The position numbers and the translations under genes were made by a program. The notes below the pieces were generated by a model. That model saw only the letters and a program-made list of their open reading frames with translations, was not told where the DNA came from and made no database searches. Positions 1 through 64,000 of a stretch of DNA of 64,000 nucleotides are shown one piece after another (within the stretch, counting starts at the first letter, position 1; each line of letters begins with the position of its first letter). Location: IMG/VR virus record IMGVR_UViG_3300031576_000022, positions 1 to 64,000 of that record. One strand, 5' to 3'. This stretch comes from a virus.

Positions 1-149
1 ATCCGCGGCGGGGAGCGTGAAAAATTTTTGGGATTTTTTTGGGTCGTGTGCCAATTTCAGGCACGAAATTTGCTTGTGGTGAAAATATTCTGCGTTTTTG
101 GTGATTTTTGATTGACAAAATGATTTCGGTAGATTTTGATATATAGATC

Positions 150-575
150 ATGTCTGATAAATCGAAGATGGGTCGAGTTAGAGGAAGATTTATTCGTGAA
201 GCCATGATGAATTGTTATTATTGCGGAATTCTTACTGTAGAATATATCGATGATTCAAATTATATAGATCGTGCTGGGAGATTTTATATAGATGATGTTA
301 ATGATCTTTATTGCGATGATCGTGTTTTGACTGTAGATCATCTTATTCCTGTATGTGTTGGTGGAGAGACTGTAAAAGATAATCTTGTTCCATCGTGCAA
401 TAGATGTAATATACTGAAAGATGATAATACTATTGATAGATTTATAGCTGAATATCCTAATATAACAGACAATATTGCTTGTAGGATTAAAAACGCAAGG
501 ACTGGTATAGATAATATTGTTAAAAACAGGATACGAGTAAGAATACAAGGGAAGTGGAAATATGTCAGACAATAA
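150..575 (+). CDS. HNH endonuclease
   Basis: CYYCG ... TVDHLIP..GG....NLVPSCNRCNILK, the Zn-binding HNH signature. Confidence 0.85.
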   Translation: MSDKSKMGRVRGRFIREAMMNCYYCGILTVEYIDDSNYIDRAGRFYIDDVNDLYCDDRVLTVDHLIPVCVGGETVKDNLVPSCNRCNILKDDNTIDRFIAEYPNITDNIACRIKNARTGIDNIVKNRIRVRIQGKWKYVRQ

Positions 576-729
576 CTCTATTGAATTTTTTAGAAGTGTA
601 GGCCATGAATCTCTTGTTAAGTTATATGATAAATATATTGATGAATCCATTGGATTGATTGGAATAATGGTGTATGAACAAATGGCTGGAAGAAATGCTG
701 GCGCCGATCTTTATTGGCTATGGAGATAA
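562..729 (+). CDS. small hypothetical protein (55 aa, below ORF-track cutoff)
   Basis: Read by eye: ATG 562 overlaps the HNH gene end, MSDNNSIEFF...LYWLWR, stop abuts next ORF. Confidence 0.5.
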   Translation: MSDNNSIEFFRSVGHESLVKLYDKYIDESIGLIGIMVYEQMAGRNAGADLYWLWR

Positions 730-1053
730 TTGATAGCTATGGAAGATGAACTAGATCCCAATCGCGAATATTATAAATCATTTGATTTGGAAATTGATGA
801 TGGAGGGCTTGATGGATTAAGTCCGCAGCAAGTATTTGTATTGGGTTGCGAATTCGTTTCTATCTATGAATCTTTATCTCATGCAATGGATTCAGGTTCT
901 ACTGCGTTTAGCTTTGTTGTGCGCCCAGATAACAGAGATAGGTTAGAAAGGGCATGCGAAAAGTTTAGGTTTGCTGCAAAGTTTTCTCCATTTATGGGAG
1001 TGCCAGGAGATTGTTGGTTATTGCTTAATGCCTATATTATTGGTGATCTCTAA
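730..1053 (+). CDS. hypothetical phage protein
   Basis: Tightly packed + strand ORF; start may be ATG 739. Confidence 0.6.
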   Translation: MIAMEDELDPNREYYKSFDLEIDDGGLDGLSPQQVFVLGCEFVSIYESLSHAMDSGSTAFSFVVRPDNRDRLERACEKFRFAAKFSPFMGVPGDCWLLLNAYIIGDL

Positions 1054-1285
1054 CACCCGATTATTGTCGACAACTATCAGTCGTTGCTAGCGCGCGGAAT
1101 ATTTCCCCTACTGGGCATCCTTGTGGCGGCCCAGTTTTGTTTTTACGATATCTCGATATCGATATAGGATTGATTGGAGCGAGATGGAGTGATATCGGCA
1201 CTGGATTTGCTACGCGCGCGAGCTTATTGAATATATAGATGGATAGACGAGCGAGCGAGCGATGGAATGTATGAGAAAAATTTGA

Positions 1286-2428
1286 TTGCAAAACGATTTT
1301 GGTTTGATTATGATGGCGGGCATGGCTGAAGAATATATGATTCCGTCAAGGGATTTAGAATCTCCGTTTGTTCAGGCGATTATTAATGGTGCTGGAATTG
1401 ATATTGAATCTGTAAGAAAGGTTACGATTGTGTACGAGGCTGGATCATTTGCTACTGTGTATATTGAGATGTATTTTGATGGAGATATTGACAAGACATT
1501 TACAGATGAATATTATTTGAGGATCTTTAAGAAAGGTTTGATTGCAATCATAAAAACAAGCAAAAGTATGAATGGAGCATTAATGGTATGGACAGTAAGA
1601 CTGAGGTTGAAAAGATGATAGATCAAACGATTATGCATGAAAAAATTGCAATTGAAGATTCCAATCTACCATTTCTTGTTATAAGATTACGTGATGAATT
1701 TGCGAGGCTAGCAATGGTTGAATTAATTAGACTTGATGTTGTTTATGAAGAAATACCTGCGATTTCTTATAAAATAGCTGATGGAATGATAGCTACAAGA
1801 TTGATGTATCAATAATTGAAGCTTGATATTAAAAGTGATTCAATTAATTCTAGTGTTAAAAGTGAGCCACAGTGCCAGCATGAGTGGTATGATATAAGCA
1901 GAACAATGAGATGGATTGAATTTGATGTTAAGTATTTATGTAAGCTGTGCTGTGAAGAAGTAAAACACAGTGACTTACCGCCGTAAACATAGGTGGAATA
2001 ATGAATAGTAATCCAGGATTTAATGACATTATTGACATTGCTTACAGAAATAAGTTTAAAATAAAAAAGGTTAGTAGTAGTGAGCCCAATATCTATGGTT
2101 GGTATGTGGATGTATTTGAGATATGCGTGCCGAATAAAATGTCAAATCTGGCAATGGCGTTACTAAGGCCAAAACTTGAAGTTTTGGATGTTGATGCGAT
2201 ATTGAACGGCGAATTAAGGAGGATGTAGGCATGTCCAGTGATATCGAGAAAGCGAACGATATGATTATTGATAAGATTAAGAAAAATTTGATTATGTTGG
2301 TCGAATTGTCTGCGGTAGATCCTTCAGTTAAAGTTGATGCTATGAAACTTTTGTTTAAGGTTATTAAACAAGAAAAACGTGATATGATTTTGTATGGTAT
2401 ATCGTACATGGGACAACAAATTAAGTAG
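1286..2428 (+). CDS. run of small hypothetical genes (1286-1618, 1588-1815, 2001-2228, 2231-2428)
   Basis: Co-oriented, abutting or overlapping ORFs typical of a phage accessory region; no motifs recognised. Confidence 0.55.
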
Positions 2429-2463
2429 GATGTAGGCATGTTTATACATATGAGGTAATTGTA

Positions 2464-3054
2464 ATGGCAGTTAAGGCTTACCATGCAACGACGTTAGGTG
2501 GTGCTAAAGGCATTATAGAATCTGGTGTTTTTAATGCTGGTTGTTATTTTGCATTTGATATTGTGATTGCGTTAAGGTTTGCTGGACCAATCGTGTTTGA
2601 AGTTGAGTTCGATGAAAAACTATTTAGTGGTATGTCTGGCGATGAGGCATGGCAGTTTTGGTTGCGAGAAGATCTGATGGTTGATCGTTTAGTATCTAGG
2701 CATTGGACGGATGAGCATAATATGAAAGAAGATGACACTGTATTGGAGAATGGCGTCGAATATTTTAATAATAATATTCGTAGGTTGAGTATTATTGATG
2801 AAATAAAACAGGAAAGGTCTAATCAAATTAATAATGGTTACGATAGTAATCATGATGATAATCATACGGAAGGAGAAATAAGGAAAGCAGCTATTTGTTA
2901 CGCTATTTCATTTTATGATAAAGATGAAGCTGTTGATTGGTGGCCGTGGGATTCGTATCAGTTTAAACATAAAAAGACTGGTAGGGATGCTTTGATCGTT
3001 GCTGCTGCATTGCTCGTTGCTGAAATTGAAAGGCTCGATAGGATTGATATTTAA
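2464..3054 (+). CDS. two-domain protein: ADP-ribosyltransferase-like N-terminus plus conserved phage helical domain
   Basis: YHATT....GIIESG...GCYFA....A..FA...VFEVE (ART-like); ER..Q...GYD..HDD.H..GE...AA.CYA...WWPW....FK......L..AAALLVAEIERLDR. Confidence 0.55.
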   Translation: MAVKAYHATTLGGAKGIIESGVFNAGCYFAFDIVIALRFAGPIVFEVEFDEKLFSGMSGDEAWQFWLREDLMVDRLVSRHWTDEHNMKEDDTVLENGVEYFNNNIRRLSIIDEIKQERSNQINNGYDSNHDDNHTEGEIRKAAICYAISFYDKDEAVDWWPWDSYQFKHKKTGRDALIVAAALLVAEIERLDRIDI

Positions 3055-3114
3055 AATGATAAGATGAAGATGAAAAATGAGTGATAACCGCGAAGTTCGA
3101 TCCAACTCAAAAGT

Positions 3115-4984
3115 ATGAGGTTTATTAACATGCATGTTGAAGAATACTGGAAAATTCATAAGGATAAAAGGTACAGGGTATCTGATAGCAATGGATTTCC
3201 CAATAGTATTGGTGGACATGATTTAGAAATGACACAAACTTGTACTAGTTTTTATAATTTTGTAAGAGAGTATTTTCCAATTAATTGTGTTCCTGGTTAT
3301 ATTAATGTTATGTTGGAGGCTATGAAGAAAAATGCTGAGCAATTTGAATCGTTTGCTGAGACGATATTGAATGATATTTGTATATTAGAACAGGAGAAGA
3401 TTAAGCATGAGGATATCGAGCGAAATGGGATTAGTGGTAAGATGGAAAATGTTAGAGTTACCATAGATAGGGTTGAATGATGAAGTGGACTAGACTGTAT
3501 GGATTAAAAAGTATTGGACTTACTGATGACAATGGTACAATATCAAGTAATGAATTATGCTATATTGTGTTTTGTCCAGATGGGAAAAATTGGCCTAGAG
3601 TTGTGGTTAGTGCCTGGTTGTTTCCGTCAGAAGTATATTACAATACTGATTTAGAAAATATATCATGGATAAAGATAGGTGCTTCATATAAGAAAAATAG
3701 TAAATCATGGTGGTTAGGGTGTGATATTCCTCCTGGATGTATGTCTGATGTGATTCTAATGCTTAATGAAGCCGAGAGAATAGCTAAGGAGCGCGGATAT
3801 GCCAGAACTTGATAATAACGGACTATCAGATCCAGCACTTTATAGTTTTGGAATAGATGTTGCGTCGATTGGTGCTAATAGCCAATTAAAAGATGCCATT
3901 AAAGAGATTAGAGCATGGAGGCGATTGTTTGAAATTGACGGGTTGGAAGTTTTCAAGGCAAGTATTATTGATAAACGAATTGAGATTAAGATTGAATGTC
4001 CGATGGTAAATAGCAGTGGAGATAGCATTGGAAATGATGGTTTGATTGTGTTTATGCATAGAAACGGATGGAGAGCAGTTGAGACTGGACCAAAATATAT
4101 GGGCAGCTTTAAATATGATATAAGTACGTTTCAAGGAATATTCGTAAGATATGACTGGTCTATACACTGTATCTCTATATCAAAGCAAGATTATCACAAA
4201 TAAAATGTCACAAATAAATGCTAAGATTAAGCTTATTGATATTATCAATAAAATTCCAGAAGAATTATTGAGTGATGGTGTAATTGAAGCAATCAATAAG
4301 TTGGTCCCAGCTTTATGCTGGATATCATCAACGCCTCAAGGAGAATCTAGGCTATGAGTATCGATGAAAACACAAAAAAATATACAACAGGTGATCTTTC
4401 GGTCATTGTAAATCAAAGTTTTGATATTATCATACAAGAAATTATTCGTTTGAAGAATGGATGGATGGATGAGAAGAGGATTAATTTGCAATTGCGAATT
4501 GATATTGAAAACTTGAAGAATAGTGATGCATTGTTAGGTGATGCTAGATATATTGTAAGGAAGATGGCAAGGGCCGAGCAAAATTTCAAGCATATACAGT
4601 CTGAACTTTCCGATGCACAGGCAGAATTGATGAAAAGAGATATTACTATTAAGAATATGAACCAAGAAAATTCATTATTGAAAGATCAAATTGATAAGTT
4701 AATGAATGAAATGGTTATTATGGCTGGAAATAAAATTGAAAATGATGCAATTACGGAAAATGTATAAGATGAGTGAAGATCATAGATGGTCTGGATGGCC
4801 AGGTGCTTGGTGTTTGGATTGTTGGATTGAAGATCCTCGTGAAGTATGTTTGGCTGATGGTCATGATGTTGATTGTTCTTTGCCTGATTGCCAGGTTAAG
4901 CCGTGTATGGAGCTAGGAAGTTGTCGATGTGACCCGTATAAGCCTAAAACACGAATATTGAATAATTATGAAAATCCAATTTAA
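3115..4984 (+). CDS. run of hypothetical genes (3115-3480, 3477-3812, 3799-4203, 4354-4767 coiled-coil, 4706-4984 Cys/Trp-rich)
   Basis: Overlapping stop/start junctions, same strand. Confidence 0.55.
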
Positions 4985-5232
4985 ACCAAATTTATTTTCA
5001 ACTGAAAACAGGATTGTGTTGACAAGAATTTATATCTAATGAAATACTTGTATACGGAAGGCCGGTGCGCGGATTTCAAGTTTACGACCATACAAAAACA
5101 CCAGACCTTTTCCCTACTGAGCCTTGTGTGATATAATATTGTTTGGAACCGTTTTGCCTTTTTATAATTTTATTTTATTTTTTAGGCAAAATATTGGCTG
5201 TTGTTGAATGAAAGCAAACAAAGGGGAGATTT

Positions 5233-5556
5233 ATGGCTGATTCAGTATCAAAAGTCGGTGTATTCAATGGTGTATCGGAAGAGGTTATTTTGGCAGTTCC
5301 TGGTCCTATTTTAGTTACACCGTTGCTTGTACAGGGTGAGTTATCTGTAGTTAGGTTTACAATTTCTGGGTCTGTTGCTGCTATTTTTACGCTTATTGGA
5401 TGGGCTACATTTCCCATGGAAATACATAATGGTGTTGCTACTGCATCGAAGACATTTGTTGTTGAGGTTAGAGCTGGAATGTCGTTGAATATTGTTAGTG
5501 ATACTGCTGGAACATTTAAGGTTATTGCAAGTGAAGTTATCGGTGGGGTGATTTAG
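5233..5556 (+). CDS. small beta-rich protein, possible virion accessory
   Basis: AAGGGGAG RBS; Val/Gly/Ala/Thr-rich, low charge. Confidence 0.6.
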   Translation: MADSVSKVGVFNGVSEEVILAVPGPILVTPLLVQGELSVVRFTISGSVAAIFTLIGWATFPMEIHNGVATASKTFVVEVRAGMSLNIVSDTAGTFKVIASEVIGGVI

Positions 5557-5558
5557 AT

Positions 5559-6146
5559 ATGAGCAGTTTTGGTGGACCGGAGCTTGATAGTATTCCAGGG
5601 GCAAATGGAACTAATGGGACCAATGGTACTAATGGTACCAACGGAACTAATGGTACTAATGGAACTAATGGAACCAATGGCACTAATGGTGCCAACGGTA
5701 TGTCTATTTTTGCGATATATGAAGATCAAAAATCTGCTGGAACGGCTGGTGGCACATTTACTAGTGGTGCATGGCAGACTAGGGTTTTGAATACAGAAGT
5801 TACGGACTTATCTTCTTTGGGAACGCTTGCTGCAAATCAAGTTACATTAATTGCTGGTACATACTATGTTCAAGCCAGGGGTCCAAGACAACAGGTTGGT
5901 GCTTCTAAGCTTAGACTCCAAGATATTACGAATACTGTTACGTTAATTCTTGGATCAAGTGGGTTTGGTGGTGCAGTAGTTGCTCAAGGTGATGATTTTT
6001 TTGCTGGAAGATTTGTTTTATCTGGTCCAACTGCTGTAGAAGTTCAGCATATTTGTAGTGTAACTTCTGCTACGATTGGATTTGGAACTGCTGGCGGGTT
6101 TGGAATTGAAACTTATACTCAAGTTGTGTTTTTTAAGATTGCATAA
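5559..6146 (+). CDS. collagen-like (Gly-X-Y) fibre/spike protein with beta-sandwich head
   Basis: GAN(GTN)nGANG triplet repeat at about 5598-5700 followed by a beta-rich domain. Confidence 0.75.
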   Translation: MSSFGGPELDSIPGANGTNGTNGTNGTNGTNGTNGTNGTNGTNGANGMSIFAIYEDQKSAGTAGGTFTSGAWQTRVLNTEVTDLSSLGTLAANQVTLIAGTYYVQARGPRQQVGASKLRLQDITNTVTLILGSSGFGGAVVAQGDDFFAGRFVLSGPTAVEVQHICSVTSATIGFGTAGGFGIETYTQVVFFKIA

Positions 6147-6174
6147 TATATTATAAATATCTGTTTATTATTAT

Positions 6175-6218
6175 AAAACAGATCGATTATTAAAATAATT
6201 GGTCTGTTTTGTGTTTTT
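6175..6218 (+). terminator. intrinsic terminator
   Basis: AAAACAGATCGATTAT/ATAATTGGTCTGTTTT hairpin followed by T-rich tract. Confidence 0.55.
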
Positions 6219-6522
6219 ATGGTTGATTTTTTTTGTTTTTTTTATTGTAAATTAAAATAGATGTATTGGATTATTCGATATGGCCTTAATTTTCATTCAT
6301 TTTTTAAATTGAAAAATCGATTTGGATTGATATGATGGAGCCTGTTCGGGAAAAAATCGTAGGCAGTCTTGATTTGGGGTGCAAAAGATCCTTTAGGTTG
6401 GCCCAGGATCGACGATTCGACCTGATTGGACCTTGGATATATGTTGCAGCCCGATCGGCCTGGTAGGGAATGAGGGGCCTTTAGGCTTGCTTGACTCTTA
6501 TTTACTTGGAAAAGAGAAAACA

Positions 6523-6927
6523 ATGAACCAAAAAATTGATAATAATATATCAAAAAAAGATATAATGAATGATGGACGTCGTTTGTCTGGAATTTTATGT
6601 CCAAAATGTCGTGATGAATCGAGGGCATCTTATGTTGTTGATTCTCGTGGTCACCTTGGTGGAAAACATATAAGGCGTAGACGGAATTGTATGAAATGTT
6701 CGTATAGATTTACTACGTATGAGACGGTTGGTATTGTAGTTGGAGATATAAATTCTCTTTCTACTATTTCAAAAGAAAAATCATTTGAAATGCCAAGAAA
6801 AATAGCGGAAGAATTGGTTGTTGCTTTACAAAAATTTATTTTTAGTTTGGATGAACATGGTAATGGAAAAGATGTATTATATGTTCGCAAGCAAGGAAAT
6901 GAAAATAACCAAATAGGGGATGATTAA
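6523..6927 (+). CDS. NrdR-like Zn-ribbon protein without a recognisable ATP-cone
   Basis: CPKC....S.VVDSR...G..IRRRRNC.KC..RFTTYE matches the NrdR N-terminal domain; ATG 6523 chosen over TTG 6433. Confidence 0.75.
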   Translation: MNQKIDNNISKKDIMNDGRRLSGILCPKCRDESRASYVVDSRGHLGGKHIRRRRNCMKCSYRFTTYETVGIVVGDINSLSTISKEKSFEMPRKIAEELVVALQKFIFSLDEHGNGKDVLYVRKQGNENNQIGDD

Positions 6928-6929
6928 AA

Positions 6930-7427
6930 ATGATCATGCATTATTCTTTGGCGATTCCTGATTGTCGTGTTGCCGCTACTGGTGGGTTTGTTGGAACTGT
7001 TACTAGATTTGCTCCTAAATATTCTCCAAATGGTAATTATATTTTTTGGGGAGCTTCTGTTGGACTTAACGAGCTTTGGTTTCCGTGTTTTAATCTTCCG
7101 TTACTAAAATCGATTGGTGGTCCACAAAAATTATCTGTTTGGGTTACCTTGAGTAAGGGTAGCGATTTAAATCCAATTTTTATTGAAGTTTCTCTTAAGT
7201 ATAAAATGATATTTTCTGGTGGATTTCTAAATGAATTGGCTCCTATAGAAGATCCTATTACAATGGAAGAAAGAAATTATAGGATATATGACATATCTGT
7301 TTATTCACCTGAGATTGTATTTATACAAATAAGTAGAATTTCGTTGAAATTTAATATGAATGAAAGCGACGAAATAAGATTGCATGCTGCTTGGGTTGAA
7401 TATCAGGATGCTTTCTATAATATTTAA
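6930..7427 (+). CDS. beta-rich protein, paralog family member 1
   Basis: Ends SDEIRLHAAWVEY; aligns by eye with 7621-8220. Confidence 0.7.
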   Translation: MIMHYSLAIPDCRVAATGGFVGTVTRFAPKYSPNGNYIFWGASVGLNELWFPCFNLPLLKSIGGPQKLSVWVTLSKGSDLNPIFIEVSLKYKMIFSGGFLNELAPIEDPITMEERNYRIYDISVYSPEIVFIQISRISLKFNMNESDEIRLHAAWVEYQDAFYNI

Positions 7428-7620
7428 ATGAGGTATAATATTTAAATGAGACTACAAATGATTGATATTGTATATGCTGGTCAATCGAAAATTGCAATGA
7501 TTAATTCATATGTTTAATTAGGATGCATTTTAAAATGTAAAATCTTTTTCCATAAGATTTGTGTTTTTTAAAAAAAATGATAAAATAATTTAGTTGTAAA
7601 TTCAAAAAGGAATCATAAAA

Positions 7621-8220
7621 ATGACGCCCCCTCGTGCATCAACTAGATATAAAAATGACCATATTTTGCGTGCATGGTTTGCGATGGAAGGTGAACCGAG
7701 TGTTCCATTATTTTTTCAGCAAACAAGATTTGTTTCACTTCCGCTACGCGAAGCAAGGATTGCATCTACTAATGCATTGATTGGTGCTGCTACAGCTCCG
7801 TTATATGATGTAGCTCAAAACCGTATTGAATGGGCTGCTGGTACAGCTCCCGCTGCAATTTTTCTTCCGTGCGCTGGATTACCACTTTTGATTGGTAGAG
7901 GCTTTAATGCATTTACTTTGACAGGAATTTTTAGTAAGTCAAGCAATGTGGATGATATTACTCCTGTTACCGATCAAAAGTTAAGTTCATTTGTTATATC
8001 TGGAATTGGTCTTGCAATATTTACAAATACATTGGATACTGAAGAAGGGGTTCCTTTTATTGAATCAAGGCTTCTGTTGAGATCAACAAGTATTTCTCAG
8101 GGATTAAACATGACATCAACTGTTGGTGGTCAATTGAATTCAATTTCTCTTGATATAACTGCAAATCCAAGCGATGAAGTAAGATTGCATGCTATTTGGC
8201 TTGAATATAAGGTTGCTTAA
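7621..8220 (+). CDS. beta-rich protein, paralog family member 2
   Basis: AAAGGA RBS; ends SDEVRLHAIWLEY. Confidence 0.7.
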   Translation: MTPPRASTRYKNDHILRAWFAMEGEPSVPLFFQQTRFVSLPLREARIASTNALIGAATAPLYDVAQNRIEWAAGTAPAAIFLPCAGLPLLIGRGFNAFTLTGIFSKSSNVDDITPVTDQKLSSFVISGIGLAIFTNTLDTEEGVPFIESRLLLRSTSISQGLNMTSTVGGQLNSISLDITANPSDEVRLHAIWLEYKVA

Positions 8221-8236
8221 GGTTGTTTAAAGATAT

Positions 8237-8275
8237 AAACAAAAAAAACCAGACCTAAGCCTGGTTTTTTTGTTT
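8237..8275. terminator. bidirectional intrinsic terminator
   Basis: A-tract-CCAG / CTGG-T-tract inverted repeat between convergent genes. Confidence 0.7.
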
Positions 8276-8291
8276 AATATTGATTGAATTA

Positions 8292-8843
8292 TTACAGTGC
8301 GCGAACCTCAACTCCCATTAGTGTCACAATCGTATCATTGACTGTTACGTTTACTTGAATTGCATGCATAACCATCAACGATTGCAATCCAACCGCTGCT
8401 GGTGCTGGCATTACCGTTTGAATCAGTGCTCCAGCGTCATTGGTGCGAACCGTAAATTGTCCACCAATTGTAAATGTTTTTGTAAAGGTTGGTGAGACAA
8501 AAACTGGCTGCGTTAGTCCACCAATAGAACCGACATTAACAAATGGAGAAACAATCATTGTTACTGTAACGGCTCCAGCCGGAATTCGAACATAAAGGGC
8601 GACTCTAAATCCGCCGCTAGCTCTTGTGCTTCCTATTGCTGACTGAAACGGGATTAGTGCGATTCCTGTAGTTGCTGTATCCCATACGATATTATTGGCA
8701 GCGGTTAGCATTGGCGTAGATGCTACACCAAGGTTTGCACCGGCACCGTTACGAGCGAGTATATGACTTGGTGCTGGAAAGAGTCCGGCCATTGCCGTAT
8801 TCGGATTAATTGATAGACCTTTTCTCGATGCTGGACCTGGCAT
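8292..8843 (-). CDS. beta-rich protein, paralog family member 3 (divergent)
   Basis: AAAGGAG RBS; LGVASTPMLTAANNIVW resembles IGAATAPLYDVAQNRIEW of member 2. Confidence 0.65.
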   Translation of the reverse strand: MPGPASRKGLSINPNTAMAGLFPAPSHILARNGAGANLGVASTPMLTAANNIVWDTATTGIALIPFQSAIGSTRASGGFRVALYVRIPAGAVTVTMIVSPFVNVGSIGGLTQPVFVSPTFTKTFTIGGQFTVRTNDAGALIQTVMPAPAAVGLQSLMVMHAIQVNVTVNDTIVTLMGVEVRAL

Positions 8844-8938
8844 GGACCGACTCCTTTAGGTCGATTTGCTGTAGAACTGAGCGAACCATTCGCTCAACTC
8901 GCAAGCAATTTCACTGAAGCATATCACAATTTATGTAA

Positions 8939-9181
8939 TTATCCTTCTTGACCTGGAATAATTTTTCCTGATCCATAATTTATATTGATTCTTTTTGTTG
9001 GTTTTTCAGATAATTGTTTTTCAAGAAATTCAATGCGAATCTTCATTGTGATATTTTCTATAATCAATTGATCAATATTTAATTCTGTAGGTAATCTGAT
9101 AGTATTAATAGATTTAAATACAAAATCCCCACCACATTTTGAACAATAAAAATATCCATCATTATCATTTATATTTGCCAT
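8939..9181 (-). CDS. small hypothetical protein with CxxC
   Basis: FYCSKCGG; a motif copy lies 12 nt upstream of the ATG. Confidence 0.5.
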   Translation of the reverse strand: MANINDNDGYFYCSKCGGDFVFKSINTIRLPTELNIDQLIIENITMKIRIEFLEKQLSEKPTKRININYGSGKIIPGQEG

Positions 9182-9394
9182 TACAGAAAGCGCTTTCCCC
9201 TACTGGGATACGAAGTTTTTATAGTCCTTAGATAACCATCCACAATTTTCGCATTTGGCTCTAATAATTCTTGGATTGTTTATCATTGTTTTTGCACGAA
9301 TTATTTTTCCACATATAGGGCATGATATTTTCAATGGATTCCAGACTATCATTGGCTCGCTACCACGAGCGGTTGCATTGCAGCCTCATCCCAA

Positions 9395-10222
9395 TTAATT
9401 ATCCTCCCAATCGTCGATTCCAATAACCTCAACCTTTCTTCTTATTTCATTTATTGTTGAATATAAAATTTGTCGGATTCTTTCTCTTGTTAATTCTGGT
9501 TTTATTTCTTTTGATATTTCCTTTAATGTCATTGATTGATGGTATCCAATTCCATATCTCATTTTTATTATTTTTTGTGTTCTCTCTGGAAGATTATTTA
9601 TAAGTTTAGCAACTTCGTGTATACATTCAGATGACATTATATTTTTTAGTGTAGTATTTCCTTCTGATGGTTCATGAATTATATTGTCAGTAGATACTAC
9701 AGTATGTACAGAATTAGCTTGTATAATTGCATTAATTGTAGAATGTGTTATCTTGCATCCCTTTCCTATTGCATATGGAATCATTGGTTTGATTGCTAAG
9801 TTATGATCTCCTCGTGCAGATAGTATATTTTTTATTTTTTCTATTCTTTTTCTGATAAATTGCATATAAGATGGAACTCTAATTCTTCCAGAAGATTCAA
9901 TTGCTCTTAATATTTTTTGTGTAATCCATAATGTTGCATAAGTTGAAAATTTAAATCCTGCGCTTGGATTAAATTTTCTTATTGCATTAAATAATCCAAT
10001 ATTTCCTTCTGATATTAAATCTTCAAAAAGAACACCTTTTCCTATATATTTTTTTGCTATAAGTATTACAAGGCGAAGGTTTGATGTAATTAATTTATTT
10101 CTTGCTTCAATATCACCAGATAACGACCTAAGTGAAAGTGATACTTCTTCTTCTTTTGTAAGTAGTTTATATTTTGATATTTCTTTAAAATATAAAAAAA
10201 TATCAATTTGAAGTTTACTCAT
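9395..10222 (-). CDS. RNA polymerase sigma-70 family factor (RpoD/RpoS-like, no region 1.1)
   Basis: LLTKEEE (1.2), NLRLVILIAKKY..EDLISEGNIGL..KF.P..GFKFSTYATLWI (2), IRVP, TLKEI...LTRERIRQI (4.2). Confidence 0.92.
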   Translation of the reverse strand: MSKLQIDIFLYFKEISKYKLLTKEEEVSLSLRSLSGDIEARNKLITSNLRLVILIAKKYIGKGVLFEDLISEGNIGLFNAIRKFNPSAGFKFSTYATLWITQKILRAIESSGRIRVPSYMQFIRKRIEKIKNILSARGDHNLAIKPMIPYAIGKGCKITHSTINAIIQANSVHTVVSTDNIIHEPSEGNTTLKNIMSSECIHEVAKLINNLPERTQKIIKMRYGIGYHQSMTLKEISKEIKPELTRERIRQILYSTINEIRRKVEVIGIDDWEDN

Positions 10223-10499
10223 TTTTATATTTTAATAATTTATCTACCATTATTGCAATAAGTATTCCAGTAATAATTTCTCCTAAACCGTAATGAATTA
10301 TATATGAACCATGTATTATTAGATAAAAAAATATTATAGATGATACAATGGTTACGAATGATATTATAAATTGTTTTGTTTTTGGAAATGGCATAATATC
10401 TCCACCACCAATTCCAATAACAAGTTTATCACTATCTGGTTTTTCTTGTTCTTTATGATTCTGCATGGGATCGCGCCATCTATTTATTGGCAAAACCAT
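10215..10499 (-). CDS. small membrane protein (2 predicted TM segments)
   Basis: Two hydrophobic stretches; overlaps sigma start. Confidence 0.5.
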   Translation of the reverse strand: MVLPINRWRDPMQNHKEQEKPDSDKLVIGIGGGDIMPFPKTKQFIISFVTIVSSIIFFYLIIHGSYIIHYGLGEIITGILIAIMVDKLLKYKNE

Positions 10500-10566
10500 A
10501 CATCTTCTTTCTTTATGTAAAATCTTATAAATTCTTTTATTAAATTTTGATTATTAAAATTTTGTT

Positions 10567-10964
10567 CGGTGGACCTGCGGGAGAATTGAACTCCCGGTCT
10601 CATGATATTCTGCCTTAAAGCTCTCGTTCACGCTTATAGCACATTCGGTTTGGTGTTTATTTTAAATTTAGCGCCGATAGGCACCGCTAAATTGTTGCTG
10701 CTTTAACGTGCTCATCGGGTTATCGCAGCGACCCGAATCATTTTTCCGTGCTGAATTATGCATTGTTCCGATCGCACGGTTTCGGACAATACATCGCTTG
10801 CTGCGGATTAGGCAGCGACGGCCACAAAAGCGCGAGCGCTTCCGGGGCCAGCGAGCAGATTGTCGTTCTTGGCAATTATTGGTTCTCCGGGTGATTTACG
10901 AGGCCAACCGGAATCCTCGAAGCGCGAGCTTGGGCATTATATCTGATCGATCCCTTTCAGGCCC
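10567..10964 (-). ncRNA. ssrA: tmRNA (one-piece)
   Basis: 5' GGGCCTG pairs with 3' CAGGTCC-A-CCG with G3:U wobble; T-arm GGGAG-TTCAATT-CTCCC; tag ORF 10873-10808 AKNDNLLAGPGSARAFVAVAA-stop. Confidence 0.92.
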
Positions 10965-10979
10965 ATTTATTGCATTTAC

Positions 10980-11008
10980 AGCATACGCCTGCCTTTCCGA
11001 CGAGTCAA
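10980..11008 (-). promoter_or_regulatory. sigma-70 promoter for tmRNA
   Basis: TTGACT-N17-TATGCT, 15 nt upstream of the tmRNA 5' end. Confidence 0.75.
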
Positions 11009-11036
11009 CGATTCATTCGAATTTTTTAATTTCGGT

Positions 11037-11065
11037 TTGACTCGAATGCAAAAATCGCAGAGAAT
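11037..11065 (+). promoter_or_regulatory. divergent sigma-70-like promoter for the ParB-like gene
   Basis: TTGACT-N17-GAGAAT. Confidence 0.45.
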
Positions 11066-11187
11066 TGACGCGCGAAAGATGATTGAAGATTTCGACCGAA
11101 ATCGTTTCAGCCGATTTTTGTCGGTGGATAAAAACCGCCAAATCTTCTTCATCATGTCAACCGTCTATTGGAATATCGGGGAAAACA

Positions 11188-12297
11188 ATGGCGACTAAAG
11201 ATCCAACCGACTACACCTATTTAGATGAAGTAGCAAAACAAACAATTCCCGGTGGTACAAAAAAGATTGGTATGTTTTTTCCTGAAGAATTGACGTTGAT
11301 TCGTGATAGGGGTCATTATTTGTATGACCCTCGTGTTGAAAAAGAATTCGATGAAGATATTGTAAAAGGAATTATGGAGATTGGGCTATCAAAATCTATT
11401 GATGCACAGAAAATACGTATGGATGATGGTACATGTATTCTTGCGGTTACCGATGGTAGGCAGGGAATAATAAATACTTTAGAAGCAAATCGCAGATTAG
11501 TTGAACGTGGAGATAAACCATTAAAGGTTAAAGTTGAAGTTAGAGAGGAAGATGAAACGCTTGCAATTCGCCGCATGGTTATAAATAACGAGCATGTTCA
11601 ACTAGATGATCCAGTAACAAAAGGATTCAAGGCTAATAGATTGAAAGAGAGGGGTGTTCCGGTTGAATTGATTTGTCAAGATTTTCGTTGTGTTCCAGAA
11701 ACGCTATCAAATTGGATTAATCTTACCAAGTTATGTGTTTACGTTCAAAAATTAGTTCAGACAGAAAAGCTCGCAATGACTGCTGCGTTAAAATTACGGA
11801 GCCTTTCTCCTACTGAGCAAAAAGTGGAGGCTGATAAAATTGTTGCTGGTGTAAAAAAATCGAGTCGTGGTGCTGGCAACGAACATAAAGGTGTTGATAA
11901 GAGAAGAATTAAAAGGTTGCATGAATTGCTTGGAACTAAAAATGAAATAGTAAAAAGGGTTTTTGATTGGCTTGTTGGTAATCTTGAAGATGATAGTGTA
12001 AAAGATTTGATTAATTTTGATGTTTTATTAAAGGATAGTGGAAAAAATAATAAAAATGATAATAATTCGAATAATGGAGCTATTGGGAAAAGAGGAAGAA
12101 AGAAAAGGGAAAATCAAATTGATGATACTGAACAAAACAGGACGCTTGCTGCTATATTTGGACATAGAAATGTTGATGTTGATGGCAATATTGATGATAA
12201 TCTCGATGAAGCAGATGGTGATCTTGTTAGTGATGAGGATTTAGCCTGTTTGGTTGATGATGATGGGCTGGACGATGGGATCTGTAGCGATGATTAA
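11188..12297 (+). CDS. ParB/Srx-domain protein with HTH and acidic tail
   Basis: LAVTDGRQG...EANRRL (ParB box II-like), NEHVQLDDPVTK, HTH PVELICQDFRCVPETLSNWINL; Asp-rich C-terminus. Confidence 0.7.
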   Translation: MATKDPTDYTYLDEVAKQTIPGGTKKIGMFFPEELTLIRDRGHYLYDPRVEKEFDEDIVKGIMEIGLSKSIDAQKIRMDDGTCILAVTDGRQGIINTLEANRRLVERGDKPLKVKVEVREEDETLAIRRMVINNEHVQLDDPVTKGFKANRLKERGVPVELICQDFRCVPETLSNWINLTKLCVYVQKLVQTEKLAMTAALKLRSLSPTEQKVEADKIVAGVKKSSRGAGNEHKGVDKRRIKRLHELLGTKNEIVKRVFDWLVGNLEDDSVKDLINFDVLLKDSGKNNKNDNNSNNGAIGKRGRKKRENQIDDTEQNRTLAAIFGHRNVDVDGNIDDNLDEADGDLVSDEDLACLVDDDGLDDGICSDD

Positions 12298-12326
12298 ATA
12301 ATTTCATAGGAATAGCTAGTGTTGGG

Positions 12327-12354
12327 TTGACGAAACGATTTCATCGTGTATATT
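12327..12354 (+). promoter_or_regulatory. promoter with palindromic operator in spacer
   Basis: TTGACG-N16-TATATT; spacer contains ACGAT-TTC-ATCGT. Confidence 0.5.
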
Positions 12355-12419
12355 TATCACGCATTCAAGATTCTCAAGTCGAGGATCAAAAACTACTGCT
12401 ACCAGTTTGGAGAAGAATC

Positions 12420-12713
12420 ATGAGCCTGTTGGATACGATTAATTCCGCAACGTCGCAGAAGTCGCTGTCGGGGAAGGTAAGCGAGGAGACGTATAAGCGT
12501 TTTGACGCTGCCTGTATGCATTTAGGGTTGAATCGAAATAAGGCCGTTGCTGCGGCCTGTACTGAGGGACTGACGACCTTGGAGGCAGCTTGCAAGGATC
12601 GACCTGCAAAGCCCCCACGCGGTGCTAAGGCTAAGGCTAAGGCTGCTGCGGCTGCTGCGGTTGCGGCTGGTGCGAGTGCAGAGGATGTTTTCGGTAGTGG
12701 GAAGAAGAAGTAG
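12420..12713 (+). CDS. ribbon-helix-helix-like DNA-binding protein with Ala/Lys-rich tail
   Basis: KSLSGKVSEETYKRFDAACMHLGLNRNKAVAAA fits the RHH pattern. Confidence 0.6.
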   Translation: MSLLDTINSATSQKSLSGKVSEETYKRFDAACMHLGLNRNKAVAAACTEGLTTLEAACKDRPAKPPRGAKAKAKAAAAAAVAAGASAEDVFGSGKKK

Positions 12714-12787
12714 TAAAGAAGTAATAATAAATAACCTATGTGTTTGTTCATAAAAACGAGCACATAGGTAAAGGGATGGTTTGGTAG

Positions 12788-13159
12788 ATGAATTATGCAG
12801 TTAATTCTATCGAGACTGAAAAAGAACCACAAAAAAGTAGGGGTATTCCAAAGGCAAAAGAAATATTTCGGTTTTTGAAGAATGTAACTGTAAATACTGA
12901 TGGTGTTCAATGGATTTTGATTGATGGTAGTAATAGGAGTTATTTTACGAATTTGGATAGCCTGTTTATTAAGATGATTAATTTACATCTTCATAGAATG
13001 AAGCAATTAGATGGTGATATGGTAAAAAATTTTATTGAATTATTGAAACAGGGATGGATTGAGTGTAAAAAATTGGGAGAAGAGTTAGAGGGATATGCTA
13101 GATTAGTTCATGAAAGTGTGAGATTGGTGGGTGAATCGAAAAACGAAGGATTACAATAG
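12788..13159 (+). CDS. hypothetical protein
   Basis: ORF in operon context. Confidence 0.55.
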   Translation: MNYAVNSIETEKEPQKSRGIPKAKEIFRFLKNVTVNTDGVQWILIDGSNRSYFTNLDSLFIKMINLHLHRMKQLDGDMVKNFIELLKQGWIECKKLGEELEGYARLVHESVRLVGESKNEGLQ

Positions 13160-13160
13160 A

Positions 13161-13886
13161 ATGATTAACAAAGAATATATTGAAAATGCATTAATAACAG
13201 AATCAAAAGATTTTGATTCTATTACAAATAGATTTAATCATGTTCATTTGATGCGTGTTGTTCATGGTGCAATGGGTCTTTGTACTGAATCTGCTGAATT
13301 TCTTGATACCGTAAAAAAACATATTTTTTACGGTAAATTTATTGATATTGTTAATATTGAAGAAGAATTAGGAGATTTAATGTGGTATATGGCAATTATT
13401 ATGGATGCAATGCATATTAATCCGAATTCAGTTATGGAGTCAAATATTGCTAAATTGAAGAAAAGGTATGGTGATAAGTTTAGTGAGTGGAGTGCGATCA
13501 ATCGAAATGTTGAAAAGGAATATGAAGCGCTTAAGGTTGCGGTTGATATCGTCAAGGAATCTGGTGGTACATTAGATATGACTGTTATGCCAGATGGAAG
13601 TCCACAAGTTTTTCAAGTAAAAGATTTCATGGTTGATAAGGATGATAGTATTGTTTCAAATAAATCAAGGATGCATCCATCTGTAATGCATATTATGCAG
13701 TTTTTTGTATATTCGCATTTGCCGATTAATTTACAAAAGATCAGTAAGCCTTTTTCCGATCTTGCGATAATTATTTCTGATGGTCCGCAGAATGCAGAAA
13801 CTACTACCGCATTAAGAAAACTATTGGAGGCTAAGGATTGTGCTGTTCGTTCGTATATTGCAAAAGATAATCCAAGCGATATTTAG
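13161..13886 (+). CDS. MazG-like NTP pyrophosphohydrolase fused to a conserved small phage helical domain
   Basis: GLCTESAEFLDTVKK...EELGDLMWY...NIAKLKKRY (MazG); C-terminal QFFVYSHLP..LQ..SKPF..LA......ETTTALRKLLEAKDCAVRS. Confidence 0.8.
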   Translation: MINKEYIENALITESKDFDSITNRFNHVHLMRVVHGAMGLCTESAEFLDTVKKHIFYGKFIDIVNIEEELGDLMWYMAIIMDAMHINPNSVMESNIAKLKKRYGDKFSEWSAINRNVEKEYEALKVAVDIVKESGGTLDMTVMPDGSPQVFQVKDFMVDKDDSIVSNKSRMHPSVMHIMQFFVYSHLPINLQKISKPFSDLAIIISDGPQNAETTTALRKLLEAKDCAVRSYIAKDNPSDI

Positions 13887-14219
13887 GTGCTCAGATTTAT
13901 TTTTGATGTTATATATAAAATATTTGATTATTTAATTGATAATAGTGAAACAAGGGAGAATGATTCAAATTATCGACGGTAAGTTTTTAATATAAGGATT
14001 ATACAGTAATGGTTGTTGATTTAAATGGTTGCGAACTTTTATTTGAAAAAGCTCCAGATGAATTTAATAATAGTAATGGTGGAAGTATCGCCCTGGTTTC
14101 TAAATTGAAGGCTGGTGGATATACTGTATTAGCTTCGTTTGATTTTATTGGGTTAATTGGATTGAATAATATGATTGAAGATGTTATTGTTAATTGGAAG
14201 AATAAATAAAGATAAAATT

Positions 14220-14915
14220 ATGAAAAAAATAATTGGTAGTATAGTAGGAAATTTTTATATTATTGATCTTATTGATAAAATCGGTTTTGAGAAAATCTAT
14301 AAAGTTCAGTGTGTATGTAAATCAATTGGTAGTATAACGGAAAGTGGTCTTAATGCAAAGATATCATGTGGATGTACTAATATAATTGGTCCGCATAGGA
14401 TTGGATTATCTGTTCACTGTTATCAATTCATTCGATTTTTAGGTGATAATAATGGAAGGCATCTGTATGAAATTTCCTGTAATAATTGTAGGACAAACTC
14501 AATCGTGCATGGAAATTATGGGAAGAAATTATGTCCATCTTGCCCCAGATCATGTATTGTTAATGGAATTCACGTCAAGTTGGACGAGGAAGCCAAGAGG
14601 ATTGGAATACACAGGAATGCTTTACGACAAAGATTTAATAGGATGCGTGTGGATGAAGCGATTGTACGTGTTCGCAGTAACGTAGGAGGGAAAAAGGGGA
14701 TTCATGGTAAGGTATGGTTTCATAATATATTAGATTCAATACCAAATCATTTGAAAAGAATAAATAAGATTAATAAGCGTGCGTTTGTTTATTATTGGAT
14801 AAGAAAAGGTACAGATCCAAGTATTGCTATACAAATGGCCGTAGATGGCTGTAGACCTGCTGTATCTGGTGATTTTTTAAATGCATATGGATTGACTGCT
14901 GCTCAAGCAGTATAA
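14220..14915 (+). CDS. Cys-rich putative DNA-binding protein, possibly homing-endonuclease derived
   Basis: CVC..SCGC, CNNC..CPSC, then EEAKRIGIHRNALRQRF helical repeats. Confidence 0.5.
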   Translation: MKKIIGSIVGNFYIIDLIDKIGFEKIYKVQCVCKSIGSITESGLNAKISCGCTNIIGPHRIGLSVHCYQFIRFLGDNNGRHLYEISCNNCRTNSIVHGNYGKKLCPSCPRSCIVNGIHVKLDEEAKRIGIHRNALRQRFNRMRVDEAIVRVRSNVGGKKGIHGKVWFHNILDSIPNHLKRINKINKRAFVYYWIRKGTDPSIAIQMAVDGCRPAVSGDFLNAYGLTAAQAV

Positions 14916-15283
14916 TGTATTCTGTGGGAACAAAACTGCGCCATCGGAGAAATCTTTCTGTCTCTGCTGGTGTCAATGTTTTTGGCACGTCCGTAATTGT
15001 TCCAGATGTTGGATTGAAATTAGTAATTACTATTGTTCCGCAAAATGCTGGTGTTTTATCTGTTGTTAGGATTGATGGAACAACTTCTAGAATATCAAAA
15101 CTGTTTGATGGTAGCGCACTTGTTGTTGGTGAAAATAATACTGATGAATTGATGGCACCAAAATTTTATTCGTTTATTCCTGATGAGGTTGCGTATAATT
15201 TTAGATATTCAGTTTTGACTGTATTTGATCTGATTACTGTATATAGTGAAAAAGAACACGCATGGGCATTGCAATTACAATAG
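14915..15283 (+). CDS. hypothetical beta-rich protein
   Basis: TAATG overlap with upstream gene. Confidence 0.55.
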   Translation: MYSVGTKLRHRRNLSVSAGVNVFGTSVIVPDVGLKLVITIVPQNAGVLSVVRIDGTTSRISKLFDGSALVVGENNTDELMAPKFYSFIPDEVAYNFRYSVLTVFDLITVYSEKEHAWALQLQ

Positions 15284-15293
15284 GAAAAATTAG

Positions 15294-15881
15294 ATGAAAA
15301 TCAACACCAACAGCGAACCGCGATCCAATTCTCAATGGATCCCTCGTTCCCATCGCCAGGTATGGATCGCTGTTGGTTTATTTTCAATGTTTTTAGTGTT
15401 GAATGGGTGTGCGAATACTGGTGTTGCTAATGATGCTGTTATTTCTATTGCTGGTGCAAAAGAAGATGCTGAGCTATATCATGAAAGTAAATTAGACAGT
15501 GACTCAAAAATGCTTAGTAATCTTGCGATTGCTTTGCATAAGGTTTCAGATCTTGAAGCTAGATTAGTTATTGAACAAAAATCTGTTGATGGTAAAATTG
15601 GTAAATCTGATGCTACTCTAATCGTAAGGGGAATGCATGATGATTTGTTGAAAACTTATAATACATTGATTGAAATTAAGGATAGTCAATTAGCTTCAGA
15701 GATTCATTATCAAAGTTTAAGAGCTATTTTGCGAGCAACAATTGGTGTTGTTGCTGCACTTGCAGATCGTGAACAAAGCGAACAAAAATTAAAGGCTAGA
15801 GGAATTGAAGCGATCGAAGCTGGAGCGGATGCAGTAAAACGTGCTGGAACCGCTTCGTCTACTGGAGGTATTATTAGATGA
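15294..15881 (+). CDS. predicted lipoprotein, helical
   Basis: Hydrophobic signal VWIAVGLFSMFLV followed by lipobox LNG-C. Confidence 0.65.
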   Translation: MKINTNSEPRSNSQWIPRSHRQVWIAVGLFSMFLVLNGCANTGVANDAVISIAGAKEDAELYHESKLDSDSKMLSNLAIALHKVSDLEARLVIEQKSVDGKIGKSDATLIVRGMHDDLLKTYNTLIEIKDSQLASEIHYQSLRAILRATIGVVAALADREQSEQKLKARGIEAIEAGADAVKRAGTASSTGGIIR

Positions 15882-16177
15882 GCGAATTATCTAATTTGCT
15901 TAATGGAATTCAAATTCCAAAGATTATAAAAGGAAGGCTTACTGCTGCTGAAAGAGATATTGCTATTTCAAACATTGAAACTGCTACATCAAATATTCGT
16001 GCTGGAACATCTCGTGTTGATGCGTTTGAATCAGTGTTATCTGCTGCCATTAGTGGATTTACAACTGGATTTACAGCATATCAAGCGAAGAAAGCTGCTG
16101 AATCAATGCGAAAAGCTGCTGAAGCTGAATTGGCTGCAAAGATGGTAGAAGAGAGTGAAGGTGAGGGGGAAGGATAG
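15878..16177 (+). CDS. hypothetical helical protein
   Basis: ATGA overlap with the lipoprotein gene. Confidence 0.6.
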   Translation: MSELSNLLNGIQIPKIIKGRLTAAERDIAISNIETATSNIRAGTSRVDAFESVLSAAISGFTTGFTAYQAKKAAESMRKAAEAELAAKMVEESEGEGEG

Positions 16178-16278
16178 TCGGATCAAGTTTGACCATATCA
16201 AAGCGCTGGTAATGTAGTGATGTCCTGCAAATAGAGTGATTTGCAGGACATCATTTTTTGTTAGATATATCAAAAAGG

Positions 16279-16307
16279 TTGACCCTTTCCCTACTGAGCC
16301 CTATAAT
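16279..16307 (+). promoter_or_regulatory. near-consensus sigma-70 promoter whose spacer is the dispersed motif
   Basis: TTGACC-CTTTCCCTACTGAGCCC(17)-TATAAT, 9 nt before ATG 16317. Confidence 0.8.
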
Positions 16308-16316
16308 CTTTTTTCA

Positions 16317-16775
16317 ATGACAACCCGTCAAGTTCTTCCTACAGATGAATCTCTTACAAATGGCAGGCCAATTGCGCGTGCATTTATTGCTCAAAAAGAA
16401 GAAGAATTTGCACAAATAGTTGCTAATCTTTTAGGAATGCTTGATAATATTATTTTTAGCAAAGAATCGACTGATGGTGCGAAGATTAATGCAACAAAAG
16501 AAATGAGACTTTTGATTGATGTTCAGGTTAAGGTTCTTGCTGAAATTGAACGTAGACAAGATGCTCAAAAAATGGAAAATAAGTCTAAAAATCTGCGTCA
16601 AATGGTTTCTGATGATCCAGTAAAAGCATTAAACTTTATTGATAATGAAATTAAAAAATTGACTGAATTTCGTGGATGGGTATTTAATTTGGCAAATAAT
16701 CCAATTATTATGGATAATAAAGCATCTGGTCCGTTTAAACAATTACCTGATTTACTAGATAAAGATCCATTTTAA
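16317..16775 (+). CDS. probable terminase small subunit
   Basis: Helical protein directly abutting terL; positional call. Confidence 0.55.
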   Translation: MTTRQVLPTDESLTNGRPIARAFIAQKEEEFAQIVANLLGMLDNIIFSKESTDGAKINATKEMRLLIDVQVKVLAEIERRQDAQKMENKSKNLRQMVSDDPVKALNFIDNEIKKLTEFRGWVFNLANNPIIMDNKASGPFKQLPDLLDKDPF

Positions 16776-18272
16776 ATGGTTAATTTTAATTTTAATCAAT
16801 TTAATCAGTTTGATTTATCAGTAAATACTGATAATCTTGAAGCTATTCAATGTTCAATGGATTTTATTCATTTTTTAAGATATGTAAAAACTACAACTGT
16901 TGATGGTAAAGTAGTAAGTATTCCGTTAGATTGGCCGTATATTATAAAACTTTCAAAAATGTTAATGCATGAGAAGCGCCTTGTTGTACTCAAGGGACGG
17001 CAGATGCTTTGTTCTTGGATTATTGTTGCATATGCTGTTTGGGCTTGTTTAAATCAAGAAAATCTTATTATTTTGATTTTATCAAAAGGTGAAAAACCTG
17101 CACAAGAAATGATTCGTCGTGCATATGAATTGTATGATCGTCTTCCTAGTTTTCTTAAAAACATAATTCCATTACGCGATGGTCCACGTAATATGGAAAA
17201 GGTTGAATTTAATAATCGTTCTCGTATTATCTCTCTTCCATCAAAAGGTGATGCACCACGAACTGTTTCTGCAAAGATTGTATTTATTGATGAAGCTGCA
17301 TATGCGCGTGAATTAGATGAAATGCTTGGTGCGATTGAGCCTGCTCTTGGTGAAGAATCTAAACTATTTATTGTTTCGACACCAAATGGGAAACCAATAG
17401 GACGTTCGTTTACTAAATTGTGTAAAGAAGCTGAGAATAAGGGTTATCGTAGATTTGATCTTCATTATAGATTGTGTCCTGCATATAGAAATCCTGAATG
17501 GGAGCAACAAAAACGTAGGTCGATGACTCAGGCCAAGTTTGCTCATGAATACGAGCTTTCGCTTGCTTCATCTGGCGATTCCATGATTTTTGCAAAGTTG
17601 TCAGAAAAAAATGATTGGGAGGGAAGTTTTGTTCCAAATGAAAATTATGTATTAATGAGATGTGTTGATCCTGGTGAGAAGATGGGTGTTATATGGATTG
17701 CAGAGGACATACTTGGAAATATTATAGCTTATAGAGAATCGTATCTTCATGGTGGTAGTTATGAACGTCGTGCTCAAGCAATTTTAAGGAAATCTCCTGA
17801 TAATGAATTGTATGATTGTTCTGTTATTGATTCGGCTGCACCAGATGCAAAGCGCGAATTAGGAAAACATGGAATATATTGTAGGAGCTGTATTAAAAAA
17901 GATGTACATGAAACGATTGATCAAATTAATACTTTAATAGAAGGTAATGGACTTGACACTCCATGTTTATTTATTACAGATGATTGTCCTAAATTAAAAG
18001 AACAAATGCAGTCATGGGTTGGTGATGATTGTGGTTATCCTGTTAAAAACCAATATGATCATGGAATTGATGCATTGAGGTATGGAGTTCAAATTCGTTT
18101 TAAGATTCGTAAGAATAAATCTCAAGGATTTATTACAGAACAAGCACAATCGGATTTGAATATTGATAAAGATTTTGAAATAGAAATATCAAGCGATACA
18201 ATATCTCGTGGTGATGGCATCGACCATAACCGAGATTTCAGTGAAACAGATTTTGATTTGGGTTGGATTTAA
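16776..18272 (+). CDS. terL: terminase large subunit
   Basis: VVLKGRQMLCSW (Walker A variant), VFIDEAA (Walker B), VSTPNG, CVDPG, IDSA, DHGIDALRY nuclease motifs. Confidence 0.93.
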   Translation: MVNFNFNQFNQFDLSVNTDNLEAIQCSMDFIHFLRYVKTTTVDGKVVSIPLDWPYIIKLSKMLMHEKRLVVLKGRQMLCSWIIVAYAVWACLNQENLIILILSKGEKPAQEMIRRAYELYDRLPSFLKNIIPLRDGPRNMEKVEFNNRSRIISLPSKGDAPRTVSAKIVFIDEAAYARELDEMLGAIEPALGEESKLFIVSTPNGKPIGRSFTKLCKEAENKGYRRFDLHYRLCPAYRNPEWEQQKRRSMTQAKFAHEYELSLASSGDSMIFAKLSEKNDWEGSFVPNENYVLMRCVDPGEKMGVIWIAEDILGNIIAYRESYLHGGSYERRAQAILRKSPDNELYDCSVIDSAAPDAKRELGKHGIYCRSCIKKDVHETIDQINTLIEGNGLDTPCLFITDDCPKLKEQMQSWVGDDCGYPVKNQYDHGIDALRYGVQIRFKIRKNKSQGFITEQAQSDLNIDKDFEIEISSDTISRGDGIDHNRDFSETDFDLGWI

Positions 18273-18299
18273 TCAGCCTAAATCGTTAGGGTTATATAT

Positions 18300-18536
18300 A
18301 TGCCAGATCCAGTGCAAAAAGATAAAATCTTTTTTGATCATATTGGTCAAATTATTCTTAATGCAATATTACAGGGCGTAATAATTGGTAGTAGAGAAAC
18401 AAATTCTGATACTATTCAAGTATCTGTTGATAAGGTATCGGTTGCTGCATCACAAGAAGTTGTTACTCACGCTAGATATAGGCTTGCAGAAATTAGACAA
18501 GAAATTCTAAGCGATAATAGTGCAGGTATTTTTTAA
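18300..18536 (+). CDS. hypothetical protein between terL and portal
   Basis: 78-aa ORF filling the gap. Confidence 0.5.
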   Translation: MPDPVQKDKIFFDHIGQIILNAILQGVIIGSRETNSDTIQVSVDKVSVAASQEVVTHARYRLAEIRQEILSDNSAGIF

Positions 18537-18579
18537 ATAATACATCTATTCAAGCTCAGTAGGGGAAAGGACCAAGACT

Positions 18580-20364
18580 ATGTTGTATACATCAAGATTA
18601 GATCATGAAGTTCCAACCAAGGGAATTGTTGATCGTCAGGTTGGTGATCCATTTAAGAAATGGATTGATGGAGAGATTTTAACAGAAAATACATTTGATG
18701 AATTTCATAATTATCTTTTTGGTACAAAAGTTTTTGAGAATACTGATCCATTAATTAAGGAAAGAGGGTTTCGTATTCTTGATAAGATGATTGATACTGA
18801 TCCTAGTATTAAAAATGCATATTGGAGTCGTATTTTTACAATTCTGTCTGGTGGATATTCGATAAATCCAATGGAAGAAGGGTGTGAAAGAAGCGAGGAA
18901 ATTGCTAATTTTGTAAAATGGAACTTTATGTTTTTTTGTAAAGTATCTGTTGCTTCTTTTCTTCGTAAGTTACTTGATAGTCAAAGACAGGGATTTAAAC
19001 TTGCTGAAATTATTTGGAAAGTTATTGAAGATGAAGGACCATATAAGGGTAAGATTGGTATTTATGATTTGATTGTTCGTGATTCTAGAAATTATTCATT
19101 TTTGACTGACGAAAAGGGTCGAATGGATCCGATGGGTGTTATTGAAGGGATTTCTTCAACTGGATTTTGGACGACGGATGGTGAGCCAAGACAATTACCA
19201 ACAAATAAATTTGTTATTTATTCATATTTAGCTCTTGATGATGATGCTGCATCAATCTATGGAAACAGTGATTTCCGCGCACTTTGGCGAGCGTTTTATG
19301 GTGACCTAACTGCACATAGACTTGAATTGCGTTCTGCTGAAACATTTGCTCGTCCACCATTAGTTGGATCTGTTTCTCATGGAGAATACACAAAACCTGA
19401 GCAAGACAAGATTCTGAAAGATTTAATTGGAGCTTATAATAGGGTTTATACACAAATTCCAGAAGGTGTAAAGGTTGAAGAGATTGGAGTTAAGCGTTCA
19501 GATACACGAGCATTTCAGTCTTTGCGTGAGAGGCACCATTCTCAGATTAAAAACGGTATGCTTATGGGTACGCAGGGTGGTAGTGGAGATTCTGATAGAG
19601 AAAGTGTTAAAATTCAAACTCAGATGCTTGTTACTAATCTTGATGCAATTTCAAGCGATATTTCTGATGTTGTAATGGAACGTCAAGTCATTCGTAAATT
19701 AGTTGATGTTAATTATCAGACTCAAAAGTATCCAAGTTTTATGGTTCCAAAGCTCGCAATTGACAGAAAGAATCGCGCCGACTTTATTTCAATATTAATA
19801 GAACGTGGAGTTATCGCGCCAGATGAACCATGGATTCGCACCTTTGTTGATGTGCCAAAACAGGATATGGCAACAAGAAATCGTCAAATATCAAAAAAGA
19901 ATAGTGATAAGGAGGTTGCTAATGCAGCCACAAGTGCAATTGTTTCTAGTGGTAAATTAGATAATAAATCGAATACTGGATTTAGTTTAATCAATAAATC
20001 TACCGAACTTTCCATGAGTGGTAATTCATTAATTCTTGAGGCGTTTTCACACAAAGATGTTCGCGAATTTAATGGAGATAAAAATCAAATAAATGTAGAT
20101 AAGATCCTTGATTTCATGGTTGTTATTAAAGAAAAAGATAATGGTCAAATTAGTATTGATTCAATCGTAAAAGATGGGGTTCAAGTATCTGATTTTGAGA
20201 AGCAATTAGAAAAAATCGTTGATGAAAACCCTCAGAATAAATTTTTCATTGCTAAGGTTTTCGGAGAAAGAAAGAATATTGATGGTGATGGTGTTGTAAA
20301 ATTGATGAGAGTTATTAGAGTAATTTCACCGGAGCCTCGTGACAGGGTGGTCGTTGTAGAATAG
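18580..20364 (+). CDS. portal protein (Mu gp29/DUF935-like) with C-terminal extension
   Basis: GFKLAEIIWK, KFVIY...YGNSDFRAL, AETFARP, IPEGVKVE, QVIRKLVDVNY; position after terL. Confidence 0.88.
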   Translation: MLYTSRLDHEVPTKGIVDRQVGDPFKKWIDGEILTENTFDEFHNYLFGTKVFENTDPLIKERGFRILDKMIDTDPSIKNAYWSRIFTILSGGYSINPMEEGCERSEEIANFVKWNFMFFCKVSVASFLRKLLDSQRQGFKLAEIIWKVIEDEGPYKGKIGIYDLIVRDSRNYSFLTDEKGRMDPMGVIEGISSTGFWTTDGEPRQLPTNKFVIYSYLALDDDAASIYGNSDFRALWRAFYGDLTAHRLELRSAETFARPPLVGSVSHGEYTKPEQDKILKDLIGAYNRVYTQIPEGVKVEEIGVKRSDTRAFQSLRERHHSQIKNGMLMGTQGGSGDSDRESVKIQTQMLVTNLDAISSDISDVVMERQVIRKLVDVNYQTQKYPSFMVPKLAIDRKNRADFISILIERGVIAPDEPWIRTFVDVPKQDMATRNRQISKKNSDKEVANAATSAIVSSGKLDNKSNTGFSLINKSTELSMSGNSLILEAFSHKDVREFNGDKNQINVDKILDFMVVIKEKDNGQISIDSIVKDGVQVSDFEKQLEKIVDENPQNKFFIAKVFGERKNIDGDGVVKLMRVIRVISPEPRDRVVVVE

Positions 20365-20423
20365 ATCGCAGGTAATCGGTTTGGTAGTGTCCTGATTTGA
20401 GTTTCTGTTTGGCCCGCTATTTG

Positions 20424-21536
20424 CTACTCGTCTGTTTCGGTCGGCTCCGTCTCTTCGATATTGAATTCAACGCGGCTTTGTATGATAATTTCGTCAATAA
20501 CAGTATCCATTTGGTTGAGTTTGCATATATCGTCAAAGATTTCAATTAGCTTAGGAACATTTATTATTTCTTCAATTGAAGACATAAATTTATCGACGAT
20601 TATATCGATATGATATTTTGATATCGCTTCTGTGCGAATCTTATTGCGTATCAGTTCTTCGGTATCTTCACTCTTTATAACAAATGTCAACGGGAATCGA
20701 TTCACCTTATCAATATCTAAAAAGTATTTTTCAGCACTCACGGTTTCTGTGACCTGGAAAAATCTTCCTAGTGGTCGCATAACAAAATCAATGCCACCAT
20801 CGTTCGCGTTTGTTTTTCCAGTCTTATACAATACAAGGCACTCTTGCACAAGATCATCTGATGTATAACCCCAATATATTGTTGTGTTACTATAGTGCTC
20901 TTTCAATATCGTGTAACTAACAATTTCAAATATTCTGGCATCAACGTTTGGTTTGATTTGGTCACGAATAAATTGAACAGCATGTGTACTATTTGTTTTA
21001 CTAATCATTTTTACAGATTCACATAAATCAACAAAATTATTGAATGCTTCTTGTTTAGCAACAATATATCTATTAATTATCTCGATTACTGTGTCACCGA
21101 TGTTTATGTCTTTTTTGTAGCCATTAATTTCAATGCTAATTATTAGTAGTTTCTCATTGATCCAGTATCGTAATGTATCAACATCACGTAAAATTGGCCC
21201 TTCATCACTGGCTTTGAAATATTTTATGAATTCCTCGTTACACCGGCTATTAAGTGCATGATTTTGCAATTTTGAACCGAAAGGTAATTCGCGTTGTCGG
21301 CGAAAAATATCACTGAAACGAGCGCCTTGATATGATTGGTATTGCCCCTTTCGGTCAGAAGTAAATCCATTTCTTATATAATCTTCAACAAGCACATAAA
21401 CAGCGTAATGATTCGCGAACGAACCCCTTGATTTGGCACCACTACTGGCAGATTTTGTTTTTATGTTCAAATACTGTAAAAGTGAACTTCGCTCGAAAAT
21501 AGTCTCCGCATGCTGACCGAAATGCTTGTGAAGCAC
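20424..21536 (-). CDS. probable type II restriction endonuclease; start uncertain
   Basis: Follows the MTase; DARIFEIVSY, TGKTNANDGGIDFV...GRFFQVT (PD-(D/E)xK-like); no in-frame ATG near the 5' end. Confidence 0.7.
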   Translation of the reverse strand: MLHKHFGQHAETIFERSSLLQYLNIKTKSASSGAKSRGSFANHYAVYVLVEDYIRNGFTSDRKGQYQSYQGARFSDIFRRQRELPFGSKLQNHALNSRCNEEFIKYFKASDEGPILRDVDTLRYWINEKLLIISIEINGYKKDINIGDTVIEIINRYIVAKQEAFNNFVDLCESVKMISKTNSTHAVQFIRDQIKPNVDARIFEIVSYTILKEHYSNTTIYWGYTSDDLVQECLVLYKTGKTNANDGGIDFVMRPLGRFFQVTETVSAEKYFLDIDKVNRFPLTFVIKSEDTEELIRNKIRTEAISKYHIDIIVDKFMSSIEEIINVPKLIEIFDDICKLNQMDTVIDEIIIQSRVEFNIEETEPTETDE

Positions 21537-21567
21537 TTCAAAGATAACTGGAGTAAAATCGTGTGTC

Positions 21568-22506
21568 TTATGTCTTATCGGATGAATTCTCTATTGTATT
21601 GTCTGTAGATTTACCAAATAATCGTTGTAAGATATCGTCTTCCGACTCATTTGATGCTACAGAATGGTGATTTTTTCGTATATATGATTTATCAATAGGA
21701 TTTAATATTTCACCATTTAATTCCATTTGAATATCTAATCTACGAAGACCTATTTTGATGTACTCAAGCTCTTGCTCTATACCGATAAATTTGCGTCCAA
21801 GTCTTTTAGCTACAGCACCTGTTGTAAATGTACCGGCGAATGGATCGAGAATTAAGTCTCCAATATTACTACTAGCCAGTATGATTCTATCAAGAAGCGA
21901 TTCTGGTTTTTGCGACGGATGATTTTCATATTCTGGCATTCTATATCTAACACGCGGAAAATACCAGGTATTCCCTGGAACTTTTTTAGTATTATATGGA
22001 GTTGGAGTGGCTTTTCTATAATCAATTAAATTGCGAACTGCTCCAGTTCTTGCTTCTACCATAATATCTTGAGCATTGAATGTATAGTTTGTCTTGTCCA
22101 TTACTAATAAAAGGATCGGCTCGTATAATGATCCAAAATATTTTTTTGCTTGTACGCCAGAACTATCGTAATGCCACACTATTCTTGACAGAACGTCAAT
22201 ACGTTCTCGTACATAACAATCGATCAATGGCATTGCCTGCGTACTTGTCATCAGGTACATACTCGCAGTCGAAGCCATTTTTTTTATGCAAATATCAATC
22301 CAGCGGCAACACCATGAGAAATATTCCGTATCAGACTCCCATTTGTCGTCAAAATCACCGAATTTCTTTCCTATATTGTATGGAGGATCTGCAAATATTA
22401 GGTTGATAGAACCATCAATAACCGATTCGTCAAGAATTTCAAGACTATCTCCGTGTATTATTCGGCATCCATCTTTTTCATATATACTTTTCTTGAAATT
22501 ATTCAT
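21568..22506 (-). CDS. yhdJ: beta-class N6-adenine DNA methyltransferase, YhdJ-like
   Basis: IFADPPYNIGK, IVWHYDSSGVQAKK, KVPGN.W.FPRVRY.M.EYENHPSQKP, LDPFAGTFTTG closely follow E. coli YhdJ as I recall it. Confidence 0.9.
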   Translation of the reverse strand: MNNFKKSIYEKDGCRIIHGDSLEILDESVIDGSINLIFADPPYNIGKKFGDFDDKWESDTEYFSWCCRWIDICIKKMASTASMYLMTSTQAMPLIDCYVRERIDVLSRIVWHYDSSGVQAKKYFGSLYEPILLLVMDKTNYTFNAQDIMVEARTGAVRNLIDYRKATPTPYNTKKVPGNTWYFPRVRYRMPEYENHPSQKPESLLDRIILASSNIGDLILDPFAGTFTTGAVAKRLGRKFIGIEQELEYIKIGLRRLDIQMELNGEILNPIDKSYIRKNHHSVASNESEDDILQRLFGKSTDNTIENSSDKT

Positions 22507-22828
22507 GTTTGTTGTTCTTGGCGTCCGCTGCGATTGACGCACGCACCGCATCGCGAGCGGAGTTTATGGGAGGAAACCCGAGTACGACGACTGCTTCAAG
22601 AGTGCCGTCGTCCCGTTCGCGTTCCCAAGCATAGACGCGCAAAGAAGATGGGCCAATTTCAAAAATTTCGACGACGCCGTCCCACGCAACTTTTCCCTGC
22701 CACAATTCCTTGACATGAATAGGCTTAAGTAGGTTTTTGGCGGTGCTGCCTGCGGCTCTCTCGACCGCGACGAGCAGGCTATCGATTTCATCGATCTTGT
22801 CTGGCAGGCTAGCCACTGTTAGAGTCAC
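22499..22828 (-). CDS. conserved hypothetical IS passenger protein
   Basis: VKELWQGKVAWDGVVEIF...YAW...VL..PPI.S..DAVRASI; stop overlaps the MTase ATG. Confidence 0.65.
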   Translation of the reverse strand: MTLTVASLPDKIDEIDSLLVAVERAAGSTAKNLLKPIHVKELWQGKVAWDGVVEIFEIGPSSLRVYAWERERDDGTLEAVVVLGFPPINSARDAVRASIAADAKNNKHE

Positions 22829-23013
22829 GAATGAGGTTGATGAAGCCGATTTGCCATGGAAAATACGTGAGACGAAACACTAGCAAGCATCGGAAATCGG
22901 TACCATAAATATTTGCAATAGTTTGAGATAAAAAAGATAGCAACAATTGCGTATCGAAAAGTCGGCACAAAACCATTCCATGGATTATGGAGAAAAACAT
23001 GAGGCTAGTGAAG

Positions 23014-23124
23014 GCCCTGACGATTGCAGGTAGTGGACGGATTGTCAGGGCTGTAGAAACACGATGACCGTAGCTGATTCCCTGAGAAGGTCGGCTACGG
23101 CCATCGCCAGTCCACTCTACATGC
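23014..23124 (+). ncRNA. structured RNA (two hairpins plus possible pseudoknot) upstream of the tRNA-like element
   Basis: Stems 23014-24/23041-51 and 23062-79/23089-106; loop 23026-38 complementary to 23110-24. Confidence 0.55.
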
Positions 23125-23146
23125 CAATGAGGTAATCGACGTAATC

Positions 23147-23218
23147 GGGGAGCCAGGTGGCCCGGCGCGGTCGTTTAGAGGCTTAGCGCGAGGGGTTCGA
23201 TTCCCCTGCTCTCCACCA
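23147..23218 (+). tRNA. non-canonical 72-nt tRNA-like RNA (Ala identity elements, TTA at anticodon position)
   Basis: GGGGAGC/GCTCTCC-A-CCA with G3:U; T-arm AGGGG-TTCGATT-CCCCT; minimal D-arm; bulged stem closing loop GTTTAGA. Confidence 0.7.
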
Positions 23219-23520
23219 TTTACGTCAACAACCTCTGACGCACCCAATCTACCAAAACCATGCCTTTGGCACAAGCTTTGTCTTCGATTACCGCAAGCTC
23301 ATCCGGGGTGAGTCGGACTTGAAGACGTTTCGTTTTCCCTTCTCCGGTGGGGAGGCGTGGACGACCGCGTTTTGGCTTCACTTTTTTCTTCATCCTCGAA
23401 TTTTATGGCCTGAATTTTGTGTCGTCCATAAATGGCAGCGGATTTTTTGTCGTCTGAAAATTCTTTTTTGTCGTCCAGGAAAATCCTCGACACCTAGAAT
23501 TTCGGGAGTACAATATTTCC

Positions 23521-24345
23521 ATGGCCAACGTACTCCGGTTCGACGTTCAGGTTGCGGTGGTTACCGCGCTCATCGAAGGGAACAGTACCCGTTCCGTCGA
23601 GCGGATGACCCGTGTTCATCGTGACACGATCACGCGCCTGGGCGTGCGGGTCGGTGAGGCGTGCGCCGCGATGATGGATCGCGAGATGCGCGATCTCGAA
23701 TGCGAACGGATTCAGGTAGACGAAATTTGGGGATTCGTCGCGAAGAAGCAGAAGCACGTTCTTCCCACTGATGATATTTCGCTTGTTGGCGATCAGTGGA
23801 CCTGGGTTGCGATTGACGCCGATACGAAAATTGTTCCATCACATCTTGTCGGAAAACGCGATGGTGCTCATGCTCGTGCCTTTATTTGCGACCTTGCCTC
23901 GCGCCTGAAAAACCGCGTTCAAATTTCATCGGATGCGCTGGCGAGCTACGTTGAAGCAATCGAGGTTGGATTTGGTGGTGACGTCGATTACGGCCAACTA
24001 GTCAAAGTCTACGCAGCTACTACCGAAGGCCCGGCGCGCTATTCCCCACCAAAAATCATGCAGGCGACCAAAAACGTAATCGTCGGGCATCCGAGACACG
24101 AGCACATTTGTACCTCATACGTCGAGCGGCAGAATCTTACGATGCGAATGGCGATGCGTCGGTTGACTCGCCTTACGAATGCCTTCTCAAAGAAGGTCGA
24201 AAACCTTCGTGCAGCGGTCGCGCTTCATTTTGCGTACTACAACTATTGTCGTCGCCATCTCACGTTGAAGACGGCACCAGCTATCGCGGCCGGGCTGACC
24301 GATCGTCGGTGGACGGTTTCCGATCTTCTCGATCTTTCAAATTAG
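23521..24345 (+). CDS. IS1-family DDE transposase, single ORF
   Basis: N-terminal HTH (EGNSTRSVERMTRVHRDTI), QVDEIW, ISSDA, TSYVERQNLTMR..RRLTRLTNAFSKK; stop lies inside the right TIR. Confidence 0.93.
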   Translation: MANVLRFDVQVAVVTALIEGNSTRSVERMTRVHRDTITRLGVRVGEACAAMMDREMRDLECERIQVDEIWGFVAKKQKHVLPTDDISLVGDQWTWVAIDADTKIVPSHLVGKRDGAHARAFICDLASRLKNRVQISSDALASYVEAIEVGFGGDVDYGQLVKVYAATTEGPARYSPPKIMQATKNVIVGHPRHEHICTSYVERQNLTMRMAMRRLTRLTNAFSKKVENLRAAVALHFAYYNYCRRHLTLKTAPAIAAGLTDRRWTVSDLLDLSN

Positions 24346-24485
24346 GACACCACCATCGGTTTGGTTTCGTCATTTGCTGTGATAGATTGTGGTGAGCGGC
24401 AATCCTCATCATCGTCGTAATGCTGTTCAGGGTGGAGAGGCTAGGACCTTTCCCCTACCGGGCCTTCTAAGGTTTACGGACGACG

Positions 24486-26603
24486 ATGATCGCTTTGTTT
24501 ACTCTTTTACGTAGATCGCAGCATGCTGCTGCTGCCGCTGATGATAGCGCGCAGGTTGTTTTGTTTGATCTATACATTGCGCTGCCAACTGAGACACAGG
24601 CTCGTCATGTAACCATGACTGAGAGCCCGTTGGAGGCATCCAGGCTAGTCGGAGAGCTTGGGCAGCCTGTGAGCAAGGATAAGCTCACCATGGCCAGTAA
24701 ACAGCCTGAGATCGTACAGGCTGGCGCTGTGGGAGCGCGCGAACAAGGTCAATCTGTTTCTAGTGACAATACGAATACTCGTATCGAAATGATCGATACT
24801 GGTGAAGTCGAGATTGTTTCTGATGAAAATGATTCAAAAATCTTCAATTTTTCTGGAAAGAAATTAATTGGAAGAATGATGATGACTCGTGATCCAGGGA
24901 CGAGTCGTTTTAATATGACAATTGATAGTAATGGTGGTGATAATAGTATCATTAGTGATAATGGTAATGGTAATGGTAATAATAATAATATTATAGATGA
25001 TAAAAAACCAAAAGAAGATACAAAAAAAGATCCTGAACCTCTTTCTGTTGATGATTTTATTAGTCCTGAATTTGCTGAAGTTATTAATGAATTGATTAAT
25101 CAAAATATACATATATCTGATGACGTAAAAGAACGTCTTACAGCTATTAGCCATCGTCTTTCTGATAAAAAACTTACAAATCGTGATGTTATTTTTGTTC
25201 TTAAATTTATTTCTGGCGGTGAAACCGCTGCATTGAATTCTATTGAATCTACTACAGATACAATTTCTCTTTCTTTATGGGATACATCTGATAAAAAGAA
25301 TGAAATTATATATCTTGACCAAGAAACAGGCGATCAATACAGGCTTGTTCCTTCTGAAAAAAATGATGGAACTTTTACTATTCCTCGTTTTCAGTTTATT
25401 TCAGAAGGTATGTATAATGATGAATTGTTTGATAGTAAAAAGGTTGCTAAAATTATTTCTAATTTTGCTGAATTGTCAAAAACTAAGATTCTTGATGTAC
25501 CAGCAAAGATTGGACATCATAGGTCGCAGTCTTTACTTGGAAATACTGGTGAACTTGCCCATGGATGGGTTAACAATGTTTGGGGTGAAGAAACGGCAAA
25601 TGGAACAAAAGGTTTTCTTTCTCTTGAAGGTATTCCGCAAACCCTTGCATATTTGATTTCTAAAAAAGCATTGAAAAATCGTAGCGCTGAAATCTTTAAA
25701 AATGTCAATTACAATGGAAAGGATTATGGTCCTACCCTTAAGGCGATTTCGTTTCTTGGCGCGTCTACTCCTGCTGTTTTAGGAATGCAACCGGATGCGT
25801 CTGGCGCTGTTGTATTGAATTCGGCCGTGCAAATGTATACGCAGGAAGACGGATCAAAAGTAATCATCGTAAAACCTAACGGGGGTAAGACTGTGAGCGA
25901 TGCCAAGAAGACGATTGAAATTTCCGTTGATGATCTCAACAAACGTATTTCTGATGCAGTTCAGGATGCTATGGAGAGGGCTAAGAAGATTGCTGAAGTT
26001 GATTCTAAGAAGATGAGTGATCAAGTTGTTGAACTTTCTGCAAAACTTAAAAACGAGCAAGATTCTCGTCGTAAGGATTTAGTTAAGTCAAATAAAGCAA
26101 CAAATGAGTCTGAGTTTGATTCTCTTGTAAAGAATGGAAGTATTCTTCCTGTACAGAAGGATGATTTTATTTCTCTTTGCAAGATTATTGATGGTGTGAA
26201 TGATATGGCTATGGGTCGTGATCTTAGCGATATGCTTTCTACTGTCAAATGTGATAAAGATACTCTTGAGTTTTCTGTTGAAACAATGGAAGCTGACAAG
26301 AAGGTTGAGATTAAGGTTCCACTCAAGAATCTTTTTTTTCGGTTTGTTAAGGGGATCAAGCAGATTGATCTTTCTCGTCAGACGAATGATGGGAAAACCT
26401 CTACTAAAAATCCTGTCGATAAGAAGGTGCTTACAAAGAGCGATGAAATTGATGAACTTACCCGTAAGTTGATGAAGGATAGCAACCTTCAATATGCTGA
26501 AGCTTTTATCAAGGCATATGATCTCAAGTTTGTTGGTGATGCAGGAATTGATGCTGCAATTGATGGTGCTACCTCTGTTCCCTCTACTAGCGATTCGGAG
26601 TAA
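24486..26603 (+). CDS. prohead protease/scaffold (Mu gpI-like) with long N-terminal extension
   Basis: PAKIGHH...AHGWV...NRSAEI...GPTLKAISFLG..PAVLGM; coiled-coil C-terminus; upstream of capsid genes; start uncertain. Confidence 0.8.
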   Translation: MIALFTLLRRSQHAAAAADDSAQVVLFDLYIALPTETQARHVTMTESPLEASRLVGELGQPVSKDKLTMASKQPEIVQAGAVGAREQGQSVSSDNTNTRIEMIDTGEVEIVSDENDSKIFNFSGKKLIGRMMMTRDPGTSRFNMTIDSNGGDNSIISDNGNGNGNNNNIIDDKKPKEDTKKDPEPLSVDDFISPEFAEVINELINQNIHISDDVKERLTAISHRLSDKKLTNRDVIFVLKFISGGETAALNSIESTTDTISLSLWDTSDKKNEIIYLDQETGDQYRLVPSEKNDGTFTIPRFQFISEGMYNDELFDSKKVAKIISNFAELSKTKILDVPAKIGHHRSQSLLGNTGELAHGWVNNVWGEETANGTKGFLSLEGIPQTLAYLISKKALKNRSAEIFKNVNYNGKDYGPTLKAISFLGASTPAVLGMQPDASGAVVLNSAVQMYTQEDGSKVIIVKPNGGKTVSDAKKTIEISVDDLNKRISDAVQDAMERAKKIAEVDSKKMSDQVVELSAKLKNEQDSRRKDLVKSNKATNESEFDSLVKNGSILPVQKDDFISLCKIIDGVNDMAMGRDLSDMLSTVKCDKDTLEFSVETMEADKKVEIKVPLKNLFFRFVKGIKQIDLSRQTNDGKTSTKNPVDKKVLTKSDEIDELTRKLMKDSNLQYAEAFIKAYDLKFVGDAGIDAAIDGATSVPSTSDSE

Positions 26604-26678
26604 ACAACCGAAAACGCTAGCGTTCTCCCTACAGGGAAATCAAGGTAAAGATTAACAACAAAAACGAGGAACAGAGAA

Positions 26679-27062
26679 ATGACTACGACTTATGGAACGG
26701 CCCCTCGCAAAGCATTCGAAGCAATCTTTCAGTATGCATTCGTTAAGATTCTTGGCACTACTGATGTCGAGATTCTTGATGGTGCCGTTGCAACTGATTT
26801 TGCGTGGGGTGTTTGTCAAACGCTTGCAGCGATTGGAGATCCAGTAGAAGTTGAGACACGCCGCGGTATGATTGGTCGCGCTGTCGCTTCTGCTGCGTTT
26901 GCTGCTGGTGTTCGCCTGAAGGTTGGTTCTGGTGCAGATCATGGCAAGGTTTTGACGCAAACGGCTGGTACGTTTACTGTAGCTACTGCACTTGAAACTG
27001 CTACTGCGGCTGGTGCAATTGTTCGTGTTGTGTATGTGTTTGAGACGATCGCGCTTCCGTAA
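26679..27062 (+). CDS. capsid cement/decoration protein (DUF2190-like)
   Basis: A.AAFAAG.....G..GK......ATALETATAAGAIVRV; between scaffold and MCP. Confidence 0.8.
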   Translation: MTTTYGTAPRKAFEAIFQYAFVKILGTTDVEILDGAVATDFAWGVCQTLAAIGDPVEVETRRGMIGRAVASAAFAAGVRLKVGSGADHGKVLTQTAGTFTVATALETATAAGAIVRVVYVFETIALP

Positions 27063-27164
27063 TAATCGTGCTGTTGTAATAATCGGCCTACTAAAACGAT
27101 CAATCCGTGTGACAGCGGAATTTGTATCAAGAAAAAAACAGAAACATAAACAGAGGATACGTAA

Positions 27165-28085
27165 ATGCCAGTCGCACGGAGCGAAGTGCATGTCGATACC
27201 GCACTTGGTAATCTAGCTCGGGAATTTATGTTTCCAGGCTTGATTGCTGATGTTATTGCGCCGCGGGTTAAGGTTAAGAAGGATAGTGATATTTATTGGA
27301 CATTTGGACGCGAAGAAATTCGTATGAAATTGGATGGTGAGGGTGACCTTACTGCGCCTGGTTCTCCTGCGCCGGATTTTGATTGGAAGCCAAGCGGAAG
27401 GGAAACATATACGGCTTTTAAGCGTGCGTTTGTGGATAAGGTTCTTGATGAAACAATCCGCAATGCTGATAGTCCGATTGCTCCGGTTTCGCGTACAATT
27501 GAAAAGTTGACACGACATTTACTGCTGCATCGTGAACGTCGTGTTGCAAAGCTTTTCACTACTGGTGTTGCATCTACTTCAACGCCTGCCATTAAATGGG
27601 ATATTGCAACCGCAGATATTGAAGATGATGTTCGTGCTGCAAAAGAAAGCTTTAAGCTTTCTGCTGGTGGTTATCCGAATACAATTGTTATGTCTAGTTC
27701 TGTTGCTGGATTAGTTCGGTTGTATTTGAAGGCTGCTAGTGAGATCAGCTTCAAAGAGAAGGCAACTATCGATAAGATTCCTGATGAGCTTTGGGGTATG
27801 AAGGTTGTTGTGTCAGAGGCGATGATGAATACTGCTGGTGAGGGTATTGCGGAGGTTATTACAGATATTTGGCCGGATACCGTAACGCTTGCGTATATTA
27901 ATCCGTCGAAGAATCCAACGCTTCAGGACAGTACGTTTGTGTGGACGTTTACGCCTGTTCCATTTCGTGTACGTCGTTGGCGCGATGAGGTTATCGAGGC
28001 AACTATGTACGAAGTTGGCATGTATGTTGCTGAGAAAGTTGTTGCTCCGTTTGCTGCTCATACTATCACGGATGTTTTGACTTAA
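27165..28085 (+). CDS. major capsid protein
   Basis: HVDTALGNLA....GLIAD.IAP.V.V, LL.RERRVA, GGYPNTIVM; AGAGGA RBS. Confidence 0.88.
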   Translation: MPVARSEVHVDTALGNLAREFMFPGLIADVIAPRVKVKKDSDIYWTFGREEIRMKLDGEGDLTAPGSPAPDFDWKPSGRETYTAFKRAFVDKVLDETIRNADSPIAPVSRTIEKLTRHLLLHRERRVAKLFTTGVASTSTPAIKWDIATADIEDDVRAAKESFKLSAGGYPNTIVMSSSVAGLVRLYLKAASEISFKEKATIDKIPDELWGMKVVVSEAMMNTAGEGIAEVITDIWPDTVTLAYINPSKNPTLQDSTFVWTFTPVPFRVRRWRDEVIEATMYEVGMYVAEKVVAPFAAHTITDVLT

Positions 28086-28203
28086 TCTTAGTATATTGAT
28101 CTAACATTGCTGTGCGCTGGTTGTAATAAGTGCGCGGCAATGTTAGATTGGTATTAGTATTAAGCAAAATGGAATGGCAATAAAAAGATCCTGGTAGGGG
28201 AAA

Positions 28204-28740
28204 GTGGCTGATAAATATATCGATGTTATAACTGGCACCTTTTACCTTAAGAAAATCTTCTTGAGCATGGGTGTTGGAGTAGATAATCTTGATATTACGG
28301 CTGAAGAAATAGCATATTGTGAAACATGGGCTGAGAATCAAATTGATGGTTTGTTTGGTTTATCGTTTCCGTTATTTCCTGCAACACCATTGATAATTCG
28401 CGATATAGCACTTGCGCTAACTGCGTATAAAATCAGGCAGTTTCTTGTAACAGCTAATAGTCCAAATCTAGACGAACATACAAACGAAATTAGAGATGAA
28501 GCATATAGACTTATTCAAAGTATTATCCATGGCGATTTTTCGATTATTATGCCAGATCTCAGTTATCATCCAAAATATCCTGGTCCGTCTGGTGGAGAAA
28601 GGTTTATGGTTCAGCCTGAATCATCTTTGAGGTTATTTTTTACAAATATGGATAAAGAGTTTTATGCGATGCACCAAAAGGCTGAACCAGATGGGATTGA
28701 GCCAGCTTTTAGTGATCCCGAGTATGCAAACCAATCGTAA
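28204..28740 (+). CDS. head-tail adaptor (Mu gp36-like)
   Basis: AENQIDGLFG..FPL....P.IIRDIA..LTAY; position after MCP. Confidence 0.7.
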   Translation: MADKYIDVITGTFYLKKIFLSMGVGVDNLDITAEEIAYCETWAENQIDGLFGLSFPLFPATPLIIRDIALALTAYKIRQFLVTANSPNLDEHTNEIRDEAYRLIQSIIHGDFSIIMPDLSYHPKYPGPSGGERFMVQPESSLRLFFTNMDKEFYAMHQKAEPDGIEPAFSDPEYANQS

Positions 28741-28760
28741 TAAGACAGGTATTACATTAA

Positions 28761-29267
28761 ATGGTAAAGTTTCATTTCAGGGCAACAAATATAAACGATA
28801 TAGTTTCGAGAGTATCCAAGTTAGTAGGAGGTTTAACTACAGGTGTAGGAGCAAGAGAGATCAAGGTTAATAGTGAACAAATAGTTGTTGATGAATATTT
28901 AAAGGCTTTCGATCGAGGTGGATTTCAGGGAAATAAATGGAGATCGTATAAGGGAAAGGTTTCTTTGATAAGATCAGAAGATTTTATGAAGTCTTTTTTA
29001 AAGAAAGGATCAAATGGTTTAGAAACTAAAATTGTTGCTGGTAAAACATATTTGTTAATAAGAATTGCTAGTGGATTTATTCATCCAAGAATGAATACTG
29101 AATATGTTGTAGCATTAAGACAAGGTATAGATCTTAGTGAAAAACATTCAATACAATTAGAGATAGGTGGTAAGGTTGGTGGAATTTCTCGGGGTGGAGA
29201 AATGGAGCTTTTTAGGAAGTTTCATCAAACGGTTGTAAAAGAAGCAAAACGGGTTGGATATACCTAA
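28761..29267 (+). CDS. neck/virion morphogenesis protein
   Basis: Basic protein, F...G..G.KW...LIRSEDFMKS; position. Confidence 0.55.
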   Translation: MVKFHFRATNINDIVSRVSKLVGGLTTGVGAREIKVNSEQIVVDEYLKAFDRGGFQGNKWRSYKGKVSLIRSEDFMKSFLKKGSNGLETKIVAGKTYLLIRIASGFIHPRMNTEYVVALRQGIDLSEKHSIQLEIGGKVGGISRGGEMELFRKFHQTVVKEAKRVGYT

Positions 29268-29320
29268 TAAAACCAAAATCAAGAACAAACAACCTAGTAG
29301 TCGTTGGGGTATAATTTGTT

Positions 29321-29848
29321 ATGGACAGCATCCTGAGTCTCGAAGAAATAATCGAGAGGATGCTAACAATTTTTCGAATTAAGTGGGAGCCTGAAAAAAC
29401 CAAGGATACGGCATCAGCAAAGGCGCCACTGCTTGTTGACGAGCATTTTATGTTTGGTAACCCATCGTTGATTCCACAATCTGATGCAGTAGTTATTTTT
29501 CCAGAAGGTCAAGAAGAAATAGATAAAGAGGGTGGAATAACTAGGGCTGGTCCGTGTTGTATTATTGAAGATGGGTTGATTCACATTCGTTGGTACCATA
29601 AGGAGCATGAACAAGCTAGAGGACATCGAGTAATTAATCAAATGGGAGAAGTTATCAAGAGGATGTTGCTGAGAAACAAGCAGTTAATTTTTCTTGGTTT
29701 GGGTTTAATACACGGATTAACGATAGAATCGATTACATATGGCGAACAAGTAAGAGACGCATACGAAGGTACGCGAGTTTTTTTCCCTAAAGGTGATATG
29801 CTTGTTAGAGTCGAATACGCTGAAGGGCTGGACGAAGACTTGGCTTAA
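29321..29848 (+). CDS. probable tail terminator
   Basis: Size and position before the tail tube. Confidence 0.5.
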   Translation: MDSILSLEEIIERMLTIFRIKWEPEKTKDTASAKAPLLVDEHFMFGNPSLIPQSDAVVIFPEGQEEIDKEGGITRAGPCCIIEDGLIHIRWYHKEHEQARGHRVINQMGEVIKRMLLRNKQLIFLGLGLIHGLTIESITYGEQVRDAYEGTRVFFPKGDMLVRVEYAEGLDEDLA

Positions 29849-29906
29849 CAATTGATTGTAAGATCGGTTGTTAGGTAAAACGCAAAAAAAAAGAGGAAAC
29901 GCTGCC

Positions 29907-30311
29907 ATGGCCGATACTACTCCGGGTTCAGCCCTAGTAACTCCGGTTTCGTTTGGTACGAGCAATGAGACGGTTTCGATCGATTTTGATCGTATTCGAA
30001 TCCGGTTGCTTAATTGGAATTATGTTGCTGATTCGCTTTCTATTGGTGTTGATTATGGGCGTGAAGATCCGCTTAATCCACCATTTAGTGAATGGTTTTT
30101 AAAGAGTCAGGCGCATCCTATTGTTAATCTTGCTGCAAATGATACGGTTATTTTGAATGGAATTACGTTTAATCGCCTTGCTGGTACACACTATACAAAC
30201 TTGAAAGCAACACTAACTACTGCTGCAATTACGGTAATGGAAAACGTTGAAGATATTGTGTTTTTTGCGTTGGTTGCGATTGGCTACTTCCCGCTTGGCG
30301 TTGAAACCTAG
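29907..30311 (+). CDS. hypothetical virion protein
   Basis: AGAGGA RBS; in structural operon. Confidence 0.55.
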   Translation: MADTTPGSALVTPVSFGTSNETVSIDFDRIRIRLLNWNYVADSLSIGVDYGREDPLNPPFSEWFLKSQAHPIVNLAANDTVILNGITFNRLAGTHYTNLKATLTTAAITVMENVEDIVFFALVAIGYFPLGVET

Positions 30312-30362
30312 TAGTTACGCTTCCAAAAAAGTAGTATGTAAAAAACAAACTGGAGGCGTGCA

Positions 30363-31274
30363 ATGGCACTGGTACGGCTACGCGATATTGGCGATGCTAC
30401 ATTTTTTGGTGATGAATCTGGTAGTATGGGTTGTCCGAGAAGTGCTACAATCACTCTTGATTCAGAAATTTTACGAGCCAAATGTGGTGCGGCAATTTCT
30501 GAAAGATATCAGGGCATTACTAGTCTTTCAATTGAGATTTCTATTGAAACTCTTGACCCATTTGCTGATATCCATCCCGGTGATTTTGCAACATTTGGTA
30601 TTACAATTCCTGGTGCTGTAGATGGAAGTGGACTCCCTGGTATTGGAATTGGAATTACTGTTGCTGGTGTTGTAACTGGTACTGTTCGTAGGTTTGTTAG
30701 AAACGATTTATCAAACGGAACGTATACATTGCGTGGCATTAGTGCAGATGGAATTACATGTCCAATTACATTTCTTGATGGTGTTCCAGCTATTGATTCT
30801 GGTGCTGGACCATCTGATTTTATTCGAGATATTGTTAGTTTCGACTTTGATGATGGGAAAATTACTGCTGATGATTTTTGTCCAGAATCTATAGAAATGA
30901 CAGAAGCTGCTGAACTAATTGAAGATTCATGTCAAGGTCAATTGTGGCCGACATATGTTGGTGTAACAGGGTTAAATGTTACTGTTACTGCTACAGGTAA
31001 GGGTGTTAAGCATGGGTTTGATGGTGGGTCAAGTGCATTTACTTGTCTTGGTCGCAAGGGTAGAATTGAAGTTGAAGTTGCTGTTGGTTCGGATGTTGAC
31101 TGTGCTTCTTTGACGCCAAGCTCAGACATTGCAATCGTTGCTCGTGCAAATGTTACATCAATGACAATTACTGCCACTAGTGGTGAAATTTCTACGATTT
31201 CTTTAACATGGGTTGGCCATGGTGAAGCTGGTGAGTTTACCGATGAGTCGAAGCGTGCATATGTTTTTGTGTAG
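30363..31274 (+). CDS. probable major tail tube protein, two similar halves
   Basis: GGAGG RBS; internal repeat LRDIGDATF..CPRSATIT vs IRDIVSFDF..CPESIEMT; followed by terminator, chaperones and TMP. Confidence 0.65.
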   Translation: MALVRLRDIGDATFFGDESGSMGCPRSATITLDSEILRAKCGAAISERYQGITSLSIEISIETLDPFADIHPGDFATFGITIPGAVDGSGLPGIGIGITVAGVVTGTVRRFVRNDLSNGTYTLRGISADGITCPITFLDGVPAIDSGAGPSDFIRDIVSFDFDDGKITADDFCPESIEMTEAAELIEDSCQGQLWPTYVGVTGLNVTVTATGKGVKHGFDGGSSAFTCLGRKGRIEVEVAVGSDVDCASLTPSSDIAIVARANVTSMTITATSGEISTISLTWVGHGEAGEFTDESKRAYVFV

Positions 31275-31310
31275 TAGGTTGATTGAAATCTTGGTCAAGA
31301 ATCTGGTAGC

Positions 31311-31351
31311 AACGGACAATCATATTTTTTTGGTTGTCCGTTTGTTTTTTT
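31311..31351 (+). terminator. intrinsic terminator
   Basis: AACGGACAATCA/TGGTTGTCCGTT stem followed by T tract. Confidence 0.65.
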
Positions 31352-31455
31352 GTATGACAAAATGATTTTATTTATGGTATAATTTCTGTTGATTGCTCGC
31401 GATTTCTTAAAAAGCGAGTGTTTTGTATCCATCTACCAGAACGAGGAAAAAAAAC

Positions 31456-31992
31456 GTGATCAAGAAGGACCTGCTTGAAGAGAAGTGTTTAGAGCTTTAT
31501 CAATCTGGAAAGAAATTTAAGGTTAATAACGGTGCTGAAGTTCTAATTCCATCGCTTCCAATTGGCACTAAGGCAAGTCGTTTTCTTCGTATGCGCGATG
31601 CAATTGCAAAACCAGAATTTATTGATGGAAAAGATAGGGATTGTGATGGAAAAATTATTCAGGTAAAAAATCCTGAACATATTGATCTTACTACCGATGT
31701 TGGAATGAATGCAATTGCAAAAATGTTACATGAGATTATGTCTTTGAATTATAATATTACTTCAGAAGAATGTGATGGACTTTTTTCAATGGCACATTTC
31801 GATCAAGTTATTACTTGGTTCTATACTGGTCAAGAAAATATTGGTGCAAGTATTGCCGTTAATTCTTCGGCGAATCGCCCTACACAGGCGCCGGAAATCG
31901 ACGGCGCAGGAATGAGCACGAACAAGGCACAGGAAAACGGTACGACAACCCGCTTGAACGTAGGCGTGAAAAATCAGGAGATATTGCGCTAA
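31456..31992 (+). CDS. tail assembly chaperone (G-like)
   Basis: Between tail tube and TMP; GTG 31456 after GAGG. Confidence 0.6.
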   Translation: MIKKDLLEEKCLELYQSGKKFKVNNGAEVLIPSLPIGTKASRFLRMRDAIAKPEFIDGKDRDCDGKIIQVKNPEHIDLTTDVGMNAIAKMLHEIMSLNYNITSEECDGLFSMAHFDQVITWFYTGQENIGASIAVNSSANRPTQAPEIDGAGMSTNKAQENGTTTRLNVGVKNQEILR

Positions 31993-32276
31993 GTGATGAT
32001 TATCTAGAAAGGCATATTCGTTGGCTACGTGCAAACATAATGGTCAATAGAGATATTGAAAATATATGTTTGCATGAAGCTAATGATATTGTTATGGTTT
32101 TAGGCGGAACTTTCAGGGCTATTAGTATGGATGATTTTCAAGATTATTGTGATGGAGTAGTGAGAGATACGAAACATTTAGCGGGGAAGAAGGTTAGCGG
32201 TGTTAGTGGAGATGAAATTAGTTTGCCTGCTTTTATGCAAATGGTAAAAGGGATGTCTTTTGGTGGTAAAAAGTAA
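31863..32276 (+). CDS. tail assembly chaperone T-like frame (-1 relative to upstream ORF)
   Basis: Frame open from 31863, 130-nt overlap with upstream ORF; first downstream ATG at 32040. Confidence 0.5.
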   Translation, partial: FFGESPYTGAGNRRRRNEHEQGTGKRYDNPLERRREKSGDIALSDDYLERHIRWLRANIMVNRDIENICLHEANDIVMVLGGTFRAISMDDFQDYCDGVVRDTKHLAGKKVSGVSGDEISLPAFMQMVKGMSFGGKK

Positions 32277-32321
32277 AAGTAAATACAAGAAAAATTAGAA
32301 GTAAAAGAAAGGAGGTAAAAC

Positions 32322-35300
32322 ATGGCTGATATTAATGATAAATTGATTTTTAATCTTGAAGTTAATGCGGCAAGTTTTGCCTCTGAGTTGAAAAAAGCTG
32401 TAAATTCTGCTGTCAAAAATCTCACACCAACATTAATTGTTAAAGCTTCTGATATAAAATTGCAGGGTAAGGTCAAGGCTCTTGACCTGATTGACCTGAC
32501 CGGATTTGCAGAAGCGCTGAAAGCCTCTATACAGTCCGCAGCGGGGAGTTTCTCCCCTACTGGGCAGGCTATCAGTAAGGCTATTGCCCAAGGTGGCGTG
32601 TTGTTACCTAGACCTTCTGTGCGGCCTGATGGGTTGACGGCTAAGGCTGTACCGGGTGGAAATGTTGTAGATATACCATTAATTGCTGCTAAAGAGCGTG
32701 CAGCATTATTGAAGGCAATTGATAAAGAAGTAAATGCATTTGCAAGAGCTGGTGAAAGAATTAGAGTTTCCGAATTTAAGCAAGCTGAAAAAGAAAAGGT
32801 TCAGGCAGCGAAAGATGCTGCAAATGAAAGGTCCGCTGCTGAATCTCGTTTTGTAAAAAGATTGCGTGGAATACCAGATACTACTGGTTTGGCTAGTGAT
32901 TCAAGAACACCAATAAAAGCCTTTCCGCTTCCTGCAATTGTTCCTGGGTTAAATACTGCTACAACTAGTATTGCTGGACTTTCATCTATTATTGGTAATT
33001 TGAATGATTCTCTTACAAAAACTAGAACTATATCTCAATCATTATCTCAGATTTTATCGACGATTGGGGCACCAGCTATTGCTTTATTTGGTAAATTTAA
33101 TATTTCTGTTCAAAATGTGTTGCGTTCATTTGGTACATTAATATCTCAATCACTTAGGTTTGCTTCTATTTCATTTGGTGCAATAATTAGTGCATTTTCT
33201 AAAATAGCTGGTGCGGCAAGATCTGCATTAAGTCCTGTTTTATCATTAACATCTGCTTTAGTTAGATCAACAGCAATCCTTACTGGATCTGGACTTTTAT
33301 TTGGTGGTCCAGCATTTATTCCAGTTGCAACTGTTCGCGCTGCTTCTGTGGCGTTTGATGAGCTTAATTCATTTACAAAAGATGTTTCATTATCTGTTGT
33401 TCAGTTTAGTGATAAAATAGCTGCATTACAAGGTAGTGATCGTGTTGCATTTATATCTGATAAGTTCAGAGAACTTTCTGCTAGTGTTCAAGATACTTCT
33501 ACAAAGTTTGGATTAACATCAAAAGATATTGCTAGTGGATTATTTGAGATTTTATCGGCTCAGGTTGGTATTTCATCTACCGCAGAAAGGCTTGAAGCGC
33601 TTAATGCATCGGCACGGGTTGCGGTTGGCGGTGCAACTGATGTTGCATCAGCATTCAAGGGTCTTGTTGCAATTAATGCTGCTTTTAATACGTCGTTTGA
33701 GCAAGCATCTGATAAATTATTTGCTATTCAGAGATTGGGCATTGCTCCTGTTAAAGAGCTGGGTCCTCAGCTTGGTAGGGTGGCAAGTATTGCGTCTGAA
33801 GCTGGTGCAAATATTAATGAACTTGGTGCAGCTATTTCTACGATTACGTCTCGTGGTATTCCATTGGAGACAACATTTACAGGATTGCGTCAAGTGTTTG
33901 CTGAGCTTGCTTCTTCTGGTGGTGCTAGTATTCAAAAATTAGTGAAAGAAATACGAGAAACAAAAGGTATTGATATTACGTTTGATATTAATACATTACG
34001 TGCAGAAGGTGGTCTTAAGAGTTTCCTTGATAAATTGAATGAAATTAGAAGGATTGATCCTGGGTTAATTGGTAAGTTATTTCCTGATACTAGGTCTATT
34101 AGTGTAATTCTTCCTTTATTGGGAAGCGTTAGTAGATTTTCAAAAGATTTAGTACAAGTAGCTGGTGCAAGGGGTGAGGCTGAAGCCGCAAGCGATGCGA
34201 TTGTTAATACATTAGCTGGTTCTTATGATCGATTAAAGGCTGCCATTTCAAACAATGTTGTTGCTGGTGCAGATCATATAGCTTCTATTATCGGGTTAAA
34301 AGAAGTTATTGATGATATTATAAAAAGTTTGGATGATTTCCAGAAAAAAATTAGAGGAATTTCTTTTCTTGATTTGAAAAAATTTCTTGGTGATCTTGTA
34401 ACAACCAAAGATGGAATTTCTTCAATTGTTGAGTTTTTGTCTAGAAAATTTGGTGAGATTTCTGGTGTTCTATTAAAACAAACCGCTCCAATTTTACGTA
34501 TTGGAGCGGTTCTTGGGCTTACTCTTGGAAAGATTATAGGTGATGCTATATTTGGACAGATACAAGAATCAATTAGAAAATCATTGCCAAAAGTGGTTGC
34601 ATTAACTGATATATTTGATGATTTTGGAACTGAAGGAAAATCATTAGAAAGTCGCAGGATAGGTCCAAAAAAAGATGTTAGCATTGCTAGTTCAATAAAT
34701 GATTCACTAAAAGAATCATTTAAACTGATTGGTAATCTTGAGGCTTTTTCTGCTGGTATTGATGTAATATTTTCTGAAATGGAAGGTGTTGGTAAGAATT
34801 TTTCTAAATCGATTTTAGGTGCAGGTCTTACTCTTGAAAAACAATTTTCTAAATTAACCGTTTCTATTGATGCAGGTAGGATAGTTGATGATGCTAAATC
34901 ATTGCGTAATGTTCTTGAACAAGAAATTGAGGGGATAAAGCCATTTGATCCTACTATAATAAATTCATTTGTTAATGTTATTCAAAAACTTCAAGCTACT
35001 AATATATCTAAATCTGTTCTTGGTGGTATTGATGATAAAAATATTAATGATTTATTTAAATCAATAGGTGGACTTGGAAGTGCAACAATAGAATTAAAGA
35101 AAGCATTTATAGATCTTGGCGCCGATATAAAGATTCCAGGTATTGGTGAAAGTGTTGAGGTGATTGATGAACAAATTAAAAAATTAAGGGTTGGTATTGC
35201 TTTCCTTGAAAGAAAAGGATTTTCTGATGCCGCTAAGAATCTTTCTAATGGAATCAAAAGGTTAGAAGATTCTGTTGCTGGAACTTTTGATAAATCTGTT

Positions 35301-36179
35301 TTTGAAAAGCTTGGAATTAAAGATGCTGGAAATGATATACGTTCTCAGCTTGTTGCTGTAACAAATGCTGTGCGTGAGTTTGATAGTCAAATTAAAGGAA
35401 GGATAGGAACCGATGAAATTAAAAAGAAATTTATCGCATTAAGAAGTTTACTTAAATTTCTTGCAATTGAAAACTTGAGATTAGATGTTAGGTTCGATTT
35501 TTCAAGTACAGAAGAACAGGCTAAAATTGGTGCTGCAAAGGCATCTGAATTTATAAAGGATGCATTGAAGACTGTATCTGATCAGGTTTTCACAGAGATT
35601 CCTTCAATATTTGGAATATCATCGTTTAAAATACCAAAATTTGAAATATCTAAAATAGATAGAGATAGTTTGCAAAAACAAATCCAGCAAACACTTGGAA
35701 ACTTTAAGGGGATTCTTTCTGGTATAGAAAATATTAGTGGTTTTGAAATATTAAAAAAGCAGGTTCAAGATGCTATAAAAGAAATGGAAAAAATGCCAGG
35801 TATTGTAGAAAAGATTAAGGATTCAAGTAAAACAATTGGTGATGGTTTTGGTGAAGGATTTGATCAAATAACAATTCTTGTTGCAGATCAAGAGAGAGCA
35901 TTTGAATCTTTTAATAAAGCTTTGCGGGATACATTTTTGACTCAAGAACAGGCTGCAAAACGTGCCGCTGAAGCTCAAGCAAAACTTACTGAGGCTTACG
36001 AAAAAACTGCTGCTGCGGCACAAAAAGTTGCAGAATTACAAGCCGCTAATGCTGGACTTGTAGGTGTTCAATCTGCTCCAACATCAATAATTGATGCTAG
36101 AAATCAAACATTAAATGTAATACCTGGAATTGGATTCAACACTGGTCCGATTTTTTTCCCAAAAATTCCACCTAAATAA
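32322..36179 (+). CDS. tail tape measure protein
   Basis: 1285 aa helical; TP901-like TMP core (DIASGLFEILSA, GGATDV, LGRVASIA..AGANINELGAAI); AGGAGG RBS. Confidence 0.92.
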   Translation: MADINDKLIFNLEVNAASFASELKKAVNSAVKNLTPTLIVKASDIKLQGKVKALDLIDLTGFAEALKASIQSAAGSFSPTGQAISKAIAQGGVLLPRPSVRPDGLTAKAVPGGNVVDIPLIAAKERAALLKAIDKEVNAFARAGERIRVSEFKQAEKEKVQAAKDAANERSAAESRFVKRLRGIPDTTGLASDSRTPIKAFPLPAIVPGLNTATTSIAGLSSIIGNLNDSLTKTRTISQSLSQILSTIGAPAIALFGKFNISVQNVLRSFGTLISQSLRFASISFGAIISAFSKIAGAARSALSPVLSLTSALVRSTAILTGSGLLFGGPAFIPVATVRAASVAFDELNSFTKDVSLSVVQFSDKIAALQGSDRVAFISDKFRELSASVQDTSTKFGLTSKDIASGLFEILSAQVGISSTAERLEALNASARVAVGGATDVASAFKGLVAINAAFNTSFEQASDKLFAIQRLGIAPVKELGPQLGRVASIASEAGANINELGAAISTITSRGIPLETTFTGLRQVFAELASSGGASIQKLVKEIRETKGIDITFDINTLRAEGGLKSFLDKLNEIRRIDPGLIGKLFPDTRSISVILPLLGSVSRFSKDLVQVAGARGEAEAASDAIVNTLAGSYDRLKAAISNNVVAGADHIASIIGLKEVIDDIIKSLDDFQKKIRGISFLDLKKFLGDLVTTKDGISSIVEFLSRKFGEISGVLLKQTAPILRIGAVLGLTLGKIIGDAIFGQIQESIRKSLPKVVALTDIFDDFGTEGKSLESRRIGPKKDVSIASSINDSLKESFKLIGNLEAFSAGIDVIFSEMEGVGKNFSKSILGAGLTLEKQFSKLTVSIDAGRIVDDAKSLRNVLEQEIEGIKPFDPTIINSFVNVIQKLQATNISKSVLGGIDDKNINDLFKSIGGLGSATIELKKAFIDLGADIKIPGIGESVEVIDEQIKKLRVGIAFLERKGFSDAAKNLSNGIKRLEDSVAGTFDKSVFEKLGIKDAGNDIRSQLVAVTNAVREFDSQIKGRIGTDEIKKKFIALRSLLKFLAIENLRLDVRFDFSSTEEQAKIGAAKASEFIKDALKTVSDQVFTEIPSIFGISSFKIPKFEISKIDRDSLQKQIQQTLGNFKGILSGIENISGFEILKKQVQDAIKEMEKMPGIVEKIKDSSKTIGDGFGEGFDQITILVADQERAFESFNKALRDTFLTQEQAAKRAAEAQAKLTEAYEKTAAAAQKVAELQAANAGLVGVQSAPTSIIDARNQTLNVIPGIGFNTGPIFFPKIPPK

Positions 36180-36192
36180 ACGATAAAATTAT

Positions 36193-36597
36193 ATGGCTGA
36201 TTCAGCTTGTCCAAAATGGGATACACTTGAGTTTGAAAACGGTGAAGAATCGTATGGAAATATTATTATGTCAGTCAAGGAGGCTTCTCCGCCAGGTATT
36301 TCTGGTGTTGCGGTTATGCCTCTTGGTCTTACTAAACGATTTATTACAGTAAAGGGGATTATGGAGGGCGGTGTAGGTGAAGGAGATTCTTTAGCAACAA
36401 AACAAGCATTGCATGAAGCTGCTTGTGAAACAATGGGAATTAAAAAATATGTTACTGGAAATGGTCGTGAGTTTGACAAGGTTAGATATGTAACTATTAT
36501 TTGGGGACGGATTTTTGGAAATGCGTCTTCCGGTGGTCAGGATGCAGAATATACGGCAACATTAGAACAAATTATTCCACCAGAACCGGCGACGTAG
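36193..36597 (+). CDS. probable distal tail protein
   Basis: Small beta protein immediately after the TMP. Confidence 0.45.
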   Translation: MADSACPKWDTLEFENGEESYGNIIMSVKEASPPGISGVAVMPLGLTKRFITVKGIMEGGVGEGDSLATKQALHEAACETMGIKKYVTGNGREFDKVRYVTIIWGRIFGNASSGGQDAEYTATLEQIIPPEPAT

Positions 36598-36609
36598 TAT
36601 AATAATCCC

Positions 36610-39600
36610 ATGACATTTCCAAATACGCTTCATACTCCGGTATCGAAAGATACAAGTGCTGATGAAATTGTTAATCCGCAATTTTATATTAATGGTGTTG
36701 ATGTAAATCAGATTAATGCGGAGATATTTGGAATTGAAGTTCAGCTTGGGTTATCTAAAAAGCTTGATCTAACTGTTAGTGTAAATACATTACAAATTGC
36801 TGGTCCGGCTCAGTCAACGATTGGCGGTATTATTGTTTCTATTCCCGGTGGAAGTATTACATTTATTATTGCTGGTGTATTTTTTGTTTGGGTTGATTCT
36901 TTTGGTGTTTTATTTAGTGGTGCATCGTTACCAACTACTTCTAATTACCTTCCCATCGCACAAGTAGTTTGTGGTGTTGGTGGTACAATTATTTCATTTG
37001 TTGATTTGCGTCCATGGCTTAATGGTACTGGTGGCGGTGGTAGTGGATCTTTTCCAGCTAATTATCGTGCAACAACAACTGAGCCTAGATATGCTAGGCG
37101 TGATGTTATTGTACTTGCTGCTACTGATTTTCTTCCTGCTGGGTTGATTCCACTTAGTTCATCTGCGTATTTTGATATTGATATTGTTACAAGTATTGCG
37201 GTTGAGGTTACGATCTTTCAGATTGAAGGGATTAATGTAACACCAATCATTCTCGGAACAACCGTTGCTGGTGTTAATAAAAGGTTTAGGGTACAAGCTC
37301 CTAAAAATTATGATGGAAGTGTTGTTGATATTGAATATCAAATGCAAGTTGATTTTGCCTGTACTGTTGAGTTTCTTGGAATCATGGAGATTGATTTTGA
37401 TGCGTTACTTGAAAGTACACCAGCAAGTCTTGGCGGTACTGAATTGATTCCGTTCCAGGTTGCGTTCTTGTTCTCTGATATTAGTCCAGTTGTATTGTTC
37501 AATATGCTTGCTGGTGATGTACTTACCGAATGCGAGGTTATTATTCAAACAGTGTTCAATACTGTGTCCGCTACGCTTGAGGTTGGGGTCATCGGCGATC
37601 TTGGTGCAGTGCTTGATAGTGGTGAGATTGATGCTGACGTAGTTGGACAATATGCAACTATAGCTGATAGGACTTCTGCTATTGCAGATAATTTATTGTT
37701 AACTATTACGCCTTCAGGGTCAACAAGTGGAAGTGGATACGTTTCGGGTATTATTAGGCGATAGGAACTACGACCTTCTCCCCTACCAGGCTTGAGTTAC
37801 ATTAGAAATGTCGTCACAAGATTTTATAAATGCATTAGGAACACTTGCGAATCAATTTCGCATTGGGCTTAATGGACCAATGTTTGTTGCTGTTGGTGCA
37901 GAAAAATTTAGGTTAGTTAATATTGAAAATACTCAATATCTTAGACTTGAAACAAATAATCCAATTGATCCACAAGATGTTGTTACTCTTGCTTATTTAA
38001 CATCATTATTTGCATTATTGGTTTCTAAAGGAACAACTATTAGTACGATTGAAGGTATTCAAGGTGGTGGAGATTTATCAACTAATAGAACATTTAAGCT
38101 TGATATTAATGGACTTGTAGAAGTAGCTACGGTTGATCCACTTGTTGATTTTATTGTTATATATGATTTTAGTGCTGGTTTTCATAGAAAGATAAAACCA
38201 TCTGCTTTTGTTGCTTCAACAATTGCTGCCTATCCAATTTATTTTGGTGCCTCATCTGTTACTGGAAGCACAACTACTAGATATTTATATCCTTGCTTTG
38301 ATTCGTCTATTGCACAAACCATTGAGATTGGTGTTAGAGTTACAAGGAATGGAACATTACAAAACTTATTTATTGTTCAAAACAATCCAGCCGGTAATGG
38401 TAATAGTATAGTTTATACTGTTCGTATTAATGGGGTAGATACTTTGTTAGTAGTTACAATCGCTAGTAATGTTCAGAATGGATCAAATATTGTTGATACT
38501 GTTATTGTTTTAGCTGGTGATAGGGTTTCCATTAAGGTAACGAAATCTCTTACGATTGGTGTAAGTCCAGATGATATTCTTGCTACGTTGGAGTTAACTT
38601 AAAATGGCTAATGTAACTAGACGGTATCGAAGGACCGATATAAAATTAGAATCTTCTATATCAAAGCTTATTGCTTCTGGTGTTTTTATTTCTTTATCAT
38701 CACCAGAACCAGGACAAATGGTTGATGCTATTGTTGATAATACGAATACAAATTATGCAATAGATTCAGATAATATAATGAACTTAGAAGGGTTTACTTT
38801 TGTTTCTGAGAATCCAGTTACATCTTTAGAGATTGATGCTGCGGGTGAAATCCCTCCAGTAAATCGTATTAGAGAGTCTGGTGGAACAGAATTATCGATT
38901 GGTTCTGTATCAAATGGTCAAAATTTGCAACGATCTGGTTCAAGTATTATTGGTGTAGCTCCCGGTGGTGGTGGTTCATTTGATCAAAGAGATGTGTTTC
39001 TTCACGAACATTTTTTATCTGGAAATACAGATATTGATGAAATTGGTGTAATGGGATGGAGAACATATTCTATTGGCACTGGAAATGATATTACATTTTT
39101 TATGTCTCAGGCTGGCCGTCCAGGAATACTGCAATTAAATGGTGGAACTGCTGGTACATCTAGGGCAGCTATTGCTTTGGGTGATGAGCTTGGTGTTGGT
39201 GGTAGAACGATACTTGGTGGTACAAATCCAATCAATCTTGAATTTTTAATGCGATTTCCATCTGCTTCAGATTTGTTGGTTGCAAATATTGAAAGGATGG
39301 AGTGTGGTTTTGGTTTAGATTGGAATCCAGATGTTCAATTACCTAATGCGTTGGTTGTGAGATATGATCCAGCGGCAAGTTCGTTTTGGAGTTTGGTTGC
39401 AGCAAATGCTGGTGTAAGAACCGTTGTGTCTACTGGAATTGCTCCTGTAGCTGGAATATGGGCAAGATGTAAAATAGTATTTACTACTGGTCTAGGGGCG
39501 GAATTATTTATCAATGGTGCATCGGTTGCTTCACTGAATACAAATATTCCTGTTATAGCTGTTGGTGTAGGGATTAAGATTAGTGCGAACAGTGGTATTG

Positions 39601-40286
39601 GATGTATGGGTCAGTGGGATTACATCATCGGAACACAGGTCACCAACAAAGAGGGGGCTTAAGAAATGCCTGTTCCAGCAAATCATGGGTTTCCGATTCA
39701 ACGTCCTGGTTTTATTACAGGAGCATCATGGCTGGGTGCCGATAATGATCTTGATCTTCAGGTTAGTTATACCAATGCATTAGGAAACCCAGCCGTCATT
39801 CAGTTTGCAGCGCAAGCTGTTGGAAGGCCTGGTGAAGTTTGTGTTCCTGCTAGTTCTGATTTTAATAATCTTGGTCCACGCGCACGAGATATTCTTGCGG
39901 CACACCTTCGTATGGCATGCATGGTTGCTGGTCATGCTGTTCCAGGTTCCCGTGAATTTAATGATGTGTTTATTCAATCAGGATCGAATAATTTTCAAAC
40001 TTCAATTAGTAATGCAGCAAAGGTTAATTCATCGGCAATGGTTTCTGATACAGAAGTGGATATTCTTTGGAAAATCGGTGCCAATGGTCCTATATACACA
40101 ACCAGGCTTGGTCATGGTGAATTGGGAAATTATGTATTTGTTCCTCAAACACAATTGCTAGTTATTCCTGGTGCAGTAAAGGCGCAGTTTTCGAATTATG
40201 TTCACAATCATCCTAGCCAGGTATTAACTCAGGCTCAAAAAGATGATATCGTAGCATATGTCATTGGATTAAAGCCTTGGGTTTAG
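36610..40286 (+). CDS. four virion/fibre-like genes (36610-37764, 37808-38602, 38604-39662, 39666-40286)
   Basis: Gly/Ser/Thr/Val-rich beta proteins with poly-Gly linkers; 38604-39662 ends in a LamG/ConA-like pattern (W....IV....AELFING). Confidence 0.65.
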
Positions 40287-40351
40287 TTTTATAATAAATA
40301 AAAACATACCTAGTCATATAGAAATATATGACTAGGTTATGGAGTTTTAAA

Positions 40352-40849
40352 ATGCCAGCTATAGTTGAATTGCGTAAAAATTTATATCGAGTTGTTAGGT
40401 CTGAAGATGGTAGATTAATTAGGCATGAAAATGGAAAGCCTATTGATGGCGGTGGACACAAAACCAAGAAGAAAGCCGTATCTCAGGTTTGTAAAATAAA
40501 CACATCATTACAATTGCGCGATTCTTTGATCAAAGAAAAAACAGTGGAATTAGCGCTAGAGTCTGCGGATCGATCGCGACTACCAGATAGTTCCTTTGCC
40601 CTAGTATCACCAGGGGGCGAGATCGACGATTCTGGACGTACCGTGCCCAGGTCGAATCGGAAGCTGCCCTACCGCAATGTAGATGGGTCGGTGATGATCG
40701 AGAACGCCTATGCCGCTATAGCTGCCCTCAATGGAGCGCGGGATGGTGTAGATGCGACCAAAGAACAAAAGGATCGTGCATGGAATAAAATCATTGCGGC
40801 AATTAGAGAAAAATTTCTTGATTACAATCCGCCAAATAAAATGTTTTAA
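40352..40849 (+). CDS. head-associated-type domain protein
   Basis: RSRLPDSSFA...RKLPY...DG.V......AAIAALNGARDGV, a pattern I recognise from phage prohead-region proteins. Confidence 0.55.
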   Translation: MPAIVELRKNLYRVVRSEDGRLIRHENGKPIDGGGHKTKKKAVSQVCKINTSLQLRDSLIKEKTVELALESADRSRLPDSSFALVSPGGEIDDSGRTVPRSNRKLPYRNVDGSVMIENAYAAIAALNGARDGVDATKEQKDRAWNKIIAAIREKFLDYNPPNKMF

Positions 40850-41031
40850 TTATAATAAAATTATATGTTATCTTATGTTTATAGTTTTTTTTATCGATAT
40901 ATTGAAATAGTATTTATGGCAATATTTTTTATAGTATTAGGATTTTTGATTTTGTTGTTTCAAGTTCTACTTGACAAGAAAAAAAATGAGAAGTAATGTC
41001 CAGCACTTTTCCCTACTGAGCTATTTTTTAT

Positions 41032-41481
41032 TTATATAATTCCAAGTTCAGCACATCTTTTGTGCCATGACCACTCCAACAATCTTAATGTTGTAGTTTT
41101 TCCTAGTGTTCTTGATCCTACAAAAAAAATATGAACATTATACCTAACACTAAATGCAAGATACGATTGTACAACAGCTTTTGGATTTGCACGAGATCTT
41201 TGGTATGGTTTCAGTAAATCTTCCATAGTAGATTCAATTATAATTGCCCGATATTTATATGATTGCATTCTCTGCATTTCATCAATAAATCTTTCTCTAT
41301 GATTTATAATTGTAGTAACAGCATCTTCTGGATTCTTGCGTTCAATTACTATGCATGTTGGTGATTCGATTATTGCATAGTCTCCAGTTTCAAGGGTTAC
41401 TGATGTCGAATTTACAAAAGAATATGGATATTTTTCGCGAGTATCTATTGCTATAGTAAATGGTGGAATGTTTTTTTTCAT
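41032..41481 (-). CDS. ERCC4/XPF-family nuclease, probable resolvase
   Basis: IDTREK.P, LETGDY, IERK...D signature. Confidence 0.88.
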   Translation of the reverse strand: MKKNIPPFTIAIDTREKYPYSFVNSTSVTLETGDYAIIESPTCIVIERKNPEDAVTTIINHRERFIDEMQRMQSYKYRAIIIESTMEDLLKPYQRSRANPKAVVQSYLAFSVRYNVHIFFVGSRTLGKTTTLRLLEWSWHKRCAELGII

Positions 41482-41503
41482 TATATTTTATATGTGTATA
41501 ATA

Positions 41504-41956
41504 CTATATAAGAGCAAGTGTTCTGTTATTATCACCTATATTTTTTTCTGCAAAAAATATTTCGAGCCATAAATTATGAATTTCTATTGTTGGTTTTGCG
41601 TTAGATGGAAGAAATACGGATTGTTTAAATGTAAGTATAATTACAATTTTAATTACATAGCATTCATTAATATTTTTAATTGTATGTAGATTTATTTCTT
41701 CAAATTTATTATCTGATAAGCAAAAATGAAAACTTTGTGTTATAACATTTTCTTTTGTTGGTGTTAAAATAGATATCTGTGCGTCACATGGTAAATCGTG
41801 TTTAGAGTTCATCCATGTTTTTAATGAAATATTTTGATCTTTTTCAATTATAAATGGAGGGCAGGTTGTAGAGTAAATAATAGATCCTGTTTGTGTAGTC
41901 GCAATCATTTGTGTTGAAATTTTTTCGATATGGTTTTTGCTATGAATTGATTGCAT
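41504..41956 (-). CDS. beta-rich protein, possible paralog family member 4
   Basis: Ends TIEIHNLWLEI; TQTGSIIYSTTCPPF resembles STNALIGAATAPLY. Confidence 0.5.
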   Translation of the reverse strand: MQSIHSKNHIEKISTQMIATTQTGSIIYSTTCPPFIIEKDQNISLKTWMNSKHDLPCDAQISILTPTKENVITQSFHFCLSDNKFEEINLHTIKNINECYVIKIVIILTFKQSVFLPSNAKPTIEIHNLWLEIFFAEKNIGDNNRTLALI

Positions 41957-41957
41957 G

Positions 41958-42164
41958 TTAATCTTCCTTGTTACTAAAAAATACTGCATTGTTTTTTATT
42001 TGTTGATAGACCATTCGTGAGGCCCTTGTTGCTCCTGGTAGCCTGGAATAGCTTTGAGCGCTATCTGCAATGATACGATTATTGCTAGAAATAAGTCGCC
42101 ATCGCCATTTTTTAGCTGCATCGCGATAATGTTCAAACGTAATACCAAATGGTGGATTGCTCAT
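41958..42164 (-). CDS. YegP/DUF1508-like protein
   Basis: FEHYRDAAKKWRWRLISSNNRIIADSAQSY. Confidence 0.8.
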   Translation of the reverse strand: MSNPPFGITFEHYRDAAKKWRWRLISSNNRIIADSAQSYSRLPGATRASRMVYQQIKNNAVFFSNKED

Positions 42165-42206
42165 TTATTATCTCGATTTTTACTGGATGTTTGTTTTTTG
42201 GTTAAA

Positions 42207-42669
42207 TTATATATTTGATTCAAGGGTTACCGATATAATTTCTCCTGTTGTTTCATCAAGTTGAAGCGACATGGTTACCGCAAGTCCAATGCATGGAGAT
42301 CCGTCATTGCCAGATCCAAGCGCACCAATCGATCCAATTTCTCTTATAGATCCTGTTATATCTTTGCACAATAACTTTGGGAAGATTTGATCTAGAGCAT
42401 TTTTATTAAATATGTCTTGCATTGCGTTAAATACATCTTCTGGTATTGCACCTTTATTGCATATTTGTATTGTTATCATTGTTTGCCTCTATTTTTGTTT
42501 GTTGATCTGATTTGTTGTTGTTGAATGGGTCATAATTATAATGGTTAGAACCTATAATATGCCATCCAGCATTGCATGATTCGCAGAGTCTTCCTTGCTT
42601 GCTTCCTGATAATACAAGTATTGCTGGAGAACCGCACCTTGGACATAAACCTTCAAGATGTTGATGCAT
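42207..42669 (-). CDS. two small hypothetical genes (42207-42479; 42454-42669 Zn-ribbon)
   Basis: Overlapping ORFs; CPRCG...CESC in the second. Confidence 0.55.
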
Positions 42670-43147
42670 GTGTATTCAATTTTTCTAGAAATTGTTTTGA
42701 TTTTTGTTGGCAAGCCTTATCACACCAAACATTATTAATATTACATTTATTACCGCGCTTACCAATTCCAATAGATAATTGAAGTTTTGTTGGATGACCA
42801 TCTACAATTTCATGCAATAAAAACCCTTTCAATCTGTTGTATTCTGTATTCATTTTATTTTTCCATTGTTCGAAAATTCCGTTTGTTTTCCATCCATGAA
42901 AAATACGTCCTAATGTTATTTGGCTATCACTAAAAAGTGTGGCTGGTATGTTTGATGGTGTTTTTGTCATACCGTATAATGCTGCAAGATATTCTGACAT
43001 ATTGTTTGTACATCCTGGATATAATATAATTTCACATCCTTCTGATAATACGTTTCCATCTTCATGTACTAAACGATAAGCATATGTACCACCATATGGT
43101 GAAGGATTGCGAGATATTACACCTCCGTCTACATAGATAAATAACAC
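42653..43147 (-). CDS. ribonuclease HI
   Basis: IYVDGG...NP, TNNMSEYLA, FSDSQ, VDGH, N..CDKAC. Confidence 0.85.
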   Translation of the reverse strand: MLFIYVDGGVISRNPSPYGGTYAYRLVHEDGNVLSEGCEIILYPGCTNNMSEYLAALYGMTKTPSNIPATLFSDSQITLGRIFHGWKTNGIFEQWKNKMNTEYNRLKGFLLHEIVDGHPTKLQLSIGIGKRGNKCNINNVWCDKACQQKSKQFLEKLNTHASTS

Positions 43148-43184
43148 GAGACGTTTCCCCTACTTGGCCTTTAATGCTTTTAAT

Positions 43185-45572
43185 TTAGAACAGAAGTTCT
43201 TCTTCTTCAATATCTTTCCATCCAACGTCCTCAATGCTTTTTTTTATTTCAATTGTTTCACCAATTTTATTTATTTCATTTTTAATAAAGTATGATAGAT
43301 AGCTATCCCTACTTTTGTCTGGTGTTAGGCAACAATATTCAAATGCATTTCTTGGACTAACCACTATTACTAGATTTTTTCCACGCGATAAAGCTGTATA
43401 TATCCAACTCCTGTTTAATAAATTATTGTTACCTTTTGGTAGTGGAATTATTACTACTGGACATTCGCTACCCTGAAATTTGTGTGCAGTGACTGCATAA
43501 CTTAAATCAATATTGTTCTTTTTTATTGGTACTCCAACTGTAACCTGTGGGAATTCAATAATCATATGAAGTTCTTTTGGACGAGCATTAAGAACTTCAT
43601 ACCTTGATCCATCATTGAGTTGTTCTAGATCGTATTGTGAGTAAAATGCGCCGCGCCAAAGTAATCCAATAATAAATCCTATATCACCATTTACTATTGG
43701 CACTTCTTTTAAAAGTATATTTTCATTTGGTATATATTCATATGATTCACAGTTTTTTGTGTTTATTACCCTATCACCGATTTTAAATGAAATTTTATTA
43801 TCTTTTGTAATTGTTTTTTCGCTTGCTTCAATAACAAAATTATTATTAATAAGTCTTTGAATTTCATTGTTAATTTTATATGTTGATATAGGAAGATCTG
43901 GATTTTTATTTGGAGTTACAACTTGAATATCATTGATGGTATATCCAAATTTTGATGTTATTTTTTTTGTAAAGAGATCAATGGTTGATGATATAGTATT
44001 TTCATCGCATGTAGAAGGCCAGAGATATAAATCGGTGTTTTCTGAGTTAATAATTTCTGGAACAAGATGATTTTTTATTTCATGACAAGCCTTGATGATT
44101 GCGGATCCTTCTCCTTGTCTTTTGATCTTTTTTAATTCGACGTGTGGAAAACATTGGCTGCGAATAGAGTCTACAAGAAATTTACCAGGACCAACACTCG
44201 GTAATTGATTTGGATCTCCAACAATAATCAATCTGGTTCCGTGACGAATAGAACTGATTAATGAATATGCAAGTTCTATGTCAAGAAGAGACGATTCATC
44301 TACGATGATGATGTCTAGTTCTAGTTTGCAATTTTTTCCATGCATAAAAGAAAATGATACATCATCATCATCGCCTTTTGTAGCGATTGGAACTAATAGT
44401 GAGTGGATTGTTGTAGCTTGGCGGCCGGTAGACTCTGTCATACGCCTGGCTGCTTTTCCAGTTTGAGCACACAGTGCTGTACTGAAACCAGCGAATGACT
44501 CACATATCTTCTTAATTGTAAAGGTCTTTCCGACCCCCGGCGAACCAGTCATTAATAATACTGAATTTTTACAAGCAAGTGTTACTGCTTCTGCTTGGTC
44601 ATCTTCAAGCCCTCCAGTACGCGGAGTCACTTCTCCTACTGGGCTCGTAGATAACAATACCAGCATCTTTGCAATTTCTTTTTCCATATGATACATACTT
44701 CTTCTATAAATATAATCGCTTACAGCAATAAATTTTCCAAGTTCAATATGTTGATCTAATATTTGAACAATTATGTCTTTATCAAGGTTTGTTTCTGTAC
44801 AAATATATTGAATTAATAATGTTTTCAGAATACATGTATGCCCGCCTCCACGTTCCCAGTTCTTGATTACATACTCGCCACAAGCAGATATTCTTTCTGG
44901 TGATTGAAGATCAATACCATTCTTTACAGCAATAGAATCTGCAATTTTGAATCCAATACCAGAAATTTCTGTAAGTGTATATGGTTGATGTAAAACAATA
45001 TCTGGTCCAGATGATTTATATTTTTTAATTATTGAATTGATATGACCTTTGTGCGCCAGTGTTCCGCTTAGTAGGGAAGAAAGCTGCAATTTTAAAGACT
45101 CATTATCTTCAATGTCTTCGAGGCGCTTTGATGCTTCAATTGCCCTATCTACTGATATGCCAATTTTATCTGCGATACGAAGTGGTTCTGATTTAAGTAT
45201 TTCAATTGATTCAGAACCAAATATGTTATAGATTTTTTTGGCTGTTTGAACACCAATACCCTTACAATTAAATGCTAGATAATCTGTAATTGCTTTTTCT
45301 GAAATTGGACGTTGACGGGAGTATTCCGAAAAATTGAATTGCATTCCATATTCTTTTTGTAATTGAAGTTCTCCAGTAAAATTATATTCAATAGCAAGAG
45401 CTGGATGCAACATTGTTCCTTTAACACAAATTTCTGTATCGCGATTTGATTGTTCCCATAGAAATGTTTCTCCGTCTTGAGATGAAACATTTCCTTTAGC
45501 TAGTACACGAAGGATTACAAATCCATTATCTTCATAGATTATTCGACTAATTTTTCCAGTTATTGTTTGCAT
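43185..45572 (-). CDS. recD2: RecD2-like SF1B helicase
   Basis: N-terminal OB and HhH (GIGFKIADSIA), TGSPGVGKT, TGKAARR, VDESS, GDPNQLPSVGPG, YAVTAHKFQGSE, YTALSRG. Confidence 0.93.
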   Translation of the reverse strand: MQTITGKISRIIYEDNGFVILRVLAKGNVSSQDGETFLWEQSNRDTEICVKGTMLHPALAIEYNFTGELQLQKEYGMQFNFSEYSRQRPISEKAITDYLAFNCKGIGVQTAKKIYNIFGSESIEILKSEPLRIADKIGISVDRAIEASKRLEDIEDNESLKLQLSSLLSGTLAHKGHINSIIKKYKSSGPDIVLHQPYTLTEISGIGFKIADSIAVKNGIDLQSPERISACGEYVIKNWERGGGHTCILKTLLIQYICTETNLDKDIIVQILDQHIELGKFIAVSDYIYRRSMYHMEKEIAKMLVLLSTSPVGEVTPRTGGLEDDQAEAVTLACKNSVLLMTGSPGVGKTFTIKKICESFAGFSTALCAQTGKAARRMTESTGRQATTIHSLLVPIATKGDDDDVSFSFMHGKNCKLELDIIIVDESSLLDIELAYSLISSIRHGTRLIIVGDPNQLPSVGPGKFLVDSIRSQCFPHVELKKIKRQGEGSAIIKACHEIKNHLVPEIINSENTDLYLWPSTCDENTISSTIDLFTKKITSKFGYTINDIQVVTPNKNPDLPISTYKINNEIQRLINNNFVIEASEKTITKDNKISFKIGDRVINTKNCESYEYIPNENILLKEVPIVNGDIGFIIGLLWRGAFYSQYDLEQLNDGSRYEVLNARPKELHMIIEFPQVTVGVPIKKNNIDLSYAVTAHKFQGSECPVVIIPLPKGNNNLLNRSWIYTALSRGKNLVIVVSPRNAFEYCCLTPDKSRDSYLSYFIKNEINKIGETIEIKKSIEDVGWKDIEEEELLF

Positions 45573-45665
45573 TAGATATTTTAATCGGGGATCATTTCCC
45601 CTACCTGGATTTTAGTAGATTGAGATTATGTCAAAAAGTGAATTTGAAATCAATCAATTTAGACG

Positions 45666-45701
45666 AAACCGGCCGATGGGCTTGTCTTCATCGGCCGGTT
45701 T
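45666..45701 (-). terminator. strong hairpin, probable terminator after the SSB-like gene
   Basis: AAACCGGCCGATG/CATCGGCCGGTTT perfect 13-bp stem. Confidence 0.65.
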
Positions 45702-45726
45702 ACATTCAATAGCCTTAGCTTAGATC

Positions 45727-46212
45727 CTAAAAGGGCAATTCTGGATCGTTGTCTGGTGTTCCTTGTGCCGCTACAGTAGTTTGTGCGGCTGTACCGACCT
45801 TCCTGGCGTCTTTGGGCTCCCATGATTCATGGTTTGGACTAATAAAATCGTTACGACGATCTAACTCAATCCATGCCATTTTTCCGTTAAAGGATTTTGG
45901 TGTAAATGCCATCTTGCCTTTTGTACCTGGAAGGAGGTTTTGAATCATACGTCGCATTGTTCTCATACCACGATCATCTTTAGAAACAACAATATTAAAA
46001 TTGTACTTAGCCCAATCTTTAAGACCGTTTGCATCCATGACAATACCGCATTTGAATAATATCATGGGACAACCATCATCCCGTTTACGTGGGGTTTCGT
46101 TACCGGATGCATCTTTTTTTGTGTCTTCTCCATCAGTTATTTCGATGAGATATACACCTTTCGGTGGATGAATCTCGGTACTTCCTTCTGTATCAATATC
46201 CCATTCGTTCAT
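45727..46212 (-). CDS. single-stranded DNA-binding protein (DUF669-like)
   Basis: PPKGVY..EI.D; acidic tail ending DNDPELPF; follows the Sak4-like ATPase. Confidence 0.75.
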   Translation of the reverse strand: MNEWDIDTEGSTEIHPPKGVYLIEITDGEDTKKDASGNETPRKRDDGCPMILFKCGIVMDANGLKDWAKYNFNIVVSKDDRGMRTMRRMIQNLLPGTKGKMAFTPKSFNGKMAWIELDRRNDFISPNHESWEPKDARKVGTAAQTTVAAQGTPDNDPELPF

Positions 46213-46270
46213 TGTTGTATTCCCCGATACAAGGTTTCGGTTGCTGTAGTTTTGTCGCAGACAATTGTAG

Positions 46271-47188
46271 TTAGAATGGTGTCACTTTAGCTAGTTTATT
46301 TTCAAGCTTTAAGACGATTTCGTTTGCTGAATCTAAAAGCAAATCGTCTATTTGGCTGACACCCCATTGGTTTAGTGCTGCGTATTTTTTTTCTTCTGTT
46401 ACTCCAAGTGTGTTAAGTAGAAGTTCTATTTTTTGTTTTATTTCTTGTGTTATATATTGAATTGGAATAGCTTTTCTAGTTATGGATTCTCCATAATATT
46501 TTTTAAAAAAATCCATATTTGCACCAGTCCAATCGATCGATACAGGCATTTTATTGTAAAAAGAACGATGCTTATCAGTATAAAGAATATATTGATCTGT
46601 CTCTTTAATCCTGGTTGAAGAAAACACTGTATCAAATTCATAATCAGTAGACTTTTGAGAATCAAAGGTTTTTCCTATTGATTTCATCATCACTTCACTG
46701 GATGTATCATATAATGTTTTCGATCTGGCGGTACAGATAACATTAAGATCCATATTCCTTAGTCTTAAGAAGATTCTACTCCAGAATCTATTGATGAGTT
46801 TATAATCCAATGGCTGTACTTCATAAAAATCTCCATGGTGGCCTTTCTTTTTTTCTCTTGTTCTTAGAAAAATCTTGTCCCAATATAATAAAGTTAAATC
46901 ATATACAATAGTTAGTGGGTCAATTACAATAGTAGTAAAATCGTGGTCTTTTGTTCCGAGGAAGTCAAGGATAGACAGTATTTCTTCGATGCTTGTTGGG
47001 ATCGGATTCCATCGATAAAATTTGAATTCATTATCATATCGATTGGTTCCACCCTCAAGATCAATATATGCAAGCTTTCCTCCAAGCTCGCTCCATTTTA
47101 AAGGAAATGACGTTTTTCCTGTCCCAGATTCTCCGTAAATAAATATTTTGGCGCGTGGAATAGATTTTGATGCTAGTTCAAACGGCAT
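46271..47188 (-). CDS. Sak4-like AAA ATPase/recombinase
   Basis: IYGESGTGKT, YIDLEGG, TIVIDPLT, YEFD. Confidence 0.85.
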   Translation of the reverse strand: MPFELASKSIPRAKIFIYGESGTGKTSFPLKWSELGGKLAYIDLEGGTNRYDNEFKFYRWNPIPTSIEEILSILDFLGTKDHDFTTIVIDPLTIVYDLTLLYWDKIFLRTREKKKGHHGDFYEVQPLDYKLINRFWSRIFLRLRNMDLNVICTARSKTLYDTSSEVMMKSIGKTFDSQKSTDYEFDTVFSSTRIKETDQYILYTDKHRSFYNKMPVSIDWTGANMDFFKKYYGESITRKAIPIQYITQEIKQKIELLLNTLGVTEEKKYAALNQWGVSQIDDLLLDSANEIVLKLENKLAKVTPF

Positions 47189-47651
47189 GATTATTATTTC
47201 CCTTGTTCTTATATGGCTTACCAGATCCATACTCTTTATTTTCGTATCTCTTTATATAATTACAATTAGCACAAAGTAATTGGTAGATTCCTTGTGGTCC
47301 ATTTTTTCTAATATCTCGATATACTGATTTACTGCATCCGTAAATGTTCCTTCTTCTTTCTGCACCATCTCCATTTATATGATCAACATGAAGTGCAGCG
47401 AAATGTTCATTGTATCCACACGTTATGCACCTGCCACCAAGAATCTGTATTACTTGTAATTTTAATTGAAATGAACGATTAATATTCTGAGTATTTCTTT
47501 GGATTCTATTCCTAACATAGAAATTATTCGCATCGACCCTTCTTCTCGCCCTTCTTATTTCCTTTTTCATTTTTTCTTCAATATCAATATTATTAATAAG
47601 ATCAATCAGTATGGAATCATTCTTATTGGTATCAATAAATTTATCAAACAT
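47178..47651 (-). CDS. HNH endonuclease
   Basis: LGGRCITCG....LHVDHINGDG...QLLCANCN. Confidence 0.85.
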   Translation of the reverse strand: MFDKFIDTNKNDSILIDLINNIDIEEKMKKEIRRARRRVDANNFYVRNRIQRNTQNINRSFQLKLQVIQILGGRCITCGYNEHFAALHVDHINGDGAERRRNIYGCSKSVYRDIRKNGPQGIYQLLCANCNYIKRYENKEYGSGKPYKNKGNNNHAV

Positions 47652-47656
47652 CAGTA

Positions 47657-48085
47657 TTAACCTTTTCTTTTGTTAGAATCGTTAATTTTACCATGACGAA
47701 CGATCATCGATCCTTCGGCAATTTTTGTTTTTAAGCTTTGATTTATTCTCCATTTCTCAAGATTTTTCATGTTGGTAGAATTAATATTTTTTTTCTTTAA
47801 GTCTTTTACAACCAATTTTTTACAGCATTTTGCATATTTTCTCAAGCTTCCGCAGATACAAGGATTATTTTTAGATGGAAATGGATTTGGATCGTTAAGC
47901 ACTGGAAGGCTTGTATTTTCGTAAACTAATACACGATGACGCGCGCAACGTCTTGTGTCCTTTTTTGATTTAGCAAGATTGAAAATAACTTTTTTACTAA
48001 TAGGTCCAAAACTAACCGGCTTTGAAATATTAGTAATTTTTTCTGTTTTAATTGTATTATCTTGATCATCTTCTGCTTGATTCAT
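47657..48085 (-). CDS. SEC-C motif protein
   Basis: KNNPCICGSLRKYAKCC. Confidence 0.75.
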   Translation of the reverse strand: MNQAEDDQDNTIKTEKITNISKPVSFGPISKKVIFNLAKSKKDTRRCARHRVLVYENTSLPVLNDPNPFPSKNNPCICGSLRKYAKCCKKLVVKDLKKKNINSTNMKNLEKWRINQSLKTKIAEGSMIVRHGKINDSNKRKG

Positions 48086-48269
48086 CTTGATATTCCTTTG
48101 CTGCCTCAATCAGTGATCGAATTAAATATTCGATATTACAAACAGTTGCTGATTCTCGTTGTCCAGGAGCTTGATGTCTTTTTTTAACTTTGGAAATGAT
48201 ATTAGATAGTGATTCTTCCCATTGAGCTATAATTCCATTGTTAGGTGGAAGGCATTCGAGCAATGCCAT
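48066..48269 (-). CDS. small hypothetical protein
   Basis: AGAGG RBS, overlaps next gene. Confidence 0.45.
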   Translation of the reverse strand: MALLECLPPNNGIIAQWEESLSNIISKVKKRHQAPGQRESATVCNIEYLIRSLIEAAKEYQDESSRR

Positions 48270-48355
48270 AACCTCTTGAATTTGTGCAACAGATTTTTTC
48301 CAACTTGCTGCATCAAGATCGCAGATCCATTTTGGTGGTTTTTTTTGTGAACTAC

Positions 48356-49597
48356 TTAGGTAGGGTTTTCATTATTAATGGGTTCGATTGAATCTTGGTT
48401 TGTGTATTTATTTTTGATTGTTTTTGCATGAATAGCATAAGCACAAAGCTTTCGCCATGTTGCTTCATCGAATGTCGCAGGTATGATTTGATCTGGATGT
48501 TTTCCAAGATGGTATGCTGTCCATATGCGAACATCTGGTTTTTCAATAATACCAATTTCGGAAAGAGTCGAAATGAATCCACTACGAATTTTTTCAATTG
48601 GAAGAGTTTCAATATGTTCTGGCTTAACCTTATCTTGATTTGTAAGAAGTCGTACAATATCTGATTCAATAAAAGTTGTTGCATTAATTTTAAGGGCTGA
48701 ATCGACAAAATGATGCGCCTGGGGAATAGAGAAAAATCTTGGACGAAGATCAATATTGGTGCCAGATGGTCCGCCAGATGGCCCAGTAGGAGAATGGGTT
48801 GACGTTTCTTGCGTTTTTTGAATAATTGGTTTATTGGTTGTTTTATTGGTTGTTTTCTTTGTTTTTTCGGTATCAACATCTTCAATCAATTTATTCATTG
48901 GGCTAGACGTAACGATTGGAGTAAGAGGAGGTTTATCATTTACTAGGATTGGAGTTACAGGCGATTCATCATTTACTAAATCCTTGTTTTGTTTTGGAAT
49001 ATTATCTTTATCATAAAACGTAGGATTAGTCTTATGGATGATTTCAGCCCAATCAATTTTATGTCCAGATTTGATGGCTAATTTGATATTATCTAGTGCT
49101 GGTTCGTATTTTATACGGACACATGCTTTTAGAATTGGATCTGAAGATGTTGATAGTTTTTCGAGAATACTATTTAGTTCTTCATTATCAATCTTTATTT
49201 CGATAGGATATGATCCATGTAATTGCATACGACCACTTGGACAATCATAGTGTTGTCCAACTAATTTATCTTTTGTATATGATATCAATGCTTTTTGTAC
49301 TTGATGTTTTACTGATGAAATTATATCTTTTGTTTCTTGGCGATCCCTTGAGTGACGATCCATGACAGTTTTATATGCAGAATCTTTTGTTTCGGCAATG
49401 GCATCGAGTTTGATAATAATTCGCATTGCATCATCAGCATCAGCTTGTGTCCATTCTTTTGAATCGATAATATTTAATTTGTTTAAATCAACACTAGAAA
49501 TTTCATGTGGAATTCGATCAATAATTTTTGGATTAATAGAAGGAATCAAGTTCATCAACATATTATTGATAGCAGAGATTGCGCTGGCCTTACTCAT
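48356..49597 (-). CDS. Gam/Gp157-like coiled-coil protein with long C-terminal extension
   Basis: ADDAMR.I..L, CPSGRMQL, VRIKYEPALDNIK.AIKSG.KI; upstream of Sak4/SSB. Confidence 0.55.
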   Translation of the reverse strand: MSKASAISAINNMLMNLIPSINPKIIDRIPHEISSVDLNKLNIIDSKEWTQADADDAMRIIIKLDAIAETKDSAYKTVMDRHSRDRQETKDIISSVKHQVQKALISYTKDKLVGQHYDCPSGRMQLHGSYPIEIKIDNEELNSILEKLSTSSDPILKACVRIKYEPALDNIKLAIKSGHKIDWAEIIHKTNPTFYDKDNIPKQNKDLVNDESPVTPILVNDKPPLTPIVTSSPMNKLIEDVDTEKTKKTTNKTTNKPIIQKTQETSTHSPTGPSGGPSGTNIDLRPRFFSIPQAHHFVDSALKINATTFIESDIVRLLTNQDKVKPEHIETLPIEKIRSGFISTLSEIGIIEKPDVRIWTAYHLGKHPDQIIPATFDEATWRKLCAYAIHAKTIKNKYTNQDSIEPINNENPT

Positions 49598-50609
49598 GGT
49601 TCATCATCTCCTTGAATTCCTCACGAATTGAATCTGAGGTATCGGTAATATACTTTTCAGTTATATTACCATTGCTTTCTTTTGCTATTTCTTTTAGTAG
49701 TAATTTTAGGTGATCTACCCAAATCGCTACTATACTGGTAGGTGTTCCGAGTCTGATTGGTTTGAATATAAATATTTCTTTTCCATTTTTTACGGATGTT
49801 TCGGTATATGTAACTCCAAATGTTGGAGTATCATCGTGAAAGTCGTACCAAAATCTTTGGATATAAAATGGTCCTGTTTTTATCTTTAGTCCTTCAATAC
49901 ATATTGATGTTGGATTCAATACGATGCCTTCTAGATCAAGTTCTAGGTCGCTGATCTTTTGAATGAATTCTTCATCCATCAGTGTCATCATGTTTATATG
50001 TTACCAACAATGATTGGAAATGGAAGAGAAATAGAAATCATTTTTTCGATGAACTGATAATTTCTATGATTGGGGGAGGAAATGGAATAGCTACTACTAT
50101 TGGTGGTGGTTGAGACGTTTGATGTACTAGGTAGGGTTGGATCGGTCTAGAAGTCGGTTTGAGGTTGGTGTTGTTCGTGCAGTCCGCTTGGCCTGACACG
50201 CAGGAAGCCATGGAGCTGCTGTATTTCAGAGTTTTTTTCCGCGCCATCTACACGAAAAAATTAACGTATTATCCTTAATCATTTCTTCTGGATCTAATAC
50301 ACAAGGTTTATCCTTTTCAGGATTTCTACAATAAACAGTATTACAAAGGCATCTACGATATACATATTTGATGGATTGATCAAAAAATTTACGAAGCTCT
50401 AGAATATCTGCTATTTCTCGTGGAGATAATGGAATGGGTTGCCCTTTGCGACCAATAAATGCATCGTTGATCCGAAAAACGATCTCGAAAACATCGCGAA
50501 TATTCCAGTTAACCTGAATCCTTTCCCTGATTTTCGCTTCTTCCTGTTCTTTTTCTGTTTGTTCTGGTTCTTGTTCTGTTTTTCTTGCTTTGTCTGGTAG
50601 ATCGTTCAT
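49590..50609 (-). CDS. hypothetical genes (49590-49991, 50038-50247, 50226-50609)
   Basis: Co-oriented packed ORFs. Confidence 0.5.
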
Positions 50610-50630
50610 GTATGCTGTTATACCATATTT

Positions 50631-52172
50631 TTATGGTGGTGGAATAGGCGGAGGCGGCGGTGCCGGTTCTGCTGGTGGCGGTGCTGATGGTGGTGGTAAA
50701 ACTGGCGGTGGTTCATCCTTGCATACATCTGGCAATGGTATTTCTGTTTTTAGTAATTCTAAATCTAAATCGATGGATATTAATGGAAACATAATTGGTG
50801 GAAATGCAGGATCTTTTGGTTCTAATTTTGGTATGTTTTCAAGTAGCCAGGCTATTATAGAACTTGTTGCCGTAATATGATCTTCTGTTAATACGGCCAA
50901 TTTTTCAATTTTAAAATCTAAAGCTTTTACTATACAATATAAATGATCTATTTCATTGAGGAGGCTATTAAACCTATCTGTAATTGTTATCCATCTGTTA
51001 TTATAGCTTTGAGATGAAACCTCTTCGCATGGTAGGTATGATGTTAGTAGTGATGTTTCGCATATTGTATCAAAACCAAGTGTTTCAATATCCGGGCATT
51101 TTGGTTCAGAAAATACTTTTATTCTTTCATCAATCGTTACTCCAGCATCATGTTCTTCAAATGGTGTTGGGCTGTCTTTTGGATCTATGAAAATATCTTT
51201 TACTGTTGGGTCTTCTTCGAATGTTGCTGCAATGAGATCTTCATTGAGAATATTGCAATTATCAATTGCTGGTAAGGATACAAGAATCCCCCAGGCATGG
51301 TGTGTACGATTAAATGCGAAGGCTCCAGTCAAAATTTGACCAGACATTCTTGTTTTTTTTGTTGTTTCTATTTTTTCTTCTTCAAATTCTGTAGCTTCAA
51401 TTGTAGTTTCGGTTAATTTTGCTGTTGATTCTACCTTTAACTGATCTAGTTCAACCGGACGATCTATTCCTCTTGGAAATACCGTTTCTCCATCTTCGTC
51501 GCTATCCCTAGGCCACGAAAATCCAGAAAAAAATAATGGCCCAGTTCGTTGATCGCTTTTATAGAAGTGTGCTGTAATACGAATCTCAAATCGACCATAT
51601 AATAGATCTTTTCTTCCTGGAAACGCTCCAAATAAATCGTTATAAGACGATCTTGATTCATATGCTTCAGCTAATGCTGCGTCATCGTCTACTGAACTTC
51701 CGCCAGTTCCAGTGACAGTCGGTGGAATTGGTGTATTTTTTGCTATACTAACACGAAAAATATCTGTAAATTTTCCGATAGCTCCCATTTCTGATGGGTT
51801 CATTCCTGCATCGCCAGCCATACCGCTACGTGCGTTGTATTCTGTATCTCTACCGAATTTTTGTGGTCTTGTTGGTTCTAAATAATGTTGTATTACATAT
51901 GCCTTATCAAGATTTATTCCAGCACGAGTTACTCTTGGTATGATTCTTTCACCTAGGCTTCCTGTATCAATATCTGCTTCGGATTCTGGTGGATCATCTG
52001 GATCAAATGGGATCTCTGGAATCCCATCTGGTGTAAACCTCATAAATTTATCGGATACGGTTCCAATACTCATTTCTTTTATAGAAAGCATATCAGATAG
52101 GACACCCCATATTCTGGTGTCACCACTAAATATTTCGTTACTATCTTGTCCATCTAATATACCAACAGTCAC
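50631..52172 (-). CDS. large acidic protein with poly-Pro tail, possible virion protein
   Basis: 513 aa; ends EPPPVLPPPSAPPPAEPAPPPPPIPPP. Confidence 0.6.
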   Translation of the reverse strand: MTVGILDGQDSNEIFSGDTRIWGVLSDMLSIKEMSIGTVSDKFMRFTPDGIPEIPFDPDDPPESEADIDTGSLGERIIPRVTRAGINLDKAYVIQHYLEPTRPQKFGRDTEYNARSGMAGDAGMNPSEMGAIGKFTDIFRVSIAKNTPIPPTVTGTGGSSVDDDAALAEAYESRSSYNDLFGAFPGRKDLLYGRFEIRITAHFYKSDQRTGPLFFSGFSWPRDSDEDGETVFPRGIDRPVELDQLKVESTAKLTETTIEATEFEEEKIETTKKTRMSGQILTGAFAFNRTHHAWGILVSLPAIDNCNILNEDLIAATFEEDPTVKDIFIDPKDSPTPFEEHDAGVTIDERIKVFSEPKCPDIETLGFDTICETSLLTSYLPCEEVSSQSYNNRWITITDRFNSLLNEIDHLYCIVKALDFKIEKLAVLTEDHITATSSIIAWLLENIPKLEPKDPAFPPIMFPLISIDLDLELLKTEIPLPDVCKDEPPPVLPPPSAPPPAEPAPPPPPIPPP

Positions 52173-52242
52173 GGCAGTTCCTTTCCCTACTGGGACTTGT
52201 TTTTGTTATGTTTATATAAATACTAAAATAGTTACTGGAATA

Positions 52243-52521
52243 TTATGGGATAAGTGGTGATGGTGGTGTAGCTGCTGGTTTTTTTGGTGGCTTTGGTACA
52301 AATGGGTCATGTTTTTTTGTAAGAGCATCAATGAATTCTTCGCTTTTACTCCATGTAACTCTAGATTTAGAAACATTATCAATATTACTTGCAATAAGTA
52401 GATCCATGAATTCGCCATTATCGGCTTTTAGTATTGTTTTATGTCCAAATTGTGATGGTTGATGGATCTTTTTAGAAATTATTTCTTCAATTAGTTGCAG
52501 TAAATATCTTTCTTCGGCCAT
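52243..52521 (-). CDS. small protein with Pro-rich tail
   Basis: Abuts upstream gene; PKPPKKPAATPPSPLIP. Confidence 0.55.
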   Translation of the reverse strand: MAEERYLLQLIEEIISKKIHQPSQFGHKTILKADNGEFMDLLIASNIDNVSKSRVTWSKSEEFIDALTKKHDPFVPKPPKKPAATPPSPLIP

Positions 52522-52523
52522 TT

Positions 52524-54956
52524 TTATTCGACTCCAACACCAAGGTTTGGATTCATAACTTCTGATTCAACACTAATTATTGTGTTCATTGATTTAAGAT
52601 CAAATTGAATTGCAACAATAATACAAGCGGAAAATGGTTCTGGAGTAAAGTCTAGTCTATCTACTATACCAAAAATTGAATTTCCAGGTTTATATGCGAT
52701 ACTGATTGTTGGAATTCTTGCTCTCATAGAGATTATTGGAACAGTAAAATATGGTATATCTGAATCAATATCTAATCCCATTTTTATTTTTTCTGCTATA
52801 CTATAACTAGCCAAGCTTGGACTTGCTATTGCTGTTGCACCAGCCTTTGCTTGTTCTGGACTTACTGATGTTGTTGTATCGATTGCATTTACAATATCAA
52901 TTCTGTATTTTTTTCCATCTACCCACCTTCTTCCAGACATCATTGTTCCAATTTTTCCAATAGAAAATAGTCCTCTTTTTATAACAAGTCCAGCTTGATC
53001 ATGTTCTACTGCTCCAATTACCATTGGAGCTAAAAACGAAATTTTATTTGTTTTTGGATCAATAGTAACATTAACCATATTTAAATCGCCACTTTCTAAA
53101 AAAATACCAGATCTATCTTCAAGAATTCTAACGCTTCCTTTTTTTGATCCGAATGGATAAAAATCTTTTCCATCTTTCTTAATTGTAGATTTATCTTTAT
53201 CTATTGTTTCTCTTAAATCTATGTTTTCTGATACAAAATCTACAGCTAGTTGGGCTTCTTTTGTTTGTCCTGGACTAAATTTTGGAAAGTATGTTTTTGG
53301 TGGAGATGGATCGCCAGATTTTGCTGTAGCAATATTTCTTGAAAGAAATGGTCTAGGTTTAATCATATATGTAGATCCATTTACCTTGAATAATGTAGGA
53401 ATAAAATTAAATGGATCTCTTTTTTCATCTTTTGTTGTTGTAATCAATCCCGTTTCATCTGTAATCCATCTTCTCATGGTCGAAAAAAATGAATCTTGAC
53501 CTTTGAGTTTAATCGCTTCATCTTCTGCAAGATTATTGATACGAATTTTTATCATATTGTTTTGAAGTCTTTGCCATTCATATCTTGTAGATTTTCCCGT
53601 TGATTCTCCATCAATAAATGTTCCAGACATTCCTTCAAGTTTTATTTGATCATTGCCTGTTGTTGCGTCGGCTACAGATACTTTTTTGATAATTTCAAAC
53701 CATACTTCACTTGTCCATCCCTTTCTAAGATAGAATGCATTTTGTACACGAATGTTTTGTGTTGTTCCAATTAATGCACCAATTACTTGTGTATAGTCTA
53801 CGTTTATATCAATATCATCAATATTCCATTTTTCTTTATTAACAAGTGGATATGCGAGTGGTCCGGTGGATGCAATATTATAAAGTCCTACTGGCATTCC
53901 ACTTCCACCTGATCCCATAAATATTTTTATAGCTTTTGTTGCTAATCCAGTTCTCCATACATTAAGTATTGAAGCTGATTCTGTTGGTTCAAGCCACCAA
54001 TTATATCCAACAGATTGACATATTTTAGTAATTGCATCTGTTGCCCTTAATCCTTGAATGTCAATAGTTTCTGGATACAAATCATCCATCCCGGTTGGAG
54101 GCCCTAGTATTATTCTTTTTGTTTCTACAAATATATCTTCTACTGGTGCGCCACCACCAAATGGGCCTGCGTCAGCAACCGCATCTTCAAATGAATATGG
54201 TGGTGAATAACAATAAAACATTACATATTTTATCATATCCCATGCAGACCATGCAATATTTCTATCTGCTGGTGGCGCCCCACCAAAACTTTTTATGTTT
54301 AATGCAAAATAATCTCCATCAAAAATTATTTCTGGTAAAATTCCAAATGAATCTCCTGCTCCGACTGCTGGAGATTTTCTTCCATTTCCGTGTGGTGATA
54401 TAATACCAAAATGTGACCATGATGATTCTGCTAGTTTAGAAAATGTTCGATCGTTGAATACACATGGAAGTCCAGTAAACCATCCAGATCCAGCACCATA
54501 TATCCCGCCAGATACAGCTTCAGTACCATCATCATCTGCTTGAATGCCAACTTGACCTATAATAATTTCTCTGTATAAGTCATATTTATAATCAACACAT
54601 TTTAATATAATTGTTTCATCTTTTGAATCATCCGATCCACCAGACGCTCTTAACGATTGAGCCATTATGTATCCACTGAAAAGTATGCTTTTAGTACCAT
54701 CAGACAATGATGCGGAGATAGCTATTTCTGTTCCAACTGCTAAAAATTCAGATCCAAGATATGTGTCTTTATCTATTCTATTTTCAACTATTTCAATTTC
54801 TGCTGTTGAAAATTCGCTATTTCTTTTCCAATTAACATTACCAGCCTTTACATAGAATCCCAATAATGAATCTTTTGCTATAACAGTAATAATTGGTAAA
54901 TCTATTTTACCATCTTTATCAACAAATCCAACCGTATCTGTTATTGAGAATGACAT
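52524..54956 (-). CDS. probable baseplate hub/tail tip protein
   Basis: ILFSGYI....IILKCVDYK..L, DAITKICQSVGYNWW, YKPGNSI patterns typical of hub proteins. Confidence 0.55.
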   Translation of the reverse strand: MSFSITDTVGFVDKDGKIDLPIITVIAKDSLLGFYVKAGNVNWKRNSEFSTAEIEIVENRIDKDTYLGSEFLAVGTEIAISASLSDGTKSILFSGYIMAQSLRASGGSDDSKDETIILKCVDYKYDLYREIIIGQVGIQADDDGTEAVSGGIYGAGSGWFTGLPCVFNDRTFSKLAESSWSHFGIISPHGNGRKSPAVGAGDSFGILPEIIFDGDYFALNIKSFGGAPPADRNIAWSAWDMIKYVMFYCYSPPYSFEDAVADAGPFGGGAPVEDIFVETKRIILGPPTGMDDLYPETIDIQGLRATDAITKICQSVGYNWWLEPTESASILNVWRTGLATKAIKIFMGSGGSGMPVGLYNIASTGPLAYPLVNKEKWNIDDIDINVDYTQVIGALIGTTQNIRVQNAFYLRKGWTSEVWFEIIKKVSVADATTGNDQIKLEGMSGTFIDGESTGKSTRYEWQRLQNNMIKIRINNLAEDEAIKLKGQDSFFSTMRRWITDETGLITTTKDEKRDPFNFIPTLFKVNGSTYMIKPRPFLSRNIATAKSGDPSPPKTYFPKFSPGQTKEAQLAVDFVSENIDLRETIDKDKSTIKKDGKDFYPFGSKKGSVRILEDRSGIFLESGDLNMVNVTIDPKTNKISFLAPMVIGAVEHDQAGLVIKRGLFSIGKIGTMMSGRRWVDGKKYRIDIVNAIDTTTSVSPEQAKAGATAIASPSLASYSIAEKIKMGLDIDSDIPYFTVPIISMRARIPTISIAYKPGNSIFGIVDRLDFTPEPFSACIIVAIQFDLKSMNTIISVESEVMNPNLGVGVE

Positions 54957-54968
54957 GTTATTGTATAC

Positions 54969-57446
54969 CTAACATGGATTGCCTTTAAGGCCGAGCGGAT
55001 TTGATGGTTTTGTTGCATCTGGTGTAAATCTTACTACAAATGGATTTCTTGTTTCAAAATCTCCGTCATCAGACATAACTCTAGCAACAGCATAATGTGG
55101 AATTTCTGAAAATGGACCAACAGTAGTTGATGTTAAAAAAAAGGTTTGGTCATATCCAATCTGATGAAATGGAATAAACATTGTTACGATAGGTGGTCCA
55201 GTAAAATCGGCAGGAACATTTTGTTCAAACATCCATATTTGTACGCTATTTCCAATCGCTGGCTCACGAAATGCTTTATAAATGGCTGAAAATTCAATAA
55301 ATCCATTTGGCTTAAGTGTTACAGTGAATTGTGATACTGGATTTGGTTGTGGTCCAATGAGCTTAAGTATTCCTGGCGAATCTTCAATAACAGTTATATC
55401 AAGTCTGTTTTCAAAATTACCGTCTTCTGTTATTCCATTACTGGCTCTAATTACAAATCTCCATATTCCAGGAGTCATTAGTATAATAAATCCAGGGATT
55501 GCTCCGGTTGCTGCTGGTACTGTAAAATCTGGAAATTCAAGCGTACCATTATTGTGGTATAGGTTGTATGTAGTAACTGATGGGCTTGGACTTGAACTTG
55601 ATGATACGGTTCCAAATAATCCTGTAAAAGATATTGTCATCCCGGTAGGGGCAATGATCATTTCTGGAATGATAAATGCTGTTGGATTATTTGATTCTGA
55701 TGTAAGCAGATTAATTAATTGAGATGAAATTAATATTGGTTGTGGTATGATAAAAGTAATTATTGGTCCAACAAATCCATCGATTCCTTTTCCTGGACTT
55801 GCTTCACCCCATACCCTTACATCTGTTGGTGCTATTGGTCCTGGAGCAGAAACAAATGCTGATATATTGTTTATTGTAAGAGCAAAATCTGTTCCATCGT
55901 ATGAGGCACGGATTATGTTGATTTCTTCAAGAATTATTGGTAATACCGTTAATTTCATTCCTGATCCAGTATATATACGTGCAATGATTGCATATCCTGT
56001 GTTATAATCATTATCTGGTGTCTCAAAGAATTCATTTGAAAATTTTGCAGCTATTAATTCAAAAAAACTCTCAAATGAAAATATTTTTGTATATGTAGTT
56101 GTAGCGAAACTATCTAATGGTAATGTTGTTGGAGCGCTTCTTAGTAGTACAGACATATAAATATCAAATTCTTGGCCTACACCGATCCATGAACCAGGCA
56201 CAGACCCATCAAGGTTAAATGATGCACCCTGAAGTTCAATTCCTGCACCATGATTAATCCCTTCGTAAACAAATATTGGTCTATTAGCTAGTATAGGTTG
56301 ATTAATATTTGTTATTAATGAACCCTTGCTATCTATTCTTGCTACTCTATCCTGATCATTTTCTATTTGAATTGTTCCAGCAAGATCTGTAAAAGTATTT
56401 GCTGGGTCAACTGGATCAAACCATGTTCTAGGTAAAAAATCTGCAAATGTAATAGAATCTCCAATGTTTCCTGCTATATCTTTCGATCTAAGTCTAAAAC
56501 GATATGCACCTTGAATTAATTGTGCTGTCGTATATTCGGTAGCTCCTGGCTGGATACTATCAAATTGAATATATGGTGCTCCATCTTTTGATATTTCAAT
56601 AATAATTGCTGCATATCCATCTCTAATTAAAAAATGATTCCATTTTAAATGTATTCGATTTGATGGACAATATTCAAGAATACCGCGCGCCTCAAGCTCG
56701 CGTCCTTCTAGTGAAACCCTTGATCCAGATATTGCAGCGCTGAACGTACTGCGCTGAACTCCAAGTATTTGTTCATCAAAATCAATTATAAATTTGAATA
56801 TATTATGAAACGATATGATACCATCAAGTAGATCATATGCTATTGCAGATGATCCGGTTAATCCGTTTGCAACAATGGGATCGTCCCATAATGTCATATC
56901 TGATGTTAAATCAAACCTCATGTGTCCGTTTTCAATTCCAACAAATTCAACAGCACCTACACGAGTATTTCCACCAGATATTGTAAACGATAATTTATAT
57001 TGATCTCCAAGAGAAGAAGATAGTTTCATTAAAATACTAAACCAACCACCACCAAGTGAAGTTATTGTTTGTACTGAATTAAAACTATTTGTTTCGTTTA
57101 TTCCAATACCTGTTAATTCAAGTTCTGTAAAGAATTGAACGATATCTGGATTATCACGACGAAATATTGAAGCTGTAAATATAGAAAATCCTCCAGTATC
57201 TTCAACTTCGAATGAAATAAAAATATCAATAGGAGTAAACTGAATATTTTTTGTTTGACGGTATTGACCATTTTTAAATAAGTGTGTTAGGTGCTCGAAT
57301 CGTGGAACACCAAGCCAAATACGAATAGATGAAGATACTTTGTCAATCAATCTCATATCAAGGAATGGAACATTTGGTGGAAATCCAGGAAGATTTTCCG
57401 GTAAGAACCTTCCAAGCGGATTTCCTAAACGTCTACCAGCATGCAT
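54969..57446 (-). CDS. multi-domain virion protein with FN3 and LamG-like domains
   Basis: GAYRFRLRSKDIAGN and YNLY...WRFVIRASNG (FN3); TWFDP.D....DRVARIDSKG...Q.....RP. Confidence 0.7.
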   Translation of the reverse strand: MHAGRRLGNPLGRFLPENLPGFPPNVPFLDMRLIDKVSSSIRIWLGVPRFEHLTHLFKNGQYRQTKNIQFTPIDIFISFEVEDTGGFSIFTASIFRRDNPDIVQFFTELELTGIGINETNSFNSVQTITSLGGGWFSILMKLSSSLGDQYKLSFTISGGNTRVGAVEFVGIENGHMRFDLTSDMTLWDDPIVANGLTGSSAIAYDLLDGIISFHNIFKFIIDFDEQILGVQRSTFSAAISGSRVSLEGRELEARGILEYCPSNRIHLKWNHFLIRDGYAAIIIEISKDGAPYIQFDSIQPGATEYTTAQLIQGAYRFRLRSKDIAGNIGDSITFADFLPRTWFDPVDPANTFTDLAGTIQIENDQDRVARIDSKGSLITNINQPILANRPIFVYEGINHGAGIELQGASFNLDGSVPGSWIGVGQEFDIYMSVLLRSAPTTLPLDSFATTTYTKIFSFESFFELIAAKFSNEFFETPDNDYNTGYAIIARIYTGSGMKLTVLPIILEEINIIRASYDGTDFALTINNISAFVSAPGPIAPTDVRVWGEASPGKGIDGFVGPIITFIIPQPILISSQLINLLTSESNNPTAFIIPEMIIAPTGMTISFTGLFGTVSSSSSPSPSVTTYNLYHNNGTLEFPDFTVPAATGAIPGFIILMTPGIWRFVIRASNGITEDGNFENRLDITVIEDSPGILKLIGPQPNPVSQFTVTLKPNGFIEFSAIYKAFREPAIGNSVQIWMFEQNVPADFTGPPIVTMFIPFHQIGYDQTFFLTSTTVGPFSEIPHYAVARVMSDDGDFETRNPFVVRFTPDATKPSNPLGLKGNPC

Positions 57447-57456
57447 TTTTTATTGC

Positions 57457-57696
57457 CTATTTACTGGTTTCAGTTTTATCGCATGAGACTGATTGAATCG
57501 AATGTTTTGGTATAATCATTAATTCTGATTCTATAATTGATATCTCATATCTTGTAACAAACCTAAGTATTCCTGATGCTATTTTATCGCCTCCATACCT
57601 AACAATGACCCTTTTCCCTACCAAGCTAATGAACAAATCAAGATTGTATAAATTTTTTTTATGTTTTTTATCTATTGGTTTCTTTTCAGTTGACAT
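57457..57696 (-). CDS. Hfq/Sm-like RNA-binding protein
   Basis: GKRVIVRY..D...SGILRFVTRYEI.I (Sm1) and MIIPKHSIQSV (Sm2; compare Hfq VYKHAISTV). Confidence 0.65.
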   Translation of the reverse strand: MSTEKKPIDKKHKKNLYNLDLFISLVGKRVIVRYGGDKIASGILRFVTRYEISIIESELMIIPKHSIQSVSCDKTETSK

Positions 57697-58051
57697 TATT
57701 GATCAATTATACTGCAACAGTATGTTTTAGTCAAAAATTATTTAGATTATTAAATTGTTGGATTGCTTTGGTAGGTAAGAAGTTCTTTGTATTTTTTATA
57801 TTGATTTTCAATCATATCATTTGGTGTAATTTTTATTCTCATTAGTTCATTATTCCTGCAATACCAACAACACGGATTATTTGGTTCGTCTTTTTTTTCC
57901 TCCTGCATGATATCCGCAGTAATGACAATTTTCGGTGCGAGCATTCAATTCTTCGCTCATTGGTTCTTCCACTAAACTGATTTTATTGGTACTGCCGCTT
58001 GTGTTTGTTACGATTCATCAACCACAAGCTATTGACATTCAAGGGTTTGCG

Positions 58052-58080
58052 TTGACCTTCGTTTTGTGGTCGGTTAGGAT
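58052..58080 (+). promoter_or_regulatory. sigma-70 promoter for primase-helicase
   Basis: TTGACC-N17-TAGGAT. Confidence 0.6.
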
Positions 58081-58093
58081 TCCGCCTATAGAA

Positions 58094-58129
58094 AACGCCC
58101 CGGCCTGATTCAGCGCAGGCCGGGGCGTT
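58094..58129. promoter_or_regulatory. GC-rich hairpin in the primase-helicase leader
   Basis: AACGCCCCGGCCTG/CAGGCCGGGGCGTT perfect 14-bp stem. Confidence 0.6.
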
Positions 58130-58171
58130 CGATCGAGGTTACGTATCTTGCCTCCGGGGAGAGGTCAGACA

Positions 58172-61100
58172 ATGGATAAGATCGCATCTGATGGCGTGTC
58201 TGTCAATTATGAATCACGGTTTTCTCGTGTCAGGGATGATGTGGAGACACTGTTGGCGCGTGATCCTGTTGGAGTAATTTTTAGTTTATTAAGTTGCCAT
58301 ATATCTAGTATAGAACGTCCAAATGGTACGCTTAGTATATGGGGTATGACGTGTCCATGGTGTAATGGAGGCGGCAATAAAGAATCATCGCCACTTTTTT
58401 TATCGAGTCATGGAAGAAAGAAGCTTCATTGTGAGAAATGTGGTAAGTCTGAATCTATTGTTTTTTTATTTATAGAACAACATGGACTTTCATTAAAATC
58501 TAATATTGGGCTATGTTCAGAAAAGCTTGCTAATGCTGCTGGTGTGAGTTCTCATGACGAATATATAAAACAAAGAGCTACAGGAAGGTTTACTGATGAT
58601 TTTATAATTGATATGGATGATAATCCGGTACAGGCGCAGGGACGAATTTTCTCCCCTACTGGGACTATGCCTCAAGATAAAAAGAATTGGATAATTAGAG
58701 GTATAGAATTTTTTTTAAATAGGGCTGATTTAGGAGAATTGAGCAAACAAGAATCTGTAGCTATTTCATATGTTATGAAACGTGGTATATCACAGAATAC
58801 TATTAGAAGCTGTAAACTATTTACTAGTATAAATTCAAACAAAATAATGGTTGTAATGCCATCATATGATTGTAACAAAGATTTAGTTGGATATCAATGG
58901 TTTGATTATGCTAATGTTGATAAGAATGGTAAAGCTGAATATCGTGCATGTAAAAATGAATTTGGTAGTTGTAGATTTCCGTTTGGGATGGAGGATTGTG
59001 TAGGAAATAATAATCCAATACTTATGGTTTGTGGGTTCTTTGATTATTTATCTGCTAAAGAAATTGGATTTGATAATGTACTTAGTCCATTTGGAACCAA
59101 TATGTTATCTACTGATTGTTCTCATATAAAAGATGTAGTAAATGGAAGGTCTGTTTCTATTTTATTTGATAGACAGATTCAAGAATTAGATCAATCTTTA
59201 TTGGTGGCAGAATCATTAAGAAAAGTTGGTGCAAAAGTAAACATATTATTATGGATGAAAGGAAAGGAAGGATTTGATTTTAATGATTTTTTGTTGGGAT
59301 GTAGAAAGAAAAACATAGAAAATCCTAGAGAATTTATTGGTAGTTTGATTAAAGATGGTATGATCAGGTTGATTAAACATGGTAAAAATATAGATATTGA
59401 TCAGATTATTAAAGATTCTGGTATTGAGATTGGTTCATATATAATGCGTGGCTCATGGCCTGCATCTAATATTATCGTAAAAAATCAAGAAAAACAATTA
59501 TCAAACATTGATATATCTAAAAATGTTCATGGTAGGGGAAAAGGTGCTAGCTTCGAGCCTGATTTAGAAAAGGCCATATCTGGATTATCTCCAATGGGAG
59601 AATTTCATACTTTAATTATGTTTACAGACATTCATTCACGATTTGAAATGTGTACTGTTCTTGATGTTAAGAGATGTGCATTGAGCGATAATTGTGGTTG
59701 CGCTGTTAACAATAGGTTAGATATATCAGATGGAAAATATTCATCTGCTTTTGTTAACAATACAAAGATGTTACCAGCAATAGAATCAATTAATGAAAGT
59801 TTCCAGTTTTTATGTCCAAATTCAAAAGGTTGGGATAAAAAGGAACCCAAAAAAATACTATATAAGGCTTCAACCAAATCAAATACGTGGTCTATTATTC
59901 ATGCTAGATCATTATTTTCAAGTAGTTCAAAAATTAATATGGTTACAGATATTAGTGATATAAGAACAGGTATATATGAGGTATATGGTTATAAATCAAA
60001 TCATTGTGGTATGACCGGATCTGTATTTGTAATAAAAGAAATGAAACCATATACGATTGAATCAGTTCTTCAGTCGATGCCACATGAAGAATCAAATTCT
60101 ACTGAAATAGATTTTTTTGATGGGGTATCTGTTATATTAGATTCTGGAATGATAGGTACCCCAGATATGATTTTTATTTCAACTGTTTGTGTATGGGCTT
60201 TTAGTCCTCCTGTTATTCCATTAATTAAAGATATTGGTAAAGATATAATTAATCACAGGCAACCATCTCTTTCTATTTATGCTATTGGTGATCCTGCAAC
60301 CGGAAAAACAAATACAATTAGAGAAGTGTCGGAACTTGCTGGACATAGATGTGATCCAACTGATGCAAAAATGGCTACAAAGCCTGGTTTGGTTATTAGT
60401 GGTGCTGATGGGTCTCCAGGTCAGATGCCAAGATCCATTGGACGTGCAATGGGGCTTGATGAGATTACTGATAGAAAATCTGTATTAGAAGTTATTCAGT
60501 TACTTGTTGAGAATCGCGTTTCTATTTCAATGAGTGGAAGAAATATAGACGAAGTTGTACCAGTAAGAATTGCATTACTTAGTAATGCAAATGCTGAAAG
60601 AAAAAAACTACATGAATTTAGAACTCCAATGGAAGCAGCATCAGATTTAATTAAAGAACATCTTATTCGTAGAATAGATATGTGTGTAGCTACTATTAGT
60701 TTATCTAGTGAGGTTGATATAGATGAAAGAAATACGAATATATATCGTAAAGATATTAATATAAATATTGATAGAAATTATTTGATAAATCTTGGGAAAA
60801 GATGTTGGAGACAAAATCCAAAAAATATTATTGTTGATGATGTAGCCATAGAATTTCTTTCTGATGAAAAAAACATTATATCAAAGATAGATCATATTCG
60901 TACTGGAAATCCAATGATGTATGGTGATATTTCTCAGCGTATATTTAGAATCGCATGTGGGATAGCTGGATTCTCTGGATCTTTCAGTGGTGAAAATATG
61001 ATCGTAAAAATTAATCATATTATGTATGCGATATTATTGATGAATGAAATGATGGATACTATGGGTGCATCTAAGGAAGCTAGGTTTCATATGAGAACAA

Positions 61101-61489
61101 TGGATGTTGAAGGTGCGTATAAAGTTCTTGTTGATGTTTGTACAGAAGCTTTGAGTATGATGGATTCTACACAGGATTCTATGATGTATGCCGGAAAGGT
61201 AATTATTGCTTTTATTCAGACATGTAATGCTCACGATCCAGGATCGTTTGTTGATACTGGCATCAAAGAATTACATAGAGATTTGAAAGATTCCAAGAGT
61301 GAAGCATTATCTTCTGAAAGAAAATTAGCACCATATAAACGTGCATGGAAAATTATAGATAGAATGAAGAGAAATGGATTAATTAAATCTGAAGGACATG
61401 GATCATATTCTATTACTGAAACATTTGCAAGGTCTGTTTCGATTATGGAAACTGATGCGCCTGTTATTTACAAGAAAATACTTGAATAG
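58172..61489 (+). CDS. Zn-finger/TOPRIM primase-like domain fused to MCM-like AAA+ helicase
   Basis: CPWC..HCEKC; Y...RGI; VCGFFDYLS, FDFNDFL; IGDPATGKT, ATKPGL, MGLDEI, LSNAN, LIRRID. Confidence 0.82.
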   Translation: MDKIASDGVSVNYESRFSRVRDDVETLLARDPVGVIFSLLSCHISSIERPNGTLSIWGMTCPWCNGGGNKESSPLFLSSHGRKKLHCEKCGKSESIVFLFIEQHGLSLKSNIGLCSEKLANAAGVSSHDEYIKQRATGRFTDDFIIDMDDNPVQAQGRIFSPTGTMPQDKKNWIIRGIEFFLNRADLGELSKQESVAISYVMKRGISQNTIRSCKLFTSINSNKIMVVMPSYDCNKDLVGYQWFDYANVDKNGKAEYRACKNEFGSCRFPFGMEDCVGNNNPILMVCGFFDYLSAKEIGFDNVLSPFGTNMLSTDCSHIKDVVNGRSVSILFDRQIQELDQSLLVAESLRKVGAKVNILLWMKGKEGFDFNDFLLGCRKKNIENPREFIGSLIKDGMIRLIKHGKNIDIDQIIKDSGIEIGSYIMRGSWPASNIIVKNQEKQLSNIDISKNVHGRGKGASFEPDLEKAISGLSPMGEFHTLIMFTDIHSRFEMCTVLDVKRCALSDNCGCAVNNRLDISDGKYSSAFVNNTKMLPAIESINESFQFLCPNSKGWDKKEPKKILYKASTKSNTWSIIHARSLFSSSSKINMVTDISDIRTGIYEVYGYKSNHCGMTGSVFVIKEMKPYTIESVLQSMPHEESNSTEIDFFDGVSVILDSGMIGTPDMIFISTVCVWAFSPPVIPLIKDIGKDIINHRQPSLSIYAIGDPATGKTNTIREVSELAGHRCDPTDAKMATKPGLVISGADGSPGQMPRSIGRAMGLDEITDRKSVLEVIQLLVENRVSISMSGRNIDEVVPVRIALLSNANAERKKLHEFRTPMEAASDLIKEHLIRRIDMCVATISLSSEVDIDERNTNIYRKDININIDRNYLINLGKRCWRQNPKNIIVDDVAIEFLSDEKNIISKIDHIRTGNPMMYGDISQRIFRIACGIAGFSGSFSGENMIVKINHIMYAILLMNEMMDTMGASKEARFHMRTMDVEGAYKVLVDVCTEALSMMDSTQDSMMYAGKVIIAFIQTCNAHDPGSFVDTGIKELHRDLKDSKSEALSSERKLAPYKRAWKIIDRMKRNGLIKSEGHGSYSITETFARSVSIMETDAPVIYKKILE

Positions 61490-61509
61490 TTTTAATTGTT
61501 TTTTCCGTA

Positions 61510-61810
61510 TTCCTGGTCAAATCCTTGAAATCCCGGTTAAGTCCCGTGGAGCTAAGTTCATATGGACAAACGATTTACGTTCCAAATCCCGAAATCCCGG
61601 GGTTCCCGAAAAAATGAAGCCGTCCATTTTGGGCGCGTACCTGATCCTACCTATATATGTAATATTTTATTACAAATACAGTTACATACGTGGGTACCTA
61701 TTTTTAATAAGGGAATTCGGGATTTCCGGGATTTGAAGGATTTTGCTGGCGCCTTTCGAAAAGCGTCAGCAAAATAGCACTATGTTATCCCGGGAACACC
61801 CGGGAACACG
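61510..61810. repeat. origin-like region: inverted iteron-like repeats around an AT-rich core
   Basis: AAATCCYG-like repeats at 61519-61596, GGATTT repeats at 61718-61744, AT-rich 61652-61710, CCCGGGAACAC twice at 61789-61809. Confidence 0.6.
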
Positions 61811-61901
61811 ATCAGCCCGAGAATTATTCATGAGATCCTATTGTAAATTACACCAGGAAAAGTGCAGTATAATTAAGAATGAAAATCGTCAAGGGGATTA
61901 C

Positions 61902-62438
61902 ATGCTTGTATGTTTGTCATGTTTGCGAGAAGAAAATATTGCAAAAAGAAAATATGAAGAAATCTTAATTAATAAAATTGAAAAATCTACACCAATCAAT
62001 TATGAAGAAATATATTCAAAAAATCAATCAATTAAAAGAAAAAGATATCGTCGTGATAAAATTAGGAAGGGTACCGTTGAGTATTGTTTATATTCTATTT
62101 TTTCTAATGTGATCAGTAGATCAAAACTTACCGGAATTCCTACAGACATTGATCATGAATATTTAAAAGAATTATTAAGAGTTCAAAACAATAAATGTGC
62201 AATAACAGGATTAGATTTAGAATTTGAGTCTGGTTCCATTAAAAATAAAAATAAAAGAAAAATCAGTCTTGATCGTATAGATTCTAGCAAATTTTATTTA
62301 AAGGACAATGTATGGTTCGTATGCTGGTTCGTTAATCAATTGAAAAATAATCTATCAATTGATGATCTTATATTTTTTGCTAGGTGTGTAGTAAGAAAAT
62401 TTGGTGAAAATAACGGAGATCAGTCTTATGTCCCGTAA
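61902..62438 (+). CDS. HNH-like homing endonuclease
   Basis: QNNKCAITG...SLDRIDSSK.Y..DNV.FVC..VN..K. Confidence 0.8.
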   Translation: MLVCLSCLREENIAKRKYEEILINKIEKSTPINYEEIYSKNQSIKRKRYRRDKIRKGTVEYCLYSIFSNVISRSKLTGIPTDIDHEYLKELLRVQNNKCAITGLDLEFESGSIKNKNKRKISLDRIDSSKFYLKDNVWFVCWFVNQLKNNLSIDDLIFFARCVVRKFGENNGDQSYVP

Positions 62439-63018
62439 CGATAGTTCCGATCTATTGATTAGTTATATAGCTGCTATAGGATCTATGTTAGTCGATGACG
62501 ATCCGGTTCGGTCAGATGAAGCTATGGCTTGGATTTATACCTTACATGTCGTAGGCAAGCCCTGGATCGTTGGGGCGCTTGACGAAGGGGTTAGCGTTAG
62601 TGTAATGGTCAAGTCGATAGGGAGCTTGTCTAGGGCTATTCTTCGTCCATCAGCAATTATAATCCATGAAAAGGATGCGACTTATTCTCATCTCGGGAAT
62701 CTACTTCCCTACGGGGAATTATTGCGTGCAGTTTTAAGTAATTTCAATGCATTAATAATTGCAAGCGAAGAAACTGCTAGTATATTTAGACGCGGTCCAG
62801 ATCCTCAACCTTGGATTGTTGATTGGAATGATCCGCGAGGTAATCCAGTAAAATGTGCAATTGATGATGGTATTATTTCAAGAGAAAATTGTGAAGAAAA
62901 ATTTAAAAAATATATTCATAATATGAAGCATAGCCCTATTAGCGAAGGAAAACGCAAGCAGTTCTTGATGGATGCATCTCGTGCCTGTCCGTTGACTATT
63001 GAAAAAAAAATCTATTGA
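62428..63018 (+). CDS. hypothetical protein
   Basis: Overlaps upstream gene; contains a motif copy. Confidence 0.55.
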   Translation: MSRNDSSDLLISYIAAIGSMLVDDDPVRSDEAMAWIYTLHVVGKPWIVGALDEGVSVSVMVKSIGSLSRAILRPSAIIIHEKDATYSHLGNLLPYGELLRAVLSNFNALIIASEETASIFRRGPDPQPWIVDWNDPRGNPVKCAIDDGIISRENCEEKFKKYIHNMKHSPISEGKRKQFLMDASRACPLTIEKKIY

Positions 63019-63110
63019 AAATAAAAATTTGCACTTGTGAACTATTTTGAATCTGATACTGTTATTTTGTCCTGGCTCAAAGATGGCTTCAACAAAAGGA
63101 GGAAGCCTCA

Positions 63111-63287
63111 ATGAGCAACCCGATAGTGATTTCCATCCTGGTGCTTTCTGAAGCTGCTGTTGCCGGGATTCCTGGTTCATTCGATCGTCTGCGTAAGGTT
63201 TTTTGTACGATTTGTGTCGATGAAATGACACATGAATTGGTGCGCGAGACGATTGGAGGCGATAGGTATCGTAAGCTTGTTGCTTAG
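63111..63287 (+). CDS. 58-aa small protein (not in ORF track)
   Basis: AGGAGG RBS 8 nt before ATG; MSNPIVISILVLSEAAVAG...CTIC...YRKLVA. Confidence 0.6.
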   Translation: MSNPIVISILVLSEAAVAGIPGSFDRLRKVFCTICVDEMTHELVRETIGGDRYRKLVA

Positions 63288-63294
63288 GATTTAG

Positions 63295-63711
63295 GTGTTT
63301 GTTGTGATGAAAACCAAGAATAGGTTGCGCGATCATTCCCATGGAAGGCGTGATAGAAGGTGTGATAGAAGGTGTGATAGAAGGCGTGGTCGCGTCGCTT
63401 CTACTTTGGATTTATGCGCTGCACAATATGGATTGGATAGTTTGATGGAAAACAGGCCTATTGTTTCTCTTGCTCCTGCTCCAATAAAAATTCATGAAAA
63501 TCATAAGATAAGAATTGTTGAACAAAAAAATCCTAATTGGTTTAGAGATTTATGTAGTTCTAAAGATTATCAATCATCTATTAGAAAACGAATTATTCGA
63601 TTATTGAATTTAGTAAAAGAAAGATCCTATGTTCCACCCGGACCATGGAATATGACGGAACAAGCCTTATCGCTCATTCTTGAAGAGATGCAAAATTTAT
63701 TTTTGATTTGA
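63295..63711 (+). CDS. hypothetical protein with 12-bp tandem repeat
   Basis: (GAAGGYGTGATA) about 3.5 copies at 63343-63388; start uncertain. Confidence 0.5.
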   Translation: MFVVMKTKNRLRDHSHGRRDRRCDRRCDRRRGRVASTLDLCAAQYGLDSLMENRPIVSLAPAPIKIHENHKIRIVEQKNPNWFRDLCSSKDYQSSIRKRIIRLLNLVKERSYVPPGPWNMTEQALSLILEEMQNLFLI

Positions 63712-63742
63712 AAGAAATAGATTTAGATGGTTATATAAAGAT

Positions 63743-64000
63743 ATGACTTTTCAATATTATAAAATTGGCGACCGCTTCGAGGCGCGTCGTGGTGATCAAA
63801 CATTTACTGTTCTAGTTGCAGATATTTCTGCATATCAACGTGAAGTTGAGGGTCCGGCATTATGCTGGGTAAATCCTCCATTTCGAACGGGAAGCCTGTG
63901 TGAGTTTCAGCGTCAAGCGGCTCAAACCACACATGGAATTCGATTTGTTACTATTGATTTGATTTATCGTCAGATTGCGTCTATGTTGCATAATGACGAT
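63743..64000 (+). CDS. hypothetical protein, truncated by window end
   Basis: Open frame MTFQYYKIGDRFEARRG... runs to the end of the window. Confidence 0.5.
   Translation, partial: MTFQYYKIGDRFEARRGDQTFTVLVADISAYQREVEGPALCWVNPPFRTGSLCEFQRQAAQTTHGIRFVTIDLIYRQIASMLHNDD

Follow-up and report, generated by a model that had tools for sequence, protein, structure and literature searches.

A long, strand-biased motif repeated along an uncultured phage genome looks like a DNA-handling signal rather than a gene switch

Introduction

Some phages carry localized nicks in their DNA, a phenomenon known for ~50 years whose function is still unknown. What defines a nick motif is a ligatable single-strand break (3'-OH/5'-P) in virion DNA at the motif. 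Phage tf has two convergent transcription units, yet all of its nicks are in the top strand, at the consensus TACTRTGMC; by our re-count 14 of 14 sites lie on one strand, which for a 46-kb genome amounts to 1 per 3.3 kb. In Rembedalsseter the one-strand count is 13 of 13, and the 61-phage cluster to which it belongs shows a strand excess averaging 9.0; motifs of the tf type are located in coding sequence in 88% of cases. In phiKMV, a Pseudomonas podovirus in which all genes run in one direction, the motif is present on one strand only (3/3), and each of the three copies occupies a short non-coding stretch annotated as a promoter feature, where it coincides with an annotated putative phage promoter. 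The nick-associated class is the only experimentally established set of phage motifs that follows the strand and not transcription.

Here we describe a repeated motif in IMG/VR record IMGVR_UViG_3300031576_000022, which is 86,248 bp long and ~80% complete. The window denotes positions 1–64,000 of this record, the 64,000-nucleotide stretch in which a first-pass annotation had reported the motif.

Results

A position matrix iterated over the whole 86,248-bp record with a site threshold of at least 14 bits gives 28 motif sites, 23 on the + strand and 5 on the − strand, a density of 1 per 3.1 kb. Twenty-two of these (17 +, 5 −) fall in the window, the first at 1102 and the last ending at 62717, and they match the copy and strand counts of the first-pass annotation exactly (Table 1); 6 more, all +, are found between 64 and 86 kb. 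The annotated length of 15 bp was an underestimate, as the conserved word spans −16 to +9 relative to CCTAC, ~26–27 nt, and reads A-N5-RRNCC-TTTYC-CCTAC-YRRGM. The literal sequence YTTYYCCTACYRRGM has 12 matches in the window (10 +, 2 −) where 0.01 are expected, and the maximum in 100 dinucleotide shuffles was 1. In the codon-preserving comparison that the annotation had proposed, a 20-nt matrix at ≥12 bits yielded 30 hits, whereas 300 shuffles of synonymous codons and intergenic sequence averaged 4.6 and never exceeded 10. The higher-GC insertion at 20.4–24.4 kb contains zero copies, in agreement with the earlier statement that the insertion sequence (IS) is free of the motif.

The motif is, as first described, not palindromic: its position counts are asymmetric, and a partial CCC-N4-GGG symmetry is broken by the common TGAGC variant. 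No Watson-Crick covariation was detected among 595 column pairs. A short upstream hairpin is possible at about 10 of the 28 copies and is not a consistent feature (own versus swapped flanks, p=0.11), and one flank association was found, between positions −8 and +10. Rfam models gave no match at motif sites in the window, where the sole hit is a tmRNA at 10567–10964. No motif enrichment was found in IMG/VR. A scan of 185,579 prokaryote species, each represented by a single genome, gave 89 matching stretches, and the motif was enriched in none of them. In the Logan assembly of the source sample, one 72.6-kb contig spans 20 kb of the record. We regard the motif as confirmed.

The annotation had held that copies are not confined to one strand. 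This is correct for 5 of the 28 and understates the bias, since the other 23 lie on a single strand (binomial p=0.0009), the one with the genome-wide G/T excess. Transcription has no such influence, as the annotation had noted: the pyrimidine strand is coding at 13 sites, template at 14 and ambiguous at 1, and + copies predominate both in + gene blocks (11–12 + versus 3 −) and in − gene blocks (11 + versus 2 −). The sites are also more evenly spaced than expected, with a gap CV of 0.58 versus 0.97 for random placement (P=0.0011, 28 sites), a window-only CV of 0.48 (P=0.0001) and no gap below 877 bp.

Sixteen to 17 of the 28 sites are non-coding, compared with a non-coding fraction of ≤20% (P=1.5e-5 to 2.6e-6), and many copies fill tiny intergenic gaps. 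Because most copies are non-coding, the constraint acts on the nucleotides, as originally proposed. In the 11 in-gene copies, 5 of them antisense, the reading frames stay open and the word is made through codon choice. These copies had been said to occupy different frames, which holds only in part: 5 of 6 sense copies share one frame, (S/A)-P-T-(G/E), and a second frame is common to 3 of the 5 antisense copies. The 79-aa ORF that hosts one antisense copy had been labelled Hfq-like, a label we drop as Pfam gives nothing at E≤0.05. Promoter-like sites are not enriched (77 versus 91.5, 55 versus 57.6 and 82 versus 95.7 expected), and only 1 of the 7 with 11/12 matches overlaps a motif copy.

Compositional skew on the + strand has the same sign in genes of both directions, third codon positions being richer in G than in C and in T than in A. 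In the 40 + genes GC3 skew is +0.385 and AT3 skew −0.226; in the 34 − genes the values are +0.171 and −0.029. Intergenic GC skew is +0.14. Cumulative skew climbs across the window, and at third positions GC skew stays above zero in all segments out to 86 kb. To judge from skew alone in an incomplete record, this pattern fits one-way replication in which + would be the leading-strand sequence and the lagging-strand template. The motif does not simply follow from the skew, being C-rich on a strand that is rich in G.

The one relative available for comparison, L009 (capsid 66% identical, GC 58%), also carries the motif, with 3 sites at ≥12 bits, all +, versus 0.18 expected (P=0.0015). Their spacing is 3.2 and 3.9 kb, and their locations are not orthologous to those in the record. 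CTA Leu codons form the basis of two of them, which fall within conserved segments of TerL and the protease. The L009 intergenic spacers orthologous to motif-bearing gaps lack the motif, whereas L009 genes carry it. Several small gaps in the record consist mostly of a motif copy, and the same gaps are shorter or absent in L009. Because the L009 copies are similarly spaced at non-orthologous places, density rather than position appears to matter.

The record encodes several candidate nucleases, comprising two clear HNH genes, one weak HNH match and one EndoVII-like gene. Of the four candidate readers named by the annotation, the ParB-like protein, a sigma-70 family protein and an NrdR zinc-ribbon protein are encoded, and no RHH protein was found among the proteins scanned; the nucleases add to these candidates. 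The 1113-aa gene is a weak primase/helicase-like match.

Table 1 Motif copies and candidate genes in the window.
Positions	Strand	Feature	Evidence
1097–1116	+	Motif; core CCTAC 1107–1111, non-coding gap	matrix
5103–5122	+	Motif; non-coding, extended −10-like TGATATAAT 15 nt downstream	
9189–9208	+	Motif; non-coding, 17 nt upstream of ATG of minus-strand gene 8939–9181	
11799–11818	+	Motif; within ParB-like gene, sense, SPTE	
16280–16299	+	Motif; in spacer of TTGACC-17-TATAAT promoter-like site (16279–16307), after terminator-like hairpin	
18554–18573	−	Motif; 43-nt gap preceding portal gene	
24444–24463	+	Motif; non-coding, ahead of protease-fusion gene	
26618–26637	+	Motif; CCTACAGGGA variant, non-coding, past protease gene	
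28189–28208	−	Motif; non-coding, past capsid gene	
32546–32565	+	Motif; within 1285-aa tape-measure-size gene, sense, SPTG	
37772–37791	+	Motif; 43-nt gap	
41002–41021	+	Motif; convergent gap separating + block from − block	
43149–43168	+	Motif; 37-nt gap in minus-strand block, immediately upstream of GTG 43147	
44625–44644	+	Motif; within RecD2/ExoV-like gene, antisense, SPVGE	
45590–45609	+	Motif; non-coding, upstream of RecD2-like gene	
48781–48800	−	Motif; within 413-aa gene (weak Mu Gam match), sense, SPTG	
52176–52195	+	Motif; non-coding, upstream of GTG 52172 (minus-strand gene)	
55640–55659	−	Motif; within 825-aa gene, sense, APTG	
57607–57626	+	Motif; within putative 79-aa minus-strand ORF, antisense, SLVGK	
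58645–58664	+	Motif; within 1113-aa primase/helicase-like gene, sense, SPTG	
59527–59546	−	Motif; within 1113-aa primase/helicase-like gene, antisense	
62698–62717	+	Motif; CCTACGGGGA variant, within 205-aa ORF, sense, LPYGE	
6458–6477	−	Weak copy, core 6463, outside the 28	13.2 bits
45066–45085	−	Weak copy, core 45071, outside the 28	11.7 bits
150–575	+	HNH endonuclease, candidate trans-acting nuclease	PF01844, E 1.3e-7
47178–47651	−	HNH endonuclease, candidate	phrog_2255, E 1.4e-10
61743–62438	+	Endonuclease VII/HNH-like, candidate	phrog_3322, E 3e-21
11083–12297	+	ParB-like protein, 404 aa, candidate reader	phrog_1033, E 2.7e-18

Discussion

Our best guess, at a probability of about 0.3, is that the motif is a strand-specific nick site as in T5, tf/LUZ24-like and phiKMV-like phages. 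The phage would encode a sequence-specific DNA enzyme that recognizes the motif and acts on one strand, most likely a nickase that would leave localized single-strand interruptions in virion DNA. The ~27-bp one-sided site would be read as duplex DNA, with + as the preferred strand and sites maintained ~3 kb apart along the whole chromosome. We infer the protein that reads the motif, the nick as its outcome and the gene for the enzyme, for which the two HNH genes and the EndoVII-like gene of Table 1 are candidates. Several lines of evidence suggest this reading: the sites follow the strand and not transcription, as do the nick motifs of tf, Rembedalsseter and phiKMV; their spacing is more even than random; the relative retains density and not positions; the phiKMV-type motif resembles ours; and nuclease candidates are encoded.

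The resemblance to the phiKMV-type motif (5'-CGACNNNNNCCTACTCCGG-3') is that of a long, bipartite, asymmetric and non-coding site with a pyrimidine run followed by CCTACT, the shared core being YCCCTACT, e.g. CGACCCTTCCCTACTCCGG. The two phages are unrelated, and the likeness has limits: the right half is TCCGG in phiKMV and TGGGM here, and phiKMV has 3 copies per 42.5 kb versus 28 per 86 kb. Our full 20-nt matrix leaves the phiKMV sites outside its top 8 in phiKMV, whereas the left-half matrix ranks a phiKMV site 2 and a shorter version gives rank 8. The motif of tf, LUZ24-like phages and Rembedalsseter (TACTRTGMC, WACTRTGAC) is near ours in density, strand-specific in a genome with convergent transcription units and kept across diverged relatives; its sequence likeness is partial (TACTG-G-C). 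It differs in being 9–10 nt long with unconserved flanks, in the invariant T after TACTR, which is R here, in not being enriched outside genes and in clustering in one half of the genome, where our sites are evenly spaced.

Some observations argue against a nick site. Five of the 28 copies are on the opposite strand, whereas the known nicked phages all have their copies on one strand, and the predominance of non-coding sites has no parallel in tf-type motifs. The motif also fits neither of the two nick consensus families scanned, in line with the first-pass annotation, which had given the tf consensus correctly and found no clean match: in the window TACTRTGMC has 0 hits and the phiKMV-type consensus 0 hits even with 3 mismatches. 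Phages commonly encode HNH proteins, and no HNH gene here has a link to the motif; a ligase gene was not found in the ~80% complete record.

Somewhat more doubtful is a replication-linked polar element, after Chi/KOPS or a Tus-Ter barrier, that would be read either on the strand left single-stranded by a rightward fork or in relation to that strand. Such an element could act in preferred lagging-strand priming or replisome loading, as a fork barrier enforcing one-way replication, or in Chi-like protection of a rolling-circle tail. The motif strand is the strand with the genome-wide skew that is independent of gene direction, the rising cumulative skew fits one-way replication, and the skew does not account for a motif that is C-rich. 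Chi, KOPS and Tus-Ter likewise show a partial strand bias tied to the replication strand at regular density; in E. coli, Chi is about 75% on the leading strand and occurs 1 per roughly 5 kb, comparable to the 82% bias and ~3 kb spacing here. Ter sites, at ~23 bp, asymmetric and read by a monomer, are like the motif as well but are few and arranged as a trap. Neither PolA nor PolB was found in the ~80% complete record, which has a weakly matching primase/helicase-like gene; host replication proteins are probably recruited by the phage. Some DnaG primases prefer CTA, and the invariant CTA with its 10–13-nt pyrimidine run would template a purine-rich primer of ordinary length. However, primase sites are 3–5 nt and Chi and KOPS, which belong to host-encoded systems, are 5–8 nt, far shorter than a 27-nt phage word, and no phage is known to use a priming or polar guide sequence of 27 nt. 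The motif also lacks a hairpin of the kind seen in plasmid single-strand initiation signals, and the direction of replication is read from skew in an incomplete record. A further step, which we consider doubtful, is that this is a 27-bp strand-polar phage architecture word, ~3 kb apart and co-oriented with one-way replication, for which there is no described counterpart. Such a word would set replisome priming or loading on the lagging-strand template, with the invariant CTA starting a purine-rich primer copied from the pyrimidine run, or would form a polar barrier forcing one-way forks.

It is unlikely that the motif is a dispersed asymmetric operator, after L5 stoperators or P1 C1 operators, at which a bound monomer represses or blocks transcription genome-wide. 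The L5 and cluster A stoperators are similar in that >20 asymmetric sites, all read by one protein, are distributed genome-wide, many in short intergenic spaces; they are 13-mers and in L5 are located in promoters as well. The size and asymmetry of our motif are within the operator range. The excess of non-coding sites, the tiny gene gaps they fill, the copy in the promoter-like spacer at 16279–16307 and the copy just upstream of an extended −10 would all suit an operator. Yet PMC9283540 states that stoperator orientation strikingly follows transcription and that reversal abolishes repression, whereas orientation here is 13:14; silencing, one of the annotation's options, is not supported in its stoperator form. 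Also against an operator are the 11 in-gene sites with their 5 antisense copies, the single overlap among seven strong promoter-like sites with no enrichment of such sites, and the orthologous L009 spacers that lack the motif while L009 genes carry it. L5 is temperate with an immunity repressor; here no integrase was found in the ~80% complete record, and no cI-type repressor was recognisable in the genes scanned, which include some of the small ORFs.

Less likely again are architectural or partition loading sites, at which loading of the ParB-like protein, or of a packaged DNA-binding protein, would serve to condense, segregate or organise the chromosome. The 404-aa ParB-like protein is encoded, its own gene carries a motif copy, spacing is even, and the dispersed centromere sites of phage N15 are a precedent. 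ParB-type HTH dimers bind palindromes, though, and the asymmetric position counts here are not those of a parS-type site; a purely architectural site needs neither asymmetry nor strand bias, and ParA was not identified in the genes scanned.

That the motif is a selfish REP-like or MITE-like element, a short interspersed repeat that invades intergenic gaps, is very improbable: small gaps made mostly of motif that are shorter or absent in L009, a reverse strand that reads GTAG beside a G-rich run and possible stem as in short extragenic REP elements with RAYT, and a flank association (−8/+10) that hints at copy lineages are outweighed by the inconsistent hairpin without covariation, the lack of any RAYT (Y1) transposase (in the 86-kb record PF01797 has no match at E≤1), in-gene copies built by codon choice in open frames, an even spacing and a strand bias that a parasite would not be expected to show, and the absence of enrichment in any of the 89 matching stretches from prokaryote genomes.

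The motif has the appearance of a DNA-handling signal, for instance a nick site, and not of a gene switch. If it is a nick mark, localized nicking would reach as far as an uncultured, deeply divergent phage of low GC content from a cave metagenome. Even spacing and skew co-orientation are unreported in known nick cases, as is, apart from the phiKMV type, a long bipartite site, and these properties point to a mechanical or replicative role. If it is not a nick site, it would be a polar genome-organising signal of a kind new to viruses. A strand bias that is independent of transcription, combined with even spacing, provides a search criterion for mining metagenomic phage genomes.

Gene content of the phage

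The window covers positions 1-64000 of an 86,248-bp IMG/VR virus record. The record is classed as linear and ~80% complete, and all runs containing it are labelled cave metagenome. The window is tailed phage DNA with a GC content of 33-48%, and its assigned genes are collected in the table below together with motif or nick-consensus positions in other sequences. Pfam models gave no match to PolA, PolB, ATP ligase, integrase, type IB topoisomerase or Y1 transposase in the 86-kb record, and a PDB sequence search with the primase-like and ParB-like proteins returned nothing useful.

Annotated genes of the window, motif matches in the related contig L009 and nick-consensus sites in phage phiKMV
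Sequence	Feature	Position	Strand
Window	HNH endonuclease	150-575	
Window	NrdR-type zinc ribbon	6433-6927	
Window	Sigma-70 family protein	9395-10222	
Window	ParB-like protein	11083-12297	
Window	Large terminase	16776-18272	
Window	Portal	18580-20364	
Window	Protease fusion	24486-26603	
Window	Major capsid	27165-28085	
Window	Tape-measure-size gene, 1285 aa	32322-36179	
Window	RecD2/ExoV-like helicase	43185-45572	-
Window	AAA_24 ATPase		-
Window	Weak Mu Gam match		-
Window	Primase/helicase, weak match	58148-61489	
Window	ERCC4-type and RNase H-like nucleases, an HNH nuclease (47178-47651) and an EndoVII-like nuclease (61743-62438)		
L009	Motif matches	4, 3189, 7083	+
phiKMV	Nick-consensus sites	6314-6332, 13986-14004, 24128-24146	

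Several further features were seen in the window. ORFs of 513, 810 and 825 aa at 50631-57446 (minus strand) are without Pfam or PHROG match; leads from ESM Atlas hint that the 810-aa protein has a tail hub or gpD/VgrG-like fold and that the 825-aa protein has lectin-type (Laminin_G_3) domains. If these leads are right, tail genes would lie on the minus strand, apart from the head module. A full-length match to the tmRNA model Rfam RF00023 (100.6 bits, model 1-374 of 374) is found at 10567-10964 on the minus strand; ARAGORN called neither a tRNA nor a tmRNA anywhere in the window, and the plus-strand ORF at 10708-11040 that overlaps the match has negative coding potential. The ORF at 5559-6146 contains ten tandem 9-nt repeat units (5586-5707) and matches Pfam Collagen below threshold (22.9 bits versus a cut-off of 27.2), and the genes at 6930-7427 and 7621-8220 are a paralogous pair. 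The ribosome-binding-site and start region AATTAAGGAGGATGTAGGCATG is duplicated at 2201-2234 and 2408-2441, which points to two small plus-strand genes and shows that canonical Shine-Dalgarno sites are used by the host; the minus-strand ORF at 2071-2484 is probably spurious.

Between the portal and protease genes lies an insertion (20424-24345) whose GC content of 0.48 is higher than that of its surroundings and whose borders both carry ATCGGTTTGGT. In L009, a diverged related contig, the corresponding interval is only 142 nt long. The insertion encodes a 370-aa ORF without assigned function, an N6_N4 DNA methylase and an IS1-like DDE transposase, and the 370-aa ORF may form a restriction-modification pair with the adjoining methylase.

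A dispersed DNA word around CCTAC

The first-pass annotation had noted a 15-nt motif with 22 copies in the window, 17 on the plus and 5 on the minus strand. The literal 15-nt pattern has 12 matches versus 0.01 expected, and an iterated matrix arrived at the same copy numbers on each strand. Over the whole record the matrix finds 28 sites at or above 14 bits, 23 plus and 5 minus, with two further weaker copies, both minus-strand, below this set. The excess also holds against a shuffle that keeps protein sequences and codon usage and shuffles each intergenic gap (30 observed, whereas 300 trials averaged 4.6 and never exceeded 10), and the sole sizeable dispersed repeat that a repeat finder returned for the window was the motif family (D3 and D4 in its output).

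Position counts, numbered relative to CCTAC, place the start of conservation at an A at -16 (21/28 sites), followed by RR at -10/-9, CC at -7/-6, TTT at -5 to -3 and then YC. Within the core the second position is C in 27/28 sites and the remaining four positions are invariant; to its right come Y, R, R, an invariant G at +8 and M at +9. The motif is a duplex DNA word, and neither a structure nor a protein motif. An upstream purine run can pair with the pyrimidine run in ~10 of the 28 copies, and an upstream hairpin of the REP-like, ssDNA or RNA kind was rejected on comparing own with swapped flanks (p=0.11); mutual information across 595 column pairs revealed no Watson-Crick covariation among motif-site columns, and the sites have no Rfam match. 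IS ends were likewise rejected, as there is no inverted copy near the IS1-like gene and the insertion contains zero copies.

Coding context and spacing of the copies

Coding-potential scoring assigns 16 motif sites to non-coding DNA, and a 17th, at 16290, lies in a promoter-like spacer directly after a terminator-like hairpin. For comparison, no more than 20% of the DNA is non-coding (P=1.5e-5). The hosts of the 11 in-gene copies are the longest genes or small ORFs. Five of the six sense copies are read in one frame, as (S/A)-P-T-(G/E), and three of the five antisense copies share another; this preference would arise because the other frames give stop codons. Gaps between copies average 3.1 kb in the whole record and vary less than under random placement (CV 0.58 versus 0.97, P=0.0011), as they do in the window (CV 0.48, P=0.0001), and the smallest is 877 bp. 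Minus-strand copies did not act significantly as fillers between plus-strand copies (P=0.08 and 0.19).

Orientation and possible functions

Motif orientation is independent of transcription: the strand on which the motif reads as CCTAC coincides with the coding strand at 13 sites and with the template strand at 14, one further site lies in a convergent gap, and the plus-strand bias is the same in plus and minus gene blocks. Orientation tracks the chromosome strand (23/28 on plus, p=0.0009). Among documented phage motifs, those associated with nicks are, to our knowledge, alone in being strand-specific regardless of transcription. The reading that ranks highest, tentatively and with a probability of roughly 0.3, is that the copies mark sites where a phage nuclease would nick one particular strand. 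In the assembled contigs of the source sample a single contig spans the whole 20 kb compared, an observation that does not bear on nicks. According to PMC3517423, the tf nick motif TACT/RTGMC is in the top strand in 14/14 cases in a genome with convergent units, and our re-count of the tf sites also gave 14/14. PMC11780129 gives 13/13 for WACTRTGAC in Rembedalsseter, and describes a motif of this type kept in 61 phages, with 88% of copies coding and function unknown. For the phiKMV-like phages, the published nick consensus is CGACNNNNNCCTACTCCGG. The three consensus sites of phiKMV (NC_005045), for example CGACCCTTCCCTACTCCGG, coincide exactly with the record's three features labelled 'putative bacteriophage specific promoter', and they have a pyrimidine run and CCTACT in common with the motif here.

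Likeness to the known nick motifs is limited, because the tf and phiKMV consensus sequences have zero occurrences in the window, the full motif matrix leaves the phiKMV sites outside its top 8, the tf flanks are without conservation, unlike those here, and 5 of the 28 sites are on the other strand, unlike the tf and Rembedalsseter sets. With left-half matrices one phiKMV site ranks second and, in the shorter version, another ranks eighth. Nothing relevant on a phage nickase making localized nicks was found among the literature matches listed.

The copies might instead be a putative replication-linked polar element, such as a priming or loading site, a polar barrier or a Chi-like signal, a reading that we rank only slightly below nick sites. 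Whichever way the genes run, their third codon positions show G>C and T>A on the plus strand (GC3 skew +0.385 in 40 plus genes and +0.171 in 34 minus genes; AT3 skew -0.226 and -0.029, respectively), intergenic DNA has the same asymmetry, and cumulative GC skew climbs across the window. Because this skew is independent of gene direction, the record as a whole resembles a single 'leading' strand, and it is the G-rich strand that carries the C-rich motif.

Readings as a binding site fare less well. A putative dispersed operator is improbable, since stoperators, as described in PMC9283540, fail on orientation; a putative architectural or ParB-type loading site is less probable again, parS failing on symmetry. 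That the motif is a selfish repeat is very hard to credit, as REP/RAYT fails both on the hairpin and on the transposase, with RAYT absent from the record. Part of the probability falls to none of these readings. A promoter for host sigma-70 or a phage sigma was rejected on the 13:14 orientation relative to transcription; -10-like hexamers stand at variable distance downstream (+12 to +26 in 7/28 sites, with roughly 4 expected as estimated by eye), and promoter-like sites are not enriched. Type IB topoisomerase sites (YCCTT sub-word) and tyrosine recombinase sites were rejected because PF01028 and a tyrosine recombinase, respectively, are absent from the record.

Distribution of the motif among relatives and in other genomes

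The phage is very isolated. Megablast of a 16-kb stretch against 50,697 phage records gave no match, tblastn found only capsids of <31% identity, the 810-aa protein had no tblastn match, and neither single-protein scans of IMG/VR nor genome_contigs yielded relatives. Alignment scans recovered L009 (also L014; 9.8 kb, GC 58%) as the sole related contig, with capsid 66% and terminase 57-59% identical; five closer capsid homologues (P0002-P0006) are encoded on contigs that reach 39 kb. The first-pass annotation had proposed looking for the motif in relatives, and L009 indeed has three matrix matches of at least 12 bits, all plus, where block shuffles lead one to expect 0.06 on plus and 0.12 on minus (P=0.0015). 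Two of the three are inside conserved terminase and protease segments, where the core is a CTA Leu codon in both; the orthologous codons of this phage form no motif, and the L009 orthologues of the motif-bearing intergenic gaps here are shorter and without it.

A 17-nt version of the motif occurs in IMG/VR on one unrelated contig, at chance level. A search of 185,579 prokaryote species, each represented by a single genome, gave 89 stretches with one exact match each; loose copies number one in 83 of them and two in 6, and none of the 89 is enriched. A host origin of the motif is conceivable.

The finding is real and unusual. The motif is lineage-specific, and between this phage and L009 its density and strand are kept but its position is not, which argues against gene-specific regulation.

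What the first reader, a model, noticed from the sequence alone, without database searches (positions are those of the whole stretch)
23147..23218. IS-borne non-canonical tRNA-like RNA with alanine identity and an ochre (UUA) loop
Seen: 72 nt with a 7-bp acceptor containing G3:U, discriminator A, encoded CCA and a canonical T-arm, but a minimal D-arm (loop TGGC), a bulged 7-bp anticodon-like stem, loop GTTTAGA and a 2-nt variable region. Knowledge: G3:U70 and A73 specify AlaRS; the compact shape recalls tRNA-Pyl; allo-tRNAs are other odd tRNAs with G3:U70. Inference: an undescribed transposon RNA acting as an ochre suppressor, an anticodon-nuclease decoy, or a processing signal for the transposase transcript 300 nt downstream.
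Basis: partly seen in the sequence, partly recalled or inferred. Interest (0 to 1): 0.75.

Follow-up and report, generated by a model that had tools for sequence, protein, structure and literature searches.

The report
Alanine-type tRNA look-alike in transposon
A jumping gene that landed in a phage genome carries a small, conserved transfer-RNA look-alike that is marked for loading with alanine and has a loop matching a stop codon; many related jumping genes carry similar RNAs, but what they do is still unknown.

Summary
It is not a decayed fragment. It belongs to a large family of compact (about 68-72 nt) tRNA-like genes. A model built only from relatives elsewhere finds it at exactly these coordinates (56.1 bits, E 3.6e-11).

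It lies inside a complete 3,972-bp IS1-family transposon (18-bp terminal repeats, perfect 8-bp target duplication). That transposon sits in a roughly 35% GC phage from a cave metagenome.

Related IS1 elements from several phyla carry the same RNA. It is usually 27-66 nt upstream of the transposase gene, between two converging promoter-like sites.

The acceptor, D and T stems covary. G1-G2-G3:U70 and A73 (the alanine identity set) are invariant. The loop YUUASA (UUA at the anticodon position) is conserved.

Several relatives score best against the tmRNA model with its whole middle deleted. None has a tag frame.

No transposase gene needs read-through, and no expression data exist.

My best reading, about 35-40% likely, is an alanine-charged, weak UAA-reading tRNA held in check by antisense transcription.

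This scan has found the same kind of RNA before on other DNA. My seven literature searches found no description of it.

The parts
20375..20382 (.). left copy of the 8-bp target-site duplication ATCGGTTT
   Evidence: identical to 24355-24362
20383..20400 (+). left terminal inverted repeat of the IS1-family element (GGTAGTGTCCTGATTTGA)
   Evidence: 2 matches in the window against 0.18 expected. The same ends occur in 15 other complete elements.
20424..21536 (-). passenger gene: type II restriction enzyme
   Evidence: PADLOC REase_II, E 2.1e-150
21568..22551 (-). passenger gene: N6/N4 DNA methyltransferase
   Evidence: Pfam PF01555, E 1.1e-51
22499..22828 (-). ORF109: 109-aa protein of an unnamed family that marks this IS1 clade
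   Evidence: No hit in Pfam, NCBIfam, PHROGs, PADLOC or PDB. Homologues occur in 23 RNA-ascertained loci and in 8 of the 8 closest transposase-ascertained loci. Alignment A6.
23014..23124 (+). two hairpins upstream of the tRNA-like RNA (possible leader)
   Evidence: Fold of 22985-23245 has z = -3.21; inverted repeat I11. Hairpins also precede the RNA in L006 and L007.
23129..23144 (+). 5' arm of an inverted repeat that flanks the tRNA-like RNA; its partner is 23220-23235
   Evidence: I13: 16 nt, 81% complementary. L013 has a comparable 14-bp extended acceptor stem.
23147..23218 (+). the compact alanine-type tRNA-like gene, with loop GUUUAGA and encoded CCA
23220..23393 (-). 57-aa ribbon-helix-helix protein (NikA-like). 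Its transcript would run antisense across the tRNA-like gene towards ORF109.
   Evidence: Pfam PF21983, E 3.6e-07. L009 and L095 have the same layout.
23400..23428 (-). promoter-like site for the RHH / antisense transcript
   Evidence: TGGACG-17-TAAAAT, 9 of 12 (consensus match only)
23414..23482 (+). three direct repeats (TTTTGTCGTCC-like), candidate operators
   Evidence: family D1. L009 has three analogous repeats at the same place.
23487..23514 (+). promoter-like site for the transposase gene
   Evidence: TCGACA-16-TACAAT, 10 of 12 (consensus match only)
23521..24345 (+). IS1-family transposase, single ORF of 274 aa
   Evidence: Pfam PF03400, 32.2 bits against a cut-off of 24.1. Nearest relative 67% identical.
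24337..24354 (-). right terminal inverted repeat (GGTGGTGTCCTAATTTGA); contains the tnp stop codon
24355..24362 (.). right copy of the 8-bp target-site duplication ATCGGTTT

Best explanation
What it is (shown, about 0.9): a genuine, selected gene for a compact tRNA-like RNA. It is one member of a large family carried as a conserved accessory gene inside a clade of passenger-carrying IS1-family transposons, and also found in a few other mobile settings.

The RNA has these parts:
- a 7-bp acceptor stem with the full alanine identity set (G1:C72, G2:C71, G3:U70, G4:C69, A73);
- a canonical T arm;
- a small D hairpin with a GG loop, attached directly to the acceptor stem;
- a long, irregular anticodon-type stem capped by a conserved loop Y-U-U-A-S-A.

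How it most likely works (inferred, about 0.35-0.4): it is transcribed on the + strand. In most relatives transcription starts from a sigma-70-type promoter 50-95 nt upstream, and the RNA is the first part of the transposase transcript. RNase P and 3' trimming cut it out, and CCA is either encoded, as here, or added. The host alanyl-tRNA synthetase charges it with alanine through G3:U70. It then acts in trans as a tRNA, reading UAA (and by wobble UAG) with low efficiency and inserting alanine.

Its dose is held down by convergent antisense transcription that starts right at its 3' end. In this copy the antisense transcript would be the RHH-ORF109 passenger operon message.

What the element gains from it (mild read-through, or a poison held in check by its antisense) is not known.
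For: Family and location:
- Among 84 loci fetched through the transposase protein alone, the RNA is present in 5 (L006, L007, L008, L009 with two copies, L013). All 5 are among the 8 closest relatives (57-62% identity), which are also the 8 loci that carry ORF109.
Of these 152 loci, 40 also encode the IS1 transposase.
- In 30 loci the RNA lies 27-66 nt upstream of tnp on the same strand.
- Sixteen elements have 18-bp terminal repeats and perfect 8-bp duplications. Eleven of them enclose the RNA.

Structure:
- On the 43-row alignment A8, 97.1% of cells are paired against 69.9% in shuffles (0 of 500 shuffles reach it). The covariation score is 0.566 against 0.10, and 0.07-0.13 when partners are slid. 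All 4 D-stem pairs change on both sides.

Identity marks:
- G3:U70 and A73 are present in 9 of 9 RNAs that were not picked by my pattern: window, L006, L007, L008, L009a, L009b, L013, L137b, L097a. Meanwhile acceptor pairs 5-7 vary freely.
- ACCA is encoded in 17 of 44.

Loop:
- UUA sits at the anticodon position in 7 of those 9. Tandem partner copies keep the frame xU-NNN-SA but carry UUG (L009a) or CAG (L097a).

Promoters:
- Upstream + strand sites score at least 10 of 12 in 10 of 42 members, against 10 of 840 shuffles (tool check on L206).
- In the short-spacer class, a minus-strand site abutting the 3' end scores at least 9 of 12 in 18 of 30. A + strand site in the same spacer does so in 5 of 30.

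Precedent:
- Mukai et al. 2017 (PMC5389517, section 15 read in full) showed that irregular tRNAs carrying G3:U70, some with a UUA anticodon, are processed, charged and used by E. coli ribosomes after their anticodon was changed to CUA.
Against: - No expression data exist for this or any relative. Only DNA runs hold the window.
- I found no + strand promoter-like site upstream of the window copy.
- ARAGORN labels the window copy a possible pseudogene, and the copy has an A9.G18 mismatch and a bulged stem.
- Position 37 is C in most relatives (G here). By recalled knowledge, functional tRNAs almost always have a purine there.
- The pair closing the 7-nt loop is a standard pair in only 23 of 42, with 13 more being A.C or C.A. 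Many loops may therefore be 9 nt.
- No client for suppression was found. Only 4 of 123 transposase matches contain a stop. Stop codons of the element's own genes show no avoidance of TAA: tnp 7 TAA, 13 TAG, 13 TGA; ORF109 9, 4, 10.
- The RNA is dispensable for the transposon. L010 and L012 are complete elements with duplications but lack it.
- Most family members were found with a pattern that fixed GGGG, TTASA, GGTTCRA..CC and CTCCA. Conservation of those letters in the large set is therefore by construction.
- Promoter calls are consensus matches only.
Confidence: 0.4

Rival explanations
1. Regulatory leader module that decodes nothing. The tRNA shape serves only as an RNase P / 3'-processing site and as a stable folded block inside the region where two converging transcripts overlap (tRNA-like plus tnp on one strand, passenger operon on the other). 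It would uncouple or tune transposase and passenger expression, much as IS10 uses RNA-IN and RNA-OUT.
For: - The RNA sits a fixed 27-66 nt upstream of tnp in 30 loci.
- That spacer is just large enough for, and in 18 of 30 loci contains, a minus-strand promoter-like site whose -10 ends 2-15 nt from the RNA's 3' end.
- A + strand promoter lies 50-95 nt upstream.
- Few members have a + strand promoter for tnp in the spacer: 5 of 30.
- The loop fits the YUNR U-turn motif of antisense recognition loops (recalled).
- Rfam gives sub-threshold mascRNA-type hits, 26-33 bits against a gathering score of 42.5.
Against: - It does not explain why G3:U70, A73 and G1-G2 are invariant while neighbouring pairs vary.
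- It does not explain why CCA is encoded in 17 of 44.
- It does not explain why the loop letters are conserved, since a cis-antisense pair is complementary whatever the sequence.
- Compact relatives also occur away from IS1 transposases, for example beside a P4-type integrase.
- In the window, tnp has its own promoter-like site and an RHH gene lies in between.
Confidence: 0.25
2. A tRNA mimic that acts off the ribosome. It could be a decoy or sponge for a tRNA-targeting nuclease or toxin, a ligand of AlaRS, or an alanine donor or cofactor for one of the unnamed passenger proteins (the ORF109 family or the roughly 270-aa family).
For: - The RNA has a conserved elbow (T loop plus GG in the D loop) and a conserved loop, yet a non-canonical core.
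- ORF109 is present in all 11 complete elements that carry the RNA.
- The passenger proteins belong to no known family.
Against: - ORF109 also occurs in elements that lack the RNA (L010, L011, L012).
- No nuclease or toxin family was recognised among the conserved passengers.
- A decoy would not need the alanine identity set.
Confidence: 0.15
3. A mini-tmRNA: a tmRNA reduced to its tRNA-like domain. It would work with SmpB on stalled ribosomes, or compete with the host tmRNA.
For: - The Rfam tmRNA model (RF00023) is the best hit for 8 of 20 relatives scanned. It matches model positions 1-374 with the middle deleted: L234 at 47.9 bits (gathering score 47), L174 42.3, L148 39.3, L206 37.2, and others 21-31.
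- The 5' part resembles the tmRNA consensus GGGG..G-A-n-UGG-nUUC.
- By recall, tmRNAs consisting only of the tRNA-like domain exist in jakobid mitochondria.
Against: - There is no tag reading frame and there are no pseudoknots; the whole RNA is 72 nt.
- The conserved GAC...GGAC connector of tmRNA is deleted in the alignments.
- The D region forms a covarying hairpin rather than tmRNA's single-stranded loop.
- The distal loop is conserved, which a mere cap on helix 2 would not require.
- The window copy itself does not reach the tmRNA model; its best hit in that clan is tRNA-Sec at 18.3 bits.
Confidence: 0.08
4. This particular copy is an inactive relic: a pseudogene of the family, carried along with the transposon into the phage and no longer expressed.
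For: - ARAGORN flags a 'possible pseudogene'.
- No + strand promoter-like site lies upstream.
- The D stem has an A9.G18 mismatch and the long stem is bulged.
- The transposon's left half has a different base composition, so it has been rearranged.
Against: - Every family-wide feature is intact, including G3:U70, A73, encoded CCA, a perfect T arm and the UUA loop.
- It scores 56.1 bits against a model built without it, which is within the range of the relatives (36-84 bits).
- The element around it is intact, with terminal repeats, a target duplication and an open transposase frame.
Confidence: 0.07

Closest known systems
Allo-tRNAs and 'irregular' tRNAs of soil bacteria (Mukai et al. 2017, NAR 45:2776, PMC5389517; passages and section 15 read)
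   Same: - They are non-canonical tRNA genes found in metagenomes.
- Some carry G3:U70 and some carry a UUA anticodon.
- The authors report them near transposon-related genes and toxin-antitoxin systems.
- Some are active in E. coli translation, and others are thought not to be used for translation.
   Different: - Allo-tRNAs are defined by an 8/4 or 9/3 acceptor/T-stem arrangement. The window RNA is 7/5, because C8 and U61 cannot pair.
- The window RNA has a minimal D hairpin, a variable region of 1-3 nt and a 7-8-bp anticodon-type stem.
- The parts of the paper I read do not describe a fixed position upstream of an IS1 transposase between converging promoters.
tmRNA tRNA-like domain (Rfam RF00023). 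The reduced mitochondrial tmRNAs of jakobids are recalled from memory, not checked here.
   Same: - GGGG start, G3:U70, A73 and a CUCCACCA end.
- The T arm, a UGG-containing segment after the acceptor stem, and a long irregular helix leaving the core.
- Relatives score up to 47.9 bits on the tmRNA model with the middle deleted.
   Different: - No mRNA-like domain and no pseudoknots.
- No GAC/GGAC connector.
- The D region is a covarying hairpin.
- The distal loop is conserved.
Natural and phage-borne suppressor tRNAs
   Same: - The gene is carried on a mobile element.
- The anticodon-position triplet UUA would read UAA.
- ARAGORN calls several relatives tRNA-Stop(tta) even at default settings: L110, L123, L143, L184, L185, L217.
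   Different: - Known suppressors are otherwise canonical tRNAs, and by recall they accompany recoded genes.
- Here the core is reduced and position 37 is mostly C.
- No gene that needs read-through was found.
IS10 RNA-IN / RNA-OUT antisense control (recalled)
   Same: Converging promoters at the start of the transposase transcript would give complementary 5' segments, with a highly structured RNA in the overlap.
   Different: - The predicted overlap does not cover the tnp ribosome-binding site.
- The structured RNA is tRNA-shaped and carries aminoacylation marks.
- The antisense transcript probably doubles as the passenger-operon mRNA.
IS1-family elements with passenger genes. The ISfinder name for the single-ORF group is recalled, not checked.
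   Same: - DDE_Tnp_IS1 domain.
- Terminal repeats starting with GGT.
- 8-bp target duplications.
- Passenger genes between the ends.
   Different: My searches found no report that this family carries an RNA gene or the ORF109 protein.

Membership tests
canonical elongator tRNA (tRNA-Ala or a suppressor tRNA) | 7-bp acceptor stem plus 5-bp T stem, with a T loop of the form UUCRANN | tested here: met
   Sequence, ARAGORN drawing, covariation.
canonical elongator tRNA (tRNA-Ala or a suppressor tRNA) | AlaRS identity set: G3:U70, A73, G2:C71, G4:C69 (the set itself is recalled) | tested here: met
   Present in the window copy. G3:U70 and A73 are present in 9 of 9 RNAs not picked by my pattern. Charging itself was not tested.
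canonical elongator tRNA (tRNA-Ala or a suppressor tRNA) | Two linker nucleotides (8, 9), a 3-4-bp D stem and a D loop of 7 or more nt | tested here: not met
   The D hairpin starts at position 8 and its loop is 4 nt (TGGC).
canonical elongator tRNA (tRNA-Ala or a suppressor tRNA) | 5-bp anticodon stem and a 7-nt loop with U33 and a purine at 37 | tested here: inconclusive
   The window copy has a 7-nt loop G-U-UUA-G-A, so U33 and G37 are acceptable, but it sits on an 8-pair bulged stem. In relatives position 37 is C in 40 of 42, and the closing pair is standard in 23 of 42.
canonical elongator tRNA (tRNA-Ala or a suppressor tRNA) | Recognised by standard tRNA finders | tested here: not met
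   ARAGORN at default settings finds 0 genes in the window. Rfam's best hit is 18.3 bits, to tRNA-Sec. Some relatives do pass: L195 at 41.9 and L188 at 38.7 bits on RF00005.
tmRNA (RF00023) | A tRNA-like domain with G3:U70 and a T arm | tested here: met
tmRNA (RF00023) | An mRNA-like domain with a resume codon and tag frame, plus pseudoknots | tested here: not met
   The RNA is 72 nt in all. About 310-318 model positions are replaced by 14-21 nt in the alignments of relatives.
tmRNA (RF00023) | Rfam gathering score of 47 bits | tested here: not met
   The window copy gets no tmRNA hit. Among 20 relatives scanned, only L234 reaches it, at 47.9 bits.
allo-tRNA (Mukai et al. 2017) | An 8/4 or 9/3 acceptor/T-stem arrangement | tested here: not met
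   The window copy is 7/5; C8 and U61 cannot pair. L008 could be drawn as 8/4.
IS1-family transposon (the carrier) | An IS1-type DDE transposase | tested here: met
   PF03400, 32.2 bits against a cut-off of 24.1. More than 8000 relatives, those that carry a source's name being named IS1 family transposase.
IS1-family transposon (the carrier) | Terminal inverted repeats and an 8-9-bp target duplication that enclose the RNA gene | tested here: met
the IS1-borne compact alanine-type tRNA-like family (defined here) | Match to a covariance model built only from members elsewhere | tested here: met
   R3: 56.1 bits, E 3.6e-11, full length 1-72.

The most novel reading that the evidence does not exclude
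A clade of IS1 transposons, and some phages and integrative elements, deliberately carries alanine-charged tRNAs with the 'wrong' anticodon. Most have UUA; tandem partner copies have UUG or CAG. Each is paired with an antisense promoter that fires across the gene. Together the two would form an RNA-only poison-and-antidote or dosage switch, through which the mobile element alters host decoding (stop-codon read-through or alanine misincorporation) to secure its own retention or to respond to stress.
Probability: 0.15. Interest if true: 0.85.

Novelty: new variant of a known kind. Interest (0 to 1): 0.62.

Why it matters
Insertion sequences are usually thought to carry little beyond a transposase. 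RNA partners are known for only a few families, such as IS10, IS200/IS605 and IS110.

Here a clade of IS1 elements found in several bacterial phyla and in phages carries a covarying tRNA-shaped gene. It keeps the exact marks that make alanyl-tRNA synthetase charge an RNA, plus a loop that matches the commonest stop codon, and it sits between two converging promoters.

If the RNA is charged and used on the ribosome, mobile elements would be spreading stop-codon readers or mistranslating tRNAs through microbial communities. If it is not, this is a new kind of tRNA-mimic regulator of transposition.

Either way it gives a concrete, small and testable system. It would also explain 'tRNA-Stop', short 'tmRNA' and pseudo-tRNA calls that annotation pipelines scatter next to IS1 transposases.

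Tried and rejected
1. My first guess at the IS ends (about 23.41-24.49 kb, from a 12-nt inverted match) was wrong. The true ends are 20383 and 24354.

2. Exact or near-exact copies elsewhere:
- The 27-nt 3' half gave 0 hits in genome contigs and in viral contigs.
- A pattern with the window's own acceptor stem gave 0 hits in viral contigs.
- A pattern requiring the window's D-loop and loop letters gave 0 hits in metagenome contigs.
- blastn of 22450-24800 found only short transposase matches in 2 plasmids and nothing in phages.

3. Relatives of the RHH protein, ORF109 and the phage protease-like protein in viral contigs through the search for related loci: none. No 'empty site' phage was found.

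4. The four viral transposase relatives (48-50% identity) lack the RNA.

5. Read-through clients:
- In-frame stops occur in only 4 of 123 transposase matches.
- The element's genes show no avoidance of TAA.
- No consistent leader ORF ends at the RNA (read by eye).

6. The passenger proteins gave nothing in Pfam, NCBIfam, PADLOC or a PDB profile search. The protein atlas gave only unnamed clusters.

7. Expression: no RNA holder is listed. Only two DNA runs of one cave-metagenome sample, probably the source of this DNA, hold the stretch. One 72.6-kb contig spans the whole element with no alternative joint. That sample is the likely source, so this is not independent support.

8. The five host genomes hold only their IS-borne compact copy or copies (two in tandem in G002). 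The weaker model hits are 75-77 nt long and are probably ordinary tRNA-Ala genes, which I did not inspect.

9. Idea that TTTACA is a -35 box of a tnp promoter, with its -10 in the T loop: weighed by eye only and rejected, because the matching hexamers lack the A at position 2 of the -10 (no call). One search tested something else, + strand sites whose -10 lies in the spacer after the RNA; these score at least 9 of 12 in 5 of 30.

10. MAFFT alignments of the RNAs misplace the 5' ends. I did not use them for counting.

11. The anticodon-arm columns of A8 are not in register between sequences. I therefore counted that arm only in my own loop-anchored script.

12. Literature searches found no description of an IS1-linked tRNA-like RNA. 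For all papers other than PMC5389517 (passages plus section 15) and PMC7609411 (passages), I saw only the search listing.
Full report
THE OBSERVATION

The window is the first 64 kb of an 86,248-bp IMG/VR virus record. It is a phage of about 35% GC with a portal gene, a head-protease-like gene and a major head gene, and it has its own tmRNA at 10567-10964 (-).

- a 7-bp acceptor stem GGGGAGC/GCTCTCC with G3:U70, discriminator A and encoded CCA;
- a T arm AGGGG-TTCGATT-CCCCT;
- a tiny D hairpin with loop TGGC;
- a long bulged stem and the loop GTTTAGA.

ARAGORN at default settings and Rfam at gathering score miss it. ARAGORN at its relaxed -ps setting calls tRNA-Stop(tta) at exactly these coordinates and flags a 'possible pseudogene'. 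Rfam's best weak hit is tRNA-Sec at 18.3 bits. Relaxed ARAGORN hits are rare in random sequence of the same make-up: 1 in 2.56 Mb and 3 in 0.91 Mb.

THE CARRIER

The RNA lies in a stretch of about 52% GC (about 22.5-24.77 kb).
- GGTAGTGTCCTGATTTGA at 20383-20400 (+) and GGTGGTGTCCTAATTTGA at 24337-24354 (-) are the only two matches in the window, against 0.18 expected.
- ATCGGTTT flanks them on both sides.

The element is therefore 3,972 bp. It holds, in order:
- a type II restriction enzyme and a methyltransferase;
- a 109-aa protein of no known family (ORF109);
- the tRNA-like gene;
- a 57-aa NikA-like RHH gene on the other strand;
- three direct repeats;
- a single-ORF IS1-family transposase.

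One Logan contig of 72.6 kb from the probable source sample spans all of it, with no alternative joint.

RELATIVES FOUND THROUGH THE TRANSPOSASE

This ascertainment does not depend on the RNA. The transposase has thousands of relatives; the nearest is 67% identical. I fetched 4 viral loci and 80 genome loci through the protein.

A home-made stem finder and relaxed ARAGORN turned up look-alikes next to the transposase gene in L006 (Syntrophales MAG), L007 (Dehalococcoidia MAG), L009 and L013 (Planctomycetota MAG). Covariance models R1 and R2 added L008 and a second, tandem copy in L009, and found nothing else among the 84 loci except ordinary tRNAs and a tmRNA end.

All 5 positive loci are among the 8 closest transposase relatives (57-62% identity). 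Exactly those 8 loci also carry an ORF109 homologue; none of L014-L085 does. The RNA is thus an accessory of one IS1 clade, and it is not obligatory. L010 and L012 are complete elements with target duplications but without it.

RELATIVES FOUND THROUGH THE RNA

Of the 152 elements:
- about 33 are ordinary tRNA-Val(TAC) and a few are tRNA-Ala;
- 74 are compact, have 7 of 7 acceptor pairs and are not called by default ARAGORN;
- six are called tRNA-Stop(tta) even at default settings.

Forty of the 152 loci encode the IS1 transposase and 23 encode ORF109. In 30 loci the RNA lies 27-66 nt upstream of the tnp start on the same strand. Other spacings are 121-127 nt and 268-361 nt; the window's is 302 nt. 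In the window, L009 and L095 the longer spacing holds an opposite-strand RHH gene.

Sixteen elements have the 18-bp ends and perfect 8-bp duplications, and 11 of them enclose the RNA. Of 56 compact elements with at least 1 kb of downstream sequence, only 22 have the transposase. One recurrent other setting (8 loci) includes a P4-type integrase. The family therefore extends beyond IS1.

STRUCTURE AND CONSERVED LETTERS

On the 43-row model-guided alignment A8, the acceptor, D and T helices are paired in 97.1% of cells, against 69.9% in shuffles (0 of 500 shuffles reach it). The covariation score is 0.566 against 0.10, and 0.07-0.13 when partners are slid. Acceptor pairs 5-7, T-stem pairs 1-3 and all four D-stem pairs change on both sides.

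Three caveats apply. The alignment is fitted to the structure. Thirty-six rows were found with a pattern that fixes pairs 1-4 and two T-stem pairs. I had also kept only rows with 7 of 7 acceptor pairs.

In the nine RNAs that the pattern did not pick (window, L006, L007, L008, L009a, L009b, L013, L137b, L097a):
- G3:U70 and A73 are present in 9 of 9;
- the triplet at the anticodon position is UUA in 7, UUG in L009a and CAG in L097a, within a constant frame x-U-NNN-S-A.

In 42 IS1-linked sequences the 7-mer loops are CUUUACA (15), GUUUACA (11), CCUUACA (5), AUUUACA (5) and five rarer forms, which include the window's GUUUAGA. The two G-C pairs just below the loop are nearly invariant. The closing pair is a standard pair in 23 of 42, and A.C or C.A in 13 more. 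ACCA is encoded in 17 of 44.

A model built without the window sequence finds the window element at full length: 56.1 bits, E 3.6e-11.

KINSHIP

Eight of 20 relatives scanned hit Rfam's tmRNA model end to end with its middle deleted. L234 reaches 47.9 bits, just above the gathering score of 47. Two relatives hit the tRNA model above its gathering score, and several give sub-threshold mascRNA hits.

The 5' part resembles the tmRNA consensus, but the tmRNA GAC/GGAC connector, the pseudoknots and the tag frame are all absent. The D region is a covarying hairpin. In five host genomes the family model's weaker hits are 75-77 nt long and are probably tRNA-Ala.

I read the family as a tRNA-type RNA of tmRNA or tRNA-Ala ancestry, not as a tmRNA.

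TRANSCRIPTION SIGNALS (CONSENSUS MATCHES ONLY)

Upstream of the RNA on its own strand, sigma-70-like sites scoring at least 10 of 12 occur in 10 of 42 members, against 10 of 840 shuffles. The -10 box ends 51-121 nt before the RNA, and within 51-91 nt in nine of the ten. The scan tool confirms TTGACA-17-TAGACT in L206.

I tested that claim. In the short-spacer class, a minus-strand site whose -10 ends 2-15 nt from the RNA's 3' end scores at least 9 of 12 in 18 of 30. A + strand site in the same spacer does so in 5 of 30.

The roughly 40-nt spacer between the RNA and tnp is thus mostly an antisense promoter. In those elements tnp is probably transcribed together with the RNA, while the opposing transcript, probably the passenger-operon mRNA, starts at the RNA's 3' end.

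The window copy shows the same logic in another form. The RHH gene's promoter-like site (23428-23400) would send a transcript through the RHH gene, across the antisense of the RNA, and on to ORF109. The tnp gene has its own promoter-like site. I found no + strand promoter-like site for the window RNA itself.

WHAT IT DOES

Shown:
- It is a selected RNA gene.
- It is mobile with IS1 elements.
- It has a tRNA-type fold.
- Its alanine identity marks and its loop are conserved while the stems diverge.

Inferred: processing, charging by AlaRS, and action in trans.

The simplest activity for such an RNA is decoding UAA with alanine. Irregular tRNAs with G3:U70 have been shown to work in E. coli (PMC5389517, section 15).

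Against a strong suppressor:
- no gene in these elements needs read-through;
- position 37 is mostly C;
- many loops may be 9 nt;
- the RNA is dispensable for the transposon.

I therefore put a weak, antisense-restrained alanine suppressor at about 0.35-0.4. The rivals are a purely regulatory leader/antisense module (0.25), an off-ribosome mimic or cofactor (0.15), a mini-tmRNA (0.08) and a dead copy (0.07).

NOVELTY

Seven full-text searches found no description of an IS1-linked tRNA-like RNA. The nearest published work is Mukai et al. 2017 on allo- and irregular tRNAs. Its defining 8/4 or 9/3 arrangement is not met here. I could not open its supplements.

This scan has reported the same kind of RNA before on other DNA (e1-2113495, e1-3963184, e1-2376552, e1-2074447, e1-5822077, e1-6022160). 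Those are unchecked AI notes and not independent evidence. I did not verify that their sequences belong to my family.

TOOLS THAT WERE CLOSED

The look-up of encoding contigs and structure prediction.

Noticed in passing
window 10567-10964 (-): The phage encodes a full-length tmRNA (Rfam RF00023, 100.6 bits). CCA is not encoded, and the acceptor and T arm differ from those of the IS-borne RNA.
   Followed up: partly
window 20424-22551 (-): A type II restriction enzyme and an N6/N4 methyltransferase ride inside the same IS1 element. Their 35-38% GC resembles the phage, whereas the right half of the element is about 52% GC. The element therefore looks composite.
   Followed up: partly
window 24355-24770: The 51-57% GC stretch continues about 400 bp beyond the right end and target duplication of the IS. 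It forms an N-terminal extension of the 705-aa head-protease-like ORF (24486-26603). I cannot explain why phage DNA outside the element has this composition.
   Followed up: no
window 22499-22828 (-); alignment A6: ORF109 belongs to an unnamed family of roughly 100-aa proteins with invariant W, G, YAW and AVL motifs. The family marks this IS1 clade: it is present in 8 of the 8 closest loci, whether or not they carry the RNA. Its position varies: downstream of a roughly 270-aa protein in some loci and directly after tnp in others.
   Followed up: partly
L172:4009-4800(-), L137:1730-2551(-), L206:1578-2432(-), L007:3912-4727(-): A second conserved passenger, a roughly 270-aa protein with an N-terminal RSPxYPxIxL motif, has no hit in Pfam, NCBIfam, PADLOC or PDB. 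In 8 loci a DUF5343-type protein of about 240 aa takes its place.
   Followed up: partly
L009:4540-4690, L097:3860-4024, L137:2763-2914: Some elements carry two tRNA-like genes in tandem. Both copies have G3:U70 and A73, but their loops differ: UUG and UUA in L009, CAG and UUA in L097, and in L137 UUA in both, followed by G in one and C in the other.
   Followed up: partly
L078:4755-4830 and L082:1022-1097 (Bradyrhizobium): A different odd tRNA-like sequence lies about 170 nt upstream of more distant IS1-family transposase genes in two genomes. It has a CCCCACG acceptor stem, a normal D arm, a weak anticodon stem and an ACC end.
   Followed up: no
L003:4026-4099: A low-GC phage with an IS1-type transposase gene has, about 200 nt downstream of that gene, a tRNA that ARAGORN cannot type. 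Its loop CTTTAAC would put TTA at the anticodon position.
   Followed up: no
L174:1079-1242: A canonical tRNA (Rfam tRNA, 60.9 bits) follows the compact tRNA-like gene after 6 nt, upstream of the transposase gene.
   Followed up: no
L013:5001-5060: The transposase frame of this Planctomycetota element has an in-frame TGA at codon 16, aligned with Ala16 of the window protein. It is one of only 4 of 123 matches that contain a stop, so it is probably a pseudogene.
   Followed up: partly
L111:1152-2954 and 7 related loci (L105, L161, L175, L178, L221, L236, L239): Compact relatives of the RNA, mostly with UUUAGA loops, occur in high-GC DNA without an IS1 transposase. In L111 the RNA lies next to a P4-type integrase. 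They may be integration sites or cargo of another kind of mobile element.
   Followed up: partly
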